Assembly: GCF_004010195.1 (NCBI RefSeq)
Contig: NC_057749.1
Location: 20,149,663 to 20,204,298, forward strand
Direction: 5' to 3'
DNA from: Chiloscyllium plagiosum
Taxonomy: Eukaryota
DNA length: 54,636 bases
Shown here: positions 1-54,636 of the stretch, piece after piece
How the letters are laid out: each line of letters starts with the position of its first letter
Numbering within the stretch: the first letter of the stretch is position 1
Position numbers and translations under genes: made by a program
Notes under the pieces: model-generated
The model's database searches: none
Seen by the model: the letters and a program-made list of their open reading frames with translations, nothing else
Told to the model about the DNA's origin: nothing

Positions 1-284
1 CTTAGCTGGTGTCCATTCCCTTTGTTTCCTCTTCTGGCTTCATGTACTAATGGAGTACAAAGCATGACCAAAGAGGACAGGCAGAGTTAATGTGCGAATC
101 AACCAGGCTCAAAATAACTAACTGAACAAACTCAAGCTCAGAGGGAAGTTACAACTTGAATTTATGTTGCGTCCTTTTTAAAGGAGAATAATATCCTGAG
201 TTGCTTTAGAAGTCTGAGGTAAATGACTGCTGAACCACAGCAAGTGAGATGAACAGGTGTGAGGGTTCAGGTGGTGTTTAAACT

Positions 285-1236
285 GGTGTTTTGTCTGGTG
301 GGTGAAACTAGGACAAGAGGGCATAGCCTCAAGATTAGAGGGAGCAGTTTTAGGACTGGATTAGAACATAGAAAAGTACAGCACAGAACAGGCTCTTTGG
401 CCCATGATGTCGTGCCGAGAATTATTCCTAACCTAAAATAAAATAACCTAACCTACACACCTCTCAATTCACTACTGTCAATATGCATGTCCAGCAGCCA
501 CTTAAATGCCCCTAATAACTCTGCTTCCACCACCACAGTTGGCAGCGCATTCCATACATTCACAACTCTCTGCGTGAAGAACCTTCCTCTGATGTCTCCT
601 CTATACCTTTCTCCTAATATCTTAAAACTATGACCCCTCGTGCCAGTCAATCCTCCCCGGGGGGAAAGTCTCTGGTTATTGACTCTATCCATGCCTCTCA
701 TTACCTTGTATACCTTGATCACCTCTCTTCCTCCTCCTCTCCTGGGAGAAAAGTCTGAGCTTAGTCAACCTCTCTTCGTAAGTCAAGTCCTCCAGTCCAG
801 CAGCATCCTGGTAAACCTTCTTTGCACCCTCTCCAGAGCCTCTGTATCTTTCCTATAGTAGGGCAACCAGAGCTGGGCACAATATTCCAAGTGTGGTCAC
901 ACCAGGGACTTGTAAAACTACACCAAAACCTCTCGGTTCTTAAGCTCGATCCCCCTGTGAATGAAAGCCAGAAGACCATATGCTTGAGAAGGAGCTTCTT
1001 CATGGAGGGCTGTAAATCTATAGCATTCCTTGCCCAGTTAAGTGTTAATGCTCCTTCAGTCAATGCTTTTAAAGCTGAGAGTTTTTTATGAACAATAAAG
1101 GCATTAAGGGATACGATGAGAACGTGGATAAGCGGAAAGCTGAGTCCACAAAAAGATCAGCCATGATCTTATTAAATGGTAGAGCAGGCTCGAAGGGCCA
1201 GATGACCAACTCCTGCTCCTGGTTCTGATGTTCTTG
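285..1236 (+). mobile_element. CR1/HER1 LINE 3' fragment, split by another CR1 inserted at about 361-985
   Basis: TRGHSLKIRG motif at 305-345; sequence resumes at about 985 and runs into a CR1 3' UTR. Confidence 0.75.
361..985 (-). mobile_element. CR1/HER1 LINE 3' fragment
   Basis: ORF 453..722 has KVMRGMDRV, TRGHSFK and FFTQRVVNVWNALP, the CR1 ORF2 C-terminus. Confidence 0.9.
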
Positions 1237-1519
1237 AAGAACACGGCTGTAAGAATGAAGTGGCATGGGACATGAGCGTGGATGGTACAACTACCAATGG
1301 AAGAATGAGGTTGGGTCTGAGGAGGGGAGTGGTTTAGGTGTGCAAAGTCACAATGCAGTTTGTTTTGGATGGGAAGGTAAGGGCTGTGAATTCTGCAGTG
1401 ATAGTGGGGTGTTGAGGAGAGCCTACAGAGGTGGTCTCAATGAGGCCTTGGGGAAGGAGTGCCAGTATTAGCCTGAAAGTACAAAGGGTAATTGAGAGTC
1501 AGTGCAGGTGTCTTCCACA

Positions 1520-1730
1520 AGCTGGAATTCTGGTTGACTGACCTGTAAGAGCATCTGGAGACATAGAGGACATGTGTATTTGTATCTTTGGATTAATGTC
1601 AGTTTTCTTGTTTGACACATCTATGCAGTGCCTTGGGGCACCCGACTGTGTTACAGATGCCTCTATAAGCACAAGCTGTTGCATTTGCTACTTACGAGAG
1701 GCTGCAGGGTTAACGCCACAGTTTGTTGCT
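1520..1730 (-). mobile_element. Degraded Deu-domain (SacSINE1-like) SINE fragment
   Basis: Weak similarity to the copies at 6438 and 19380. Confidence 0.35.
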
Positions 1731-2469
1731 GTGTCCATGCTTCTGCGTAGAATGTAGAACTGTCACGTGTAAAATCAGCAGGTCTTTGTGATGACTTGAT
1801 ACTACAGCTTAGTTGATCAGTTGATTATTCACACATTCCCAGAGATTGCCGTCTATGCCTATGGTCCTTTAGCACTGGGGATGATGACATAGCAATACCT
1901 GAAGTTGTTGTTCCTTTGTTGTGACAAAGACTTTATGGTCAGTGTCCTGTTTGTATCAGCTAGAAAGGTAACTCTATTCTGCTCTCTATAATCGGGGTAC
2001 CATTGCCTTTATTTGGTTACTTGTGACTACTGGATGTCTCAAACCTCTTTTGAGCCATTAAGATATTTTTGTAATGGACTCCGAATCAATTAAGAATCAT
2101 CAACTCAGAAAAGGCAAATCTAGTCTTAATTTTGGGAATGTCAGGCAAACCAAAGCAGGCAATATGTCTTTGTTCCCTTCATTGTGTTTTGGAAGAACGT
2201 TGTAATTTATCGAAAAGGTAATCTTGAAGAAGGAATAAATTTGATTTTCTCCCAAATAATCCCTCAAGTACATCAGTGACATGATTTTGTGTGTAAAAGA
2301 ATTTTAATTACGAGGAACTTCCATTGCAGAATTTGTGTGAGGATTGGTACTGAATGCGTAACAGTACCAGTATTGAGACTGTCCTGATGGAAGGACCTTA
2401 AGGTTTGCTGGAACTGGCTGAGGGTATTACTGGAGGCTTCTCCATGTGCTTTGTGTTTTTGTTTTTTGT

Positions 2470-2760
2470 TCTTTGCATGACTAACAAGGCCGATGGTTAT
2501 TGTCCATCTCTAATTGTCCTTGAGATGATGGTGGTCAGACCTCTTGAAGTAACTGATTGATTGGTTGGGCCATTTCAGGGAACTGTCATGAGTCAAACAC
2601 ACTGCTGTGGCTCTCGAGTTGCACGTCGGCCAGACTGCGTAAGGATGGAAGATTTTGGTCCCTAACGGTAATTTGTGAATCATTTTTGCAACAAATGTAA
2701 CTGAATTTAATCTCCCAGCTGCTATCGTTAGATTTCAACTTCATGTATCTGAATTCAGGG
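2470..2760 (-). mobile_element. SINE with L2-like 3' tail (family also at 18390, 21545 and 39770)
   Basis: Shared ttattgcccatccctaattgcccttgag-like tail and the same internal body. Confidence 0.55.
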
Positions 2761-2799
2761 CTCCCTCAGGATTAAAGTACATATCTTTATTTATATATA

Positions 2800-3113
2800 T
2801 AGCCTTGCAACACCTGGGACTAGTTCGATTTCAGCCTTAGGCGACAATCTGTGTGAAATTTGCACATTCTCCCCGTGTCTGCATGGGTTTCCTCCAGGTG
2901 CTCTGGTTTCCTCCCACAGTCCAAAGATGTGCAGGTTAGGTGGATTGGCAATGCTAAATTGCCCGTAGTGTTTAGGGGATGCGTAGGCTAGGTACATGTC
3001 AGTGAAAATGTAACGTAATAGGATAGGGGAATGGGTCTAGGTGGGTTACTCATCAGAGGGTCAGTGTGGACTTGTTGGGCCGAATAGCCTGTTTCCACAC
3101 TGTAAGGATTCTG
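2800..3113 (+). mobile_element. HE1-type V-SINE (tRNA-derived head, V domain, HER1/CR1 3' tail)
   Basis: V core tgcacattctccccgtgtctgcatgggtttcctcc; tail ggacttgttgggccgaa...cctgtttccacactgta. Confidence 0.9.
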
Positions 3114-3757
3114 CGATGATACCGACTAATGGTTGGTATTTTGTATGGCACAAGCTCAACCTTTAGCTACAAAAATGCAAACTTATTGTATTCACCACCC
3201 ACTTACTGCTGAAGTCAAGCATACTCTGGTATGAACCTGCCCATTGATAGAATCAGAGAAAAGCGCCTCATTGAAGGTTGCTGTTCAGTTCCTTGTGTTG
3301 GTGCATGTCAACTTGTACTATCAAGATTGCCAACTCATTGAAGCCCATGGTATTCCCACCAATTCTTTCCTCTAATACAGCAATGTGGTATCAGGTAGGA
3401 ATGGCGAATCCACAGTCCAGTTCAACTGGACATGGTTGAGTTTGCAGCAGCTAGAGAATTCAGGGTATTAGGGAAGATCATTGGAACCTGGAGGAAGCTC
3501 TCTCCATAACTGGGGCAGAAGCCTGAGAATAAAGCCCAAGTCCCCATGTACCTGTGCAGGTGTTGTACCTGTCACTTGAAAACATCTCTGGTTTTCCACG
3601 ATGACTATTTGGTCTAGAACAGCTTGATATCTTTGCTTCGCCTATGGCTGTGGAATAAGAGGTTCTGAGGCTGCCCACTAGAATGTGAATGAAAGGTGGA
3701 AACTGTAATATTGCACTCTCTCTCTCATGTTGCATTTCTGACAAGGATCCATGTTGA

Positions 3758-3908
3758 CAGATAACGCCTAAAATAGGATGCCTGAGAGGAGGGGATGAAA
3801 CCTTGCACTGGATTGAACTTTGGTTTAAACGCTGCTGAAACTGAGAGTGTTAAGTAGGGCATCCCGGAGATCAGTTTCAGGCCTTCTCTGTTTAATACAG
3901 GCCAAATG
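3758..3908 (-). repeat. Unclassified ~150-bp repeat, copy A (inverted partner at 4753-4901)
   Basis: Reverse complement aligns to 4753-4901 (ggcctgtattaaacag...cctgaaactgatctccgggatgcc...gttcaa.ccagtgcaagg...ggcatcct). Confidence 0.85.
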
Positions 3909-4519
3909 GCATACACTCTGGTATTGGAAACAATACCTTCTCAATTCACTGACATTTGAACAGGAGGTGAAGCAGCAGTAATTCCGGTCAAGTGAAACCA
4001 TGACTGTTACCTTTAAACTTTTTGATCCTTTGTACTCACTCCAGGGTTCACAGTTTCCATGTTCTACATACTGGCCTCTAAGTGTTTACTCCTCCTTCAG
4101 AATGTGTACATTCCTCAACATTTTACATAGCCAGGCATGTCCTGTGTGCCTGTTTGATGCTTTAAGGGTTCTTGCTACAACTTGGCATTGATTAAGTGTA
4201 ACATGGAATGTGAAACATGTTAATTACCACGGTTACCCATACTGAAAGGTTAACAGTTTTTGTGTAGATCAGCCAGGCTGGTGGTACATTGTGAATTGCC
4301 AGCTCCCAGAGTGAGTGCATGCCAGGTTTCTAACAGTCAAAGCTGACGAATTAGTCTCTGAGAAGAGAGAAGTAAAGGGGGGGTGTCAGTTGCTCTTGTA
4401 CAAGTTGGAATAACTCTGATAGTCTCCTGTCATCAATACGTTTCTCAGGCTCAAGAAAGGTGCAAAGGAAAAACGTGGGGTTGGAATTCTTGTAAATATT
4501 TTCCTGCTATACGAATGCA

Positions 4520-4745
4520 CAGAATTGTTGCAAGACAGAATGAGTCCATTCAGCCTGTCACGTCAGTCTGGCTCTCTGAATGAGCATTTCATTTGATATC
4601 ATTCTCCACACCCCCCTTTCCCACAATCCTACGCATTGATCCTTTCCAGATAAGAGTGTGATTCCATCTTGAATGCTTTGAGCCTGCTGTCACCACACAC
4701 TCAAAGGCAGTGCATTCCATATCCTACCACTCGCTGTTTGAAAGT
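4520..4745 (-). mobile_element. Old CR1 3' fragment
   Basis: ggcagtgcattccatatcctaccactcgctg is the antisense of the RVV..WNAL region. Confidence 0.6.
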
Positions 4746-4752
4746 GTTTGTT

Positions 4753-4901
4753 CATATTGGCCTGTATTAAACAGAAGAGGATCCTGAAACTGATCTCCGG
4801 GATGCCGTACTTAGTCTTGGTTTCAGCAGCTTTTACATTAAAGTTCAAGCCAGTGCAAGGATTAACATCCTCTGAGGCATCCTGTTTTAGCTGTTATTTT
4901 G
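4753..4901 (+). repeat. Unclassified ~150-bp repeat, copy B
   Basis: Inverted copy of 3758-3908. Confidence 0.85.
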
Positions 4902-5344
4902 CTTTTTTCCCCCAATTTCTTTTCTTAAATCATCCCCCTCTTTTTCTCAAGTTCTAGATCTCCTATCATAGAGGCAGATCATTGGTGGGGCAGACAGATG
5001 TTTTGTGACTGACTCTCGTTCCTCTCCTGAGTCCAACCTCTTGCGTTTGCAAGGAGCCGAGTACTGAGGCCTGGTGAGAGCTAGGGCACTTATTGCAATC
5101 TCTTCAGAAATGCCAGTGTTTCCTGACAAGCTATATTGATTGATCAGGAGTCAAGTGTAGGGAGAAAGTGCTGATCGTGTGAAAACGGACACTAAAACTA
5201 TTACAGTATTAAAAATCTGTGATCAATATAATACAAGGTCTGCATTCCTATTGCTTCCTTATGAAACTGGAAAATATAATTGTGGTTAATCAAAAAACAA
5301 ACTGACGTCAGTGCTGCAGCTGAAACCATTGAAACCATTTTGAG

Positions 5345-6247
5345 GATAAAGTATAAGTTCCTTGAAAGTGGAGTCACAGACAGGGTGGTGCAGAAGGCTT
5401 TTGGCATACTTGCCTTGGTTTGTCAGAATGTTGAGCATAACAGTTGGGATGTCATTGTTGCGGCTATACAGGATATTTGTTAGCGTGAAGAGTATGGTGC
5501 TGGAAAAGCACAGCAGGTCAGGCAGCATCCGAGGAGCAGGAGAATGGATGTTTCGGGCATTAGGTGCTCATCAGGGTTTCCTGATGAAGGGCTTATGCTT
5601 GAAACGTCGATTCTCCTGTTCCTTTGATGCTGCCTGACCTGCTGTGCTTTTCTAGCACCACACTCTCGACTCTGATCTCCAGCATCTGCAGTCCTCACTT
5701 TCTCCTAGGATATTGGTTAGGCCACTTTTAGAATATGGTGTACAATTCTGGTCTTCCTTCTATGTGAAGGACGTTGAACCTGAGGGTGCAGAAAACATTT
5801 ACAAGGACGTTGCCAGGTTTGAGCTGGAGGAAGAGTCTGAATAGGCTATGGCTATTTGGAGCGTCAGAGGCTGAGGGGTGACCATGTGGAGAATTATAAA
5901 GTTAAGAGAGGCATGGACAGGGTGAATAGTCAAGATCTTTTCCTAAGGTGGGAGAGTCCACGACTAGAGGGCATAGGTTTGAGGTGAGAGGGGAAAGATT
6001 GAAAAAGGACCTGAGGGGTAACTTTTTCACGCAGAAGGTGGTGTATGTATGGAATGAGCTGCCAGAGGAAGTGGTGGAGATAGGTTCAATTACAGCATTT
6101 TCAAGGTTTCTGGGTGGATGTATAATTAGGAAGGGTTTAGAGGGATATGGGCCGAATGCTGGCAAATTGGTCTAGATCAGTTTAGAATATCAGGTCAGTA
6201 TAGACAAGTTGGGCTAAAGGATTTATTTCTATGCTGTATGACTCTAA
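5345..6247 (+). mobile_element. CR1/HER1 LINE 3' fragment, interrupted by a Penelope-derived palindrome
   Basis: ORF 5948..6175 has TRGHRFEVRG and FFTQKVVYVWNELP. Confidence 0.9.
5484..5706 (+). mobile_element. Fold-back Penelope-derived mini-element (family A) with hammerhead core
   Basis: Inverted arms of about 90 bp plus a 3' tail. 14-bp TSD aggatatt(t/g)gttag at 5470-5483 and 5707-5720. Core CTGATGA-AGGGC-TTAT-GCTT-GAAA-CG-TC at 5581-5608. Confidence 0.85.
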
Positions 6248-6249
6248 AG

Positions 6250-6362
6250 GTCAAAAATTGCACGACATCCTGTTATTGTCCAACAGGTTTATTTGAAAAC
6301 ACCAGCTTTTGGAGTCTTGCTCCTCCTTCAGGTGCTGGAATGCCAGCATCTCCACACCATGG
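6250..6362. mobile_element. Truncated Penelope-derived mini-element (family B)
   Basis: gtccaacaggtttatttg...gcttttggag and tail ccagcatctccacaccat match the 26941 element. Confidence 0.65.
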
Positions 6363-6437
6363 CTACCATTGACTCAAAGTGATTGATGAGCTCAATAATC
6401 ATTGGAAAAATGTGTCACACATCTTTAATGATGTACT

Positions 6438-6830
6438 GCGGTGACTCAGTGAGCAACACGCTCTCCTCCTGAATCAGCAGATTATGGGTTCGAGTCCCAC
6501 TCGGAGGTTGCAGTGCAAATGATTGAGGCTGACACTGTTGGTGCCTTATTAGAGGAAGACTGTTTGAGGTGTCTCCTTTCAGGACCCCATCAAACAGGTC
6601 CCCGACACTCTGTCAGATGGATACAAAATATTTTCAATAATGGATATCAGTTCTCCTGGTTTACTGATTGTGTGTCCCTCAGCCGACATTGTAAAAGAAG
6701 ATTGTCTCGATGTTATTGTCCTGCTGTTACTGGATGTTTTTGTGCCAGTGTTGCAACAATTACTGTACATCATTGATTTAAAGGTGCTTTGTGATGTCTT
6801 AAGGTTGCAAAAGACAGTATGGGATTGGAA
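6438..6830 (+). mobile_element. Deu-domain SINE (SacSINE1-like)
   Basis: tRNA-like head with B box ggttcgagtccc, followed by a Deu-like core. Confidence 0.65.
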
Positions 6831-7102
6831 ACTGCTTCTGTGCAGCAGCCTCTTCACCAGATTGTCTGCCTCCTTTCTTTCCTTGGATGATGCAAGACCG
6901 TACTAAATAGGAACTGAATGACTGCAGGAGAGCGAGAGTTGGAGTAGTGGGGATGGGAGTCTGTAGGTGGGAAGACTTAGGATCTCCCAGGTTTCCAGCA
7001 GCAGTTTATCGGAAAACTCATCTTGCGATTCCAGAGATGCGTGGGGCCAACCAAATCATTGACTCAAGGCAGGACTTCTGGAGTTGAAGTTCTTGAAGCT
7101 TT

Positions 7103-7165
7103 CCACCAGTCTGTTTAAACAACTATTCCCCCCCCCCCACCGTCTGTTTAAACAACTATTCCCCA
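7103..7165. repeat. Short tandem duplication (~33-bp unit) around a poly-C tract
   Basis: gtctgtttaaacaactattcccc occurs twice. Confidence 0.85.
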
Positions 7166-7592
7166 GGGATGGGTGTTAGAAAAGCCAATGTGGATTTTGG
7201 ATTGCTTTAAGGAAGAGATGCTAAATGCAAATTAATTATCCCACAATGACGATGCCCACTTGGATGGTCAATACAGTCTACACTAAATGTGCATCAATAT
7301 CTGAAACATTGTCAGTGATTCAGACCAATAACAAGACGTGTTCTAGCATATCGGCCTTTAAGTTATGTTGGGCAACGTTCAAAGTTGGACTTTCTTTTTG
7401 GGTTGAATGGGACTCAGACAGGCCTGCTGCAGAGCTTCAGAATGGAGAGGGGGAAACTGGATAACATGATGGGAGCTAAAATGCTTAACTTCTATTGTTA
7501 ATGAAGAACATGCCAATAAACAAGTTTCAAGCAAGGTTGGCTTTGTGGAAATAGATATTCTCAGTCAGCCTGTGTAGAAACATTATTATACA

Positions 7593-8240
7593 TGTTATGG
7601 ACCAGGCCAGACCCCCCTCAAAACATTTCAAGAAAGTAGCCCAGACCCTAACTTTGCTCGCTGTTTTAAGCAGGTATAACATGGGTATTCCAGGAGGAAT
7701 GCCTTTGGTCAAACAATGTAGTTTTAAACAAAACAGAATCTATTTAGAAGATTTCCGAATGAAACACAAACAAAAGAGAACAAAATACTGAAAAGCTTAA
7801 CCTATCTGAAAACCCAACAGATTATCCCAACTTAATGTTATTGTTCCAAATACTAGCAACAATTCCCATAAACACCCCTTGACACAAAAGGTAAAATCAA
7901 ACACAGGGTCTTAGAGGAGAAAAATCAGAGAGATATCAGCATGGACCTGCTTCTTTCGGTCCAGCAGCTTTGAAACTGCCTGACTGCTTTCAGTGTACAG
8001 CCAGACTGCCCAAAACCAAACCAAAGGAAAGCTGAGCGGGGAGAACTGGCTACTCCTTTTTCAATGTACATTTTTTTTTAACGTGAAAGCCTTTTGCTTG
8101 AGGCAGTATCTGTTAGCTATGATCAAATTGGCCCTAAAACCCATCCAAGCCCAGACTTTTCGGAACCTGTATTTTTATAACCTCCTGAGGAAAAAAAACC
8201 AAGGATAACATAACCTTGTTAAAGGCACAGCATCATCACG
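7593..8240 (-). mobile_element. Probable solo LTR (~650 bp)
   Basis: Begins TGTTATG and ends CATCAC(G), imperfect inverted TG..CA-type termini; non-coding; no clean TSD. Confidence 0.5.
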
Positions 8241-8312
8241 CACCTCTGCAGCAGGTGGGACTAGTACCTAGCTGAGACCTCCGTTTGCACAATGCTGTGG
8301 GGGCCTTCTGGT

Positions 8313-8418
8313 TCAGAAACAAGGACAGAAATTGCTAGATAAACTCAGCACGTCTGGTAGCTACTGTCCGGATAGAAATCAGAATTAACATTTCGGGTTA
8401 AGTGACTCTTCCTCAGTA
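8313..8418 (-). mobile_element. Penelope pLTR-derived fragment with degraded hammerhead core
   Basis: Minus strand reads CTGAGGA-agagtcacttaaccc-GAAA-tg-tt. Confidence 0.55.
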
Positions 8419-8639
8419 CTACTATGGAGCCTTCTAGTTCGGAGGTAGGGAAACTACCACAATGCCACAACAGCTCCAATCTTGAGGGAGCACCCTACTT
8501 TTCCTGTCCCACCCGCAGCCATGTACACACTTCCTTGTAATTTATTGGCTAGTTCATTGGGTAATTGGTATATGAACAATCAAGAACCCAGTTGGCAAGC
8601 TTCTTTAAGGGGAGAAAATGGAAGAGCGCTGGGTTCTTC

Positions 8640-8960
8640 CTTCACTATTCATCCACAGGATACAGACTTTCCTGGCTAGGCCAGCTCTTACTGCCCTTCC
8701 CTGCTTACCCGTGGGATGATAGTGGTGAGCTGCATTCTTGAACCATGGCAATCCATGTGGTGTGCACTCACGGTACTGTTGTGGGGTGAAGTTCCAGAAT
8801 TTTGGCCCAGTGACAGTGGAAGAGCAGTGATATTATTTCCAAGTCAGGATGGTGAGTGTGGCTAGCGATGTAGGGGGAGCTTGCAGGTGGTGGTTTTCCC
8901 TATTTGTCTGCTTTCCTTGTCCTTGGTGGTAGACGACGCGGTTTAGGAAGTGCTGATGAG
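8640..8960 (-). mobile_element. L2-like LINE 3' end (also at 10775-11055, 13838-14075, 23190-23400 and 51995-52515)
   Basis: Shared gaattccag.attttgacccagtga and tttccaagtcaggatggtg blocks. Confidence 0.6.
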
Positions 8961-9422
8961 GGAGTGTGTAATAGGTTTGAAGGTTGTATGGATGAGCGGA
9001 GATGACTACTTTATAAACTATTGTACTGTGTGACTGTTATGAGCATTGCTGCTGTTTGCATGGGACTCTGGGAATTGTCCTGATTTATTTTTGGAATAAC
9101 ATCACAGGTGTCTCTCCGTTTTCCCATGAAAACTACAACCTTGGAGCATGAGACGTCTACTGTTGATACTGGGGGAGTCATCATCAAGACGTTGAGGAAC
9201 TCAGTTGTGAAGTTAACTGAGCACATTCCCCTGAGGGTGTCCCGAGGTCTCAAATGAGTTAAAACTATTAACTTACTGGCGTTCCATCTGAAGATCTTGA
9301 GTATTGTGCTCAGTTCTGTTCACTAACTTCTTCCCACGTGTCACTGGATTATTCTCTCACTTTAGAGATCTGAGTGAGAGCTGATGTGATGGGTTATACC
9401 AGATTGCAAATACAATAGTAAT

Positions 9423-10108
9423 GTAACTAGGGTGACCAGAATTGCACACACTGTACCAAAAGTGGCCAACCAATATCCTGTACAGCCGCAACATAACCTC
9501 CCGACTCCTATACTTGATGCTCTGACCAATAAAGGAAAGCATATTAAATGCCGCCTTCACCATTCTATCTACCTGTGATTCCACTTTCAAGGAACTGTGA
9601 ACTTGCATTGTGAAACTTGAAAGGGTTCAGAAAAGATTTATAAGGATGTTGCCAGGGTTGGAGGATTTGAGCTATGGGGAGAGGTTGAACAGGCTGGGGC
9701 TGTTTTCCCTGGAGCATCAGAGGCTGAGGGGTGACCTTATAGAGGTTTATAAAATCATGAGGGGCATGGATAGGGTAAATAGACAAAGTCTTTTCCTTGG
9801 GTTGGGGGAGTCCAGAACTAGAGGGCATAGGTTTAGGCTGAGAGGGGAAAGATTTAAAAGGGAGCTAAAGGGCAACTTATTCACGCAAAGTATGATGCAT
9901 ATTTGGAATGAACTGCCAGAGGAAGTGGTGGAGACTGGTAGAATTATAAACCTTTAAAAGGGAACTGGATGGGTATATGAATAGGAAGGGTTTAGAGGGA
10001 TATGGGTCAAGTGCTCGCAAATGAGACTAGATTACGTTGGGATATCTGGTCGATATGGACAAGTTGGACCAAAGGGTCTGTTTCCATACTGTACATCTCC
10101 ATGACACT
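9423..10108 (+). mobile_element. CR1/HER1 with 5' inversion (9423-9608 antisense, 9608-10108 sense)
   Basis: ORF 9357..9608(-) QVHSSLKVESQVDR... and ORF 9610..9957(+) KLERVQKRF... are consecutive ORF2 segments. Confidence 0.88.
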
Positions 10109-10419
10109 AAATGTGAAATGGACATTGCCTGGGGAGCATGGAAGAAAAGGACAATTTAGAACTGATGCCAGATAATTCTGCTGTGCAAAGAAATGGACAA
10201 TGTTTCAAATAGACTGTCTGAACTCAGTGGTGGCAGCAGTTCCTCATGAATGAGAATAATTGTCCAGTTAAGAAACTCCGCGTCATTGCTCACGGGTTCT
10301 GTGAGGCCTTGTGTGGCTGCTGAGCCCAATCCTAGAGCCACAACTCGAACCTCACATTTGGCAGGTGTTTATCTAGGAATTACCCTTGACCTTGAACATT
10401 CCTTTCTCCAGTTTCTTTT

Positions 10420-10545
10420 CTGTGCTTCCTCTTGCTGATGGGAATTCTCAAAGATTTGTATCCCTTCACACAGGAGTGTCCTCCAAGTTGGTGTCTTCTG
10501 AATGAGGGCCTTCCATGTGTTGATATCTGTGTTGCATTGACATTG
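10420..10545 (-). mobile_element. Ancient RTE-clade LINE C-terminal fragment
   Basis: Minus strand translates DINTWKALIQKTPTWRTLLCEGIQIFE, resembling the RTE W..LA.DR..WR motif. Confidence 0.5.
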
Positions 10546-10774
10546 CTGCTGATGGAGTAGCGACGATGCGTACCCAGAATTTTTTTAAAATGTGGTGGCG
10601 AAGGTGCATTTTTTTTTTTGACCCTCCTCATTCGTCGATATCTTGCAGCAGTGAATCAGGCAGAATCCTGGCCGCCTCTGCACCATGCACCCGGTCATAG
10701 CACCTTCCTTTGCAGTGTCAACATCTGCTTACATTTAGAAGTGGCTCTAAGAGGAATAGCATTAGTAATTTTTA

Positions 10775-11055
10775 AAATTCACTCATGGGATGTAGGTGCC
10801 GCTGTCTGATCAGCATTTACTGCCAGTACCTAATTGGTCCTTGAGAAGGTGATGGTGAGCTGCTGTAGTTCACGTGCTGTAGGTGGACTGAGAATGCCCT
10901 GAAGGAGGGAATTCCAGGGTTTTGACCCAGTGATGTGAAGGAATGATATTTCCAAGTCAGGATGGTGAGTAACTTAGAGAGGAACTTGGAGGTTTTGGTA
11001 TTTCCATATATCTGCTGTCCTTATCCTTCCAGATTGAAGTGGTCATGGGTTTGGA
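10775..11055 (-). mobile_element. L2-like LINE 3' end
   Basis: attcactcatgggatgtagg...cttgagaaggtgatggtgagc. Confidence 0.6.
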
Positions 11056-11147
11056 TTCTGTATTCGTGGATTAAGAACTCTTAATCAGATACTTTCACAC
11101 CTAAAGCCATTGCTTTAGTGTTTTAGAAGCATTGATTGCAGGCGCTC

Positions 11148-11356
11148 ACAAGTCTCTGCTATAGCATGTTTAGTTAAGGCGAATTCGCTGTAACACAATT
11201 GATGTATTAGAGACACTATTTCTAAAGCACAAACTTTTAAAAGGTGTGTGGCTGTAAAGTGATTACAACAGATTAAGCGCTATTTCAAAAGCGTGATTTT
11301 TCTAGAACATGGGGTTGCGCAAGAATGCAACCATTGTGTTATAGAAGAACTACATA
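11148..11356. mobile_element. Degraded MITE-like DNA transposon
   Basis: Imperfect terminal inverted repeats tctgctatagc / gttatagaagaac; related end tacaggttgttctg at about 12287. Confidence 0.4.
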
Positions 11357-11461
11357 TACCTGATATTAGCAGATGGACAAATGCCAGTGTGCTTGCAGTT
11401 CATGCTCAGTGTGATAGATTTGTCTGTATTAGCAAAATGATTTCTAATATAAGTATAGAAA

Positions 11462-12285
11462 ATAGAATTTAGAACCTTACAGCACAGGAATAGGCTCTTC
11501 GGCCCACAATGTTGTGTCAAACATGACGCCAAGTGAACCTAATACCCTCTACCTGCCCTTGGTCCATATCCATCCATTTCTTGCTAATTGTGTGTTTATC
11601 TAAAAGTTCTTTAAATGCACTTATCGCTTGTTCCTCCACCATCACCCCTGCATTCCAGACTCCTACCACTCTGTTTAAAAAAACCTGCCCCTCACGTCTG
11701 CTTTGAACATCCCCCCCCCTCACTTTAAATGCATGTCCCTCAGTATTAGACATTTCAACTCTGTCAAAAAGATTCTGACCGTCGAACCTATTTATGCATC
11801 TCATTATTTTACAAACCTCTGTCAAGTCTCCCCTCCGCCTCCACCGCTCGAGAGAAAAGAACCCGAGTTTTTCTAGCCTCTCCTTGTAGCTCACACCCTG
11901 TAATCCAGGCAGCATCCTGGTAAACCTCTTTAGATTTAGATTTAGATTTAGATTACTTACAGTGTGGAAACAGGCCCTTCGGCCCAACAAGTCCACACCG
12001 CCCCGCCGAAGCGCAACCCACCCATACCCCTACATTTACCCCTTACCTAACACTACGGGCAATTTAGCATGGCCAATNNNNNNNNNNNCCCGGGTCTCTG
12101 GCGCTGTGAGGCAGCAGTGCTAACCACTGTGCCACCGTGCCGCCCAGGTCTGCAACCTCTCTGAAACTTCCACATCTTTGCTGTAATGTGGCAACCAGAA
12201 TTGAATGCAATAGTCTAAGTGTGGCCTAACGAAGGCCTTATAAAGCTGCAACATGACATCCTGACTCTTGTCCTCAATTCCCCGT
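11462..12285 (-). mobile_element. CR1 3' fragment interrupted by an HE1 SINE
   Basis: ORF 11517..11996 has KRFTRMLPGL and RRRGDLTEVCKIM. Confidence 0.88.
11931..12146 (-). mobile_element. Young HE1 SINE with (tctaaa)n tail, spanning an assembly gap (N at 12078-12088)
   Basis: Head gggcggcacggtggcacagtggttagcactgctgcc on the minus strand; very similar to 24779-25095. Confidence 0.9.
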
Positions 12286-13184
12286 ATACAGGTTGTTCTG
12301 TTGTAATGTGCATTTTGTCAATGCTGTAACATGATTGATCCCACCTTCACTGTGACAATGCCTTGGGTTCCCTGTGATTTTCACTGTCGATTTTCTTTTT
12401 ATTAAAACAGGCAGTCAAAATGTAACAGGCACTTGTCCTCTGACAGTTTGAGCTGTTGTCACCCCTTCTTTTACCACTAAACATACAAAGGCCAAGGAAA
12501 AGCAGCATGTTAAAAAAAAAAACAATGTTGTGCTAAATTAAAATTGCTTCAGAGGCTGCTGCCTACTTTCATAAATAGAAACTGCTTCCATCAACACTCA
12601 ACTCATCACTGCAGAGATTTCATTCAGTGGAAAGGAATTAAGGAAACAAATGGCATCAGACAAAAATTGCACATTCAGCAGCACCACCTTTTGAGTTTGA
12701 AATCTCATCTTGTACGTAAATCTTTACACTTGGGCTGAAGAATGTGAAAACACAGTTTGCTCAGTGTTAGAATTGAGAGTGGAGGTTATAACTCTGCATG
12801 AGCCACCTCCCCCCACCCCACCGCCACCCCCCAATAAAACACGCACACACTACCTCTGGTCCCAATATCAGGAGTGAGAATTTTTTTCAGGTCTCAATCC
12901 AGCCGCTTACCCTTTGTTGAATGCAGTTGCTAATTTGAATTGGTTTTGCGCCAACACGTGAACCACTGGTAGACTTTCCACCTTTAGTTGTTGCAGAGTT
13001 TCATTTCACTACCCCCTTCTGCCAACTTCAGTTCTCCATTATGTTTGGGTCATCTAAACTTTGGCTGTGCATGTCCAAACTCATAACCAGATTAATCAAG
13101 CTTTTGGTCAACTGTCCTGACAACAACTCACCAAGGCTCCTCTGATAGCACCTGCCAAACCAGTAACCACTAACCTGCAGATGG

Positions 13185-13830
13185 GCAAGGTAAGGAGAAA
13201 TTCATCTGCTCTTCCACAAATGTCATCTACTGTATCTGTTGTACCCAATGTGTTCCCCTCTACGTCGGGGAGGCAGTTTGCCAACTTACATCTGTAGGAC
13301 ACCTGCACCAACCAAACCCACTGCCCAGTGGCTGAACACTTCAACTCCCTCTCTCACTCCACCAAGGACATGCAGGTCCTGGGCCTCCTCCATTGCTGAA
13401 CCCTAACTACTTGACACCTGGAGGAAGAATACCTCACCTTCCACCTTGGGACCCTGCAATTCCAGGGAATTAATGTGGATTTCACCAGTTTCATCATTTC
13501 CCCTCCCCCCACCGTATTCCTAGTCCCAAGCTCCAACTCGGCACCGCTATCTTGACTTATCCATTGTCTTCCTATCTATCCACTCCACCTTCCTCTCTGA
13601 TTTATAACCTTCTCCTCAACCTTTGTCTAACTATTGCATTCTCAGTTACCCCCACCACCACCCCCCTCCCATTTATCCCTCAGCCTCCCGGCCAACAAGC
13701 CTCATTCCTGATGCAGGGCTTATGCTCGAAACGTCGATTCTCCTGCTCCTCGGATGCTACCTGACCTGTTGTGCTTTTTCTAGCACCATACTCTCGCCAC
13801 TGATCTCCAGCATCTGTAGTCCTCACTTTC
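13185..13830 (+). mobile_element. Penelope-like element 3' end: GIY-YIG endonuclease remnant plus pLTR (family A)
   Basis: aatgtcatctactgtatctgttgtacccaatgt...ctctacgtcggggag = NVIYCICCTQC..LYVGE; pLTR has mutated core CTGATGC...GAAACGTC at about 13708-13735. Confidence 0.85.
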
Positions 13831-13837
13831 TAAAAGC

Positions 13838-14075
13838 AGACATTACCATCTGCAAGCTCCCCTCCCAGGCACAGTCCATCCTGACTGAGCACTATGTCAC
13901 TGTTCATTCAGTGTTGCTGGGTCAAAATCCCAGAGCCCTCTTCCTGACCGTACTGTGGGTCTCCCTCCATTCCAAGGATTGTAGCTGGAGAAGACAGCTC
14001 GCCATCAGTTTCTGAATGGCACTTAGACTGGCAAGAAACACTGGCTGAGGCAGCGATGCTCACCTCCCATGAACA
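13838..14075 (+). mobile_element. L2-like LINE 3' end
   Basis: Sense copy of the 8640/10775 family. Confidence 0.6.
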
Positions 14076-14315
14076 AAATTATAAAATTAAGTAGTTCACC
14101 ATTTGGTTTGCAAACCTTTGTATGAAAGGTGGTGTGGCGCCCTGTTAAAGGCGCTATTTAAATGCGCTAGGTGTCCATTTGTGAATAGCACTTCAGAGAA
14201 AACCCTGGTGGGGTTTCACCCACTCGGCTCTGTCATGTGACCTTTTTCTGACTGCCATTTCAGGGCAGGAAAGCACTTTGGTCCAGGCTGGCCTGTACAG
14301 ACCGTATTCAGTTAC

Positions 14316-14722
14316 TTAGACAATAGACAATAGGTGCAGGAGTAGGCCATTCAGCCCTTCGAGCCAGTGCCACCATTCAATATGATCATGGCTGATCATC
14401 CTCAATCAGTATCCTGTTCCTGCCTTATCTCCATAACCCTTGATTCCACTATCTTTGAGAGCTCTATCCAACTCTTTCTTAAATGAATCCAGAGACTGGG
14501 CCTCCACTGCCCTCTGGGGCAGAGCATTCCACACAGCCACCACTCTCTGGGTGAAGAAGTTTCTCCTCATCTCTGTCCTAAATGGTCTACCCGGTATTTT
14601 CAAGCTGTGTCCTCTGGTTCGGCACTCACCCATCAGCGGAAACATGTTTCCTGCTGCCAGAGTGTCCAATCCTTTCATAATCTTATACGTCTCAATCAGA
14701 TCCCCTCTCAGTCTTCTAAACT
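14316..14722 (-). mobile_element. Young CR1 3' fragment
   Basis: ORF 14406..14789 has RRLRGDLIETYKIMKGLD and FFTQRVVAVWNALP with an open frame. Confidence 0.92.
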
Positions 14723-15082
14723 TGTGGCAGAGTGGCTCATTAGGCGGTGGACATGGGATGGGGCCACCCGCCATCCTGACTGGGAGCAAAGGAAGGTGTT
14801 AATTAGGTGGGAATGAGGTGTGTTATATAAAGAACAGTAGTCAGTTTGGGGGAGTTGAAAGTTGCAATAAAATTCTGACTCTTAAAAAAAAACCTGGATT
14901 CTATCTGACCAGAATCTTTAACCTCGGGTGTTTAGCATTGCTGTACTGTGTAGTTGCAGAATGCTGAGGCAAGACTGCTTTTCAGGTCTCCCAAAAGATT
15001 TGATTTGTTTCATTATTGTCACATGTACTGAGATACAGTGAAAAGTCTTGTTTTGCGCACTAACTAGGTTAATGATACCTTA

Positions 15083-15628
15083 GGTTCTTTTTCTTGAGAT
15101 TCTTACACACCATGCAGCTGCAATATGCCAACTTCTGTGAACAGCCAAAATTTATGAAGCACGTACAAGCTGTGGAGGATCACTTAGCACTCTTCGCAAT
15201 GCTTGCGAAGCATGTAAGAGAAGCTCCCTGAACAAATGGGCCAGTTCTTCCTTGAAACAAGATCTCGCATCACAGTCAGTAATGCCCACAAGACAATCCC
15301 CCAGCCACTTCCCCATAATCACATGCCTCTGAAGACACAATGCAGTGACTTGATCATTTCCAGAAACAATTTAATATAAATTATTCCTTAATGGCAAGAT
15401 CTGATGTAAATCATTTTTTGAAACTGCAGGATGTAGTCAGAATTTTAATTGCAATGGTCTTATTGATCTTGAATAGGAGATGATAATGTAAACTTACTCT
15501 GAATAGTAGGAGATGACCGTGTAAGTTGTTTTTACATTCTACCTGCAGGACAGCGAAATGTACCTCCCTACCCCGTGGCATCCAGTTTCTTGAAGGTCAG
15601 CAGAGCAAGTTAGCCCCTTAACATCTCA
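15083..15628 (-). mobile_element. Solo LTR, copy 1 (family shared with 30305-30822)
   Basis: Ends aacatctCA. 4-bp TSD ctta at 15079-15082 and 15629-15632. The first 5 bases (tgtta) appear deleted. Confidence 0.75.
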
Positions 15629-16486
15629 CTTACATAAGTACATCAGGGCAATAGAACAGAATGCAGTATATAGTGTTGCAGAGAATGTGCAGCGAAAGAC
15701 CAACTCTGATATAGGAGAGGTTCATTCAAAAATCTGATAACAGCAGGGAAGAAGCTGTTCTTGAATCTGTTGGAATGTGTTTTCAAACTTTGTATCTTCT
15801 GCCTGACCACAGGGAGTACAGCTGGAGTGGGAGGGGGTCTTTGATTGTGTTGGCTGCATTCCTGAGGCAGTGGGAAGTACAGTCGGAGTCGGTGGATTGA
15901 AGGCTGGTTTGCGTGATAGACTGTGCTGTGTAATTTCTTGTGATCTTGAAAAGAGCAGTTGCCACACCAAGCTGTGATACATCCGGATCAGATGCTTTCT
16001 GTGATGCATCTATAAAAATTGGCATGAGAATTTGTCACATGCTAAATTTCCTTAGCCTTCCTTAGCCACTTAGTGTCGATGTGTATGGACCAGAATAGAT
16101 TGTTGGTAATATTTGTTCCGAAGAACTTGAAGCTCTCAACCATCTCAGCACCACTGATACAGATGAGAATACTGTCTATGTGGTTTCCTTCGTTTTACTG
16201 ACATTGAGGGAGAGATTATTGTCTTCACACCATGCTACTGAGCTTTCTATCTCTTTCCTGTACTCTGTCTCATTGTTGTTTAAGATCTGACCCATTACAG
16301 TGGTGTCGTTAGCAGTCTTGTCTGACATAGGCATCTTTGTTATCCAGATGTGTGTGGGGCTAGGGAGATGACATTAGCCATGGATCTGTTGTGATGGTGG
16401 GCTAACCTCTCAAAGCACTTGATAACGATGGCTGTCCAAGCCACTGAGTGGTAGCCATGAAGGCACATTTCCTGATTTTTCTTTGA

Positions 16487-16690
16487 TGTGGAGGTGCCAG
16501 TGTTGGACTGGGGTGAGCAAAGTCAGAAGTCATACGACACCAGATTATAATCCAAAAGGTTTACTTGAAATCAGCAAGCTTTTGGAGTGCTGCTCTTTTG
16601 TCAGGTGAAGGAGCACCGTTTCGAAAGCATGTGATTTCAAATAAACCTGTTGGACGATAACCTGGTGTCCTGTGACTTCTGATTTTTCTT
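16487..16690 (-). mobile_element. Fold-back Penelope-derived mini-element (family B, older)
   Basis: Inverted arms around about 16605; TSD-like ctgatttttcttt(t)ga at 16472-16486 and 16679-16694; degraded core gaaggagcaccgtttcgaaagc. Confidence 0.75.
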
Positions 16691-18389
16691 TTGACACAGG
16701 GCTGCCATTGGCTGCCTTCAAAGAGGTGAGAACCTCACATCTGAGTAAGGAGAAGTTAAAGATGTCTGTGAATACTCCCTCTGGCTGGTCTGTGCAGGAC
16801 CTGAGTGCACGGCCGTAGACTCCATCTGGGCCAGTCGTTTTCCGTGGGTTCACCCTCAAGAAGGCTCATCTGATGCCTGCAGCGGTGACTGTTAGTACAG
16901 GTGCACCCGAAGTCGTCTGGTCACTTGGACATCATTTGACTAACCTTCTGTTCAGAACAAGCGTAGAATGCATTGAGCTCGTTGGGGAGAGATGCATTGT
17001 TGCCAGTGAGTCTACTCGACTTCACTTTGTCGTCCATATTATCGTGTAAACCTTGCCACAATCGACGTGTGTTTGTGTCGTGAGTCAGGGACTCTTGTTT
17101 AGTCTGGTATCGTATCTGTGTACATAATGACTTTGCAAAGGTCATACCTAGATTTCCTGTAAAAGAACAGGGAGCTGGGATGGTGTGCCCTTTGAGGCTA
17201 CTTCTGAACAGTGGAAATTGACTGGTTCTAGAGATTAGTAGCTCATGACGCTCTCTTTTCCCTTTGACAGTTCCACATTAATAACTCTGTTCGTCGTACA
17301 CTTATGGACATTTTGCCAGGAAGACTTTGTGTGTGGAGATTGTTTGCATTGTACCAAGTTGAACAGTGGTACTCTAGCTTTCAGTTTGATTCCTGAACAC
17401 ATGGAAAGGGGAAGTTTTACAGTAAACAGTTTACATTGGAGTATGAAGTTTTGTTTTGCGAAAAGAACTGATGCCTGAAAAGACACAGGGTGTCTTTTCA
17501 TTTTCCCCCACTCTACACAACCACAGAAGCTGACCTTTTTGTATCTCCGTTCCGATTGTTCAAAGTAGCTGTCCGTGAGTGAGATTCATGTGTGTTTAAG
17601 TCAGCAAACAGAAGGAATCCCTTTGATGTGCTCAGTGATTAAGACACTTGCCTGTAAAATGAATACTGTGCTGCTTGCTCGTGTCTTCATCTCAAGGCCG
17701 ATGCAGCAGTCTTTTTTTTTTCACTTGTGGGCAGAGGCACAGATCGAGATTCTTTGACAGTACAATAATAGAAGAGGGATGGCGATCGGTGAGGGAGTAG
17801 CAGGAAGCTTCTCTGACTCATCCTGCACAGAGGAAGAAACAGCCGTATATTGTGGAGAGGGCTTCAGCTGTGCTCTGAAATTCTGAGACCAAGAGGTGCT
17901 TCGCACTCAAAGCTGTTTCACACTGAGCTACTTCAAACAATGGAAATGGGATGTATACCTACGATACTATTGAAGTAAAAAAGACTGCAGGTTGTCTTGC
18001 ATGTTTTTTCAGATCTTTGTAGGGTCCAGGAGATCAAGCAACCTTAATTTTGGTGTCTTGTGAGTTGAACAGGCAGATTGTGCAGCCTAGTGCCTTTATA
18101 CTATTGATGTTTTTTTCTGATGCTCTGGTGAAAACCGTTAATAATATCCTGGTTTTAAAAAAAGATGACATTTTAAGGGAGAAGGACTCCACTTTATCAG
18201 AAGTTAACACCAAATTCGTTTCTCTGCCCCCCCCTTTCCTCCCCCCACACCCTCCTTTCTCTTCCCCCTTTCCTTTTCACATCTCTCTCTCTTTCTGCCT
18301 CTCCATATCTGCTTCACTGATTCGTGATCTGTTCTCTGCTGCTGTAACCAAGCCCTCAGCTTTATAAAGGCAACCACTACAGACGTTTT

Positions 18390-18690
18390 TAAAAATTCTT
18401 TGGGCGTTACTGGGCAAGGCTGGCATTTGTTACATCTCCCTAATTGCGTTTGAACCGAGTTGCTTGCTGGGTCATTTCAGAGGGCAGTTAAGTGTCAAAT
18501 ACATTGCTGGATCTGAGCTCGTGTAGGCCAGACCAGATAAGATGTTAGATTTCCTTCTCTCCAGGGCATTTTTAATGACAGTTGATATTTTCATGATCAG
18601 CATCACTGTCACTGTTTTAATTCCAGGGCTGCCATGGTGAGAATTGAACCCATGTGCCAGAGCGTTAACTGGATATCTGTATTCCTCATC
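18390..18690 (-). mobile_element. tRNA-headed SINE with L2-like tail
   Basis: Similar to 2470 and 39770. Confidence 0.6.
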
Positions 18691-19379
18691 CAACTGTCTC
18701 TATGTGGCTTTAACATTGCTTTAAGGCACTTGGCAAACATTATCAGTCAGGATTTGTCACTCAGCCGCTTAAGCTTGGTGAAAGAGGTAGAATTTAAAGG
18801 ACAGTTTAGTAGAGGAGAAGTAGAAAGATTTAAGGGGTTTGGAGGAGGGAGGGAGTTCCTGAGGTTGGGGCCCAGTCAGCTTCGGGTGCAGTCACCAATT
18901 GATGTGGGCCTGAGGTGAAAACCTAAAGACCAACTCAGAAAATGCTGGAAATATTCAGCGTCAAGGTTCATGTTTCAGATTCTGACAGGGTGAGCCCATC
19001 CAGAGGTGTAATGGTAGAGCAGAATCGATGAGCTGAATGGCCTGTTTGTGCTTCTATGTCCAATGCAGTGTGCAAATTCTATCACAGGATTAGGTTCAGT
19101 TAATCTTCCGGTACTCACTTTTTCACAGGTTTCCCCCTCGGCAAAAAACAACAGCGTATGAAAAAGAACATGACTTAACCAAACGGTCCCTTGAGCCTTA
19201 GGTACTACAATCGATTATTGTTGATCTTTTTCCCAACTCTGCTCTCCCACTTGTCTCCAAACCAATTGATTAAGAACGATATTCTAGATTTACTTTTCTC
19301 CCAATGATCATCAGTCTGGTGACATCTTATTAGACTGGAGTATTGCCGGTTTCTCCGGCAGTGCTTCCTCTTAGTGTAG

Positions 19380-19800
19380 TAAAAAGACTTGCATTCACGT
19401 AGTACCTTTCACAACCCTGGGATATTCCCAAGTCCTTTACTGGCAATGGAGTGTAGTCGCTGCTATAGTGTGGAAAGCAGGACATCTGATTTGTGCACAA
19501 TATGTTCCCACAGTATGCGGATATAATCCGAGAACCTGGTTTTGTGATGTTAATTGAGGGATAGCTCCCCTGTTATTCAGTGTGTTATTCACTCGAGAGT
19601 TGTGGGATGCTTTACATTCATCCGAGGGAGCAAGTGGATTCTTGATAAAATGGATGTGAGATACGGTTCCTGTGGCATTACAGTGCTCCCTCAATATTCC
19701 ATTTGAGGTGTCGAACTAAATTTTTGTGCTGGATTCTGGGGATTTGACCCCATGACCTTCTGAGTCAGAGGTGAGGGGGCTGCTCAGTGAGCCATGGCAG
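19380..19800 (-). mobile_element. Deu-domain SINE
   Basis: Antisense head ccatgaccttctgagtcagaggtgag...gctcagtgagcca. Confidence 0.65.
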
Positions 19801-20799
19801 ACTGCAGGGATCAACTGGGAGTCAGTTGGCTCTGCATGCCTTTTGGGGTTCCAGTGAACCAGTCGACTGTATGAGCCATCATCTGCTGTGAAGAAATAAA
19901 TATTGTTTACCAGCACCACCCACTTCTGAGTGATATTCAAAAGAACCCTCACAATCTGCTTTGCTGAAATCCATTATCGCACTGATGATACCGACTGTCC
20001 GTGTGAATTGGTGTGTGGAGGAGGTGTAATTAGCAATGAATATTTAGCGGACTGGTAAGTTCGATGCAAGGTCTTTAAGACTTAATTTTTTAAAAAATTG
20101 TCTCATTTGTGCACCAACACACTAAAATGTGGAATCGCATAAACCATGAGGCCAGATTGTGAAGTGATTGATTTGTCTGTGCGTGCGCTCGCGTCACTCC
20201 AAGGAAAATATGGCAGGGTCACCTCATAGGAAGAGTAAATGATTACATAAATCTGCCTCTGCCATTGTGTGATAAATCACATTGCCTGGCCACCTAGTCC
20301 ACCTCTCTGCACCTCAATCAGGCTCTCAATTGTTCACGTTGAAATATTCTTAATTTATCTTGGTACTGAACTGTTGGGAAAATGGTAGAGAGACTATAAA
20401 ATCGTAATGTTTGACCTACTGTTGGTCACCCACAAGCCTTAACCCCTGATATCACTGTTACCATAACAGTTTAGCACATTAGGTGATTTGTTTGTGAACA
20501 GCCTTTGGACCAGTTAAAATCTGATTCTACTCCTGGCAGAACAGAGCATAGGTTTAGGATTTTGTAGTCCTACTGTACTCTTGAGCAAGCAGCAACCAAG
20601 TACCATTGCTTACAGGTGCAGAACATTTCCATTTTTCTTCAGTATTATCAGAGCTGTTTCTCTTGTCACTTGTGATCCAAACCCTGAAGGATATACTTGT
20701 TAGCCTCTACCATGGGCTCAGGGAAAGGTTGCTGAGATTAGCATGAGAATAAAAGGATATTGATGTTCCCTCTGTAATTCTCCCGACTGTCTTTCACCG

Positions 20800-21030
20800 T
20801 GTCACTCTCTCTGTCTTGCATCCTCCCTTCTTTGCTCCCTCTGCCTTTTTCTCTCCCTCCCTCTAACCCCTTTCCTTCACTTTAACATTCCCTGCCTCTT
20901 GCTCCCACCTTCCGTCCACAGGCCCTTCCTTTTGTGCCTTCTCCCTATTAGCCCCTCCCCTCGCACATTCCTCCCCTTCCTCTCCACCTCTTGTGACACC
21001 TTCTTCCCTCCTGCACGGCACCCTTTCTAC
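20800..21030. repeat. C/T-rich low-complexity tract
   Basis: About 230 bp of mostly pyrimidines on the + strand. Confidence 0.8.
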
Positions 21031-22469
21031 ACAGCTGGTTCATTTACACTGCATTTATGGATAGTGAAATGCAGTCAGTACTCTCAAATGGTCCGGCAGC
21101 AGTCACTTGTAGATCAGACCAAAGTTTATAGTGCAGCTTTGCAGGATGCCTGGTGCTGGAGCTGGGTGAATAGAAGTCGAGACGGTGAAAGCAGAGGTGT
21201 GTGCTATCAATTTCAGCTGACTGTGTTGCTGAATTCCAAACTCCATTTGCTTATGTGGAAACTCTAAAGGGCTGTATAAATCATTGCTCCCTCCCAACAC
21301 AATACTGTTCCGTTTTTCTGTTTTCAGTAAACTGGAGGTTAAGGATTTTGCCCTGCCTGTGAATGATGATACCAACCCTTGTGGCTTCTTTTCTCTCCAA
21401 GAGGGACGGCTACCATTTCTAACACCAGCAACCCAGGTAACTGTAAGTGTATGGCTTCTTTGCTAGTTTACTTTTTCAGGCCCAGTTTTGATCACTGAGG
21501 TTACTTGTGTTTTTTTTTTACTGTTTTTAATTCCATCCGAGTTAAAGTGGTGCAGTAGCATAGCCTGTAATACAGATATTCAGAGTTCAAATCCCACTGT
21601 GGCAACCAGGTAGATACTGAGTCCAATACAACTTGAGTTGTTATCAGAAAATCAGAGATGTCATAAAAGATGATGATCTTTCCACCAACATTCCTGAACT
21701 GCACTGGGGAGCTTGAAAATGCCATCATATTGCCAGTGTTCACGACACTAAGTGACAGCATTATTTTTTTGGCTTTGAGGCCCTCTGGCAGGTCAAGATT
21801 GTGAAGGGTTCTATTTAATTGTAAGATGGTCTTTGGTGTCTATCTCTCCCCAATTTGGGCTATTCTAGACTCCAGTCCTCCACTCAGTACTGAAGTGCTC
21901 CTGCCCTATGAAGTGACTGAGCCAAACATTTGGTTGCCATGACAATCAGCACCTTCCCTGCAATGAGCAAGAGATAATACTGTGGCAATTTTTCTCTCAT
22001 TTGGAAACATGGCTGTTTTTGAAGCCATTCGGCTTGGAAATTTTGTCTAGTTTCATCTAGTTTTAAAAATCAGGTTTTTTAGCAGAGGATGCATTTTTGA
22101 AATGTATCACTACTTCACAATACCAAACGTGAGACTATTTAAGGCGTTGACTCTGCTAGTTCCAGTAGTTGATTCAACAAATTAAGTTAGATTGGGGTAG
22201 TTGTACATGGTATCCTTGTATGACGGTGAAGGTTTTAAGTTGCGCGATGTTTAGCTTGGTGACCCACTGTCTGTAGGGTTAGGGAAATGGTGGACAAGAC
22301 TATTTTTGTGAGTTCCATTAATGATGTGTGCCTTGCTTTGAAGGTAGTAAATACTATGTGATAGACTATTCGGCGGCTTTTAGGGTCTGCACATAACTAG
22401 GGAATGGGCTGCTGGGACTGTTCTCCCTAGGTAAGATATTACTGAGAGATAGTTTGGTAGAGGTCTAGA

Positions 22470-23025
22470 CAGGGGAGTAATTGTTTCCATTGGTGGAAGT
22501 TCTCAAAATCAGGGGCCACCGATTTTAAAGTGATTGGCAAAAGAACCAAAAGTGACAAGAAAAGAATCATTTTATCATGCGGTGAATGGTTTCGAATTGC
22601 CTGAGAGTGATAGTGATTCAAGCGTGGCTCTCAAAAGTGAGTTGAATAATTTTCTGGAAAGCAAGGTAATTGCAGAGAAAAGGTAAGGGAATTGAAGCAG
22701 CCAAATAGCCAGAATAGACATGACAGACTGACTGGCTTTCTCAGCTGTTCTTGTCAGCCTCACAAAGCTTTGCCATGGGTCCTTACGTGACTGATTCTTG
22801 ATCCACAGATCTTTTGGGATCAAAGGACAGGGTGTCCCATGAGGTAATGGCTGGTCTGATCATCCTCAGCTCCATTATCCTGTATTTTCCCTACAACTTT
22901 TGCTTTCCTTACTGATTAAAAATTAGCCTATCTCAACCAAGAATATACTTAATCCAGCCTTGACAGCCATCTGTGGTAAAGAATTCCTCAGATTCACTGC
23001 CCTCTGGGAGAAGACATTCCTCCTC
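22470..23025. mobile_element. Old CR1 3' fragments (22470-22750 +; 22845-23025 -)
   Basis: aggggccaccgattttaaagtg (RGHRFK-like) and antisense cagattcactgccctctgg. Confidence 0.6.
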
Positions 23026-23437
23026 AGTGTTTTCTTTGAGCAGCGAAGGTTAAGGCGAGATTGACTAGAGATTTTCTAAATTGTGAATGGCTGTGTGGAG
23101 AAACCATTTCCATTGGCGGAGGGGTCAGTAACCAGAGGGCATACATGAAAACAATTAGCATGTGAACAAGTAGAGGGTTGTTACATGTTCTTTCCTGGGA
23201 TGTGGGCGTTGCTGACTGTGCCAGCATTTATTACCCACCCCTCATTGCCCTTGAGAAGGTGCTAGTTTGACTCGCTGCAGTCTGAGAGATGTAGGTGCAC
23301 CCATAGTACTGATAGGGAGGAAGTACCAAGATTTTGACCCAGTAACGGTGAAGGAACGTGTTAGATTTCCAAGTAGGATGGTGTGTGGCTTCAAGGAGGA
23401 ACTGGCTGCAAAGCTGCTGACGAAATTGCAGGGAAGG

Positions 23438-24455
23438 TCATAGGATATAGGAGCAGAATTAGGCCATTTGCCCATTGAGTCTGCTCTGCCATTCGATCAT
23501 GACAGGTAAGTTTCTCAACCCCTTTCTCCCATCCTGTTGGCATAACGTTTAATTCCCTTACTAATCTGCGACAATGAATTCCACAGATTCACCATCCTGT
23601 GGCTGAAGAAATTCCTCCTCATTTCGGTTCTAAAAAATCGTCCCTTCAATCTGAGGATGTGCCCTCAGGCCCTAGTCTCTTCCCCCTAGTGGAAGTGGGA
23701 CTAAAATTGGACAGCTCTTATAAAAAGCAGTGGTGGGCATGGTAAACTGAGAGGTTTCTTTCTGTGTCATAGTCATACAGCACAGAAACAGACTAACCAC
23801 TCCATGCCAAATATAATCCCAAACTAAGCTAGTCCTACCTGCCCGCTCCTGGTCCATATCCCTCCAAACCTATTAGTGTACTTACCAAAGTGCCTTTTAA
23901 ATGTTGTAACTGTGCCCACATCCACCACTTCATCAGGAAGTTCATTCCACACATGAACTACTGTGTTTTAAAAAAAAAAATTTGCTTCTCATGTCCTTTT
24001 TAAATCACTCTCCTTTAACTTTAAACATATGCCCTCTTGTCTTGAAATCCCCATTTTAGGGGGAAAGCGCCGTCTATACCCTCATGATTTTCTAAACCTC
24101 TATAAGGTCACCTCTCAACCTCCTATGCTGCAGTGAAGAAGGTCCCAGCCTAGCCAGCCTTTCTTTATAACTCATATATACCATACTCAGGCCACATCCT
24201 GGTATATCTGTTCTGAACCCTCTCCAGCTTCATAATATCCTTCCAATAAGTGGGTGACCAGAACTGGACACAGTACTTCAGCAGAGGCATCAGCAATGTC
24301 CTGTATGACCTCGACATTATTTCCCAACTCCTATACAGAAAGGACTGAGCAATGAAGGCAAGCGTGCTAAACTCCTTTTTAACTATCCTATCTATATTTG
24401 ATGCAAACGTCAAAGAATTATTTACCTGCATCCCTAGGTTGCTCTGTTCTACAAC
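23438..24455 (-). mobile_element. Two CR1 3' fragments (23438-23692; 23766-24455)
   Basis: ORF 24165..24479 has YRTLLMPLLKYCVQFWSP and KLERVQ. Confidence 0.85.
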
Positions 24456-24778
24456 TGTGCTGTGTGATTCTGCTCTCAAATATTGCTCTCACTCAATTTT
24501 CCAACTAAAATTATTGAGTAAAGTTGTTATTTTACATTCCATATTTGTCTTTTCAGGTTTTGTTCAGAATACTATTTATTTTTAATGAAGTATTGTTGTT
24601 TCTGTATAGCTGAAGCCTGTCAGAAATGTCTGCTTGAATGAGAACTGAGATTTTATTTGCCTGTTTTAACTTCAGCTGTTTTACTAAAATCTGTTGTGTT
24701 AATGAATGCCTCAGTTCTGAGATGATGTTACTTTCAGTTTTAGATTCGTCTTAATTTATCACCTCCAATTTCCATCAG

Positions 24779-25095
24779 AAATTAGATTACTTACAGTGTG
24801 GAAACAGGCCGTTCGGCCCAACAAGTCCACACCGACCCGCCGAAGTGTATACCATCTAGACCCATACTCCTACATTTACCCCTTCACCTAACACTACGGG
24901 CAATTTAGCATGGCCAATTCACCTAACCTGCACATTTTTGGATTGTGGAAGGAAACCGGAACACCCGGAGGAAACCCACGCAGACCCGGGGAGAATGTGC
25001 AAACTCCACACAGAGAGTCGCCTGAGGCGGGAGTTGAACCCGGATCTCTGGCGCTGTGAGGCAGCAGTGCTAACCACTGTGCCACCATGCCACCC
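24779..25095 (-). mobile_element. Full-length HE1 V-SINE
   Basis: A box tggcacagtgg, B box gggttcaactccc, V core and HER1-derived tail. Confidence 0.92.
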
Positions 25096-26940
25096 AAATG
25101 TTGGATCTGATTTTGTTAGGAGGAAATGTAGGAGGAAAACAAATGGTTTTAATGAGTGAACACAACACTGGCTGGCTGCTGCTTTCAGTGTTTAGTTACA
25201 TAGCCCAGTGAAATGAGAGAATATTTAAACTTTATTGTTGAGAATAACTCCTCCATTACATCACTGAGTCCTGGGCTTGTACAAGAGATTGTGGAAGTGA
25301 CAGTGCAGTTATAACTCCCCAGATGCAGTGATGGACATGAAAATGTTAGACTCATTCAAGAATCGACTTTGGGAGCTGTAAAACCATTCTGTAAGAATGA
25401 GAAGGATAATAGAATGGTCTGCCCAAAGTTGACTTATGAATATCAGTGTTTTTGAAGGATGAGCCACTTGTGCAGAGCTTCCTTTTGTCTGCCAATTGTG
25501 ATGTTCACAATAAACTCTATTAATTTCCTGTAATAGCATTAAATTATGTTAACACCAGGATGCCATCGATGCCTTCCATTGCTCCATTTTAAAACAAAAT
25601 GACAAAAGTTGCAATCAGTTAATATTCTGAGAATTGATCAGTATTGTGTCTAACCTTTAATCCTGGCTGTCAAAACTAGACGTTATGGGCTTCCCCTTTT
25701 AAAAAAAAATGTTGGATGACAATTTTAAATCTTGCTACATGGTGATTTGAGTGTGTGGCTTTTTCTGGATGGAGCCAATGCTGAAATGAAACTAGAGACC
25801 TTTTTTGTTTGTTGGGTCTCTATGATTCTTTCTTCATGCGTTTTTTTCCTTCTTGTCCATTTACCTGTTGATACCAGCGGATAGCTCTGATGTATGCCTT
25901 TCTCCCAAGGTCACAATTCATAATAATTGGCAGGTGGCCTGCAGGATTTCTGCAGTGTTCCTTCTGTCCCCTCTCCAGCTGTGATGTTTGTAAAGCACGC
26001 CAATTTGGAGAAGTGACATAACGACAACAAGCAAGTCTGGGATCTGCATGTTTATCCATCTGTTCCAGGCCGCAGCTCTCTTTTCCTTGAGCAACTGATA
26101 GGCCCTCAAGTTTGTCGCTTGGAAAGGCATGGAGTTTTATTTTGCCATGACTTTGTAATTTATAAATATAATCTAGGAAGCTGTGCCAGAGAGTGGGATT
26201 AAGTCACGTTTCTTTGAACCAGTTTGCAGTGTTCTCTGAGAGAATCCAAGCTTAAATTCCACCCCCCCCCTCCAAAAAAATGCCTAACCCCTGCAGACTG
26301 AGAGGCCACATGGGAGTCCTGAATTAATTGTCAAGTCGCTGGCTGCATTTTGACTTGTGGCCAGGGATGTTACTGATGCTGTCATTCATTCGGGTGCTGT
26401 TAAGGCAGTTGAACAGTAATAGACAACAAATTTGTTGGCTCATGGAAGACCTCCTCCAAAGTGCTAAGCTGGTTGGTGTATCCAATATCTGTTGGATGTA
26501 ACGCTCAGCATGATTCTGGACGTGTGATCAGTTTTCTTGGGTATTTCTTTCTCTCTGTATCTCTCTGCAATTCCTGCCTGAAAGTTAATCTTTTACCTAA
26601 ATATTTGGTTGTCTCTCCTAAATCACCCTCTGGCGCTTGTTTTTCCCAGCACCTCTGAAGAGCCTGAGACATCCTTTGCATGTTTAAAAAACAGACAAGG
26701 ACATGATAGTTGCGGAGGTAGTAATTTGTGTTTCAGACGTTAGGTTTCATGGTCTCACCTGTTGAGCTTGTAGGTTGTGCTTTAAATCCTTGCAAAGACC
26801 TGAGCACATTCTAAGGCTGAGATACTATCTATGACATCACCACAGGAACTGACATTATAAGAGGAAATGACATCACCAACCCAAGGAAACCTAAACACAA
26901 AAATAGAAAGTGGGTCACTAATACCACTGCTTCACCAGAG

Positions 26941-27174
26941 TTAAAAATCTCACAACACCGGGTTATAGTCCAACAGGTTTAATTGGAGGCACACTAGCTT
27001 TCGGAGCGTCGCTCCTTCATCAGGTGATAGTGGCCACTATCACCTGATGAAGGAGCGACGCTCCGAAAGCTAGTGTGCTTCCAATTAAACCTGTTGGACT
27101 ATAACCTGGTGTTGTGTGATTTTTAACTTTGGATACCCCATTCCAACACTGGCATCTCCAAATCATCTCTACTA
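26941..27174 (+). mobile_element. Fold-back Penelope-derived mini-element (family B) with intact hammerhead cores on both strands
   Basis: 188-bp spacerless palindrome 26940-27127 (centre 27033/27034, about 3 mismatches) plus tail; 12-bp TSD gcttcaccagag at 26929-26940 and 27175-27186. Confidence 0.9.
27041..27075 (+). ncRNA. Minimal type-I hammerhead ribozyme motif (mirror copy on the - strand at 26992-27026)
   Basis: CAC-CTGATGA-AGGAGC-GAC-GCTCC-GAAA-GC-TA-GTG: catalytic boxes, 5-bp stem II, palindromic AGCT in place of stem III, CAC/GTG stem I. Confidence 0.75.
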
Positions 27175-27459
27175 GCTTCACCAGAGGCTCACTGATGTTG
27201 TTACCTAGTATAGTGACAAAACATCTGAAAACGAACCTTTCAGCTCAGCGAACAAACTTACATTCAGAACCTCAATCTGAGCTACACAGCTTCTCAAAAC
27301 TTGCTAATGCTGTCTATGGATAAGCATTATCCCTTGCGTGGATGTAGTAAATCCATCAACTATTCGGAGAAGAGCAGGAGAGCTCTTCCTGGTGTCCTGG
27401 CCAAGATCCACCCTTTAACCAATGTCACTGAATGATTTATCTGATTGTTTAGCTGAACA

Positions 27460-28428
27460 TGGGAATAAAGGGGCCTTTATCAGGATGGCAACCTGTGACT
27501 AGTTGAGTTCAGCAAGGGTCAGTATTGGGACCTGGATGAATGAACTGAGGGCATTGTTGCTAAGTTTGCAGATGACTCAAAAATAGGTAGAGCGACACGT
27601 AGTACTGAAGAAGTGGGGAGGCTGCAGAAGGACTTGTTGCAGCTAGGAGAGTAGACAAAGAAGTGGCAGATGAAATATAGTGTGGAAAAGTGTGAGGTTG
27701 TACACTTTGGTAGGAAAAAAGACTATTTCTAAATGAGGAAAGATTATGGAAATCTGAATCTCAAAGAGACTAGTTCAGGATTCTGTTAAGGTTAACACGC
27801 AGGTTAATTCAGTTAGGGAGGGAAATGCCATCATTTCAAGAAGGCTAGAATGCAAGAGCAGTGATGTGCTGCTGAAGCTGTATAAGGCTCTGGTCAGACC
27901 AGGTTTGGAATATTGTGAGCAGTTTTGGGTCTTGTATCTAAGAAAGGATGTACTGGACTTGGAAGGGCCCAGAGAAGGTTTGCATGTATGATCCTGGAGA
28001 TGAAGGGCTTGTCATATGAGGAGCAGTTGAGGACTCTGGGTGTGTACGTGGCGTTTAGAAAGATGAGGGGGGACGTGATTGAAACCTGCTGAATACTGAG
28101 AGGTCTGGATAGAGTGACTTTGGAGAAAATGTTTCTGCTAGTGGGGGAGATTAGGACTCCGCTTCAGAGTGAGGTGACAACTCTTTAGAACTGAGATTAG
28201 GAGGAATTTCAACCAGAGTATCATGAATCTGTCAAACTCATTTGAGGCCAAGTCATTAAGCGTATTTAAGGCAGAGATAAATAGGCTCTTGCTTGGTAAG
28301 GAGATCAAAGATTACAGAGAGAAAGCAGGAGAATGGGGTTGAGAAATATATCAGCACTGATCAAATGGCGGAGCAGACTCAATGGGCTGAATAGCCTGAT
28401 TCTGCTCCTGTATCTTATGGTCTTATAC
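27460..28428 (+). mobile_element. Degraded CR1 (RT to 3' end)
   Basis: aagtttgcagatgac (KFADD) at about 27562; CR1 3' UTR at about 28320-28428. Confidence 0.85.
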
Positions 28429-29808
28429 CATTGCTGCTTGTGAGAGCTGACCAAGTATCTTGAGGCTTCTGAATTTAAGCTAGCAACTGCACTTCAAATG
28501 ATTTTTAGTGGCTGTGAAATGCATTTGGACAGAGGTTGTGAAATTCGCTGTGTGTGTGTGTATCCGGTCTTTGTTCTTTGTCAGTTTGCTAATGCCATCT
28601 GTAAAGCGGCTTCTGCCCTTTGATTCTATTGGACGTGTGAAAGTGTTCACAGTGGAAGACTCCGGCATACCAGAATTTCAGAGTCCGAGTCAGGGGCAGA
28701 AGTGAGTGTAGTGACCATCACGAAGAATAAGGTGCTAAGGAAACTGAACAGTCTGAAAGTGGATAAAGCAAAGGACCAGCATGGAATACACCCCGAAGTT
28801 CTAAAGGAGATTGCAGAGGGATTGGTGATCTTTCAGGAATCACCAGAGTCAGGGAGGGACACAGAGGACTAGAAAATGGCTAATGTAACACTGCTGTTTA
28901 AGGAAGGTGGGACGCAGAAGACCAAACTTGGCTGGTTAGCCTAACCTTGGTGATTGGTAAGGTTTTAAGAGTCCATTATTGAGGAGTACTTGACAGTGCA
29001 TGGTATAATAAGGTGGAGCCAGTACATTTCTGTCAAGGGGGAGGTCAGGCCTAACAAATCTTTTAGAGTTGTTTTGAGGAGATAAAGAGCAGGTCAGACA
29101 GAGGAGAGCCAGTGGACGTGATCGATTTGAATTTCCGAAAGGCCTTTGGCAAGGTGTTGCAGAGGAGGCTGCTTAATAAGATAAGAGCCATGGTGTTAGG
29201 GGCAAGATAACTGGCATGGGCAGAGGACTGGCTGACTGGCGGAAGGCAGAGAAAGGGGGTAAAAGGGTCAGTGATCAGTGGAGTTCCACAGGGAGTCAGT
29301 GTGGGACTGCAACTATTCACGTTATACATTAATGATTTGGATGAAGGAACCGAGGGCAGTGTTGCTATGTTTTCAGATGACACAAAGATAGGTGGAGGGA
29401 TAGATAGCGTTGAGGAAGCAGGGAGGTGGCAGAAGCAGTTGGACATGCAAGGTGAGAGGGCAAATAAGTGTTGGATGGAATAAAATATGGGAAAATGAGG
29501 TTATGCACTTTGGTAGGAAGAACAGAGGCATAGATTATGGGGAAAGACTTCAGAATTTGAAGCACAAAGGATTTGGGAGTCCTACTATGAACTCTTTAAG
29601 GTTAGCTTGCAGGTTCAATTGGTTAGGAAGACTATGCAATGTCAGCATTTATTTCAAGAGGGCTAGAATGCAAGCAAAGAGAAGAGATGTACTGTTGAGG
29701 CTGTATAAGGCTGTGGTCAGTCAGCATTTGAAATATTACGAGTGGTTTTGGGCCCCATATCTCAGGAAAGATGTGCTGGTCTTGAGGGTCCAGAAGAGGT
29801 TTACAAGA

Positions 29809-30073
29809 ATAATTCCTGAAGGGTTTGTCATATGAGAAGCAGTTGAGGACACATTGGGTGGAGATTAGAAGGATGGTTGGGTTGGGTATGGGCTGGAGAG
29901 GGAATATGGCTGAAATGTACAAAATACTAAGAGACCATAATTCCTGAAGGGTTTGTCATATGAGAAGCAGTTGAGGACACTGGGTATGTATTGGGTGGAG
30001 ATTAGAAGGATGGTTGGGTTGGGTATGGGCTGGAGAGGGAATATGGCTGAAATGTACAAAATACTAAGAGACC
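29809..30073 (+). repeat. Tandem duplication (128 bp + 137 bp) within the CR1
   Basis: ataattcctgaagggtttgtc...actaagagacc occurs twice; copies differ by a 9-bp indel. Confidence 0.92.
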
Positions 30074-30304
30074 TGGATAGAAGTGACGTGGAGAAGATGT
30101 TTCGACTAGTAGGACAGATAAGAATCTGAGGGCACAGCCCCAGTGTGAAGGGACATCCTTTAGAGCTGAGATGAATAGGAAGGACTTAACCAGTGGGTGC
30201 TGAATCTGTGGGACTCATTGCCACGAAGGCTGCTAAGGCCAAGTCATTGAGTGTATTTAAGAAAGAGAGAGGCTGTTGATTAGTAAAGGGATCAAGGGTT
30301 ATGG

Positions 30305-30822
30305 TGTTAGGTTCTTTTTCTTGAGATGCTTACACACCTGTTGCAACTGCAATACGCCAACTTCTGTTAACAGCCATAATTTCTGAAGCAAGTACAAGCT
30401 TTGGAGGATCACTTGACACTCTTCGCAATGCTTGCGAACCGTGTCAAGAGATCTCTTGTAACAAAGGGACCAGTTCTTCCTTTATACAAGATTTTACGTC
30501 ACAGTCAGTAATGCCCACAAGACAACCCCCAGTCACTCCCCCATAGTCACATGCCACTCAAAGACACAATGTAGTGATTTGATTATTTCCAGAAGCAATA
30601 TGGTTAGATCATAACTGACTGGCAAGATCTCGTGTAAATCGTTTTTCTCACTGCAGGGTGTGGTTAGGTTCTTAACTGCAATGTTCTTATTGTTTCTGAA
30701 TTGCAGGAGAAGGCTATGTAAATTTTTACATTCTGCCTGCAAGACAGATAAACATATCACCCACCCACCGGACATCCAATTTCTTGCAGGTCAGCAGAAC
30801 AACTTAATCCTTTAACATCTCA
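30305..30822 (-). mobile_element. Solo LTR, copy 2 (518 bp, TG...CA)
   Basis: atgg|TGTTAGG...ACATCTCA|atgg: perfect 4-bp TSD inside the CR1 3' end; TATAAA on the minus strand at about 30481-30486. Confidence 0.85.
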
Positions 30823-32355
30823 ATGGGAAGAAGGCAGGAGAATGGGGTTGAGAAGCACGTCAGCCATGATCGAATCTGCTCTGCGATTTAATGTGCCAAA
30901 TGGTCTAATTCTGCGCTTATATCTTATTTTCTTATGGAAAGTGTTGTTGCAATGTGAGAAATTGCTTGCCTGCTTATGTTGTTTTGTATCTGAGAAACCA
31001 GGTACTGGTTAATTACTGTAGCTCAGAGCCAGAAAAGCTCCTGTTACACTATCCTGTGATGGTGATTAATTCACAGGTACCTCTCTGTGGTTTCCATGTA
31101 ATTTCAAGATTAATTCTGCCTGTTGTAATCTGTTTTATATGTCATTGAGTGTGCTAACTCATCCCGGAATTTCCTACCAAGGAACATTTTTGGTTCATAT
31201 GAATCCTCAAATTGTACATTCTGTTGGCTTATGACACCTTTTGAACTATTTATTAAATTGCAGTTAAGATGCAATCATATGCTTGTTGAACACTGAACTG
31301 GTGTCTGTCTAAAGCTCATTCTCTGATATTCAAAAAGTTTAAAATTTACTGGTTGGATTAACGGGTTTAAATTTCTGGGGACAGCCTCAGGAAACTCATT
31401 ACTCCTAGTCTGTTAATTTAGTGACTTCATTCGGCTGTAAGGTTGTAATATGATCAACTTGAGAACCCATCTGAAAGATGATTTCCACAGTGGAAGTCTT
31501 GCAGCAAGGATAATGCTGGGATGTTATCATTCAATCTGGCAAAGGAGATTTGAATGGAGGTGGGAGAGCACTAATGCATCATGGCCGGAGAGAAAATGTG
31601 GAATGTTTCCTCCAGAGTTTGAATAGTTTTTTGGTGCAATGTTTGAGTTCTCACGCTTAAAATTGCACAGTTGGATCCATTACCTAGCTGTCCTGCTGTT
31701 AGAACCTGTACCTTTGGGTGACAGTGAACATTGGAGGTTAAAGAATACTCTTGAGCTTTGCTATATGCATCTCATTATTGTAAAATATTGCTCTGTGTTT
31801 GGCTGTGGCATCTCCAGCTGTTTTCGGGGAAAGGAAGCCACAGATCTTAATGACGTTTGGCTACATATTGTGTGTGGTTTGGCTTTAATCATTGGAGAGT
31901 ACAATCAACCATTCAGTGAAAGATTGAAGCAGCTAAAGCAAATCTGAGATGACCCAATTTAATTGTTGAAAGTCATATACACACACTGTAACTTTACTGG
32001 GATAAAAACCATGGTGGGTTGCACTTGGTGCACAATCTCAGGGAATGGCAGTTGGAGAGCGGAGTGCAATGTTGCAGAAGAGTAAAATTATGTTGGAGTA
32101 TTTTTATAGACAGTCCACTGATACAGAGTAATTATTATGCTGAGGTTTGGTCGAAATTAATCAGTGATGTTAATGTGAAAGATGGGATTCAGCACAGAAA
32201 TAAATTTGAATCATCAGATAATTTGAAGTGAGAAACTTTGAATTGAGAGCACCTTTTATCTAATCTGGTGCTACTTGGGGTGTTATCTGTATTGAAATAA
32301 GTCTTCATATCCAGATTTAAATTGCTAAACTACAGATCAGCCAGCAATAACTATG

Positions 32356-32544
32356 CTGGAAATGTGTTGCTGGAAAAGCGCAGCAGGTCAGGCAGCATCC
32401 AGGGAACAGGAGAATCGACATTTCGGGCATAAGCCCTTCTTCAGGAATGCCCGAAACGTCGATTCTCCTGTTCCCTGGATGCTGCCTGACCTGCTGCGCA
32501 TTTCCAGCTCTGATCTCCAGCATCTGCAGACCTCACTTTCTCCT
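32356..32544 (+). mobile_element. Fold-back Penelope-derived mini-element (family A)
   Basis: Perfect 14-bp TSD cagcaataactatg at 32342-32355 and 32545-32558; minus-strand core CTGAAGA-AGGGC-TTAT-GCCC-GAAA-TG-TC at 32417-32444. Confidence 0.88.
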
Positions 32545-32584
32545 CAGCAATAACTATGGCCCATGTTGATAAAAGATATTAGCT

Positions 32585-32840
32585 GTGTCTCAGTGCTCTT
32601 GCCTCTTGGTCAGAAAGTTGTGATTTGAAAATGTACTCTAAACCAGCAATTCTGTGACAGTGCTGAGGGAGCTTTACACTTTTAGACATATCGCCTATAT
32701 CCATCCCGTCAGATGGATGCCAAGATTCGCCAGCACTAGTTTGAAGAGCAAGGGAATTTTCACTTGCCGGTCCAATATATATCACTTAACCTTGCCCAAA
32801 AGAATCTATCTACTCTTCAAAGCTGTTGCGTTTTGTGGGA
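32585..32840 (+). mobile_element. Deu-domain SINE, degraded
   Basis: cagtgctgagggag...cagatggatg...tttgaagagcaaggga. Confidence 0.5.
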
Positions 32841-34449
32841 ATAAGGACTTGAAGATCGCTGCCTGAAGACAAGCTCTCAGTGATTGTCCACTGAACTCTG
32901 GCAAAGTGCCATGTTACTCTGCTCTAGTTAGGGTGATGGGGTAGGTCCCAAGTGGAATAAGAATCAAATCCTGTGTGATTGCTGTTATTTGATCCACGTG
33001 CTAGCTGTCTGGCCAGCTGAGCTAATCCATCCCGCTCCCCTGTGGGAATTTAGAGTGCAGATTGGTTGCCACGTCTCCTGCCTTAAGACAGTGATTTCAT
33101 TTCAAAAGTACTTCATTGACTGTGAAGTGTAATGGGGCTGTCAAAGGTTCTATATAAATGCATGTGTTCTGTCATAAACCCAGTGGGGATATCTAAGGGA
33201 GGCTGCCTGCTTTATTGCTCAAAGATGAGGCATCTGAGTCCTCTCTCCTTTTATAATTAAATGCTACAGATGTGGAGCATGCTACTGTTTAAGTTAACTC
33301 GGGTTGTTTTCTGAAGCTTCTGTTTCCACTACCGAGGAACTTGCAGCGCAGCCGTATACATTAACTGGCAGCTTTCTGCCTTTCCAAGGCAGACCACCCG
33401 AGGTGAGACATGATTTCACAGTTACAGTATCAGCCTCTGTTTTACTGATAGGATTGGCAGAATGCAGTCAGTGTCATTACACATTACTTTGGGGGGAGGC
33501 TTCTCTCCAGATGGGTTGGGGCCGTCACTGCCTGGTTTGTGGCAGCATTTGACCTTTCTGTCGTGAAGAATGGCCCATTATTTTTGATGGCAATTAGTTG
33601 GCTGCGGTTCATCCTGATTTATATGGAGAGCATTGAGAATGCAGCCATTATGTCAGTAATTGCAACGTTGTGGATACTGTGCTTGTACTGAGTACATTAT
33701 CTTGGGAATAGAATTTCCCTTTACTGGGTTCATTTATAATCTTAACTTTCATTGTGTTCAGTAACTGACTCTCTCTTGTTACTGCAAATGGCTACCGGAG
33801 TCTTGGGATATGTGACTGATCCACACTCATGATAGCTAAAACTCATTTGAATTGGACCAGATTTGAGTTGTGTGAAATAACACTCAGGCGCACAGAAATA
33901 TTGAAATGACGCAGAGAACATACTGAGAATCTGAGGAAAAATTCACAGAATTTGAACAGTCAAATCAACTATTGACGTGAGACCATAACTGTTGCTTTTT
34001 AAAAAATTCTTCATACCCTAACCTTGAAGAATAATGTGGAAGGGTTTGAAAAATGTTTATAGTGGCTCATAAGGTGGTTAACATTTATAGGGAGCTCGTT
34101 TTGTGCACACATGCAGCCCATATGGTGGGATGGTTACCGCTACCCATCAGACATTAGGATTCTGTTGAATGTCTGTTCCGAATTTGGATCTAGAACTCTG
34201 GTCTCTGGTTCTGGGACAATCAGAAGCAGAGATTGAGCACTGCATTCGTAAAGTGGAGGTGATGAGTGGTGAGGTAATGCACTCGCTAAGTCAAGGGCTC
34301 GCTTTATTAGTATTACAGGGGACCCGGCCTTGTGGCTTGGAAGCTGTTTTGTGGCTCTTTAGCACCTTCTTTGAGCTCCTAACCTTTTCTAGTTGGATTG
34401 CTTTATGCAAAAGGTCCTAAAACAAAAGCCACGGAAAGAAAGAACCATG

Positions 34450-34636
34450 GATGTAGGTTTGCTCTCTGAGCTGCAAGAGTTATTTCCAGATGTTTCGTCA
34501 CCCTACTAGGTAACATCTTCAATGAGCCTCAGGCGAAGGGTGACGAAACGTCTGGAAATGAACCTTCAACCTCAGCGAGCAAACCTACATCTAAAACTTC
34601 AACCTGAGCTACAAATCTTCTCAAAAATCACTAAGT
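34450..34636 (+). mobile_element. Fold-back Penelope-derived mini-element (family C)
   Basis: 10-bp TSD aagaaccatg at 34440-34449 and 34637-34646; inverted arms; minus-strand core (T)TGAAGA-TGTTACC-TAGTA-GGGTGAC-GAAA-CA-TC. Confidence 0.85.
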
Positions 34637-35312
34637 AAGAACCATGCTTTAGTTGTAGTCATCTAAAAAAGTTTGCACTTTATCTCCAAATGATTATTTA
34701 AATGATTTGTAGCCATTATTTGTTGATGTTATGAAAAGAAAAATTCAAGTGAGCTAAAAATTGCATAGAAGTCTTCAGGGATGCGCCGAAAACCTTTTTC
34801 TTTGGCTTCCAGGGAACTCTAGTTGAAACTCTGGATTATTTGAATAAAAACACTAAATAAATCTGTTTGTTTGATGTAACTGCAATCTGGTCATAGATAT
34901 ATACCTTCTATTTGAAAACAAGATTTTATGGTTGCACCTTATTATTTCCAAAAAATGCTGAGAGATATCCATGTATGTGTATGTGTGATGTGCTGTTAGA
35001 ATCTATTTTTACAATGAGCAAATCGTATAGCAAATTATCTAACTCTCCGTATCTTAAGTGACTTTCAAAGATGACTTTGCTGACAAATTTATGACTTAAA
35101 GTCCATTTGCAGTTGTCTTGTTATATACAAATTTTCTTAACCCCACAAAAATGTATTGTGCACCTTTTCCCTTGCTACTGAGAGTCTGATCTTCACTTAT
35201 TTGAAGGTATTAAAACAAAATTGAAGGAAATTACTTGTGGAGGAGATGATACACACTGCAGTCTATGTTTGTGAATACTACTATTTACGAAGTTTTCAAG
35301 AACATAACCCCG

Positions 35313-37303
35313 ATAGAGTCATAGAGATGTACAGCATGGAAACAGACCCTTGGTCAAACCCGTCCATGCCGACCAGATATTCCAACCCAATCTAGTCCCA
35401 CCTGCCAGCACCCGGCCTATATCCCTCCAAACCCTTCCTATTCATATACCCATTCAAATGCCTCTTAAATGTTGCAATTGTACCAGCCTCCTCCACTTCC
35501 TCTGGCAGCTCATTCCATTCACATTCCACTCTGTGAAAAAGTTGCCCCAGAGGTCTCTTTTATATCTTTGCCCTCTCACCCTAAACCTATGCCCTCTAAT
35601 TGTGGATTCCCCGATCTCAGGGAAAAGACTTTGCCTATTTATCCTATCCATGCCCCTCATAATTTTGTAAATCTCCAAAAGGTCACCCCTCAGCCTCCGA
35701 TGCTCCAGGGAAAACAGCCCCAGGCTGTTCAGCCTCTCCCTGTGGCTCAAATCCTCCAACCCTGGCAACATGCTTGTAAATCTTTTCTGAACCCTTTCAT
35801 GTTTCACAACACCTTTCCGATAGGTAGGAGACCAGAATTGCATGCAATATTCTAACAGTGGCCTAACCAATGTCTTGTACAGCCGCAACATGACCTCTTA
35901 ACTCATGTACTCAATACTCTGACCAATAAAGGAAAGCATACCAAACGCCTTCTTCACTATCCTATCTACCTGCGACTCCACTTTCAAGGAGCTATGAACC
36001 TGCACTCCAAGGTCTCTTTGTTCAGCAACACTCCCTAGGACCTTACCATTAAGTGTATAAGTCCTGCTAAGATTTGCTTTCCCAAAATGCAGCACCTTGC
36101 ATTTGTCTGAATTAAACTCCATTTGCCACTTCTCAGCCCATTGGCCCATCTGGTCAAGATCCTGTTGTAATCTGAGGTAACCTTCTTCGCTGTCCACTAT
36201 ACCTCCAATTTTGGTGTCACCTGCAAACTTAAAAACTGTACCTCTTATGCTCGCACCCAAATCATTTGTATAAATGACAAAATGTATTGGACCCAGCACC
36301 GATCTTTGTGGCACACCACTGGTCACAGGCCTCCAGTCTAAAAACCAACCCTCCATCACCACCCTCTGTCTTCTACCTTTGAGCCAGTTCTGTATCCAAA
36401 TGGCTAGTTCTCCCTGTATTCCATGAGATCTAACCTTGCTAATCAGTCTCTCATGGGGAACCTTGTCAAACGCCTTACTGAAGTCCATATAGATCACATC
36501 TACTGCTCTGCCCTTATCAATCCTCTTTGTTACTTCTTCAAAAACCTCAATCAAGTTTGTGACACACTATTTCCCACGCACAAAGCCATGTTGACTATCC
36601 CTAATCAGTCCTTACCTTTCCAAATACATGTACATCCTGTCCCTCAGGATTTCCTCCAACAACTTGCCCATCACCGAGGTCAGGCTTACTGGTCTATAGT
36701 TCTCTGGCTTGTCCTTACCACCCTTCTTAAACAGTGGAATCACGTTTGCCAACCCCCAGTCTTGCGGCACCTCACCTGTGACTATCGATGATACAAATAT
36801 ATCAGCAAGAGGCCCAGCAATCATTTCCCTAGCTTCCCACAGAGTTCTTGGATACACCTGATCAGGTCCAGGGGATTTATCCACCTTTACCCGTTTCAAG
36901 ACATTCAGTACTTCTTACTCTGTAAAATGGACCTTTTGCAAGATGTCACCATCTATGCAAAATACTCAGTATCTCCCCCTTTTTCTGCGGCTCCTCACAA
37001 AGATCACATTGCTGTTTTTTGATGGGCTCTATTCTCTCCCTTGTTAGCCTTTTGTCCTTCATTTATTTGTAAAAAGTGTTTGGATTCTCCTTAATTCGAT
37101 TTGCCAAAGCTATCTCATGTCCCCTTTTTGCCCTCCTGATTTCCCTCTTGAGTATACTCCTACTGCCTTTATACTCTTCGAAGGATTCACTTGATCTATC
37201 CTGTCTCTACCTTACATTTGCTTCCTTCTTTTTCTTAACCAAAACCTCGATTTCTTTAGTCATCCAGCATTCCCTATCCCTACCAGCCTTTCCTTTCACC
37301 CTA
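35313..37303 (-). mobile_element. CR1/HER1 LINE, 2 kb, 5'-truncated, RT domain with stops
   Basis: ORFs 36612..36899 (KSPGPD, NYRPVSLTS), 35898..36554 (DFSKAFDKV, SGVPQ, FAGDTK) and 35454..35891. Confidence 0.95.
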
Positions 37304-37340
37304 TGAATTGCAGGACATGATAATATGACAAGATCTGTTA

Positions 37341-38801
37341 ATAAAGTAGACGAGCAGGAGGCTGGAAGAACACAGCAAACCAGGCAGCATCAGGAAGTTG
37401 AGAAGTTGACGTTTTGGGCATCACTCTTCAGGACTGGGGGTGGATGTTGAAGGGAACTGCAGATAAAAGGGGGTGATGGGGCGGGAGGAGGGGTGAAGTG
37501 GGGATAGATGAAGACAAGTAGAGGCTATGACCTGGTTGGTCAGTGGGAGAAAGGAATCTGGTTGGTGGAAAGGAGGGGGAAGGGCTGGGAAGGGAGTCAG
37601 AGGATGGGAAGGGTGGTTATTTGAAATTGGAGAACTCAATGTTGAGTCCTCTGGGCTGTAGGCTGCCCAGGCGGAGTTGAGGTGTTGTTCCTCCAACTTG
37701 CACTGTGGTTCATTTTGGCAACAGAGGAGTCATGTCAGAACGGGAGTGGTTGGGGAAATTGAAATGGGCAGTGACTGGGAGGTCCAGTCGCCCCTACGTT
37801 CGGTCTCCCCGATGTAGAGAAGGCCACATCGGGAGCACTGGATGCAATAAACTAGGTTGGAGGAGAGACAGGTGAATCTGTCTCACCTGGAAAGACTGTT
37901 TGGAGCCCTGGATGGCAGTGAGGTAGGTGATGTACTGGCAAGTTTTCCATCTTTTTTGGTTGCTGGGGGAGGTGAAGTTCGCTGGGTTCAGGGAGGGCTG
38001 TGGAGAGAGATGGGGAAGATGTTCTTGGTGGTGGGGTCTAGTTGGAGTTGGTAGAAATGTTTATGGATGATGCGTTGGATGCAGAGCCTAGCGGGGTGAT
38101 AGGTGAGGACTGGGAGTCTCTGTCTTTATTGCTTTGGGAGGTGAGGGTTTAGAGCAATTGAATGGGGAACGGAGGTGGTGCAGCGGAGGGCTGTCTGAAT
38201 GGCAAGGGGAGGAAAAGCACGTTCTTCAAGGTGAGTGGACATCTGGGAAGCTTGTGAGTGGAATGTCTCATCGTCAGAGGATATGTGATGGTAGGGGAGG
38301 AATTGGGAGAATGGGGTCAAGTTCTTGCAGGATACTGGGTGGGAGGAGGTGGAGTCCAGGTAGTTAAGGGAGTCTGTAGGCTTGTAATAAATGTCTGCCT
38401 GGAGACTATTGCTGGAGATGGAAATGGTGAGATCAAGAAGGGGGAGGAGTCTCCGCATCTACTGCATCCCCCCCCCCCCCCCACCCCAATTCAAATAACC
38501 TCCTTTCCCAGCCCCTCTCCCTCCCTTCCACTGCTCCCTGGCACCAACCGGATTCATTCTTTCCACTGACCAACCAGGTCATACCCTCTACCTATCTTCA
38601 CCTATCCCCACTTCACTCCCTGCCCCTGCCACCCCCATTATCTGCAGCTCCCCCCACACCCACCCCCAGTCCAGAAGAAGGGTTACACCCAAAACATCAA
38701 ATTCTCCACTTCTTGATACTGCCTGATTTGCTGTGTTTTTTCAGCCTCCTGCCTGTCTGTTTTGGATTCCAGCAAACTGCAGGTGTTTTTTTGTCTCTAA
38801 C
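37341..38801 (-). mobile_element. Penelope-like element (RT C-terminus + GIY-YIG remnant) with inverted pLTRs
   Basis: ORF 38126..38458 has LDLTISIS, DIYYKPTDSLNYLD and SSHP..CK...PFSQF. Region 37345-37620 is inverted against 38480-38760. 12-bp TSD caagatctgtta at 37329-37340 and 38802-38813. Confidence 0.9.
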
Positions 38802-39769
38802 CAAGATCTGTTATAAAAGCATGAACAAAAATCATTTTCAAGTGAACACAGAATGTGAGAGAAACTCAGCAGCTTCTGTGGAGAGAGAAAGAGTTAATGG
38901 TTTGCTTCTAGTGTGACTCCTCTTCAGAAATAGTTTTCAGTTTTACATGTAAATTTTACCGTTACAGTTGCATTCAAATTAGAAAAGTGGTGTTCTGGTT
39001 AATTTGGTTCAATTTTTGATTTTTTTTCTGAACTTGCACATATTCTTGTTTGACACACAACTTGAATGATATGCAAAGAAAGAAAATCAAAAGATGCAAA
39101 AATAGTCAAAAAGCATAAATCATTTAGATTTGTTTTATTTTTGTCTTGATGCTTTGAATTTATGTATGTCTTTTATTATGTATGTAAATTATACATGCCA
39201 CCAGAGCAATTTGTCATTTATTGATTTCTGTATTGTTGAATTTCTGTCGAGTGTCTCAATTTTGATTTTACAGATTTTATAAAAGGCTCAAGTAAATGTT
39301 GCATTTTACTACAGATCCTGTGATAGACTGATTCTTGTTTTACCATTATTTTGGCACTGAAATAATTTTTAAAGGGAACTTAAGGTGTCCAAGATACTGT
39401 GTAGAGTTCTTTGCTGATTCTTATGACAGAAATCAGTCCTTGAGACACAAAATAACTGCTTTGATTTAAAACCAGTGTTCTTCTGATTGGGGGTAGTATA
39501 GGAATGTTTCGCAATTATATATTCAAAGTCTTGCTTTTCACCTGCTTTTCCTGTGAATTTACAACACAGAAACAGGCCATTTGGCCCAGGAGATCTATGT
39601 CAGTGTTAATGATTCACCAGCACTTCCTCACATTTAACTTTGTTGGGCCCTATCAGCACATCTCATTCCTTTCTTCTCATATATTGATCTTACAGCGCAG
39701 ATGTGTTTATTTTAAGCAGTCGATGTGATGGTGATGGTTCACTCCATGTTCTAACTGCTGTGAACAAAG

Positions 39770-40065
39770 AGGGAGACCATGGCCTCACTGGACTGTTAAT
39801 CCAGAGGCCCAGACAATGTTCTGGGGACTTGGTATTTAAATCCTGCCATGGCAGCTGGTGCAATTTGGATTCAATAAAAAAAAGTCTGGAATTATGAGTC
39901 TGATAATGAACACAACTTCATTGTCGATTGTTGGAAAAACCCATCTGGTTGACTAATGTCAATTAGGGAAGGAAACTGCTTTCCTTACCTGGTCTGGCCT
40001 ACACGTGACTTCAGACCCACAGTAATGTGGTTGACTCTGGATGGATAATGACTGTTGTTCTAACA
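39770..40065 (+). mobile_element. tRNA-headed SINE with L2-like tail
   Basis: cactggactgttaatccagag...ccttacctggtctggcctacacgtgact. Confidence 0.6.
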
Positions 40066-40165
40066 AACCCAAATAGAATTTATCAATATGATCAATATGG
40101 TTTTATTATAATGCTTCACTTGAATAAGGAATTGTTCAAAAAAAATTTTCATTTCTGTTTTTCAG

Positions 40166-40395
40166 AGTTCTTTTTTTTACATAACCAATGTGAATGAGAA
40201 GTACCCATGAGGACGGAGTCAGTTAATTGGTTTGCCTGGCGATAAGGGGATGGACGGCTATGAGATTTGAAGACGACAATGCTTTTCAATGACCACCTTT
40301 GACTATACTTACGGTCTCAGTGTTGCCCACCAGGTTGGCGCATTTAACACAAGAGCTCTGGACTGACTTTGTTCAGCAGTGAGCAGCTGTCTGCT
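40166..40395 (+). promoter_or_regulatory. Probable 5' UTR part of the CSNK1G first coding exon, containing 7 upstream ATGs
   Basis: Polypyrimidine tract plus acceptor ttttcatttctgtttttcAG ending at 40165. Unique, non-repeat sequence up to ATG 40396. Weaker alternative AGs lie closer to the ATG. Confidence 0.65.
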
Positions 40396-40591
40396 ATGGA
40401 ATCTGGTCGAACAAGCAGAGACCGAGAGAAGGAGAAAGGGGAAGATATTCGGCGACCTAATAAGCAGACGTCGCGGAGTCCCCATGGCACTCGTCCTGGC
40501 TCAAACCAGTCATCTGGGGTTCTTATGGTTGGACCAAACTTCAGGGTTGGCAAAAAGATTGGATGTGGAAACTTTGGGGAGCTTCGACTAG
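40396..40591 (+). CDS. CSNK1G1: Casein kinase 1 gamma, first coding exon (65 codons + 1 nt, phase-1 donor); most like CSNK1G1, but the paralog is not certain
   Basis: Translates to [65 protein letters not shown](G). [28 protein letters not shown] is the invariant CK1-gamma N-terminus and glycine-rich loop. Ends at CTAG|GTAAGC. The next exon (KNLYTNEYVAIKL) was not found in the window. Confidence 0.93.
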
Positions 40592-42371
40592 GTAAGCACA
40601 GCTCCTTCATTGCTCAGTCAGATATTTTCTTGGCTACTTTGATTTTAAAACCAACTTCCTGATAGTTATTGAAAAATATCCTGTTCCTAATTCAAACTTG
40701 CTGCCGGCATTGTCTACAGATCAGTGGCTAGCGGAGTGTGTAACACATCCCTCTTGATAAGAACTGCAACCAATAAGTGTCTTGTTTGTGTGGAACTTGA
40801 ATATTGCTGTAAAAAAAGGCATGCAGTTGAAGCGTTTTCTCCTGCACTCATCAGGACAGATATAAGAAAGAGCTGCTTGAGGGAAAGCTGATTGATTAGC
40901 AAATCAACTCTTACTGGAGTTTTTAGTTTAATTCTTAGCACACAGAATTGTTCAGCAGATGTAGAGGGTTGAAAATGTGTATTTCTGTCATTGATCTTGT
41001 CAGGGCTGTGCAAGACTGGGGCAGGTGACTGCTTTTCAAATCTTCCTCTGTAATCTTTCTTTCTTCATTCTTCCCTTGTTATGCAGCTCTCCTTTATCCT
41101 ACTGAAAGGGCAGAGGCTTAAGCTACCATGACCCAGTTCTCAGCAGCTCCTCCCACAACCTTTTCCATCTATTTCTGACAAAGCCGTGTACAAAATGTAT
41201 TTCTAAGCTTTTGATCACCTGCCTTATCTGTCTCTGACTTGGCAGCTTGTTAAGCACGTTTTATGAAGAGCTTTGCCTTTCACGTCTGAAGGGAGCGAAG
41301 TTGTTTTGGCATCAAGTTTGGCTCCGATTTTCAGTCAGAGGGTAGCCCTTCCTTTTTCTTCACTCAACTGTCCAATCCAGTGTTGAGAATCTTTTATTCC
41401 TCAACTCCAGAAGTGATTTCCAGGTTCTCCTAACTTTCCATTCCAAGTCTCTTACATTTAACCTGTTATCAGTGGCCCCTTGTTCTTAACTTCTCAAAGT
41501 ATACTTGACTGGTGACCAGATCCTTTCCCTCTATGTCCAATTGACACCACTCAACAGCTATTTGAAAGAAAGGGATCTCTCTATATGGGTATTTAGACAT
41601 TAATGTAGGCTGTCAATTCCATGTGACTCTGGTGTGTCACTGCCACATTGCCTTCTGTTGTATTTTTACCTTGCAACACTTCATGAAGCCAGCTCGCTAC
41701 AGAGTGACCACTGATAAATGATGAATGCCATCCTGGTGACTCTCAACCCAAGATTGAATTCAAAAAGTAAAGTAGATTTAATAACAAACTGGATAAAATA
41801 TGAAGGAAAAAGGAAAGTGCCGAGAGACATGGGAGGAAGAATGTGTAAAGCATAAATGCTGGCATAGGTTTGTCAGGTCAAATGGCCTTTTGCCCCAGTG
41901 TTCATTATATATAATTCAATGCATAGATTTGTTACCTCCACACACCTTTTGTTTAAAACATAGCAGGCAACCATTAGCTTTATTAACTAGTGTTTCTATC
42001 GGTACCTCAGAGTCGATATTGGAGGATGGTTTGGACCCTGTACAGTAATTAGGTGGCACTCCTAGTTTTCAAAGCCATAAACAATTGTGTATATGTTTGG
42101 ATATAGGCCGGAACTAGCAGCTGTTACATGTTCTTGCTGTCAAATGCCAGCTCTCATTTGGAGTACGTTTTGGTTGTTACTTCTATAATTAGAATGTACT
42201 GTTGAAAGTTACATTTATTTTCAAATTGGTGGTCTATACATAATGTACATACCTTGTTGTACAATGTATAAAAATGTCTTAGTCTGCTTTCCTGAGTAGT
42301 TGCATCAAGTGTCTCTGGGGTATTTGTTCAGTTTAAATGTATAGATCAATAATTTGCAAATGAATAGTGAC

Positions 42372-42745
42372 AGAGTTTAAAGGATGAGGAGGAATCTGAT
42401 TGAAACTGGCTAAATACTGAGAAGTCTTGATAGAGTGCATGTGGAGAAGATGTTTTCAGTAGTAGCAGAGACTAGGACCTGAGGGCACAGCCTCAGAGTG
42501 AAAGGGTGACCTTTTAGAACTGAAGTGAGGAGGAATTTCTTGAGCTAGAAGGTGATTAATTTGTGGAATCCATTGCTGCAGAAGGCTGTGGAGGCCAAGT
42601 CACTGTGTCTATTTAAGACAGAGGTAGGTTCTTGAGTGGAAAAGGGATTCAGAGTTACGTGGAGTCGGCAGGAGAATGGAATTGAGAAACTTATCAGCTA
42701 TGATCAAATGGAGGAGCAGCCTTAATGGGCCAAATGGTCAAACAA
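42372..42745 (+). mobile_element. CR1 3' fragment
   Basis: gagggcacagcctcagagtg...aatttgtggaatccattg. Confidence 0.8.
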
Positions 42746-43074
42746 AGTGCGATGTGAAGAATCAAAGCCTCACTATAGGTTTCATACCATGACTCGGGGT
42801 CGAACTTTGGCCTCTGAATTAGAAGATTGTGGATTCCAGTTTTGCCTCAGAGACTTAAGCACAGAAATCTAGGTTGACAGTATCTATGCAGTGCTGAGGG
42901 AGTAATCCTGTGATTTGTTTGGAGATTAGTTGCTATAGTCTTGCTGTTTCTCTGGCTTTTTTAAAGCTTCCATAGGTTCATGTCTCAATGTTATTCATCC
43001 ATCTGATTATCCTCTTTCATCTTTTGTTTCCACCCTCAGAATTCTCCTTCAAAAAATAGCAAGAGTCCAGAAAC

Positions 43075-45062
43075 AGTGCCTTCCTGTTCGGGTGGGTGAA
43101 AGACTAGGCTGGTGGTGTAGAGAAATTGACGTTTTGGTTAAGAAAAAGAAGGAAGCATATGTCAGGTATAGACAGCAGCGATCGAGTCAATGCTTAGAGT
43201 ATAAAGGCAGTAGGAGTGTAGTTAAGAGGGAAATTAGGAGAGCAAAAAAGGGACATGAGGTAGCTTTGGCCAATAGGGTTAAGGAGAATCCAAAGAGATT
43301 TTATAAATATAGTAAGGACAAAAGGGTAGCTAGGGAGAGAATAGGGCCCTCAAAGATTAGCAAGGCAGCCTATGTGTGGAGCCGCAGAAGATGGGGGAGA
43401 TACTGAACCAGTATTTTGCATCAGTGTTTACTGTGGAAAAGGACCTGGAAGATTTCGAATGTGGGGAAATGGATGGTGACATCATGAAAAATGTCCATAT
43501 TACAGAGGAGGAAGTGCTGGATGTCTTAAAAAGCATAAAAGTGGATAAATCCCCAGGACCTGATCAGGTATACCCTAGAACTCTGGGAAGCTAGGAAAGT
43601 GATTGCTGGGCCCCTTGCTGAGATGTTTGAGTCATCGATAGTCGCAGGTGAGGTGCCAGAAGACTTGGAGGTTGGCTAACGTGGTACCACTGTTTAAAAA
43701 GGGTGGTAAGGACCAGCCAGGGAACTATAGACTGGTGAGCCTGACATCGGTGATGGGCAAGTTGTTGGAGGGAATCCTGAGGGACAGGATATACATGCAT
43801 TTGGAAAGGTAAGGACTGGCTTTGTGCATGGGTATCATGTCTAACAAACTTGATTGAATTCTTTGAAGAGGTAACAAAGAGGATTGAGGGCAGAGTGGTG
43901 GATCTACATGGACTTCAATAAGGCATTTGACAAAGTTCCTCATGAGAGACTGGTTAACAAGGTTAGATCTCATGGCACACAGGGCAAACTAGCCACTTGG
44001 ATACAGAACTGGCTTGAAGGTGGAAGACTGAAGGTGATGGTGGAGGGTTGCTTTTCAGACTGGAGGCTTGTGACCAGTGGTGCGCCGCAAGGATTGATGC
44101 TGGATCCATTGCTTTTTGCCATTTATGTAAATGATCTGGATGTGAACATCAGAGGTATAGTTAATAAGTTTGCAGCTGACACCAAAATTGGAGGTGTAGT
44201 GGACAGTGAAGAAGGTTACCTCAATACAACAGGATCTTGATCAGATGGGCCAGTGGGCTGAGGAGTAGCAGATGGAGTTTAATTTAGAGAAATGAGAGGT
44301 GCTGCATTTTGGAAAATCAAATCAGAGCAGTACTGAGCACTTAATGGTGAGGTCCTGGAGAGTGTTGCTGAACAAAGAGACCTTAGAGTGCAGGTTCATA
44401 TTTCCTTGAAAGTGGAGCCGCAGTTAGATAGGATAGTGAAGAAGACCTTTGGTATGCTTTCCTATATTGGTCATAGCATTGAGTACAGAAGTTTGGAGAT
44501 TATGTTGCGGCTATACAAGACAATGGTTAGGCCACTTTTGGAATATTGCGTGTAATTCTGTTCTTCCTATTGGAAGGATGTTGTGAAACTTGAAAGGGTT
44601 CAGAAAAGATTTACAAGGATGTTGCCAGGATTGGAGGGTTTGAGCTAAAGGGAAAGGTTGAATAAGCTGGGGCTGTTTTCCTTGGAGTGTCGGAGGCTAA
44701 GGGGTGACCTTCTAGAGGTTACAAAATCATACGGGCCATGGTTAGGATAAATAGACAAAGTCTTCCTCCTGGAGTGGGGGGAGTCCAGAACTAGAGGGCA
44801 TAGGTTTCGGGTGAGAGGTGAAAGATATAAAAGAGACCTAAGGGGCAACCTTTTTACGCAGAGGTATGGAATGGACTGCCAGAGGAAGTGATGGAGGCTG
44901 GTACAATTGCAGCATTTAAAAGGCATCTGAATGTGTTTGTGACTAGGAAGGGTTTAGAGTGATATGGGCTAAGTGCTGGCAATTGGGACTAGATTAGGTT
45001 AGGATATCTGGGGGCGAGTTGGACTGAAGGGTTTGTTTCTGTGCTGTACATCTCTGACTCTA
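43075..45062 (+). mobile_element. CR1/HER1 LINE, 2 kb, 5'-truncated, frameshifted
   Basis: ORFs 43376..43594 (VDKSPGPD) and 43884..44240 (DFNKAFDKV, FAADTK). Confidence 0.95.
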
Positions 45063-45551
45063 ATTGCTGCCAGGACAAGGCTGTCAAGTCTTGGTTTTCA
45101 AAATCTGGACTTTGTGTCCTTCTGTCTCTAACTGTGCTTGGCAATTCTTTTGATTCTTGAACAACTGCTTTTGATCTCACCCACTCATTTTTCTAGTGCG
45201 GTACGTCTTTTTTAAAAAAAAAAGCACAGGAGGCTATTTTGTCATTATTGCTGTTTGTGGTATCTTGCTGTATACAAAATGACTTCCATGTTTGCCACAT
45301 CGTAACAGCAGTTACGCTTCAAAAGTTATTTATTGGCTGCAGGTTCTTTGTCTTGATCGAGAAAGGCACAATATGAATGCAAGTCCATTCTTTATAGATT
45401 GTGGAAATAAAGCCACTTGCATTTATGCAGTACTTTTGATGTAGAAAGATGTCTCAAGGTTTGCTCCTAGCAAACAATTGACACTTGAACGAAAAGAATA
45501 CATTTGGGAACCTACCAAGAGATTTTTCTCACCCAGCAGTAGAAATGTCAA

Positions 45552-45950
45552 TTATGCCTCAGTGGGTAGCACACCCACTTCTGAGTCAGAAGGTTGTGGG
45601 TTCAAGTCCCATTCCAGGATATGAACACAGAAGCTCAAGGCTCATGCTCCAGTGCAGTCATGGAGTGCTGCATTGTTAGAGGTACAGTAATTAGAGGAGC
45701 TGTTAATCTGGGGCTGGATCTGCCTCCTCAAGAATCCGCTACACTGTTTCGAAGAAATGCTGGAGAATTATGTGACATCCTAGCCAATATTCACCCTTCA
45801 GTCAGCATCTCAAACAAATGATCTGGTTATTATCACCAAGCTTTGCATGGGTTGGCTTCTGCGTAACAGGTGTGACTTTCAAATGGCCTCAGTGCTGTAA
45901 ACCACTTTAGGATTCTTGTGATAATAAACAGCACTTTATAAATGCAAGAC
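45552..45950 (+). mobile_element. Deu-domain SINE
   Basis: Head ctcagtgggtagcac...gggttcaagtccc; Deu-like core. Confidence 0.65.
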
Positions 45951-46267
45951 TTTTGATTTTCATCAGCGCTGACAACCATTTCCATCCTACTTTTCACCTG
46001 TCTTAACGTGCCATTGTCTTTCCCAATTTTATTCCTGATAACTTCTCTGGATAAGTTGAAACATACAAGCCCGTGCTATCATCAATAAGTTCAACGAGGC
46101 TGGAGCCTTTCATTCAAGTTGATTATGGGAGCTTCAATGAATTTGAAGAGTCGCCTGGAAAACCTTGCAAATCTCTGATAGGTGCTGTGTGAATTGGAGC
46201 TGGGGGACGTTAGTGTTGTAATGGTTCTGACAGTGATGATTTTCCTCATTGTTTAAGCCAAGAACAT

Positions 46268-46562
46268 TCCCTGGGTGGGGGAGACCAGAACTAGAGGGCA
46301 TAGGTTTAGGGTGAGAGGGGAAAGATATAAAAGAGACCTGAGGGGCAACGTTTTCATGCAGAGGGTGGTACGTGTATGGAATGAGCTGCCAGAGGAAGTG
46401 CAACGTTTAAAAGGCATTTGGATGGCTATATGAATAGGAAGGGTTTGGGGCGATATGGGCTGGGTGCTTGCACGTGGGACTAAATTAGGTTGGGACATCT
46501 GGTCGGCATGGACGGGTTGGACTGAAGGGTCTGTTTCCATGCTGTACATCTGTGACTCTGTG
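46268..46562 (+). mobile_element. CR1 3' end
   Basis: actagagggcataggtttagggtgaga...tgtacatctgtgactct. Confidence 0.88.
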
Positions 46563-47626
46563 ACATGAAGGTGACATCCCAGTTCACTTTATACCTTCTC
46601 GCTTAACTGTGCTACAGTTATCCTGTTAAATACTGTACGAGTACATGCCACATTTGGAAAGGAGTAATGTTAATTAACTTGATGTCTTACGGACTGTTAA
46701 CTTCCCTTTTTGTCCAAGTATTATACCCCAATGACTCTATCTGGCTCAGTGTCAAATCATACTGTGCCTGTGAGGCATCTTGAAGCACAGTGCAATGTTA
46801 AAGGCACTATACAAATTCTAGTTATTGCATTGTCTTTGAAGTGCCTTTCTGTCATATTGAAGGCACAGTTTTCAGATTTATTTGAAGTGCTGCTAACTAG
46901 TGTTTCATCTTGATGCTGAATATTCAATTAATTATTTACTTGTAAGAAAATCTGAGTTAGATTCTGTTTAATTAGCTACTGACACTGTAGCCTTTGTCCT
47001 GGAGCGGGTACTGAGGCTGTGAAGGGTTAGCTTGGAGAAAGCACTTCAGTAAATCCGGTGTGGAGGAAAAGCCTGTATGTCTGAGCCATTCCATTGTTTA
47101 GAGGAATTGTGAATATTTTTACGTCCACAGAATGTGGAAAAATATAACTAGTTTTTTGGAGCACTAGAAATGAGCAGTCACTTGCTAGTGCAGAACTTGA
47201 ATCTTGCTGAAAAGGGGTACACTTGGCTGAAGATTTTTATCTTACGCTTATCAAGACAAGCCACGAATGATAAATTTCAAAATGATTTGTTGTGATTTCA
47301 TTCTCACTCTCTTGTAATCTCTTGTTTGTGCTTCCTGTTATTCAGATTGCTGTTTCTGAGAGATTCAGGAACCTCTTTAAACCTTTCACCAATACTACTT
47401 TGGCTTCCTATAGACCTTTTTTTTTCTCAAAGCCCATCTACATTGCAGTGGTTCTTATAGGCATGAGTCAGACCACTGATGAAAGGCTGAGAGCAGTTTT
47501 GACCCCTTTATCTCAGGAAGGATCTACAGATATGGGAGATAGTACAGCAAAGATTCACTAGGCAGATACCAAGTATGGAGGGATTGTCTAATGAGGAAAT
47601 ATTCAGTAAGTTGTGCCTGTCCTCAT

Positions 47627-48190
47627 TAGAGTCATAGAAATGTACAGCATGGAAACAGACCCTTCGGTCCAACCTGTCCATGCCGACCAGATATCTCAAC
47701 CCAATCTAGTCCCACCTGCCAGCACCTGACCCATAACCCTCCAAACCCTTCCTATTCATATACCCATCCAAATGCTTCTTAAATGTTGCAATTGCACCAG
47801 CCTCCACCACTTCCTCTGGCAGCTCATTCCACACACACACCACCCTCTGCGTGAAAAGGTTGCCCTTTAGGTCTCTTTTATAGCTTTCCTCTTTTACCCT
47901 AAACCTATGCCCTCTAGTTCTGGACTCCCCGACCCCAGGAAAAAGACTTTGCCTATTTATCCTATCCATGCCCCTCGTAATTTTGTAAACCTCTATAAGG
48001 TCACCCCTCAGTCTCTGACGCTCCAGGGAAAGCAGCCCCAGTCTATTCAGCCTCTCCATATAGCTCAAATCCTCCAACCCTGGCAACATCCTTGTAAATC
48101 TTTTCTGAACCCTTTCAAGTTTCACAACATCTTTCCAATAGGAAGGAGACCAGAATTGCACGCAATATTCCAACAGTGGCCTAACCAATG
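47627..48190 (-). mobile_element. Young CR1 3' fragment nested in an older + strand CR1 (47500-48330)
   Basis: ORF 47706..48188 is an open 160-aa ORF2 C-terminus. Confidence 0.92.
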
Positions 48191-51134
48191 AGTATTTAGA
48201 AGATTGAGAACAATCTTATTGTAATATATAAGATTAAAAGGGGCTTTACAGGTTTGATGTGGAAAGGTTGATTCACTTTGTGGGAGAGTCTAGGACCAGA
48301 GGGCAGAAGCTCAGAATAAGAGGAAGGTAAAGCAGGAACAGGGTTTGTGCAGTTGCTGAAGATTCGGTTAAAATTCAAAGATAGCTCACATCTGAGGGAG
48401 AGGGTAAAAACATCCTGAGTGTTGAAAACAATAATTGAACACTTTGACTAGTGAGAGATGTGTTATCAAGATGCATGACCATTCTAGAAACCATGTAAAA
48501 ATTGAATGAGAGGAAGAAAGGACAAGACAAAATATGAAGATTTTAGATTTTACCTTGTGAAGTTTGCAACTGATGCTATTCTAATCTGTTGTGGCTCATC
48601 ATCTCTAGTTTGAGAAAGCAAGGCTACCAAAAGGAAAATTTGAAGTTAAAATCATGTGATTATAGTTCAAGGAGGCCATTTAAGCCATTTCACCAATGCT
48701 GGCTCTTGGAAAGCCCAGTTTCCACTGCCCTGCATGTTTTTCAGTTGCATATTCTGTTATGTTTAGAAAGTTGTTATTGTTTCTGCCTTTACTACATGCT
48801 CAGGCAGTGTGTTTCAGATAATCTCTCATATTGCGGAAGAAATGTTTTCCTTACGTTGCCTTTGGCTTCAGGTAATGTGGAGGGAGGAGGCAGGAGAACA
48901 GGTTGAAGCAGACTCGTCTATTTTACATTGTTGCAAAAATTACGTAAACCTCAAATGAGCTTCCTTCCTGGCCTCTTCCCTCTCCCCAAGTAGTGTCCTG
49001 CAAACTGTCATGTGGTGGCAGATGTAATGTTACGTGGTCTGTGTGGGCAGGATGAGCTGCATCCTTTATTCACTGTTACGTTGGTGCACTGTAGGCAAAT
49101 GGTGTGCTAGGTGCCACATGGGGTTATGTTTATTTCAGGCAACTGGTGGTGTGCTATATTTATTTATAACATCTATAGTTTGATTTTGTTTCGTCTCTTT
49201 CCCTCCTCCTCCTTTTCCATCTCCCACACCTTTGTATGTTTACGTGAGTTAATCACTAGCACTATTTTTTGACTTTTTTTTAATGGCTAAAGCTTCTCCA
49301 TTGGGCAAGTGGGCCAGTGCAGTCAGGGAGGGCCAGTGATCAGCACTTCGGGAAGTTAAGTACAATACAGAATCCTCCTTCCAGCTGGGAATGTTTGGCA
49401 TCTTTGAATGAGCATAACCTTCACACAGGCTGTGTTTATAGAGGGCAGCATCTGACATGAGCAGTAGGATGCCTTTGTTAAACAGTCGTAGCCTTTAATT
49501 TTGAGAGGCTCCCTGCACTTGGAGAGGCAGTAAAGTTTCCACTGGGATTTTTCCGAAGGTCCGTGGGAAGCCCTCTGGATTCAGCAGAGCTTTACAGAAG
49601 AGCCCTCTGGTTGAAAATTTAAAAGTCAATAAATACGTACCAGCTGATATTTAATGGATTGGGTATTTATCCTTTGACTCTAAGGCGGGGGTGTCGGTGC
49701 AATAACATGCAATTATATGGCATCTCTAGCACAGAGGAAAGACACGTCTCAAAGCACTTTACAGAGGTGCGAAGGAAACAGAGCCAAAATAGAAAGATTA
49801 GAAGGGGTGCTTGAACTATACATATGCCCCTCCTGTTTACATTTGTTGATGCAAGTTAACAGAACATTTTTAAATTGTGTTATAATCCCTTGGTTTCCCC
49901 ATCTGGTACTTTCGGAGAGTATGTCACAGACCCAGCAGGTTCCAGGAGTGAAGGTGGCAAAACAGACGCCCTTTGCATTGCTGGGAGCAGCTTGTAATTT
50001 ATGGCACAGAAGCAAAGGATCAAGTATGTGCATCAAGGTTTTTGGGTTATAATCTTATTGTTGAAATACCTGTCACTTGTGCGCTGAGATGACTAAGCAC
50101 CAGGTGTCCACTTGTGCGTGTATGGTGGTTTTTCAGCTTCTGCCTGATTGCATGGAGACAGGAATACAATCATAATATTTCATAATATTTGTTAAACTTC
50201 TGCTAGTAGACAATCCCATAACTGTTGTCTAATGTTTTCGCAACATGATAGTCCTATTGGGGACCTTTTTTATATAAATCATTAGTGATCTGCATTTCTT
50301 TCAGTTGATTCAAAAGTAAGATCTCGACTTGGTGATGTCCTGCCAATTAGTTTGATGGAATTGTTGAGGGAGGTGTTTTTAACTGCGATCTCTTCCTTAA
50401 CATGCTCGCTTCATCCACAGGCATTTGAAGTTCTCAATGTAATAAGATGTGTTGTTTGTTTTGGATAATGCAACAGTGATGTAGTGAGTCAGCCTGTGCT
50501 GAGAGAGATTTGGGAAAGCGTGCTGTAAGAAAGTGGAAATGTCTGATCCATAGTTAAAGGTAACTAAGCACAAAATGTACCCAATAACCAATGACGTAGT
50601 TACATTGATATATTGACTTGCTTGTCGAGCTTTGCGGTATATGTGGTGACAGGTTCCTTGTTTCACCCATTGCTCTCAGGAACTGTACTCCCTGTACCTG
50701 ACATTGTTGCTACCTCTCTTCACGTGCTCCAAGGATGTTGCTTTTATATTGATGTTATAGTGTTGCTCATCCCTGCTTGGAGACCTTCCTTTAAATGGTG
50801 TCACTCAGTGACACATTGAATAACTGCAAGAAAATGGCTTTCTGATGGCAAGCAGTGTTAGCTGCATTGCTTGATGTTAACTTGTGAACCAGCTTTTCAG
50901 TTTATCCAAACATGCTTGTGTCCAGCTCTCTGTCCATCCTGCATGAATGCTTAATAACCAGATCAAATTTCCATTGTTGTTTAGGTATTCTTCCAAATGC
51001 TATTGCGTTACATTTATTCAATTCACTGGACCCTCTAAAAAGGGTCATTTGAAGTTGCTTCTGACAAGGGCTGACAGGTGTTCTGTCTTTGTGAACCTAA
51101 ATGCCTGAGGCACTTTCACACCCAGTACTAAGCT

Positions 51135-51262
51135 GCAAATGAAAAATGCTGGAGAACACAGCGGGTCAGGCAGCATCCATGGAGAGAAAGCAAATTAATG
51201 TTTTGAGTCTGGATGACTTTTTGTTTTCAGTATAGATTCCAGCATCTGCAGTAATTTGCTCC
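51135..51262. mobile_element. Degraded Penelope-derived mini-element
   Basis: gctggagaacacagcgggtcaggcagcatc arm followed by tail ttccagcatctgcagt. Confidence 0.55.
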
Positions 51263-52284
51263 AGTCCTGAGCTGCCCTGTAATGCCTGGTATTCATTTAC
51301 AGTGAGCAGTTTTAACAGAAGGCTTGAATTGTTTAGGGTGAATATTTTTTACATTGAACGTTTCCTCATTGAGAGTTTACAGTGCAGGGAGTGCCCATTC
51401 AATCCTTCCTGGTGTTTAGGGTCCACGCAAGTCTCCCTCCCATGTCTGCACACCATATCTTTTAACACCTTTTTCCCATGTGCTTATTTAGCTTTGTCTT
51501 TTAATGTCTCTATGCTATTTGCATTAACCACTCTTTTGTAGTAGCACGTTTTAGCTTCTTACTGTGCACGCTGTGAGGAGAATGTTTGTTGCCATATTTG
51601 ATTTTGCTGGAAGTGCCATCCATTAATGTCATGATGAATTATAATAATATTTGAGTCTCATTAAGGTTGTTCTCCGGCCAGTTTGAATCCCAGGGGCTGG
51701 TATGCTTATTTACAGCTGTCTATTAGCGTATATTTCTTCAGGTTGTTGATTGCAGACTACCCTTCTTATTTATTTGGACCACCGTAACCCCAAACATTGG
51801 AAGATCTTTCCTCAACGCTGAGACGTTTTCCAGAAATTCCTGGTAAAGTGTATAGGAGTTGTTATTGCAACCAGCCCTGACAACCATAACTTTCTCTCGA
51901 CACTGGAAAGGAAAACTATTACACAACACAATGTGTATAAGGAGGTGTAATTTAAGCCACTTCCCATTTCATCTAAATGAGAAAATACAAATATGGGCAA
52001 TCTGAAATAAAATGCAGCTCGTGCACGATCTTGGACAAAACAGTTCACCTATTTGACACCTCATTCACCTTAAATATTCAATCCCTCCACCCCTGCAGCA
52101 GCAGTATGTACCGTCTACAGGGTGCACTGCAACAACTCACCAATGCTCCTTCAACAACATCTTCCAAAATCCATGACCTCTAGCCCTTCTGTGGATAACT
52201 GCAGCATGTGCATAGGGACACCATCACCTGTTCCCCTCCAAACCCCACACTATCCTGACTTAGAACTCTAGGGGGTGGGGGGGA

Positions 52285-52393
52285 ATATTTCGTTTGCTTA
52301 ATCGAATGCCGCATAACGCAGTTTAGCCGTATATCGGGACCTTGCGGTCTTGTTTGGATAATCTGAAATTCGCATAATTGAGGTTCCTCTGTA
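52285..52393. mobile_element. pogo/Tigger-like MITE end nested in an L2-like fragment (51995-52515)
   Basis: Ends ataattgaggttcctctg|TA, resembling a Tc1/pogo terminal inverted repeat at a TA target. Confidence 0.45.
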
Positions 52394-52604
52394 TATTGTC
52401 CTTCCTTTGTTGTCACTGGATTCAATCTTGAAAATCCTCTGCACAAACTGCAACAGTTCAACAATTGGCTTTTGACCACCTCAAGGGGAGTTTGAGAAAC
52501 ATAATAAATACTGCATGAGTGAATCGAAAATGTTGGTTAGTGCCACTATCTCATCTCTGTAATGGGAAATAGGCAATATTTCACCAGTTCAGTCAGGGTT
52601 CTTA

Positions 52605-53030
52605 TTTTGAGAAGATTTGTAGCTCAGGTTGAGGTTCTGGATGTAAGTTTGCTCACGGAGCTGGAAGGTTTGTTTTCAGATGTTTCGTCACCATACTAGG
52701 TAACACCATCAATGAGCCTCCGGTGAAGCACTGGTGATATGGCCCGCTTTTTATTTGAGTTTAGGTTTCCTTGGGTTGGTGATGTAATTTCCTGTTCTTT
52801 TTCTCAGGGGGTGGTAAATGGGCTCCAAGTCAATGTGTTTGTTGATAGAGTTCCAGTTGGAATGCCATGCTTCTAAGAATTCCTGTGCATGTCTCTCTTT
52901 GGTTTGTCCTAGGATGGATGTGTTGTCCCAGTCGAAGTGGTGTCCTTCCTTGCCTGTATGTAAGGATACTAGTGAGAGAGGGTCATGTCATTTTGTGGCT
53001 AGTTAATGTTCATGTATTCTGGTGGCTAGA
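52605..53030 (-). mobile_element. Penelope-like element 3' end (family C): GIY-YIG C-terminus plus pLTR
   Basis: Minus strand translates LATRIHEH*...GHHFDWDNTSILG...EFLEAWHS..NSINKH; degraded hammerhead core at about 52678-52715. Confidence 0.85.
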
Positions 53031-53605
53031 CATGAAGTCTGGTTGTTTTTAGTTTTTGTTACAGTAAAAGTCTTGGACTTGAAATTTTGTGATCCTCACA
53101 GTCAGTCACTAGAAATTTAAATATCTTTATCAGAAATATTAGTCTACACAAGGATTGTAACAATGTAATTGAGCCATTTATGGGGGAACACAGCCTCTGT
53201 GTACTGTTTGGCTAAATATTTTAGATTCAAGTTTCATTAGGTGAAATTTGAAGTTTGATAAAAATTTGGATCAATGAGAGAAAGTAGTGAATGAAGTGCA
53301 TGAGATGATGTGCTAAGCAATTTGGACTTGCATGTAATCTGAGTTGGGTCAGTTCTGTAGATGGAGGGAAATTGGGAGTAGAGTTGGTGATGCACCGATC
53401 TCTCAGTATTTGTAAATAGGCTCGGTGCAAACTGTTCTGATTGGAAAATATGGGAGAGACAATTTATGGTGTCAACTCAATTGGACTCTGACTGAGGTAG
53501 ACCTCTGAGTGATAGACTCAGCCCTGTTGGTATCCCATACTGTTCTCATGTGAATAAAAGACATGTGCTGAGCTCAGCTGTCTCTCAGTTTAGCTGGATG
53601 CATCT

Positions 53606-53686
53606 TGAATGCTATGTTCCATACTAGTCACTGAAGTCCATACTAAAACCATGGACCTCAGTGACTAGTATGGAACATAGCATTCA
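53606..53686. repeat. 81-nt hairpin with 36-bp arms and a 9-nt loop
   Basis: tgaatgctatgttccatactagtcactgaagtccat-actaaaacc-atggacctcagtgactagtatggaacatagcattca; one mismatch. Confidence 0.92.
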
Positions 53687-54447
53687 TGGAACATGTGCAG
53701 CAAAAGGTCAGGAAGTTATCCCTCAGGTAGGGCCTGAATTTTCAGGAGCCTTTTAGATAAGCTTGGACTCTTCTGCTTACTATCGTCTACTGTGAACAGT
53801 ATTGGAAGTCAAACCTTTACTGTGAGATAAAAGAAGTTGAATGGACACTGGTGGAAGTTAAGATCAGGACCAATGTAAGGAAGTTTCTCCTCTTAAAATG
53901 ATTGATATTTGGAATGACTTTTCAGATCTACTAGTGGAAGGAGACATTCTAGAGGCAGTCAAGATGCTGTGTAAATAAGATGGGGATGTGAGGTTGAATC
54001 TGTAGATTATATATGACATGTGAGATAGGCCAGTAGTTCTATCCATTTATCTTTGAATTTCTCCATTCCTATAAATCGAACAGCAACAGCAAAAGTCACT
54101 TGATTGTGTAAGATGTCTCATTGTATGTTGTGAAGACCGAACATCCTGGATCCGGTTTGTAGCAGAATGGCGAGTAGACCACGAGTTCTGTCACTAATAC
54201 TTGAAGAGAAAACAGAACAGCCTTGTAAAAGCACCTTATGTCCACAACATCCTAACCAACTGTACTTTAGCCACTTGAGTACTTGTAACAACTGTTGTTC
54301 TTTGTAGCCAAGGTTGATTATTCATAGGAAGATTGAAGGGGAAGGGACGAAGTGCGCTTCCCTTTAAGTGAGAGAAAGAAGAAATGGCCCCATTGACCGT
54401 TTCAGATATTGTGTGTCTGATTGATCCAGTATTAAGTAGCATAGATA

Positions 54448-54636
54448 AGATGTGGATTCGTGGTGCTGGAAGAGCACAGCAGTTCAGGCAGCATCCAAGG
54501 AGCTTCGAAATCGACGTTTCGGGCAAAAGCCCTTCATCAGGAATAAAGGCAGTGAGCCTGAAGCGTGGAGAGATAAGCTAGAGGAGGGTGGGGGTGGGGA
54601 GAAAGTAGCATAGAGTACAATGGGTGAGTGGGGGAG
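54448..54636 (-). mobile_element. Penelope pLTR (family A-related) with intact hammerhead core; runs off the window
   Basis: Minus strand CTGATGA-AGGGC-TTTT-GCCC-GAAA-CG-TC at 54513-54540. Confidence 0.85.

Follow-up and report, generated by a model that had tools for sequence, protein, structure and literature searches.

Miniature fold-backs in a Chiloscyllium plagiosum genome window as heavily truncated Penelope-like element insertions probably assembled anew at each landing

For Penelope-like elements (PLEs) with an endonuclease, complex insertions have been described that combine an inverted 5'-truncated pLTR, an optional tail of 30-40 bp, and a target site duplication (TSD) of 8-10 bp (Schostak et al., 2008, PMC2377424; Arkhipova et al., 2013, PMC3846280; Craig et al., 2021, PMC8557442). 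These sources and PMC4209133 describe this layout mainly around full ORFs; the origin of tandem and inverted PLE structures is called undefined in PMC8557442. Metazoan PLEs bear minimal hammerheads (Cervera and De la Pena, 2014, PMC4209133), for which that source reports dual motifs 100-700 bp apart on opposite strands as well as many single motifs from truncated PLEs. In vitro work on PAc, a Poseidon element of Anolis, places the hammerhead at the ORF start and reports it as dispensable for insertion; the PLE protein is reported to cut and extend both target strands, with reverse transcription (RT) starting at two sites bracketing the tail (Frangieh et al., 2024, PMC11167929). Twin and dual priming of L1 (Meyer et al., 2010, PMC2837659) give TSD-bounded inverted and non-inverted pieces.

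The window examined here is the whole 54,636-nt stretch of Chiloscyllium plagiosum DNA at positions 20,149,663-20,204,298 of NC_057749.1 (GCF_004010195.1), forward strand. A sequence-only reading of this window had proposed five miniature fold-backs belonging to three Penelope families, A, B, and C. An inverted-repeat check of the window found inverted repeats at all five loci (A1, A2, B1, B2, and C1), and TSDs and one-sided unpaired tails are likewise present at all five. Each mini fold-back consists of two copies of the element 3' end placed head to head, one reaching the tail end and the other stopping 35-48 nt earlier. The arm sequences of the three families differ, as had been proposed; no cross-family pair reached a score of 30.

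A1 (5470..5720, + strand) is composed of the TSD (5470-5483), inverted arm (5484-5575), 2 unassigned nt, direct arm (5578-5671), tail (5672-5706), and second TSD copy (5707-5720). A2 (32342..32558, + strand) has the same order: TSD 32342-32355, inverted arm 32356-32449, direct arm 32447-32507, tail 32508-32544, and TSD 32545-32558. Its inverted arm holds the full hammerhead core; its direct arm begins inside stem II and has a deletion of ~15 nt near the end, and the arms are joined through 3-nt microhomology. In B1 (26929..27186, + strand), with TSD 26929-26940, inverted arm 26941-27033, direct arm 27034-27126, tail 27127-27174, and TSD 27175-27186, the join is blunt, the arms are 97% identical, and both cores are intact. 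B2 (16470..16691, - strand) is oriented opposite to the other minis, with the tail on the left: TSD 16472-16484, tail 16485-16522, direct arm 16523-16608, inverted arm 16606-16682, and TSD 16679-16691. The inverted arm of B2 begins inside the core, the join has 3-nt microhomology, and the right TSD overlaps the arm end by 4 nt. C1 (34436..34646, + strand), with TSD 34436-34449, inverted arm 34450-34538, direct arm 34537-34591, tail 34592-34632, and TSD 34633-34646, has a full core in the inverted arm, a direct arm beginning inside stem II, and 2-nt microhomology at the join.

The TSDs are 12-15 bp long and match at 13/14 positions in A1, 14/14 in A2, and 12/12 in B1. The ~15 bp previously given for B2 stand with one mismatch, the exact part being 13 bp, and the 10 bp given for C1 are the exact core of a longer duplication matching at 13/14 positions. 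TSD scores were 11-14 for the five minis and for a 1.47-kb fold-back described below (A37); a score of at least 10 was obtained in 2 of 1000 random position pairs. B1 lies within a family C copy, immediately 5' of that copy's hammerhead, and its TSD sequence occurs once in a homologous uninterrupted family C copy, which represents an empty-site homologue. Insertion of PAc into its own pLTR, described as possible in PMC11167929, can be compared with this position of B1 inside a family C pLTR. The tail extends past the inverted arm by 35 nt in A1, ~37 nt in A2, 48 nt in B1, 38 nt in B2, and 41 nt in C1.

A descriptor of the minimal hammerhead found 6 matches in the window, all of them within A, B, or C element ends (mean 0.25 and maximum 2 in 100 shuffles); it was passed by 5 of the 10 mini arms and by neither arm of B2. 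No hammerhead family of Rfam was matched at E<=1. The predicted ribozymes resemble the minimal hammerheads described in PMC4209133 in the order CUGANGA, extra nucleotide, stem II, GAAA, and palindromic tetramer, but the two cores of a symmetrical mini lie back to back and only ~6-20 nt apart. Relative to core C3, the 5' ends of the two arms are at -1/-3 in A1, -5/+14 in A2, -10/-10 in B1, +4/-4 in B2, and -17/+18 in C1. Thus, the fold lies at or near the hammerhead core, as first noted, within -17 to +18, at positions that vary between copies. A fold at the cleavage site was ruled out: no junction falls at the predicted site (+27/+28 in family A), which is contained in all arms except the tail-only ones. 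The outer ends of the fold-backs are fixed and the inner ends variable, and no join is common to any two of the six fold-backs (five minis and A37). In particular, A1 differs from A2 and B1 from B2, which the sequence-only reading had named as the outcome speaking against a self-propagating family; these are the only two within-family pairs in the window, and the two copies in each differ in subfamily or age (arm identity 83-89% for A1 versus A2 and 74-84% for B1 versus B2).

In total, a profile search of the window for the ends of the three families found 13 insertions: five mini fold-backs, one long fold-back, three inverted arms with a tail or its remnant, three direct-only copies, and one insertion cut by the window end. 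An inverted arm with its join inside the window is present in 9 of the 13, and such stubs are the commonest form. The long fold-back A37 (37329..38819, + strand; 1.47 kb) has the same layout, with a TSD of 12 exact positions (16/18 overall), an inverted arm of ~1.1 kb (77-94 nt in the minis), a direct arm of ~290 nt starting near -200, and a 42-nt tail. In the older family A stub A51 (51122..51275, + strand; TSD 13/15), the inverted arm (51137-51227) is joined directly to the tail. B6 (6239..6379, + strand) has an inverted arm (6250-6334) ending at -3 and followed by a tail-like stretch, with an imperfect TSD of 10-11 bp including one indel. A8 (8303..8442, + strand; TSD 12/14) comprises a decayed family A-like inverted arm (8317-8419) and ~10 nt. 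A54 (54453..54636, - strand), a tail-less inverted arm of another A subfamily with an intact hammerhead core, extends past -93 and runs off the window. The direct-only copies are a 5'-truncated family A copy (13185..13831, + strand) with endonuclease remains, hammerhead region (core C3 at 13708), and tail (13800-13831), in which no inverted arm or clear TSD was found; a 5'-truncated family C copy (52590..53030, - strand) with a C-terminal endonuclease-like piece, hammerhead region, and tail; and the family C copy interrupted by B1 (26859..27307, + strand). From arm plus tail to the 1.47-kb fold-back, the insertions in the window form a continuum and not a unit-length family. None of them is a full-length copy with the partial-tandem pLTR-ORF-pLTR structure of a PLE master.

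The inverted arm of A37 contains decayed coding remains of the RT thumb, linker, and endonuclease, which are 45% identical over 220 aligned positions (E 1e-46) to P0001, a 359-aa protein of the RT/endonuclease type; the 13185 copy also aligns to P0001 (E 2e-21). P0001 bears PF26215 together with YIDD and LYIGET motifs. A Pfam scan of six decayed fragments gave no matches. Longer GIY-YIG relatives had been proposed for families A and C: a GIY-YIG-type motif is visible in the 13185 copy, whereas the family C copy at 52605 holds only the C-terminal endonuclease-like piece, for which there is an Atlas lead alone (PF01541 on 17% of members, score 0.87). No coding relative or other protein evidence for family B was found in the window. 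By their motifs, family A is presumably Neptune-like and family C Poseidon-like. Judged from these sequences, family A would in substance combine RT with a C-terminal GIY-YIG endonuclease, as endonuclease-positive PLEs do. Additionally, a minimal hammerhead in the terminal repeat, a tail at one end, an inverted 5'-truncated copy of variable size, and a TSD, all features of endonuclease-positive PLEs, were found.

The stubs share with the published complex insertions a head-to-head inverted copy beside the 5' end, a one-sided tail, a TSD, copy-variable inverted repeats, and palindromes at the inverted junction (PMC3846280, PMC8557442, PMC2377424). They differ in a direct copy reduced to ~125 nt or to nothing but the tail, in TSDs of 12-15 bp, and in tails of up to 48 nt. 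The minis therefore appear to be the shortest form of a known PLE insertion footprint, the layout being already published, and not a new class of element. In the literature covered, mostly from outside subscription journals, neither miniature PLE palindromes of sharks nor PLE twin priming were found described; curated Repbase or Dfam entries with the same structure may exist. Very short non-inverted variants, target microhomology, and a two-RNA variant are further likenesses to L1 as described in PMC2837659. In L1, however, the internal landing site of the second primer varies and the pieces are free of overlap; here that site is fixed, and a palindrome results from the usual overlap of the pieces. 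By analogy, the stubs would be formed much as in L1 twin priming without being members of that system. Metazoan non-LTR retrozymes are likewise small, non-coding, probably PLE-dependent, and equipped with a type I hammerhead, but are described as head-to-tail tandem repeats of 170-400 nt with circular RNA (Cervera and De la Pena, 2020, PMC7229834). The elements studied here are single insertions homologous to PLE 3' ends, and every two-arm element among them is head to head. MITEs are also small and non-coding with inverted repeats (PMC8969392); they carry these at both ends with a fixed short TSD, whereas here one repeat is non-terminal owing to the tail, TSDs are 12-15 bp, joins vary, and the relatives have RT/endonuclease remains and no DDE transposase.

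The minis are thus very probably heavily 5'-truncated insertions of endonuclease-bearing PLEs, assembled anew at each landing, with two-ended priming as the probable route. This agrees with one of two options offered earlier, a stereotyped abortive product of Penelope integration, which is supported by the differing junctions, the size continuum, and the published layout. The accompanying statement that three families converge was misleading, since their DNA differs and the shared footprint would come from the same integration machinery. In the proposed mechanism, cDNA synthesis would start from both 3' ends of a staggered cut, from one at the tail-end site and from the other at the tail-start site, in twin or dual priming depending on whether a single RNA or two serve as template. 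The two cDNA ends would then be joined bluntly or via 2-3 nt of microhomology. A first cDNA halting at the second priming site would give an inverted arm plus tail; one that continues would give a palindrome. The target end and the element overlap at the outer end of the inverted arm, as twin priming predicts (PMC2837659). Counted by script against each element's own direct arm, the overlaps are 2, 1, 0, 2, 4, and 0 nt in six elements (sum 9; P 0.004-0.016 under a geometric null), being absent in 2 of 6 and depending on where the TSD boundary falls. Two separate master hairpins would also give the differing joins of A1/A2 and B1/B2, which counts against formation at each landing.

Contigs from three public DNA runs were aligned to a linear family A copy. 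The RNA data aligned to it came from a poly(A) single-cell run, in which circles would go unseen and element transcripts would merge with intronic read-through. Among the 15 joints listed of 229, four are between opposite strands, and in three of these the tail start (13800/13801) directly follows an inverted piece whose end lies at 13342, 13705, or 13706. None of the 15 is a symmetric fold-back, so that the table under-detects hairpins, given six fold-backs in this 55 kb; inverted arms were probably collapsed in the contigs, and the table speaks neither for nor against recurring joins. Loose ends lacking the consensus flank were found before 13704 in 388, 318, and 412 contigs of the three runs and behind the tail end (13831) in 449, 278, and 430. 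Thus, 5' ends of family A accumulate where hammerhead helix I begins, a possible reason for the stereotyped size of the stubs. Part of this pile-up may be an alignment effect, as other subfamilies diverge upstream of 13703, where the consensus is C-rich. In all three runs the consensus letter before the boundary is a non-reference G, as a copied cap would give, and family A has an initiator-like motif there. A weaker step of the proposed mechanism is that many cDNAs would end at this one boundary, perhaps the transcript 5' end, which would set the arm at ~90 nt and place the fold of every family at the hammerhead; B1 (-10), C1 (-17), A54, and A37 extend past it. Tentatively, the stubs may be records of PLE integration in which RT is primed at two fixed sites by the two strands of a staggered cut of 12-15 bp, the common short product being cDNA run off at the RNA 5' end before helix I. 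If so, a single model would account for the TSD, the tail, the inverted pLTR, and the size of the stubs in the various PLE clades, and a very large natural read-out of PLE integration would be available in shark-type genomes.

An alternative that we regard as rather unlikely is self-priming at each insertion, in which a single cDNA folds back on a short palindrome or microhomology and then serves as its own template. It is favored by the authors of PMC3846280 for palindromes at inverted junctions, and the perfect blunt palindrome of B1 with its 97% identical arms and the 2-3 nt microhomology at the A2, B2, and C1 joins suit it. As evidence for assembly at each landing, comparison of arms within and between elements is mixed: identity is 97% within A2 versus 83-89% to other copies, 97% within B1 versus 74-84%, and 85% within A37 versus 74-82%. 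Kinship is marginal in C1 (85% within versus 81-85% to others) and absent in A1 (84% to each other, up to 91% to other copies) and B2 (81% to each other, 84% to B1). Self-priming predicts arms covering the same stretch, but A51, B6, and the public joints to 13800/13801 are arm and tail without overlap, and the tail-less arm reaches further 5' in A2, C1, and A37, with the reverse in B2. It also leaves unexplained the stop exactly at the tail start in each family and the target microhomology there. Self-priming shares with two-ended priming the conclusion that the stubs are dead-on-arrival PLE copies; only the step producing the inversion is different.

Symmetrical stubs could also have arisen from long inverted-repeat PLE insertions that lost their middle after landing. 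Long fold-backs exist (A37, perhaps A54), and the microhomology seen at three of the five joins would fit repair of a deletion. Such an origin, however, predicts neither the accumulation of single-arm 5' ends between -5 and -3 among public contigs nor the arm-plus-tail class, nor that the young B1, with its 97% arm identity, is already minimal; it seems improbable. Slightly less probable still is the other option of the sequence-only reading, a self-propagating class of non-autonomous palindromic retroelements, in which a few master hairpins would be transcribed and re-inserted whole by PLE proteins in trans. PLE ends can mobilize unrelated sequence in trans and nonautonomous PLEs exist (PMC3846280, PMC8557442), and the five elements have narrow sizes and fold points near the hammerhead. 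Against such a class, neither within-family pair shares a join (0/2 in the window), and none is shared among the six fold-backs; the layout also occurs at 1.47 kb and without a duplicated arm. The tail-bearing arms of A2 and C1 lack the CUGANGA core, so an intact ribozyme does not stand in fixed relation to the tail, and B1 as a unit transcript folds into one long hairpin with the hammerhead core paired to its complement (MFE -175.7 kcal/mol). A rarer subset of self-amplifying hairpins is likewise improbable. Palindromes are a known long-read artefact, but fold-back chimeras of assembly or library can practically be dismissed here: independent substitutions have set the arms 3-19% apart, TSDs flank all of the elements, an empty-site homologue exists for B1, and joints of inverted arm to tail are also seen in public runs that are independent.

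The main value of the stubs lies in their being fossil clues to PLE integration. Two-ended priming and self-priming can be tested directly against each other on such a dense multi-family series with fixed outer ends and variable joins, once the genome is analyzed. In the public data, a further pile of loose ends at 13715 was attributed to clipping at a private substitution (13714) of the copy used as the alignment reference. A family A motif was also used to look for host-derived contigs in metagenomes; the 48 loci obtained had alignments of at most ~35 nt and were taken as chance, and no RNA runs with the searched unique stretch were listed. Sub-threshold Rfam matches to miRNAs were found on 4 of the 5 minis, and repeat annotation will mistake such stubs for MITEs, SINEs, or pre-miRNAs.

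Five miniature fold-back elements were confirmed in the window at the positions proposed by the sequence-only reading, and their arms were recovered by an inverted-repeat search. The elements belong to three Penelope-like element (PLE) families, herein referred to as A, B, and C: A1 (5484-5706), A2 (32356-32544), B1 (26941-27174), B2 (16487-16690), and C1 (34450-34636). Each contains an inverted arm and a direct arm with a tail, placed between two copies of a target site duplication (TSD). These are real features of a known kind, very probably miniature PLE insertion footprints produced at each insertion. TSDs were identified by a scored search for direct repeats at the element flanks, and a score of at least 10 was reached by only 2 of 1000 random position pairs used as a control. 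The TSDs are 14 bp in A1 (13 matching), 14 bp in A2 (all exact), 12 bp in B1 (all exact), 13 bp exact in B2 (15 bp if one mismatch is allowed), and 14 bp in C1 (13 matching, 10 exact). B1 interrupts a family C copy at 26859-27307. The 12-mer duplicated around B1 is single in the homologous C copy at 52590-53030; thus, the B1 TSD is a true duplication. With its TSDs (26929-27186), B1 lies in the family C terminal repeat, 6-17 nt upstream of the hammerhead core of the C copy. This single case is in line with a PLE endonuclease cutting pLTR sequence.

In each of the five elements, a tail of 35-48 nt was found on one side only. A minimal-hammerhead descriptor found six motifs in the window (0.25 expected), all in these element ends; Rfam gave no match for the hammerheads of the window. 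No cross-family alignment was found between the arms of A, B, and C. In the A1 inverted arm, 7 of 13 positions in the stem II region (5556-5568) differ from the direct arm and the remainder is ~88% alike, which points either to decay confined to this region or to copying from a second RNA.

Both a long family A fold-back (A37, 37329-38819; E 1e-46) and a linear A copy (13185-13831; E 2e-21) match the same 359-aa protein, whose motifs we take to be RT-like and GIY-YIG-like. This sole protein relative found has 48% identity, and its source names Chiloscyllium punctatum. Pfam gave zero matches for six decayed fragments. Atlas grouped the A37 piece with PF26215 proteins with a very high score and gave only a lead for a family C piece. 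No coding relative of family B was found within the window, and this family is filed as PLE by its layout alone.

Arm 5' ends were numbered relative to the CUGANGA core, counting from its C, and are given as inverted/direct. The joins are -1/-3 with 2 unassigned nt between the arms in A1, -5/+14 with 3-nt microhomology in A2, -10/-10 and blunt in B1, +4/-4 with 3-nt microhomology in B2, and -17/+18 with 2-nt microhomology in C1. The sequence-only reading had pointed to the cleavage site as a reference for the junctions; no join lies at its predicted position (+27/+28 in family A). Because the arm 5' ends differ, neither A1 and A2 nor B1 and B2 have a join in common, although members of a pair diverge by 11-26% and separate masters are a possible source of the differences. 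The outer ends are constant per family, one arm reaching the tail end and the other stopping at the tail start.

Profile searches from arm alignments found a total of 13 insertions in the window with ends of family A, B, or C: the five miniature elements, A37, three stubs, three copies that are direct-only, and one inverted arm that is truncated by the edge of the window. The miniature elements are members of a series. A37 is a 1.47-kb fold-back with TSD, an inverted arm of ~1.1 kb, and a direct arm starting near -200; the stubs A51, B6, and A8 have an inverted arm followed by the tail or a short remnant alone, each with an imperfect TSD. A decayed hammerhead-like motif on the minus strand (40790-40860), unrelated to A-C, is possibly a stub of a fourth PLE family.

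According to Craig et al. (2021; PMC8557442), PLEs typically have a 5'-truncated copy in inverted orientation next to their 5' end, and one of the two ends bears a tail of 30-40 bp. Earlier work described pLTRs in inverted orientation, tails, TSDs of 8-10 bp, and inverted junctions with palindromes (Arkhipova et al., 2013; PMC3846280), as well as PLE inverted repeats differing in size between copies (Schostak et al., 2008; PMC2377424) and paired minimal hammerheads on opposite strands, 100-700 bp apart (Cervera and De la Pena, 2014; PMC4209133). In a curation guide, pLTR inversion and 3' extension are treated as features peculiar to single copies (PMC8969392). Retrozymes differ in being head-to-tail (PMC7229834). 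In a search confined to published papers, no description of shark mini-palindromes or of twin priming in PLEs was found.

We infer two-ended priming as the simplest reading of the insertion series. Both ends of the staggered cut would prime, one per start site, and the cDNA ends would be joined mid-element. A tail-primed cDNA stopping at the second site would give an arm with a tail; one running on, or use of a second RNA, would give a palindrome. Such priming resembles the twin or dual priming of L1 (PMC2837659). In vitro, the Anolis PLE protein cleaves each target strand and extends it, reverse transcription begins at two sites with the tail as the interval between them, and the hammerhead, located at the ORF start, is dispensable for insertion (PMC11167929). 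The overlap between target end and element at the outer end of the inverted arm (2, 1, 0, 2, 4, and 0 nt; P 0.004-0.016) is counted in support, although it is zero in two of six elements and varies with TSD boundary placement. Sister arms were found in A2, B1, and A37; A1, B2, and C1 have no clear sister relation. The stereotyped size would follow if many cDNAs terminate at helix I, ~90 nt from the tail start, and A1, A2, B2, and B6 have arms with ends between -5 and -3, the helix I start. This boundary may be a transcript start, a splice site (the D. virilis intron terminates at helix I; PMC4209133), or an RT stop. Self-priming, preferred in PMC3846280, remains a rival source of the inversion step.

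A minority of young hairpins might serve as masters, although this is unlikely. Of the two options in the sequence-only reading, an abortive product of Penelope integration agrees with the differing joins and the continuum of sizes, and a self-propagating palindromic class is opposed by the same continuum, by the lack of a join common to any two copies in the window, by the A2 and C1 tail-bearing arms having no hammerhead core, and by the expected folding of a whole-unit transcript, in which the ribozyme core would be paired to its own complement.

Family A was also analyzed in three public DNA contig sets, two of which share an organism code that differs from that of the third, and in one poly(A) RNA run, all aligned to the linear A copy (13150-13880, 80% likeness), which is direct-only and 5'-truncated. 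The very high abundance of family A follows from the 55,000-63,000 contigs aligned per DNA run. In the six best-supported rows of each run (24 of 2,208 in all), loose ends without a consensus flank pile up before 13704 (388, 318, and 412 contigs in the three DNA runs), before 13705 in two of the runs (278 and 334), and after the end of the tail at 13831 (449, 278, and 430). Position 13704 (-4) is the first of hammerhead helix I. A pile at 13703 with a C-rich consensus probably represents other subfamilies. Before 13704, each of the three DNA runs has G as the consensus letter versus C in the linear A copy, and no such G was found in the RNA run; the G may derive from cap copying, from variation between subfamilies, or from what is left of fold-back joins. 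Four of the 15 joints listed (of 229) are opposite-strand, and in three of these the tail start at 13800/13801 is connected to an inverted piece whose end lies at 13342, 13705, or 13706, with 1-2 contigs per run each. None of those 15 is a symmetrical fold-back joint, so the joint table under-detects such joints. A metagenome scan with family A gave chance matches only.

In appearance, the window resembles a shark-type intron region rich in repeats. An exon at 40390-40620 presumably encodes a casein kinase 1 gamma N-terminus, and insertions downstream of it probably lie in introns of its gene. A hairpin at 53606-53686 (36-nt arms, 35 of 36 complementary, 9-nt loop), unlike families A-C, has no TSD that could be found and only sub-threshold miRNA matches in Rfam. 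Eleven consecutive N at 12078-12088 mark an assembly gap. The ~1.1-kb element at 3761-4897, with terminal inverted repeats of ~145 nt, is probably an old non-autonomous DNA transposon. Many truncated LINE and SINE fragments occur in both orientations (e.g., 35347-36914 and 47636-48215), the LINEs presumably CR1-like, and these account for the longest inverted-repeat pairs of the window.

Follow-up and report, generated by a model that had tools for sequence, protein, structure and literature searches.

A palindrome with two hammerhead motifs in the Chiloscyllium plagiosum genome as a probable dead-on-arrival insertion of a Penelope-like element

We examined a spacerless palindrome that carries two mirror-image hammerhead motifs in a 54,636-nucleotide stretch of Chiloscyllium plagiosum DNA (the whole stretch is hereafter the window, and all positions refer to it), and found it to be real but an ordinary dead fragment of a Penelope-like element (PLE), not a special ribozyme device. 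Positions 26941-27174 very probably represent an endonuclease-encoding (EN+) PLE that inserted, heavily 5'-truncated and dead on arrival, inside an older interspersed repeat, through cDNA synthesis from both target strands as set out below. Four elements of this account are direct observations: membership in a repeat family, a parent with reverse transcriptase (RT) and GIY-YIG regions, a recurrent architecture and a single insertion with target-site duplication (TSD). The features of the locus are collected in Table 1.

Table 1. Features of the insertion and of the repeat that surrounds it (positions in the window)
Feature	Position	Strand	Basis
TSD, left copy (GCTTCACCAGAG)	26929..26940	.	Exact direct repeat; present once in 5/5 uninterrupted paralogues
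Inverted untailed copy of PLE 3' end	26941..27033	-	Ref 2445-2542 of L062:5000-7600; BLAST 91.8% identity
Putative minimal hammerhead motif	26992..27026	-	Core-string and descriptor matches; features compared with passages of Cervera & de la Pena 2014 (PMC4209133); parts: helix I CAC/GUG, CUGAUGA, bulged A, helix II GGAGC/GCUCC, GAAA, palindromic GC, U, A17
Direct copy of PLE 3' end	27034..27126	+	Ref 2445-2537; 92.9% identity to L062 including tail; 5' truncation ~10 nt upstream of CUGAUGA box, other copies being homologous further upstream
Putative minimal hammerhead motif	27041..27075	+	Core-string and descriptor matches; predicted cleavage after A27072
ATTAAA, likely polyadenylation signal of the element family	27084..27089	+	A-runs in RNA reads
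One-sided 48-nt tail	27127..27174	+	Extension past end point of inverted arm
TSD, right copy (GCTTCACCAGAG)	27175..27186	.	Exact direct repeat; paralogous empty sites
Older interspersed host repeat	26848..27312	.	Occupies ~26848-26940 and 27175-27312

The element-derived arms are 93 nt each, meet without a spacer and differ at three of 93 positions; they lie within the longer complementary arms that a repeat search of the window returned (26935-27033 and 27034-27132; 99 nt, 96% complementary, gap of 0 nt). This bears out the first-pass annotation of this DNA, which had described 26940-27127 as self-complementary with about 3 mismatches and no loop, followed on one side by a single-copy tail of ~45 bp; the tail measures 48 nt and occurs once inside the unit. 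The insertion unit itself contains no ORF. The annotation had also held that the unit was inserted whole with a 12-bp TSD, and it was right: the direct repeat is exact on both sides, and in all five host-repeat paralogues (L079-L083) the left flank runs straight into the right one, with a single 12-mer as their exact overlap, which proves a single insertion with target-site duplication. The host repeat is abundant: a first look at the genome gave no fewer than 1330 candidates, of which 40 were scored (87-95% identity), and its flanks have very high contig depth in all runs.

Arm and tail belong to a large family: a first look at the 3.56-Gb genome gave 833 candidates, and the 40 that were scored are 93-100% identical. 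Upstream of the palindrome centre, other copies stay homologous for 560 bp to more than 2 kb. In one copy (L062), a frame with a Pfam RVT_1 match (L062:5470-5997, E 2.9e-8; a match also present in three longer frames) lies ~1.45 kb upstream of arm and tail (7444-7584), and the frames are collinear with them. The protein P0007 is matched across its residues 422-795 by residues 22-396 of a 397-aa stop-free frame in a broken copy (L063; 40% identity, E 1e-86), an alignment that spans the Pfam GIY-YIG domain of P0007 (695-760). The letters GxY...YIG are visible in frames of broken copies; a direct Pfam scan of the broken endonuclease frames gave no GIY-YIG match even at E<=10, so the endonuclease call rests on the alignment with the homologue. 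Protein homologues at E<=0.001 number 135; RT-type domains occur in most of them and PF01541 in many. At the level of predicted protein domains, these matches establish the parent as an endonuclease-encoding PLE that combines RT and GIY-YIG, and broken copies have a CxxC-type motif in their RT-EN linker, which suggests that the parent may lie on the Neptune/Nematis side. No intact parent ORF was seen among the readable copies, which are broken and whose longest frames run into N stretches. A-runs follow directly after 27101 and 27104 in 328 and 409 raw RNA reads, respectively (run X21), a signal of the family and not of this locus. Of the partial head-to-tail tandems that make up pseudo-LTRs in EN+ PLEs, a single candidate pair was seen (L058/L059; 2507-bp period, 99.5-100% identity), which could be a recent segmental duplication.

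The arrangement seen in the window recurs throughout the genome. Of 29 tailed copies sampled, 16 are paired with an inverted copy that lies no more than 60 bp from their 5' end, and 13 are solo 5'-truncated copies. The outer ends are fixed, falling at reference positions 2575-2588 for direct copies (29/29) and 2539-2546 for inverted partners (16/16), and the head-to-head form occurs with long arms too. Hammerhead boxes facing each other at 4-34 nt were found at no fewer than 2018 genome places, against 0 for the control. A search of the genome for copies with the same centre junction, a check that the first-pass annotation had proposed, returned ten places including the window with the exact centre GTGG/CCAC within 2 mismatches; the nine others are independent insertions. 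Both loop-2 letter variants are present among these ten, and by eye the two arms of a copy agree in seven of them. Centre positions form a continuum among copies and other junctions recur as well. Also by eye, flanks and direct repeats (~7-15 bp) are particular to each insertion, and the first letters of many TSDs match the tail end, which hints at microhomology. The spacerless palindrome is one instance of a standard PLE insertion form, of which this genome contains thousands. Passages of Craig et al. (2021; PMC8557442) describe PLE insertions with an adjacent inverted 5'-truncated copy and a 30-40-bp tail at one end, as well as pLTRs that carry a hammerhead ribozyme (HHR); the tail is also described by Frangieh et al. 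(2024; PMC11167929), between the two RT start sites. Like the EN+ PLEs of these sources (Penelope/Poseidon, Neptune, Nematis), the family has a hammerhead near the 3' boundary, an untailed inverted copy beside a tailed one, a tail of ~31-48 nt and a variable TSD length. Unlike the insertions described in those passages, the window copy is very short (93 + 141 nt) and spacerless, with arms that end at the same nucleotide.

We propose that the GIY-YIG endonuclease of the element would make staggered cuts ~12 bp apart, giving rise to the TSD, and that both target strands would prime cDNA at two start sites inside the RNA, close to its 3' terminus, a step that we infer from the literature. Initiation at the distal site would yield the tailed direct arm and initiation at the proximal site the untailed inverted arm; both cDNAs would stop at one template position, ~10 nt 5' of the hammerhead box, and their head-to-head joining would leave a spacerless palindrome. 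Any read-through RNA of the fragment would form a ~93-bp hairpin, and this would preclude the ribozyme fold. The equal end points of the arms are not predicted by two independent cDNAs; they call for one template 5' end common to both or for a fold-back step. In LINE-1 twin priming the second target strand also primes cDNA, and part of the insertion is inverted. The unit would share with that process the second-strand priming and shares the partial inversion inside one TSD, but the inverted part of a LINE-1 insertion is an upstream RNA segment, whereas both parts here are the same 3'-terminal segment; it is site-specific initiation on this one segment that would produce a true palindrome, unlike in LINE-1. 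Frangieh et al. (2024; PMC11167929) report that PLE protein cleaves and extends both strands and uses two RT start sites, and that the HHR is dispensable for insertion; their both-strand priming was demonstrated for the anole Poseidon element in vitro, not for the present family, and microhomology was not seen in that study.

The first-pass annotation had placed one hammerhead core in each arm, and our searches agree. The window contains a 27-nt core string at exactly two places (27044-27070 on the plus strand and 26997-27023 on the minus strand; 0 expected from 100 shuffles), and a custom minimal-hammerhead descriptor finds only the same two sites in the window and has 0 matches in 300 simulated windows. 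The core boxes C3-A9 and G12-A14, together with A15.1, U16.1 and H17, are present in both motifs, and the bulged A, the G-C pair and the GC palindrome can be seen directly in the unit sequence. These features support assignment of the putative ribozyme to the minimal PLE type, in which a palindromic AGCU would replace helix III. The source that had been named for it, the minimal hammerhead of PLEs, appears correct from both the family and the motif features, and the cleavage predicted after A27072 agrees with standard hammerhead numbering. Rfam hammerhead families gave no match to the unit even at E<=10, because the models require a helix III that is absent from this motif. A type-III hammerhead, with helix I formed by the palindrome centre, was rejected since the sequence lacks the nucleotides needed at 16.1 and 17, and a microRNA identity was rejected because the only Rfam matches, to microRNA-hairpin models, fell below gathering scores (best 49.2 bits vs 81) and were generic long-hairpin matches. 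Passages of Cervera & de la Pena (2014; PMC4209133) report dual minimal HHRs on opposite strands of PLEs, in pairs 100-700 bp apart compared with 20 nt between the CUGAUGA boxes here; the Schistosoma motifs described there have 4-5 bp in helix I and 7-8 bp in helix II, compared with 3 bp and 5 bp. Across 86 distinct family copies and the two arms of the window, helix II changes are one-sided and mostly of CpG type, and only loop 2 varies between subfamilies. Read ends did not accumulate at 27072/27073 in raw RNA reads, which, the library being 3'-biased, is weak evidence on self-cleavage. Both hammerhead motifs are passengers, the normal minimal hammerhead of a PLE pseudo-LTR copied twice.

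A functional reading of the unit was put forward in the first-pass annotation, namely that a double-sided ribozyme forms a self-silencing hairpin in a host pre-mRNA and feeds ADAR or Dicer; we consider this very unlikely. Long inverted repeats in transcripts do form double-stranded RNA, and the hairpin here is thermodynamically overwhelming: the 258-nt stretch folds as RNA at -184.3 kcal/mol against a shuffle mean of -60.3 (n=200; z -27.9), compared with -32.7 kcal/mol for arm and tail alone, in which helix II is formed. The ~94-bp duplex that had been predicted for read-through RNA is accordingly matched by an expected hairpin of ~93 bp. However, any inverted repeat would invite the same reading of self-silencing and of supply to ADAR or Dicer, and insertion has left this structure as a by-product at thousands of unrelated sites; core positions decay in family copies as neutral DNA does, and the arms in the window already differ at 3/93 positions. 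That a ribozyme would be presented on either strand is trivially true, but each transcript would contain one sense motif and its full complement, so the dimer on which minimal hammerheads depend could not arise in cis, and minimal PLE hammerheads cleave poorly even as dimers according to passages of Cervera & de la Pena (2014; PMC4209133). The proposed CSNK1G intron context could not be confirmed either. The only CK1-gamma match on the contig, a CK1gamma_C C-terminal exon on the plus strand, lies ~132 kb beyond the window end, and a scan for CK1 motifs found no kinase exon in the window. The plus strand has 216 frames that reach 48 aa; a Pfam scan of 150 of them, all located in 253-37191, found nothing. 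Among the four runs mapped, raw RNA run X21 had no reads on the unique flanks of the locus. A-to-G differences over the repeat were considered as editing and rejected, being differences between paralogues, since DNA-type runs show them too.

Other origins of the palindrome fare no better. A perfect inverted repeat with a flanking TSD would suit a foldback or MITE-type DNA transposon with terminal inverted repeats, but this alternative to retrotransposition has next to no probability and is already contradicted by the copies: their arms correspond collinearly to the 3' end of an RT and GIY-YIG element, their centre varies while the outer ends are fixed and unequal and the tail is one-sided, TSD length ranges by eye from ~7 to 15 bp, and partnerless 5'-truncated copies are common (13/29). 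The ten independent insertions that share a centre could instead descend from a short non-autonomous master, SINE-like or retrozyme-like and copied whole, and part of a preprint by Li et al. (2026) argues that animal retrozymes are non-autonomous PLE derivatives. The non-LTR retrozymes in that part are likewise short, ORF-less, hammerhead-bearing and related to PLE pLTRs, but they form head-to-tail tandem arrays in which dimeric ribozymes and circular RNA are possible, whereas the window unit is head to head, solitary and unable to form such dimers, and units of its kind are dispersed. A master copied whole also sits poorly with the continuum of centres, the recurrence of other junctions and the lack of any 5' flank carried along; agreement of the arms in 7/10 same-centre copies (by eye), across mixed loop-2 variants, fits a single template copied twice per event. 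We hold the existence of such a master to be very improbable. An assembly artefact, in the form of a false fold-back join, is scarcely credible. Inverted PLE structures are said to trouble assemblies in passages of Craig et al. (2021; PMC8557442), and no independent contig bridges the site, neither from a second sample (X5) nor from a second species label (X13), whose contigs cover both unique flanks at ~98% identity and break inside repeats. Against this, an exact 12-bp TSD stands at the outer ends, paralogous empty sites contain it once, thousands of loci have the same structure with TSDs of their own, and a fold-back artefact would give identical arms where these differ at three positions.

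Read as a truncated PLE insertion, the locus itself has little significance, being another dead fragment of a PLE; labelling it as truncated and paired with an inverted partner guards against misreading it as a microRNA precursor or a designed ribozyme switch. The thousands of independent junctions of one young PLE family are, on the other hand, a natural data set on PLE integration, able to inform how two cDNAs end and join, which is poorly understood, and whether the hammerhead region may have an influence. Counts of head-to-head junctions climb along the 3'-to-5' travel of the RT, from 495 downstream of the cleavage site through 952 within the hammerhead to a peak of 2018 just 5' of the hammerhead, and drop to 186 about 30 nt beyond this peak. 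This pattern raises the tentative idea, which we think rather doubtful, that the 5' edge of the hammerhead is a built-in stop or turn-around point for the RT of the element. A template RNA whose 5' end lies at the hammerhead edge is one possible cause; another is that the self-complementarity of helix II might fold the nascent cDNA and dislodge it, possibly in the manner of an intrinsic terminator, with fold-back or strand switching to follow. A non-exhaustive search of full-text literature found no account of junctions clustering in a hot zone at the edge of the hammerhead. If the idea is true, the ribozyme motif shapes insertion outcome at the DNA level, and the genome has been seeded with thousands of hairpin-forming mini-insertions of ~230 bp, potential sources of double-stranded RNA where they are transcribed. 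Ends of cDNA defined by ribozyme cleavage were rejected as an explanation, as no symmetric run-off join at the predicted cleavage site occurs among the 50 listed junctions downstream of the hammerhead. Inspection of the same 50 by eye showed that a different, asymmetric junction recurs ~9 times.

We examined a palindromic unit that the first-pass annotation had described as two mirror-image hammerhead cores without a spacer and with about three mismatches, followed by a single-copy tail and inserted as one piece between 12-bp repeats. Every particular of this description was confirmed (see the table), with the arms differing at 3/93 positions. The object itself is ordinary among insertions of Penelope-like elements (PLEs): the locus is a truncated head-to-head PLE insertion of a known kind, with the element's standard minimal hammerhead. 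Its host is an older and very abundant interspersed repeat (at least 1330 first-look candidates in the genome; the 40 scored were 87-95% identical). The left and right flanks are contiguous in 5/5 paralogues of this repeat, overlapping by exactly one 12-mer. Because these empty sites carry the 12-mer once, they prove that the unit entered in one insertion, which duplicated 12 bp of the target (target-site duplication, TSD). As RNA, 26929-27186 folds into a single long hairpin (-184.3 kcal/mol versus -60.3 for shuffles; z -27.9).

Layout of the palindromic unit and its host repeat (window coordinates)
Feature	Position	Strand	Basis or remark
Host interspersed repeat, older, very abundant	26848-26940 and 27175-27312		Contig depth and genome search
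12-bp direct repeat, left copy	26929-26940		Exact repeat
93-nt arm, inverted	26941-27033	-	Inverted-repeat search
Second arm, reverse complement of the first	27034-27126	+	No spacer between arms
Single-copy tail, 48 nt	27127-27174	+	Beyond the end of the inverted arm
12-bp direct repeat, right copy	27175-27186		Exact repeat

The sense strand of each arm reads CAC-CUGAUGA-A-GGAGC-GAC-GCUCC-GAAA-GC-U-A-GUG. There are exactly two occurrences of its 27-nt hammerhead core in the window, where chance predicts none, and these were the only matches in the window, with 0 in 300 simulated windows, to a minimal-hammerhead descriptor of our own (3-bp helix I, CUGANGA box, 0-1 unpaired nucleotide, helix II closed by G-C, GAAA box, complementary 15.2/16.2 pair, U, then H, i.e. 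not G). Among the features given for metazoan PLE minimal hammerheads in the available text of Cervera & de la Pena 2014 (PMC4209133), the motif shares both core boxes, the G10.1-C11.1 pair, the palindromic 15.2-16.2 pair replacing helix III and a short helix I, here of 3 bp. The same text already describes dual minimal hammerheads close together on opposite strands and reports low activity even as dimers; such motifs are also reported to be protein-assisted and dispensable for insertion (Frangieh et al. 2024, PMC11167929). An Rfam scan of the unit at E<=10 returned no hammerhead match; microRNA-hairpin models matched below threshold only and were taken as generic hairpin matches. The minimum-energy fold of arm plus tail alone (27034-27174, the 3' end of the element) contains helix II. 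In an alignment of 86 distinct copies and the two window arms, changes in core and helices were scattered singletons or CpG-type transitions, the sole subfamily difference lay in the middle of loop 2, and the alignment offered no compensatory changes in favour of the fold and no evidence that contradicts it. Decay of the copies is neutral, as expected of dead insertions. Many family copies have lost GT at 27073-27074, the 2 nt directly 3' of the predicted cleavage site; this deletion shortens a GUGUGC run and alters the letters after the 3' strand of helix I.

Searching the 3.56-Gb genome with arm plus tail gave 833 first-look candidates; the 40 that were scored had 93-100% identity. In other copies homology extends upstream past the palindrome centre for tens to thousands of bases. 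One long, broken copy, L062, contains a Pfam RVT_1 frame and then a frame ending in a stop, with arm plus tail ~670 bp beyond that stop. Another broken copy, L063, retains a 397-aa stop-free frame from the YIDD motif of the reverse transcriptase (RT) to the stop codon, and residues 22-396 of it align with residues 422-795 of P0007, a database protein of 797 aa (40% identity, E 1e-86) that has a Pfam GIY-YIG domain inside the aligned region, downstream of RVT_1. The 135 homologues found carry RT-type domains and often GIY-YIG. Since Pfam, run directly on these broken frames, detected no GIY-YIG, the endonuclease was assigned by homology. With its endonuclease called via this homologue, the parent classifies as an EN+ PLE, because an RT is fused to a putative C-terminal GIY-YIG endonuclease and the hammerhead lies near the 3' boundary. 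No intact parent ORF was seen, since genome-wide the longest open frames run into N stretches. Between ORF stop and hammerhead lies an imperfect CA-rich, microsatellite-like stretch (L062:6778-7146; L063:922-1350) that stays open in several frames. A protein labelled as a bamboo shark phosphatase regulatory subunit (P0030) is 91% identical to the PLE frame over 24% of the query, and a PLE fragment is probably part of its gene model.

All retrieved copies were placed on a reference taken from the long copy (L062:5000-7600), on which the window unit is an inverted 2445-2542 adjoining a direct 2445-2585. At 16/29 other loci retrieved with arm plus tail, the tailed copy had an inverted partner no more than 60 bp from its 5' end. 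The outward ends of these partners fell at 2539-2546 in 16/16, so that the tail is absent, and direct copies ended at 2575-2588, with the tail present, in 29/29. The same form was also seen with arms several hundred to two thousand bases long; the centre varies between insertions, and flanks and direct repeats (~7-15 bp) are individual to each (by eye). The palindrome is thus the normal insertion form of this family, and the same arrangement appears in the available text of Craig et al. 2021 (PMC8557442) on PLE insertions. Among the loci read, many TSDs start with CTC or CATCTC, the letters that end the tail. This suggests target-template microhomology at the distal start site, in contrast to the published findings on the anole element. 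At L091, on contig C3, a small head-to-head unit centred at the same junction has inserted into the CUGAUGA box of another family copy, its duplication being CCTGATGAAG.

A single insertion event produced the unit, its cuts staggered by 12 bp; the 3'-terminal segment is present in it twice, and the outer ends of the two copies are unequal. Purified PLE protein cuts and extends both target strands, and its RT initiates internally at two neighbouring sites, between which the tail lies (Frangieh et al. 2024, PMC11167929). By extension from that work, each target strand would prime one cDNA, the distal start site giving the tailed and the proximal site the untailed one. Coinciding end points would be rare for cDNAs made independently, yet about 20 of the first 50 listed junctions just 5' of the hammerhead were symmetric within 0-2 nt (by eye); either a template 5' end common to both cDNAs or folding back of the nascent strand would account for such symmetry. 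This exact centre occurs at ten genome places with at most 2 mismatches, the nine others being independent insertions with their own duplications. The loop-2 letter varies across copies and both arms of one copy agree in 7/10 of these (by eye), consistent with one template having been copied twice per event.

Head-to-head junctions were counted genome-wide by means of exact 11-mer anchors separated by 4-34 nt (0 in every control). Running 3' to 5' along the element RNA, junctions lay at 495 places downstream of the cleavage site, 952 within the hammerhead, 2018 just 5' of it (the class of the window centre, 27033/27034) and 186 ~30 nt further 5'. The anchors of the last three zones matched 55/72, 63/72 and 49/72 long copies exactly, and correction for this left the order of these three zones unchanged. 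The junction count is therefore highest directly beyond the point where the enzyme finishes copying the hammerhead, a pattern of which we found no description in the literature searched. Some within-hammerhead junctions, e.g. on contig C1, have helix II, which is self-complementary, as their exact centre, one helix II sequence serving both arms. The hammerhead region may promote RT stopping or strand switching. Alternatively, the template 5' end may lie just 5' of the hammerhead. The symmetric join expected of run-off at a ribozyme-cleaved 5' end was seen in none of 50 listed downstream-zone junctions (by eye).

The proposed location in a CSNK1G intron was not confirmed: the only CSNK1G sign near the window is a match to the CK1gamma_C C-terminal exon (PF12605, 43.5 bits) on the + strand of contig C40, ~132 kb past the window end, and no kinase exon was found in the scanned part of the window (motif scan; Pfam on 150/216 plus-strand frames of at least 48 aa, 253-37191). 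The unit has no ORF and is most likely now without function. In any transcript through it the hairpin wins and a dimeric ribozyme fold cannot form, because each transcript holds one sense motif and its perfect complement; the editing or dicing proposed in the first-pass annotation for such a hairpin would be generic to inverted repeats. A single raw RNA run, which is 3'-biased, gave no reads on the unique flanks of the locus and, at family level, no pile-up of read ends at the predicted cleavage site. Family reads in this run were mostly sense-strand, and 601 extended upstream into long-copy sequence. Poly(A) directly followed 27101 (328 reads) and 27104 (409 reads), again at family level and 12-15 nt downstream of ATTAAA (27084-27089), so that polyadenylated PLE transcripts end before both reverse-transcription start sites.
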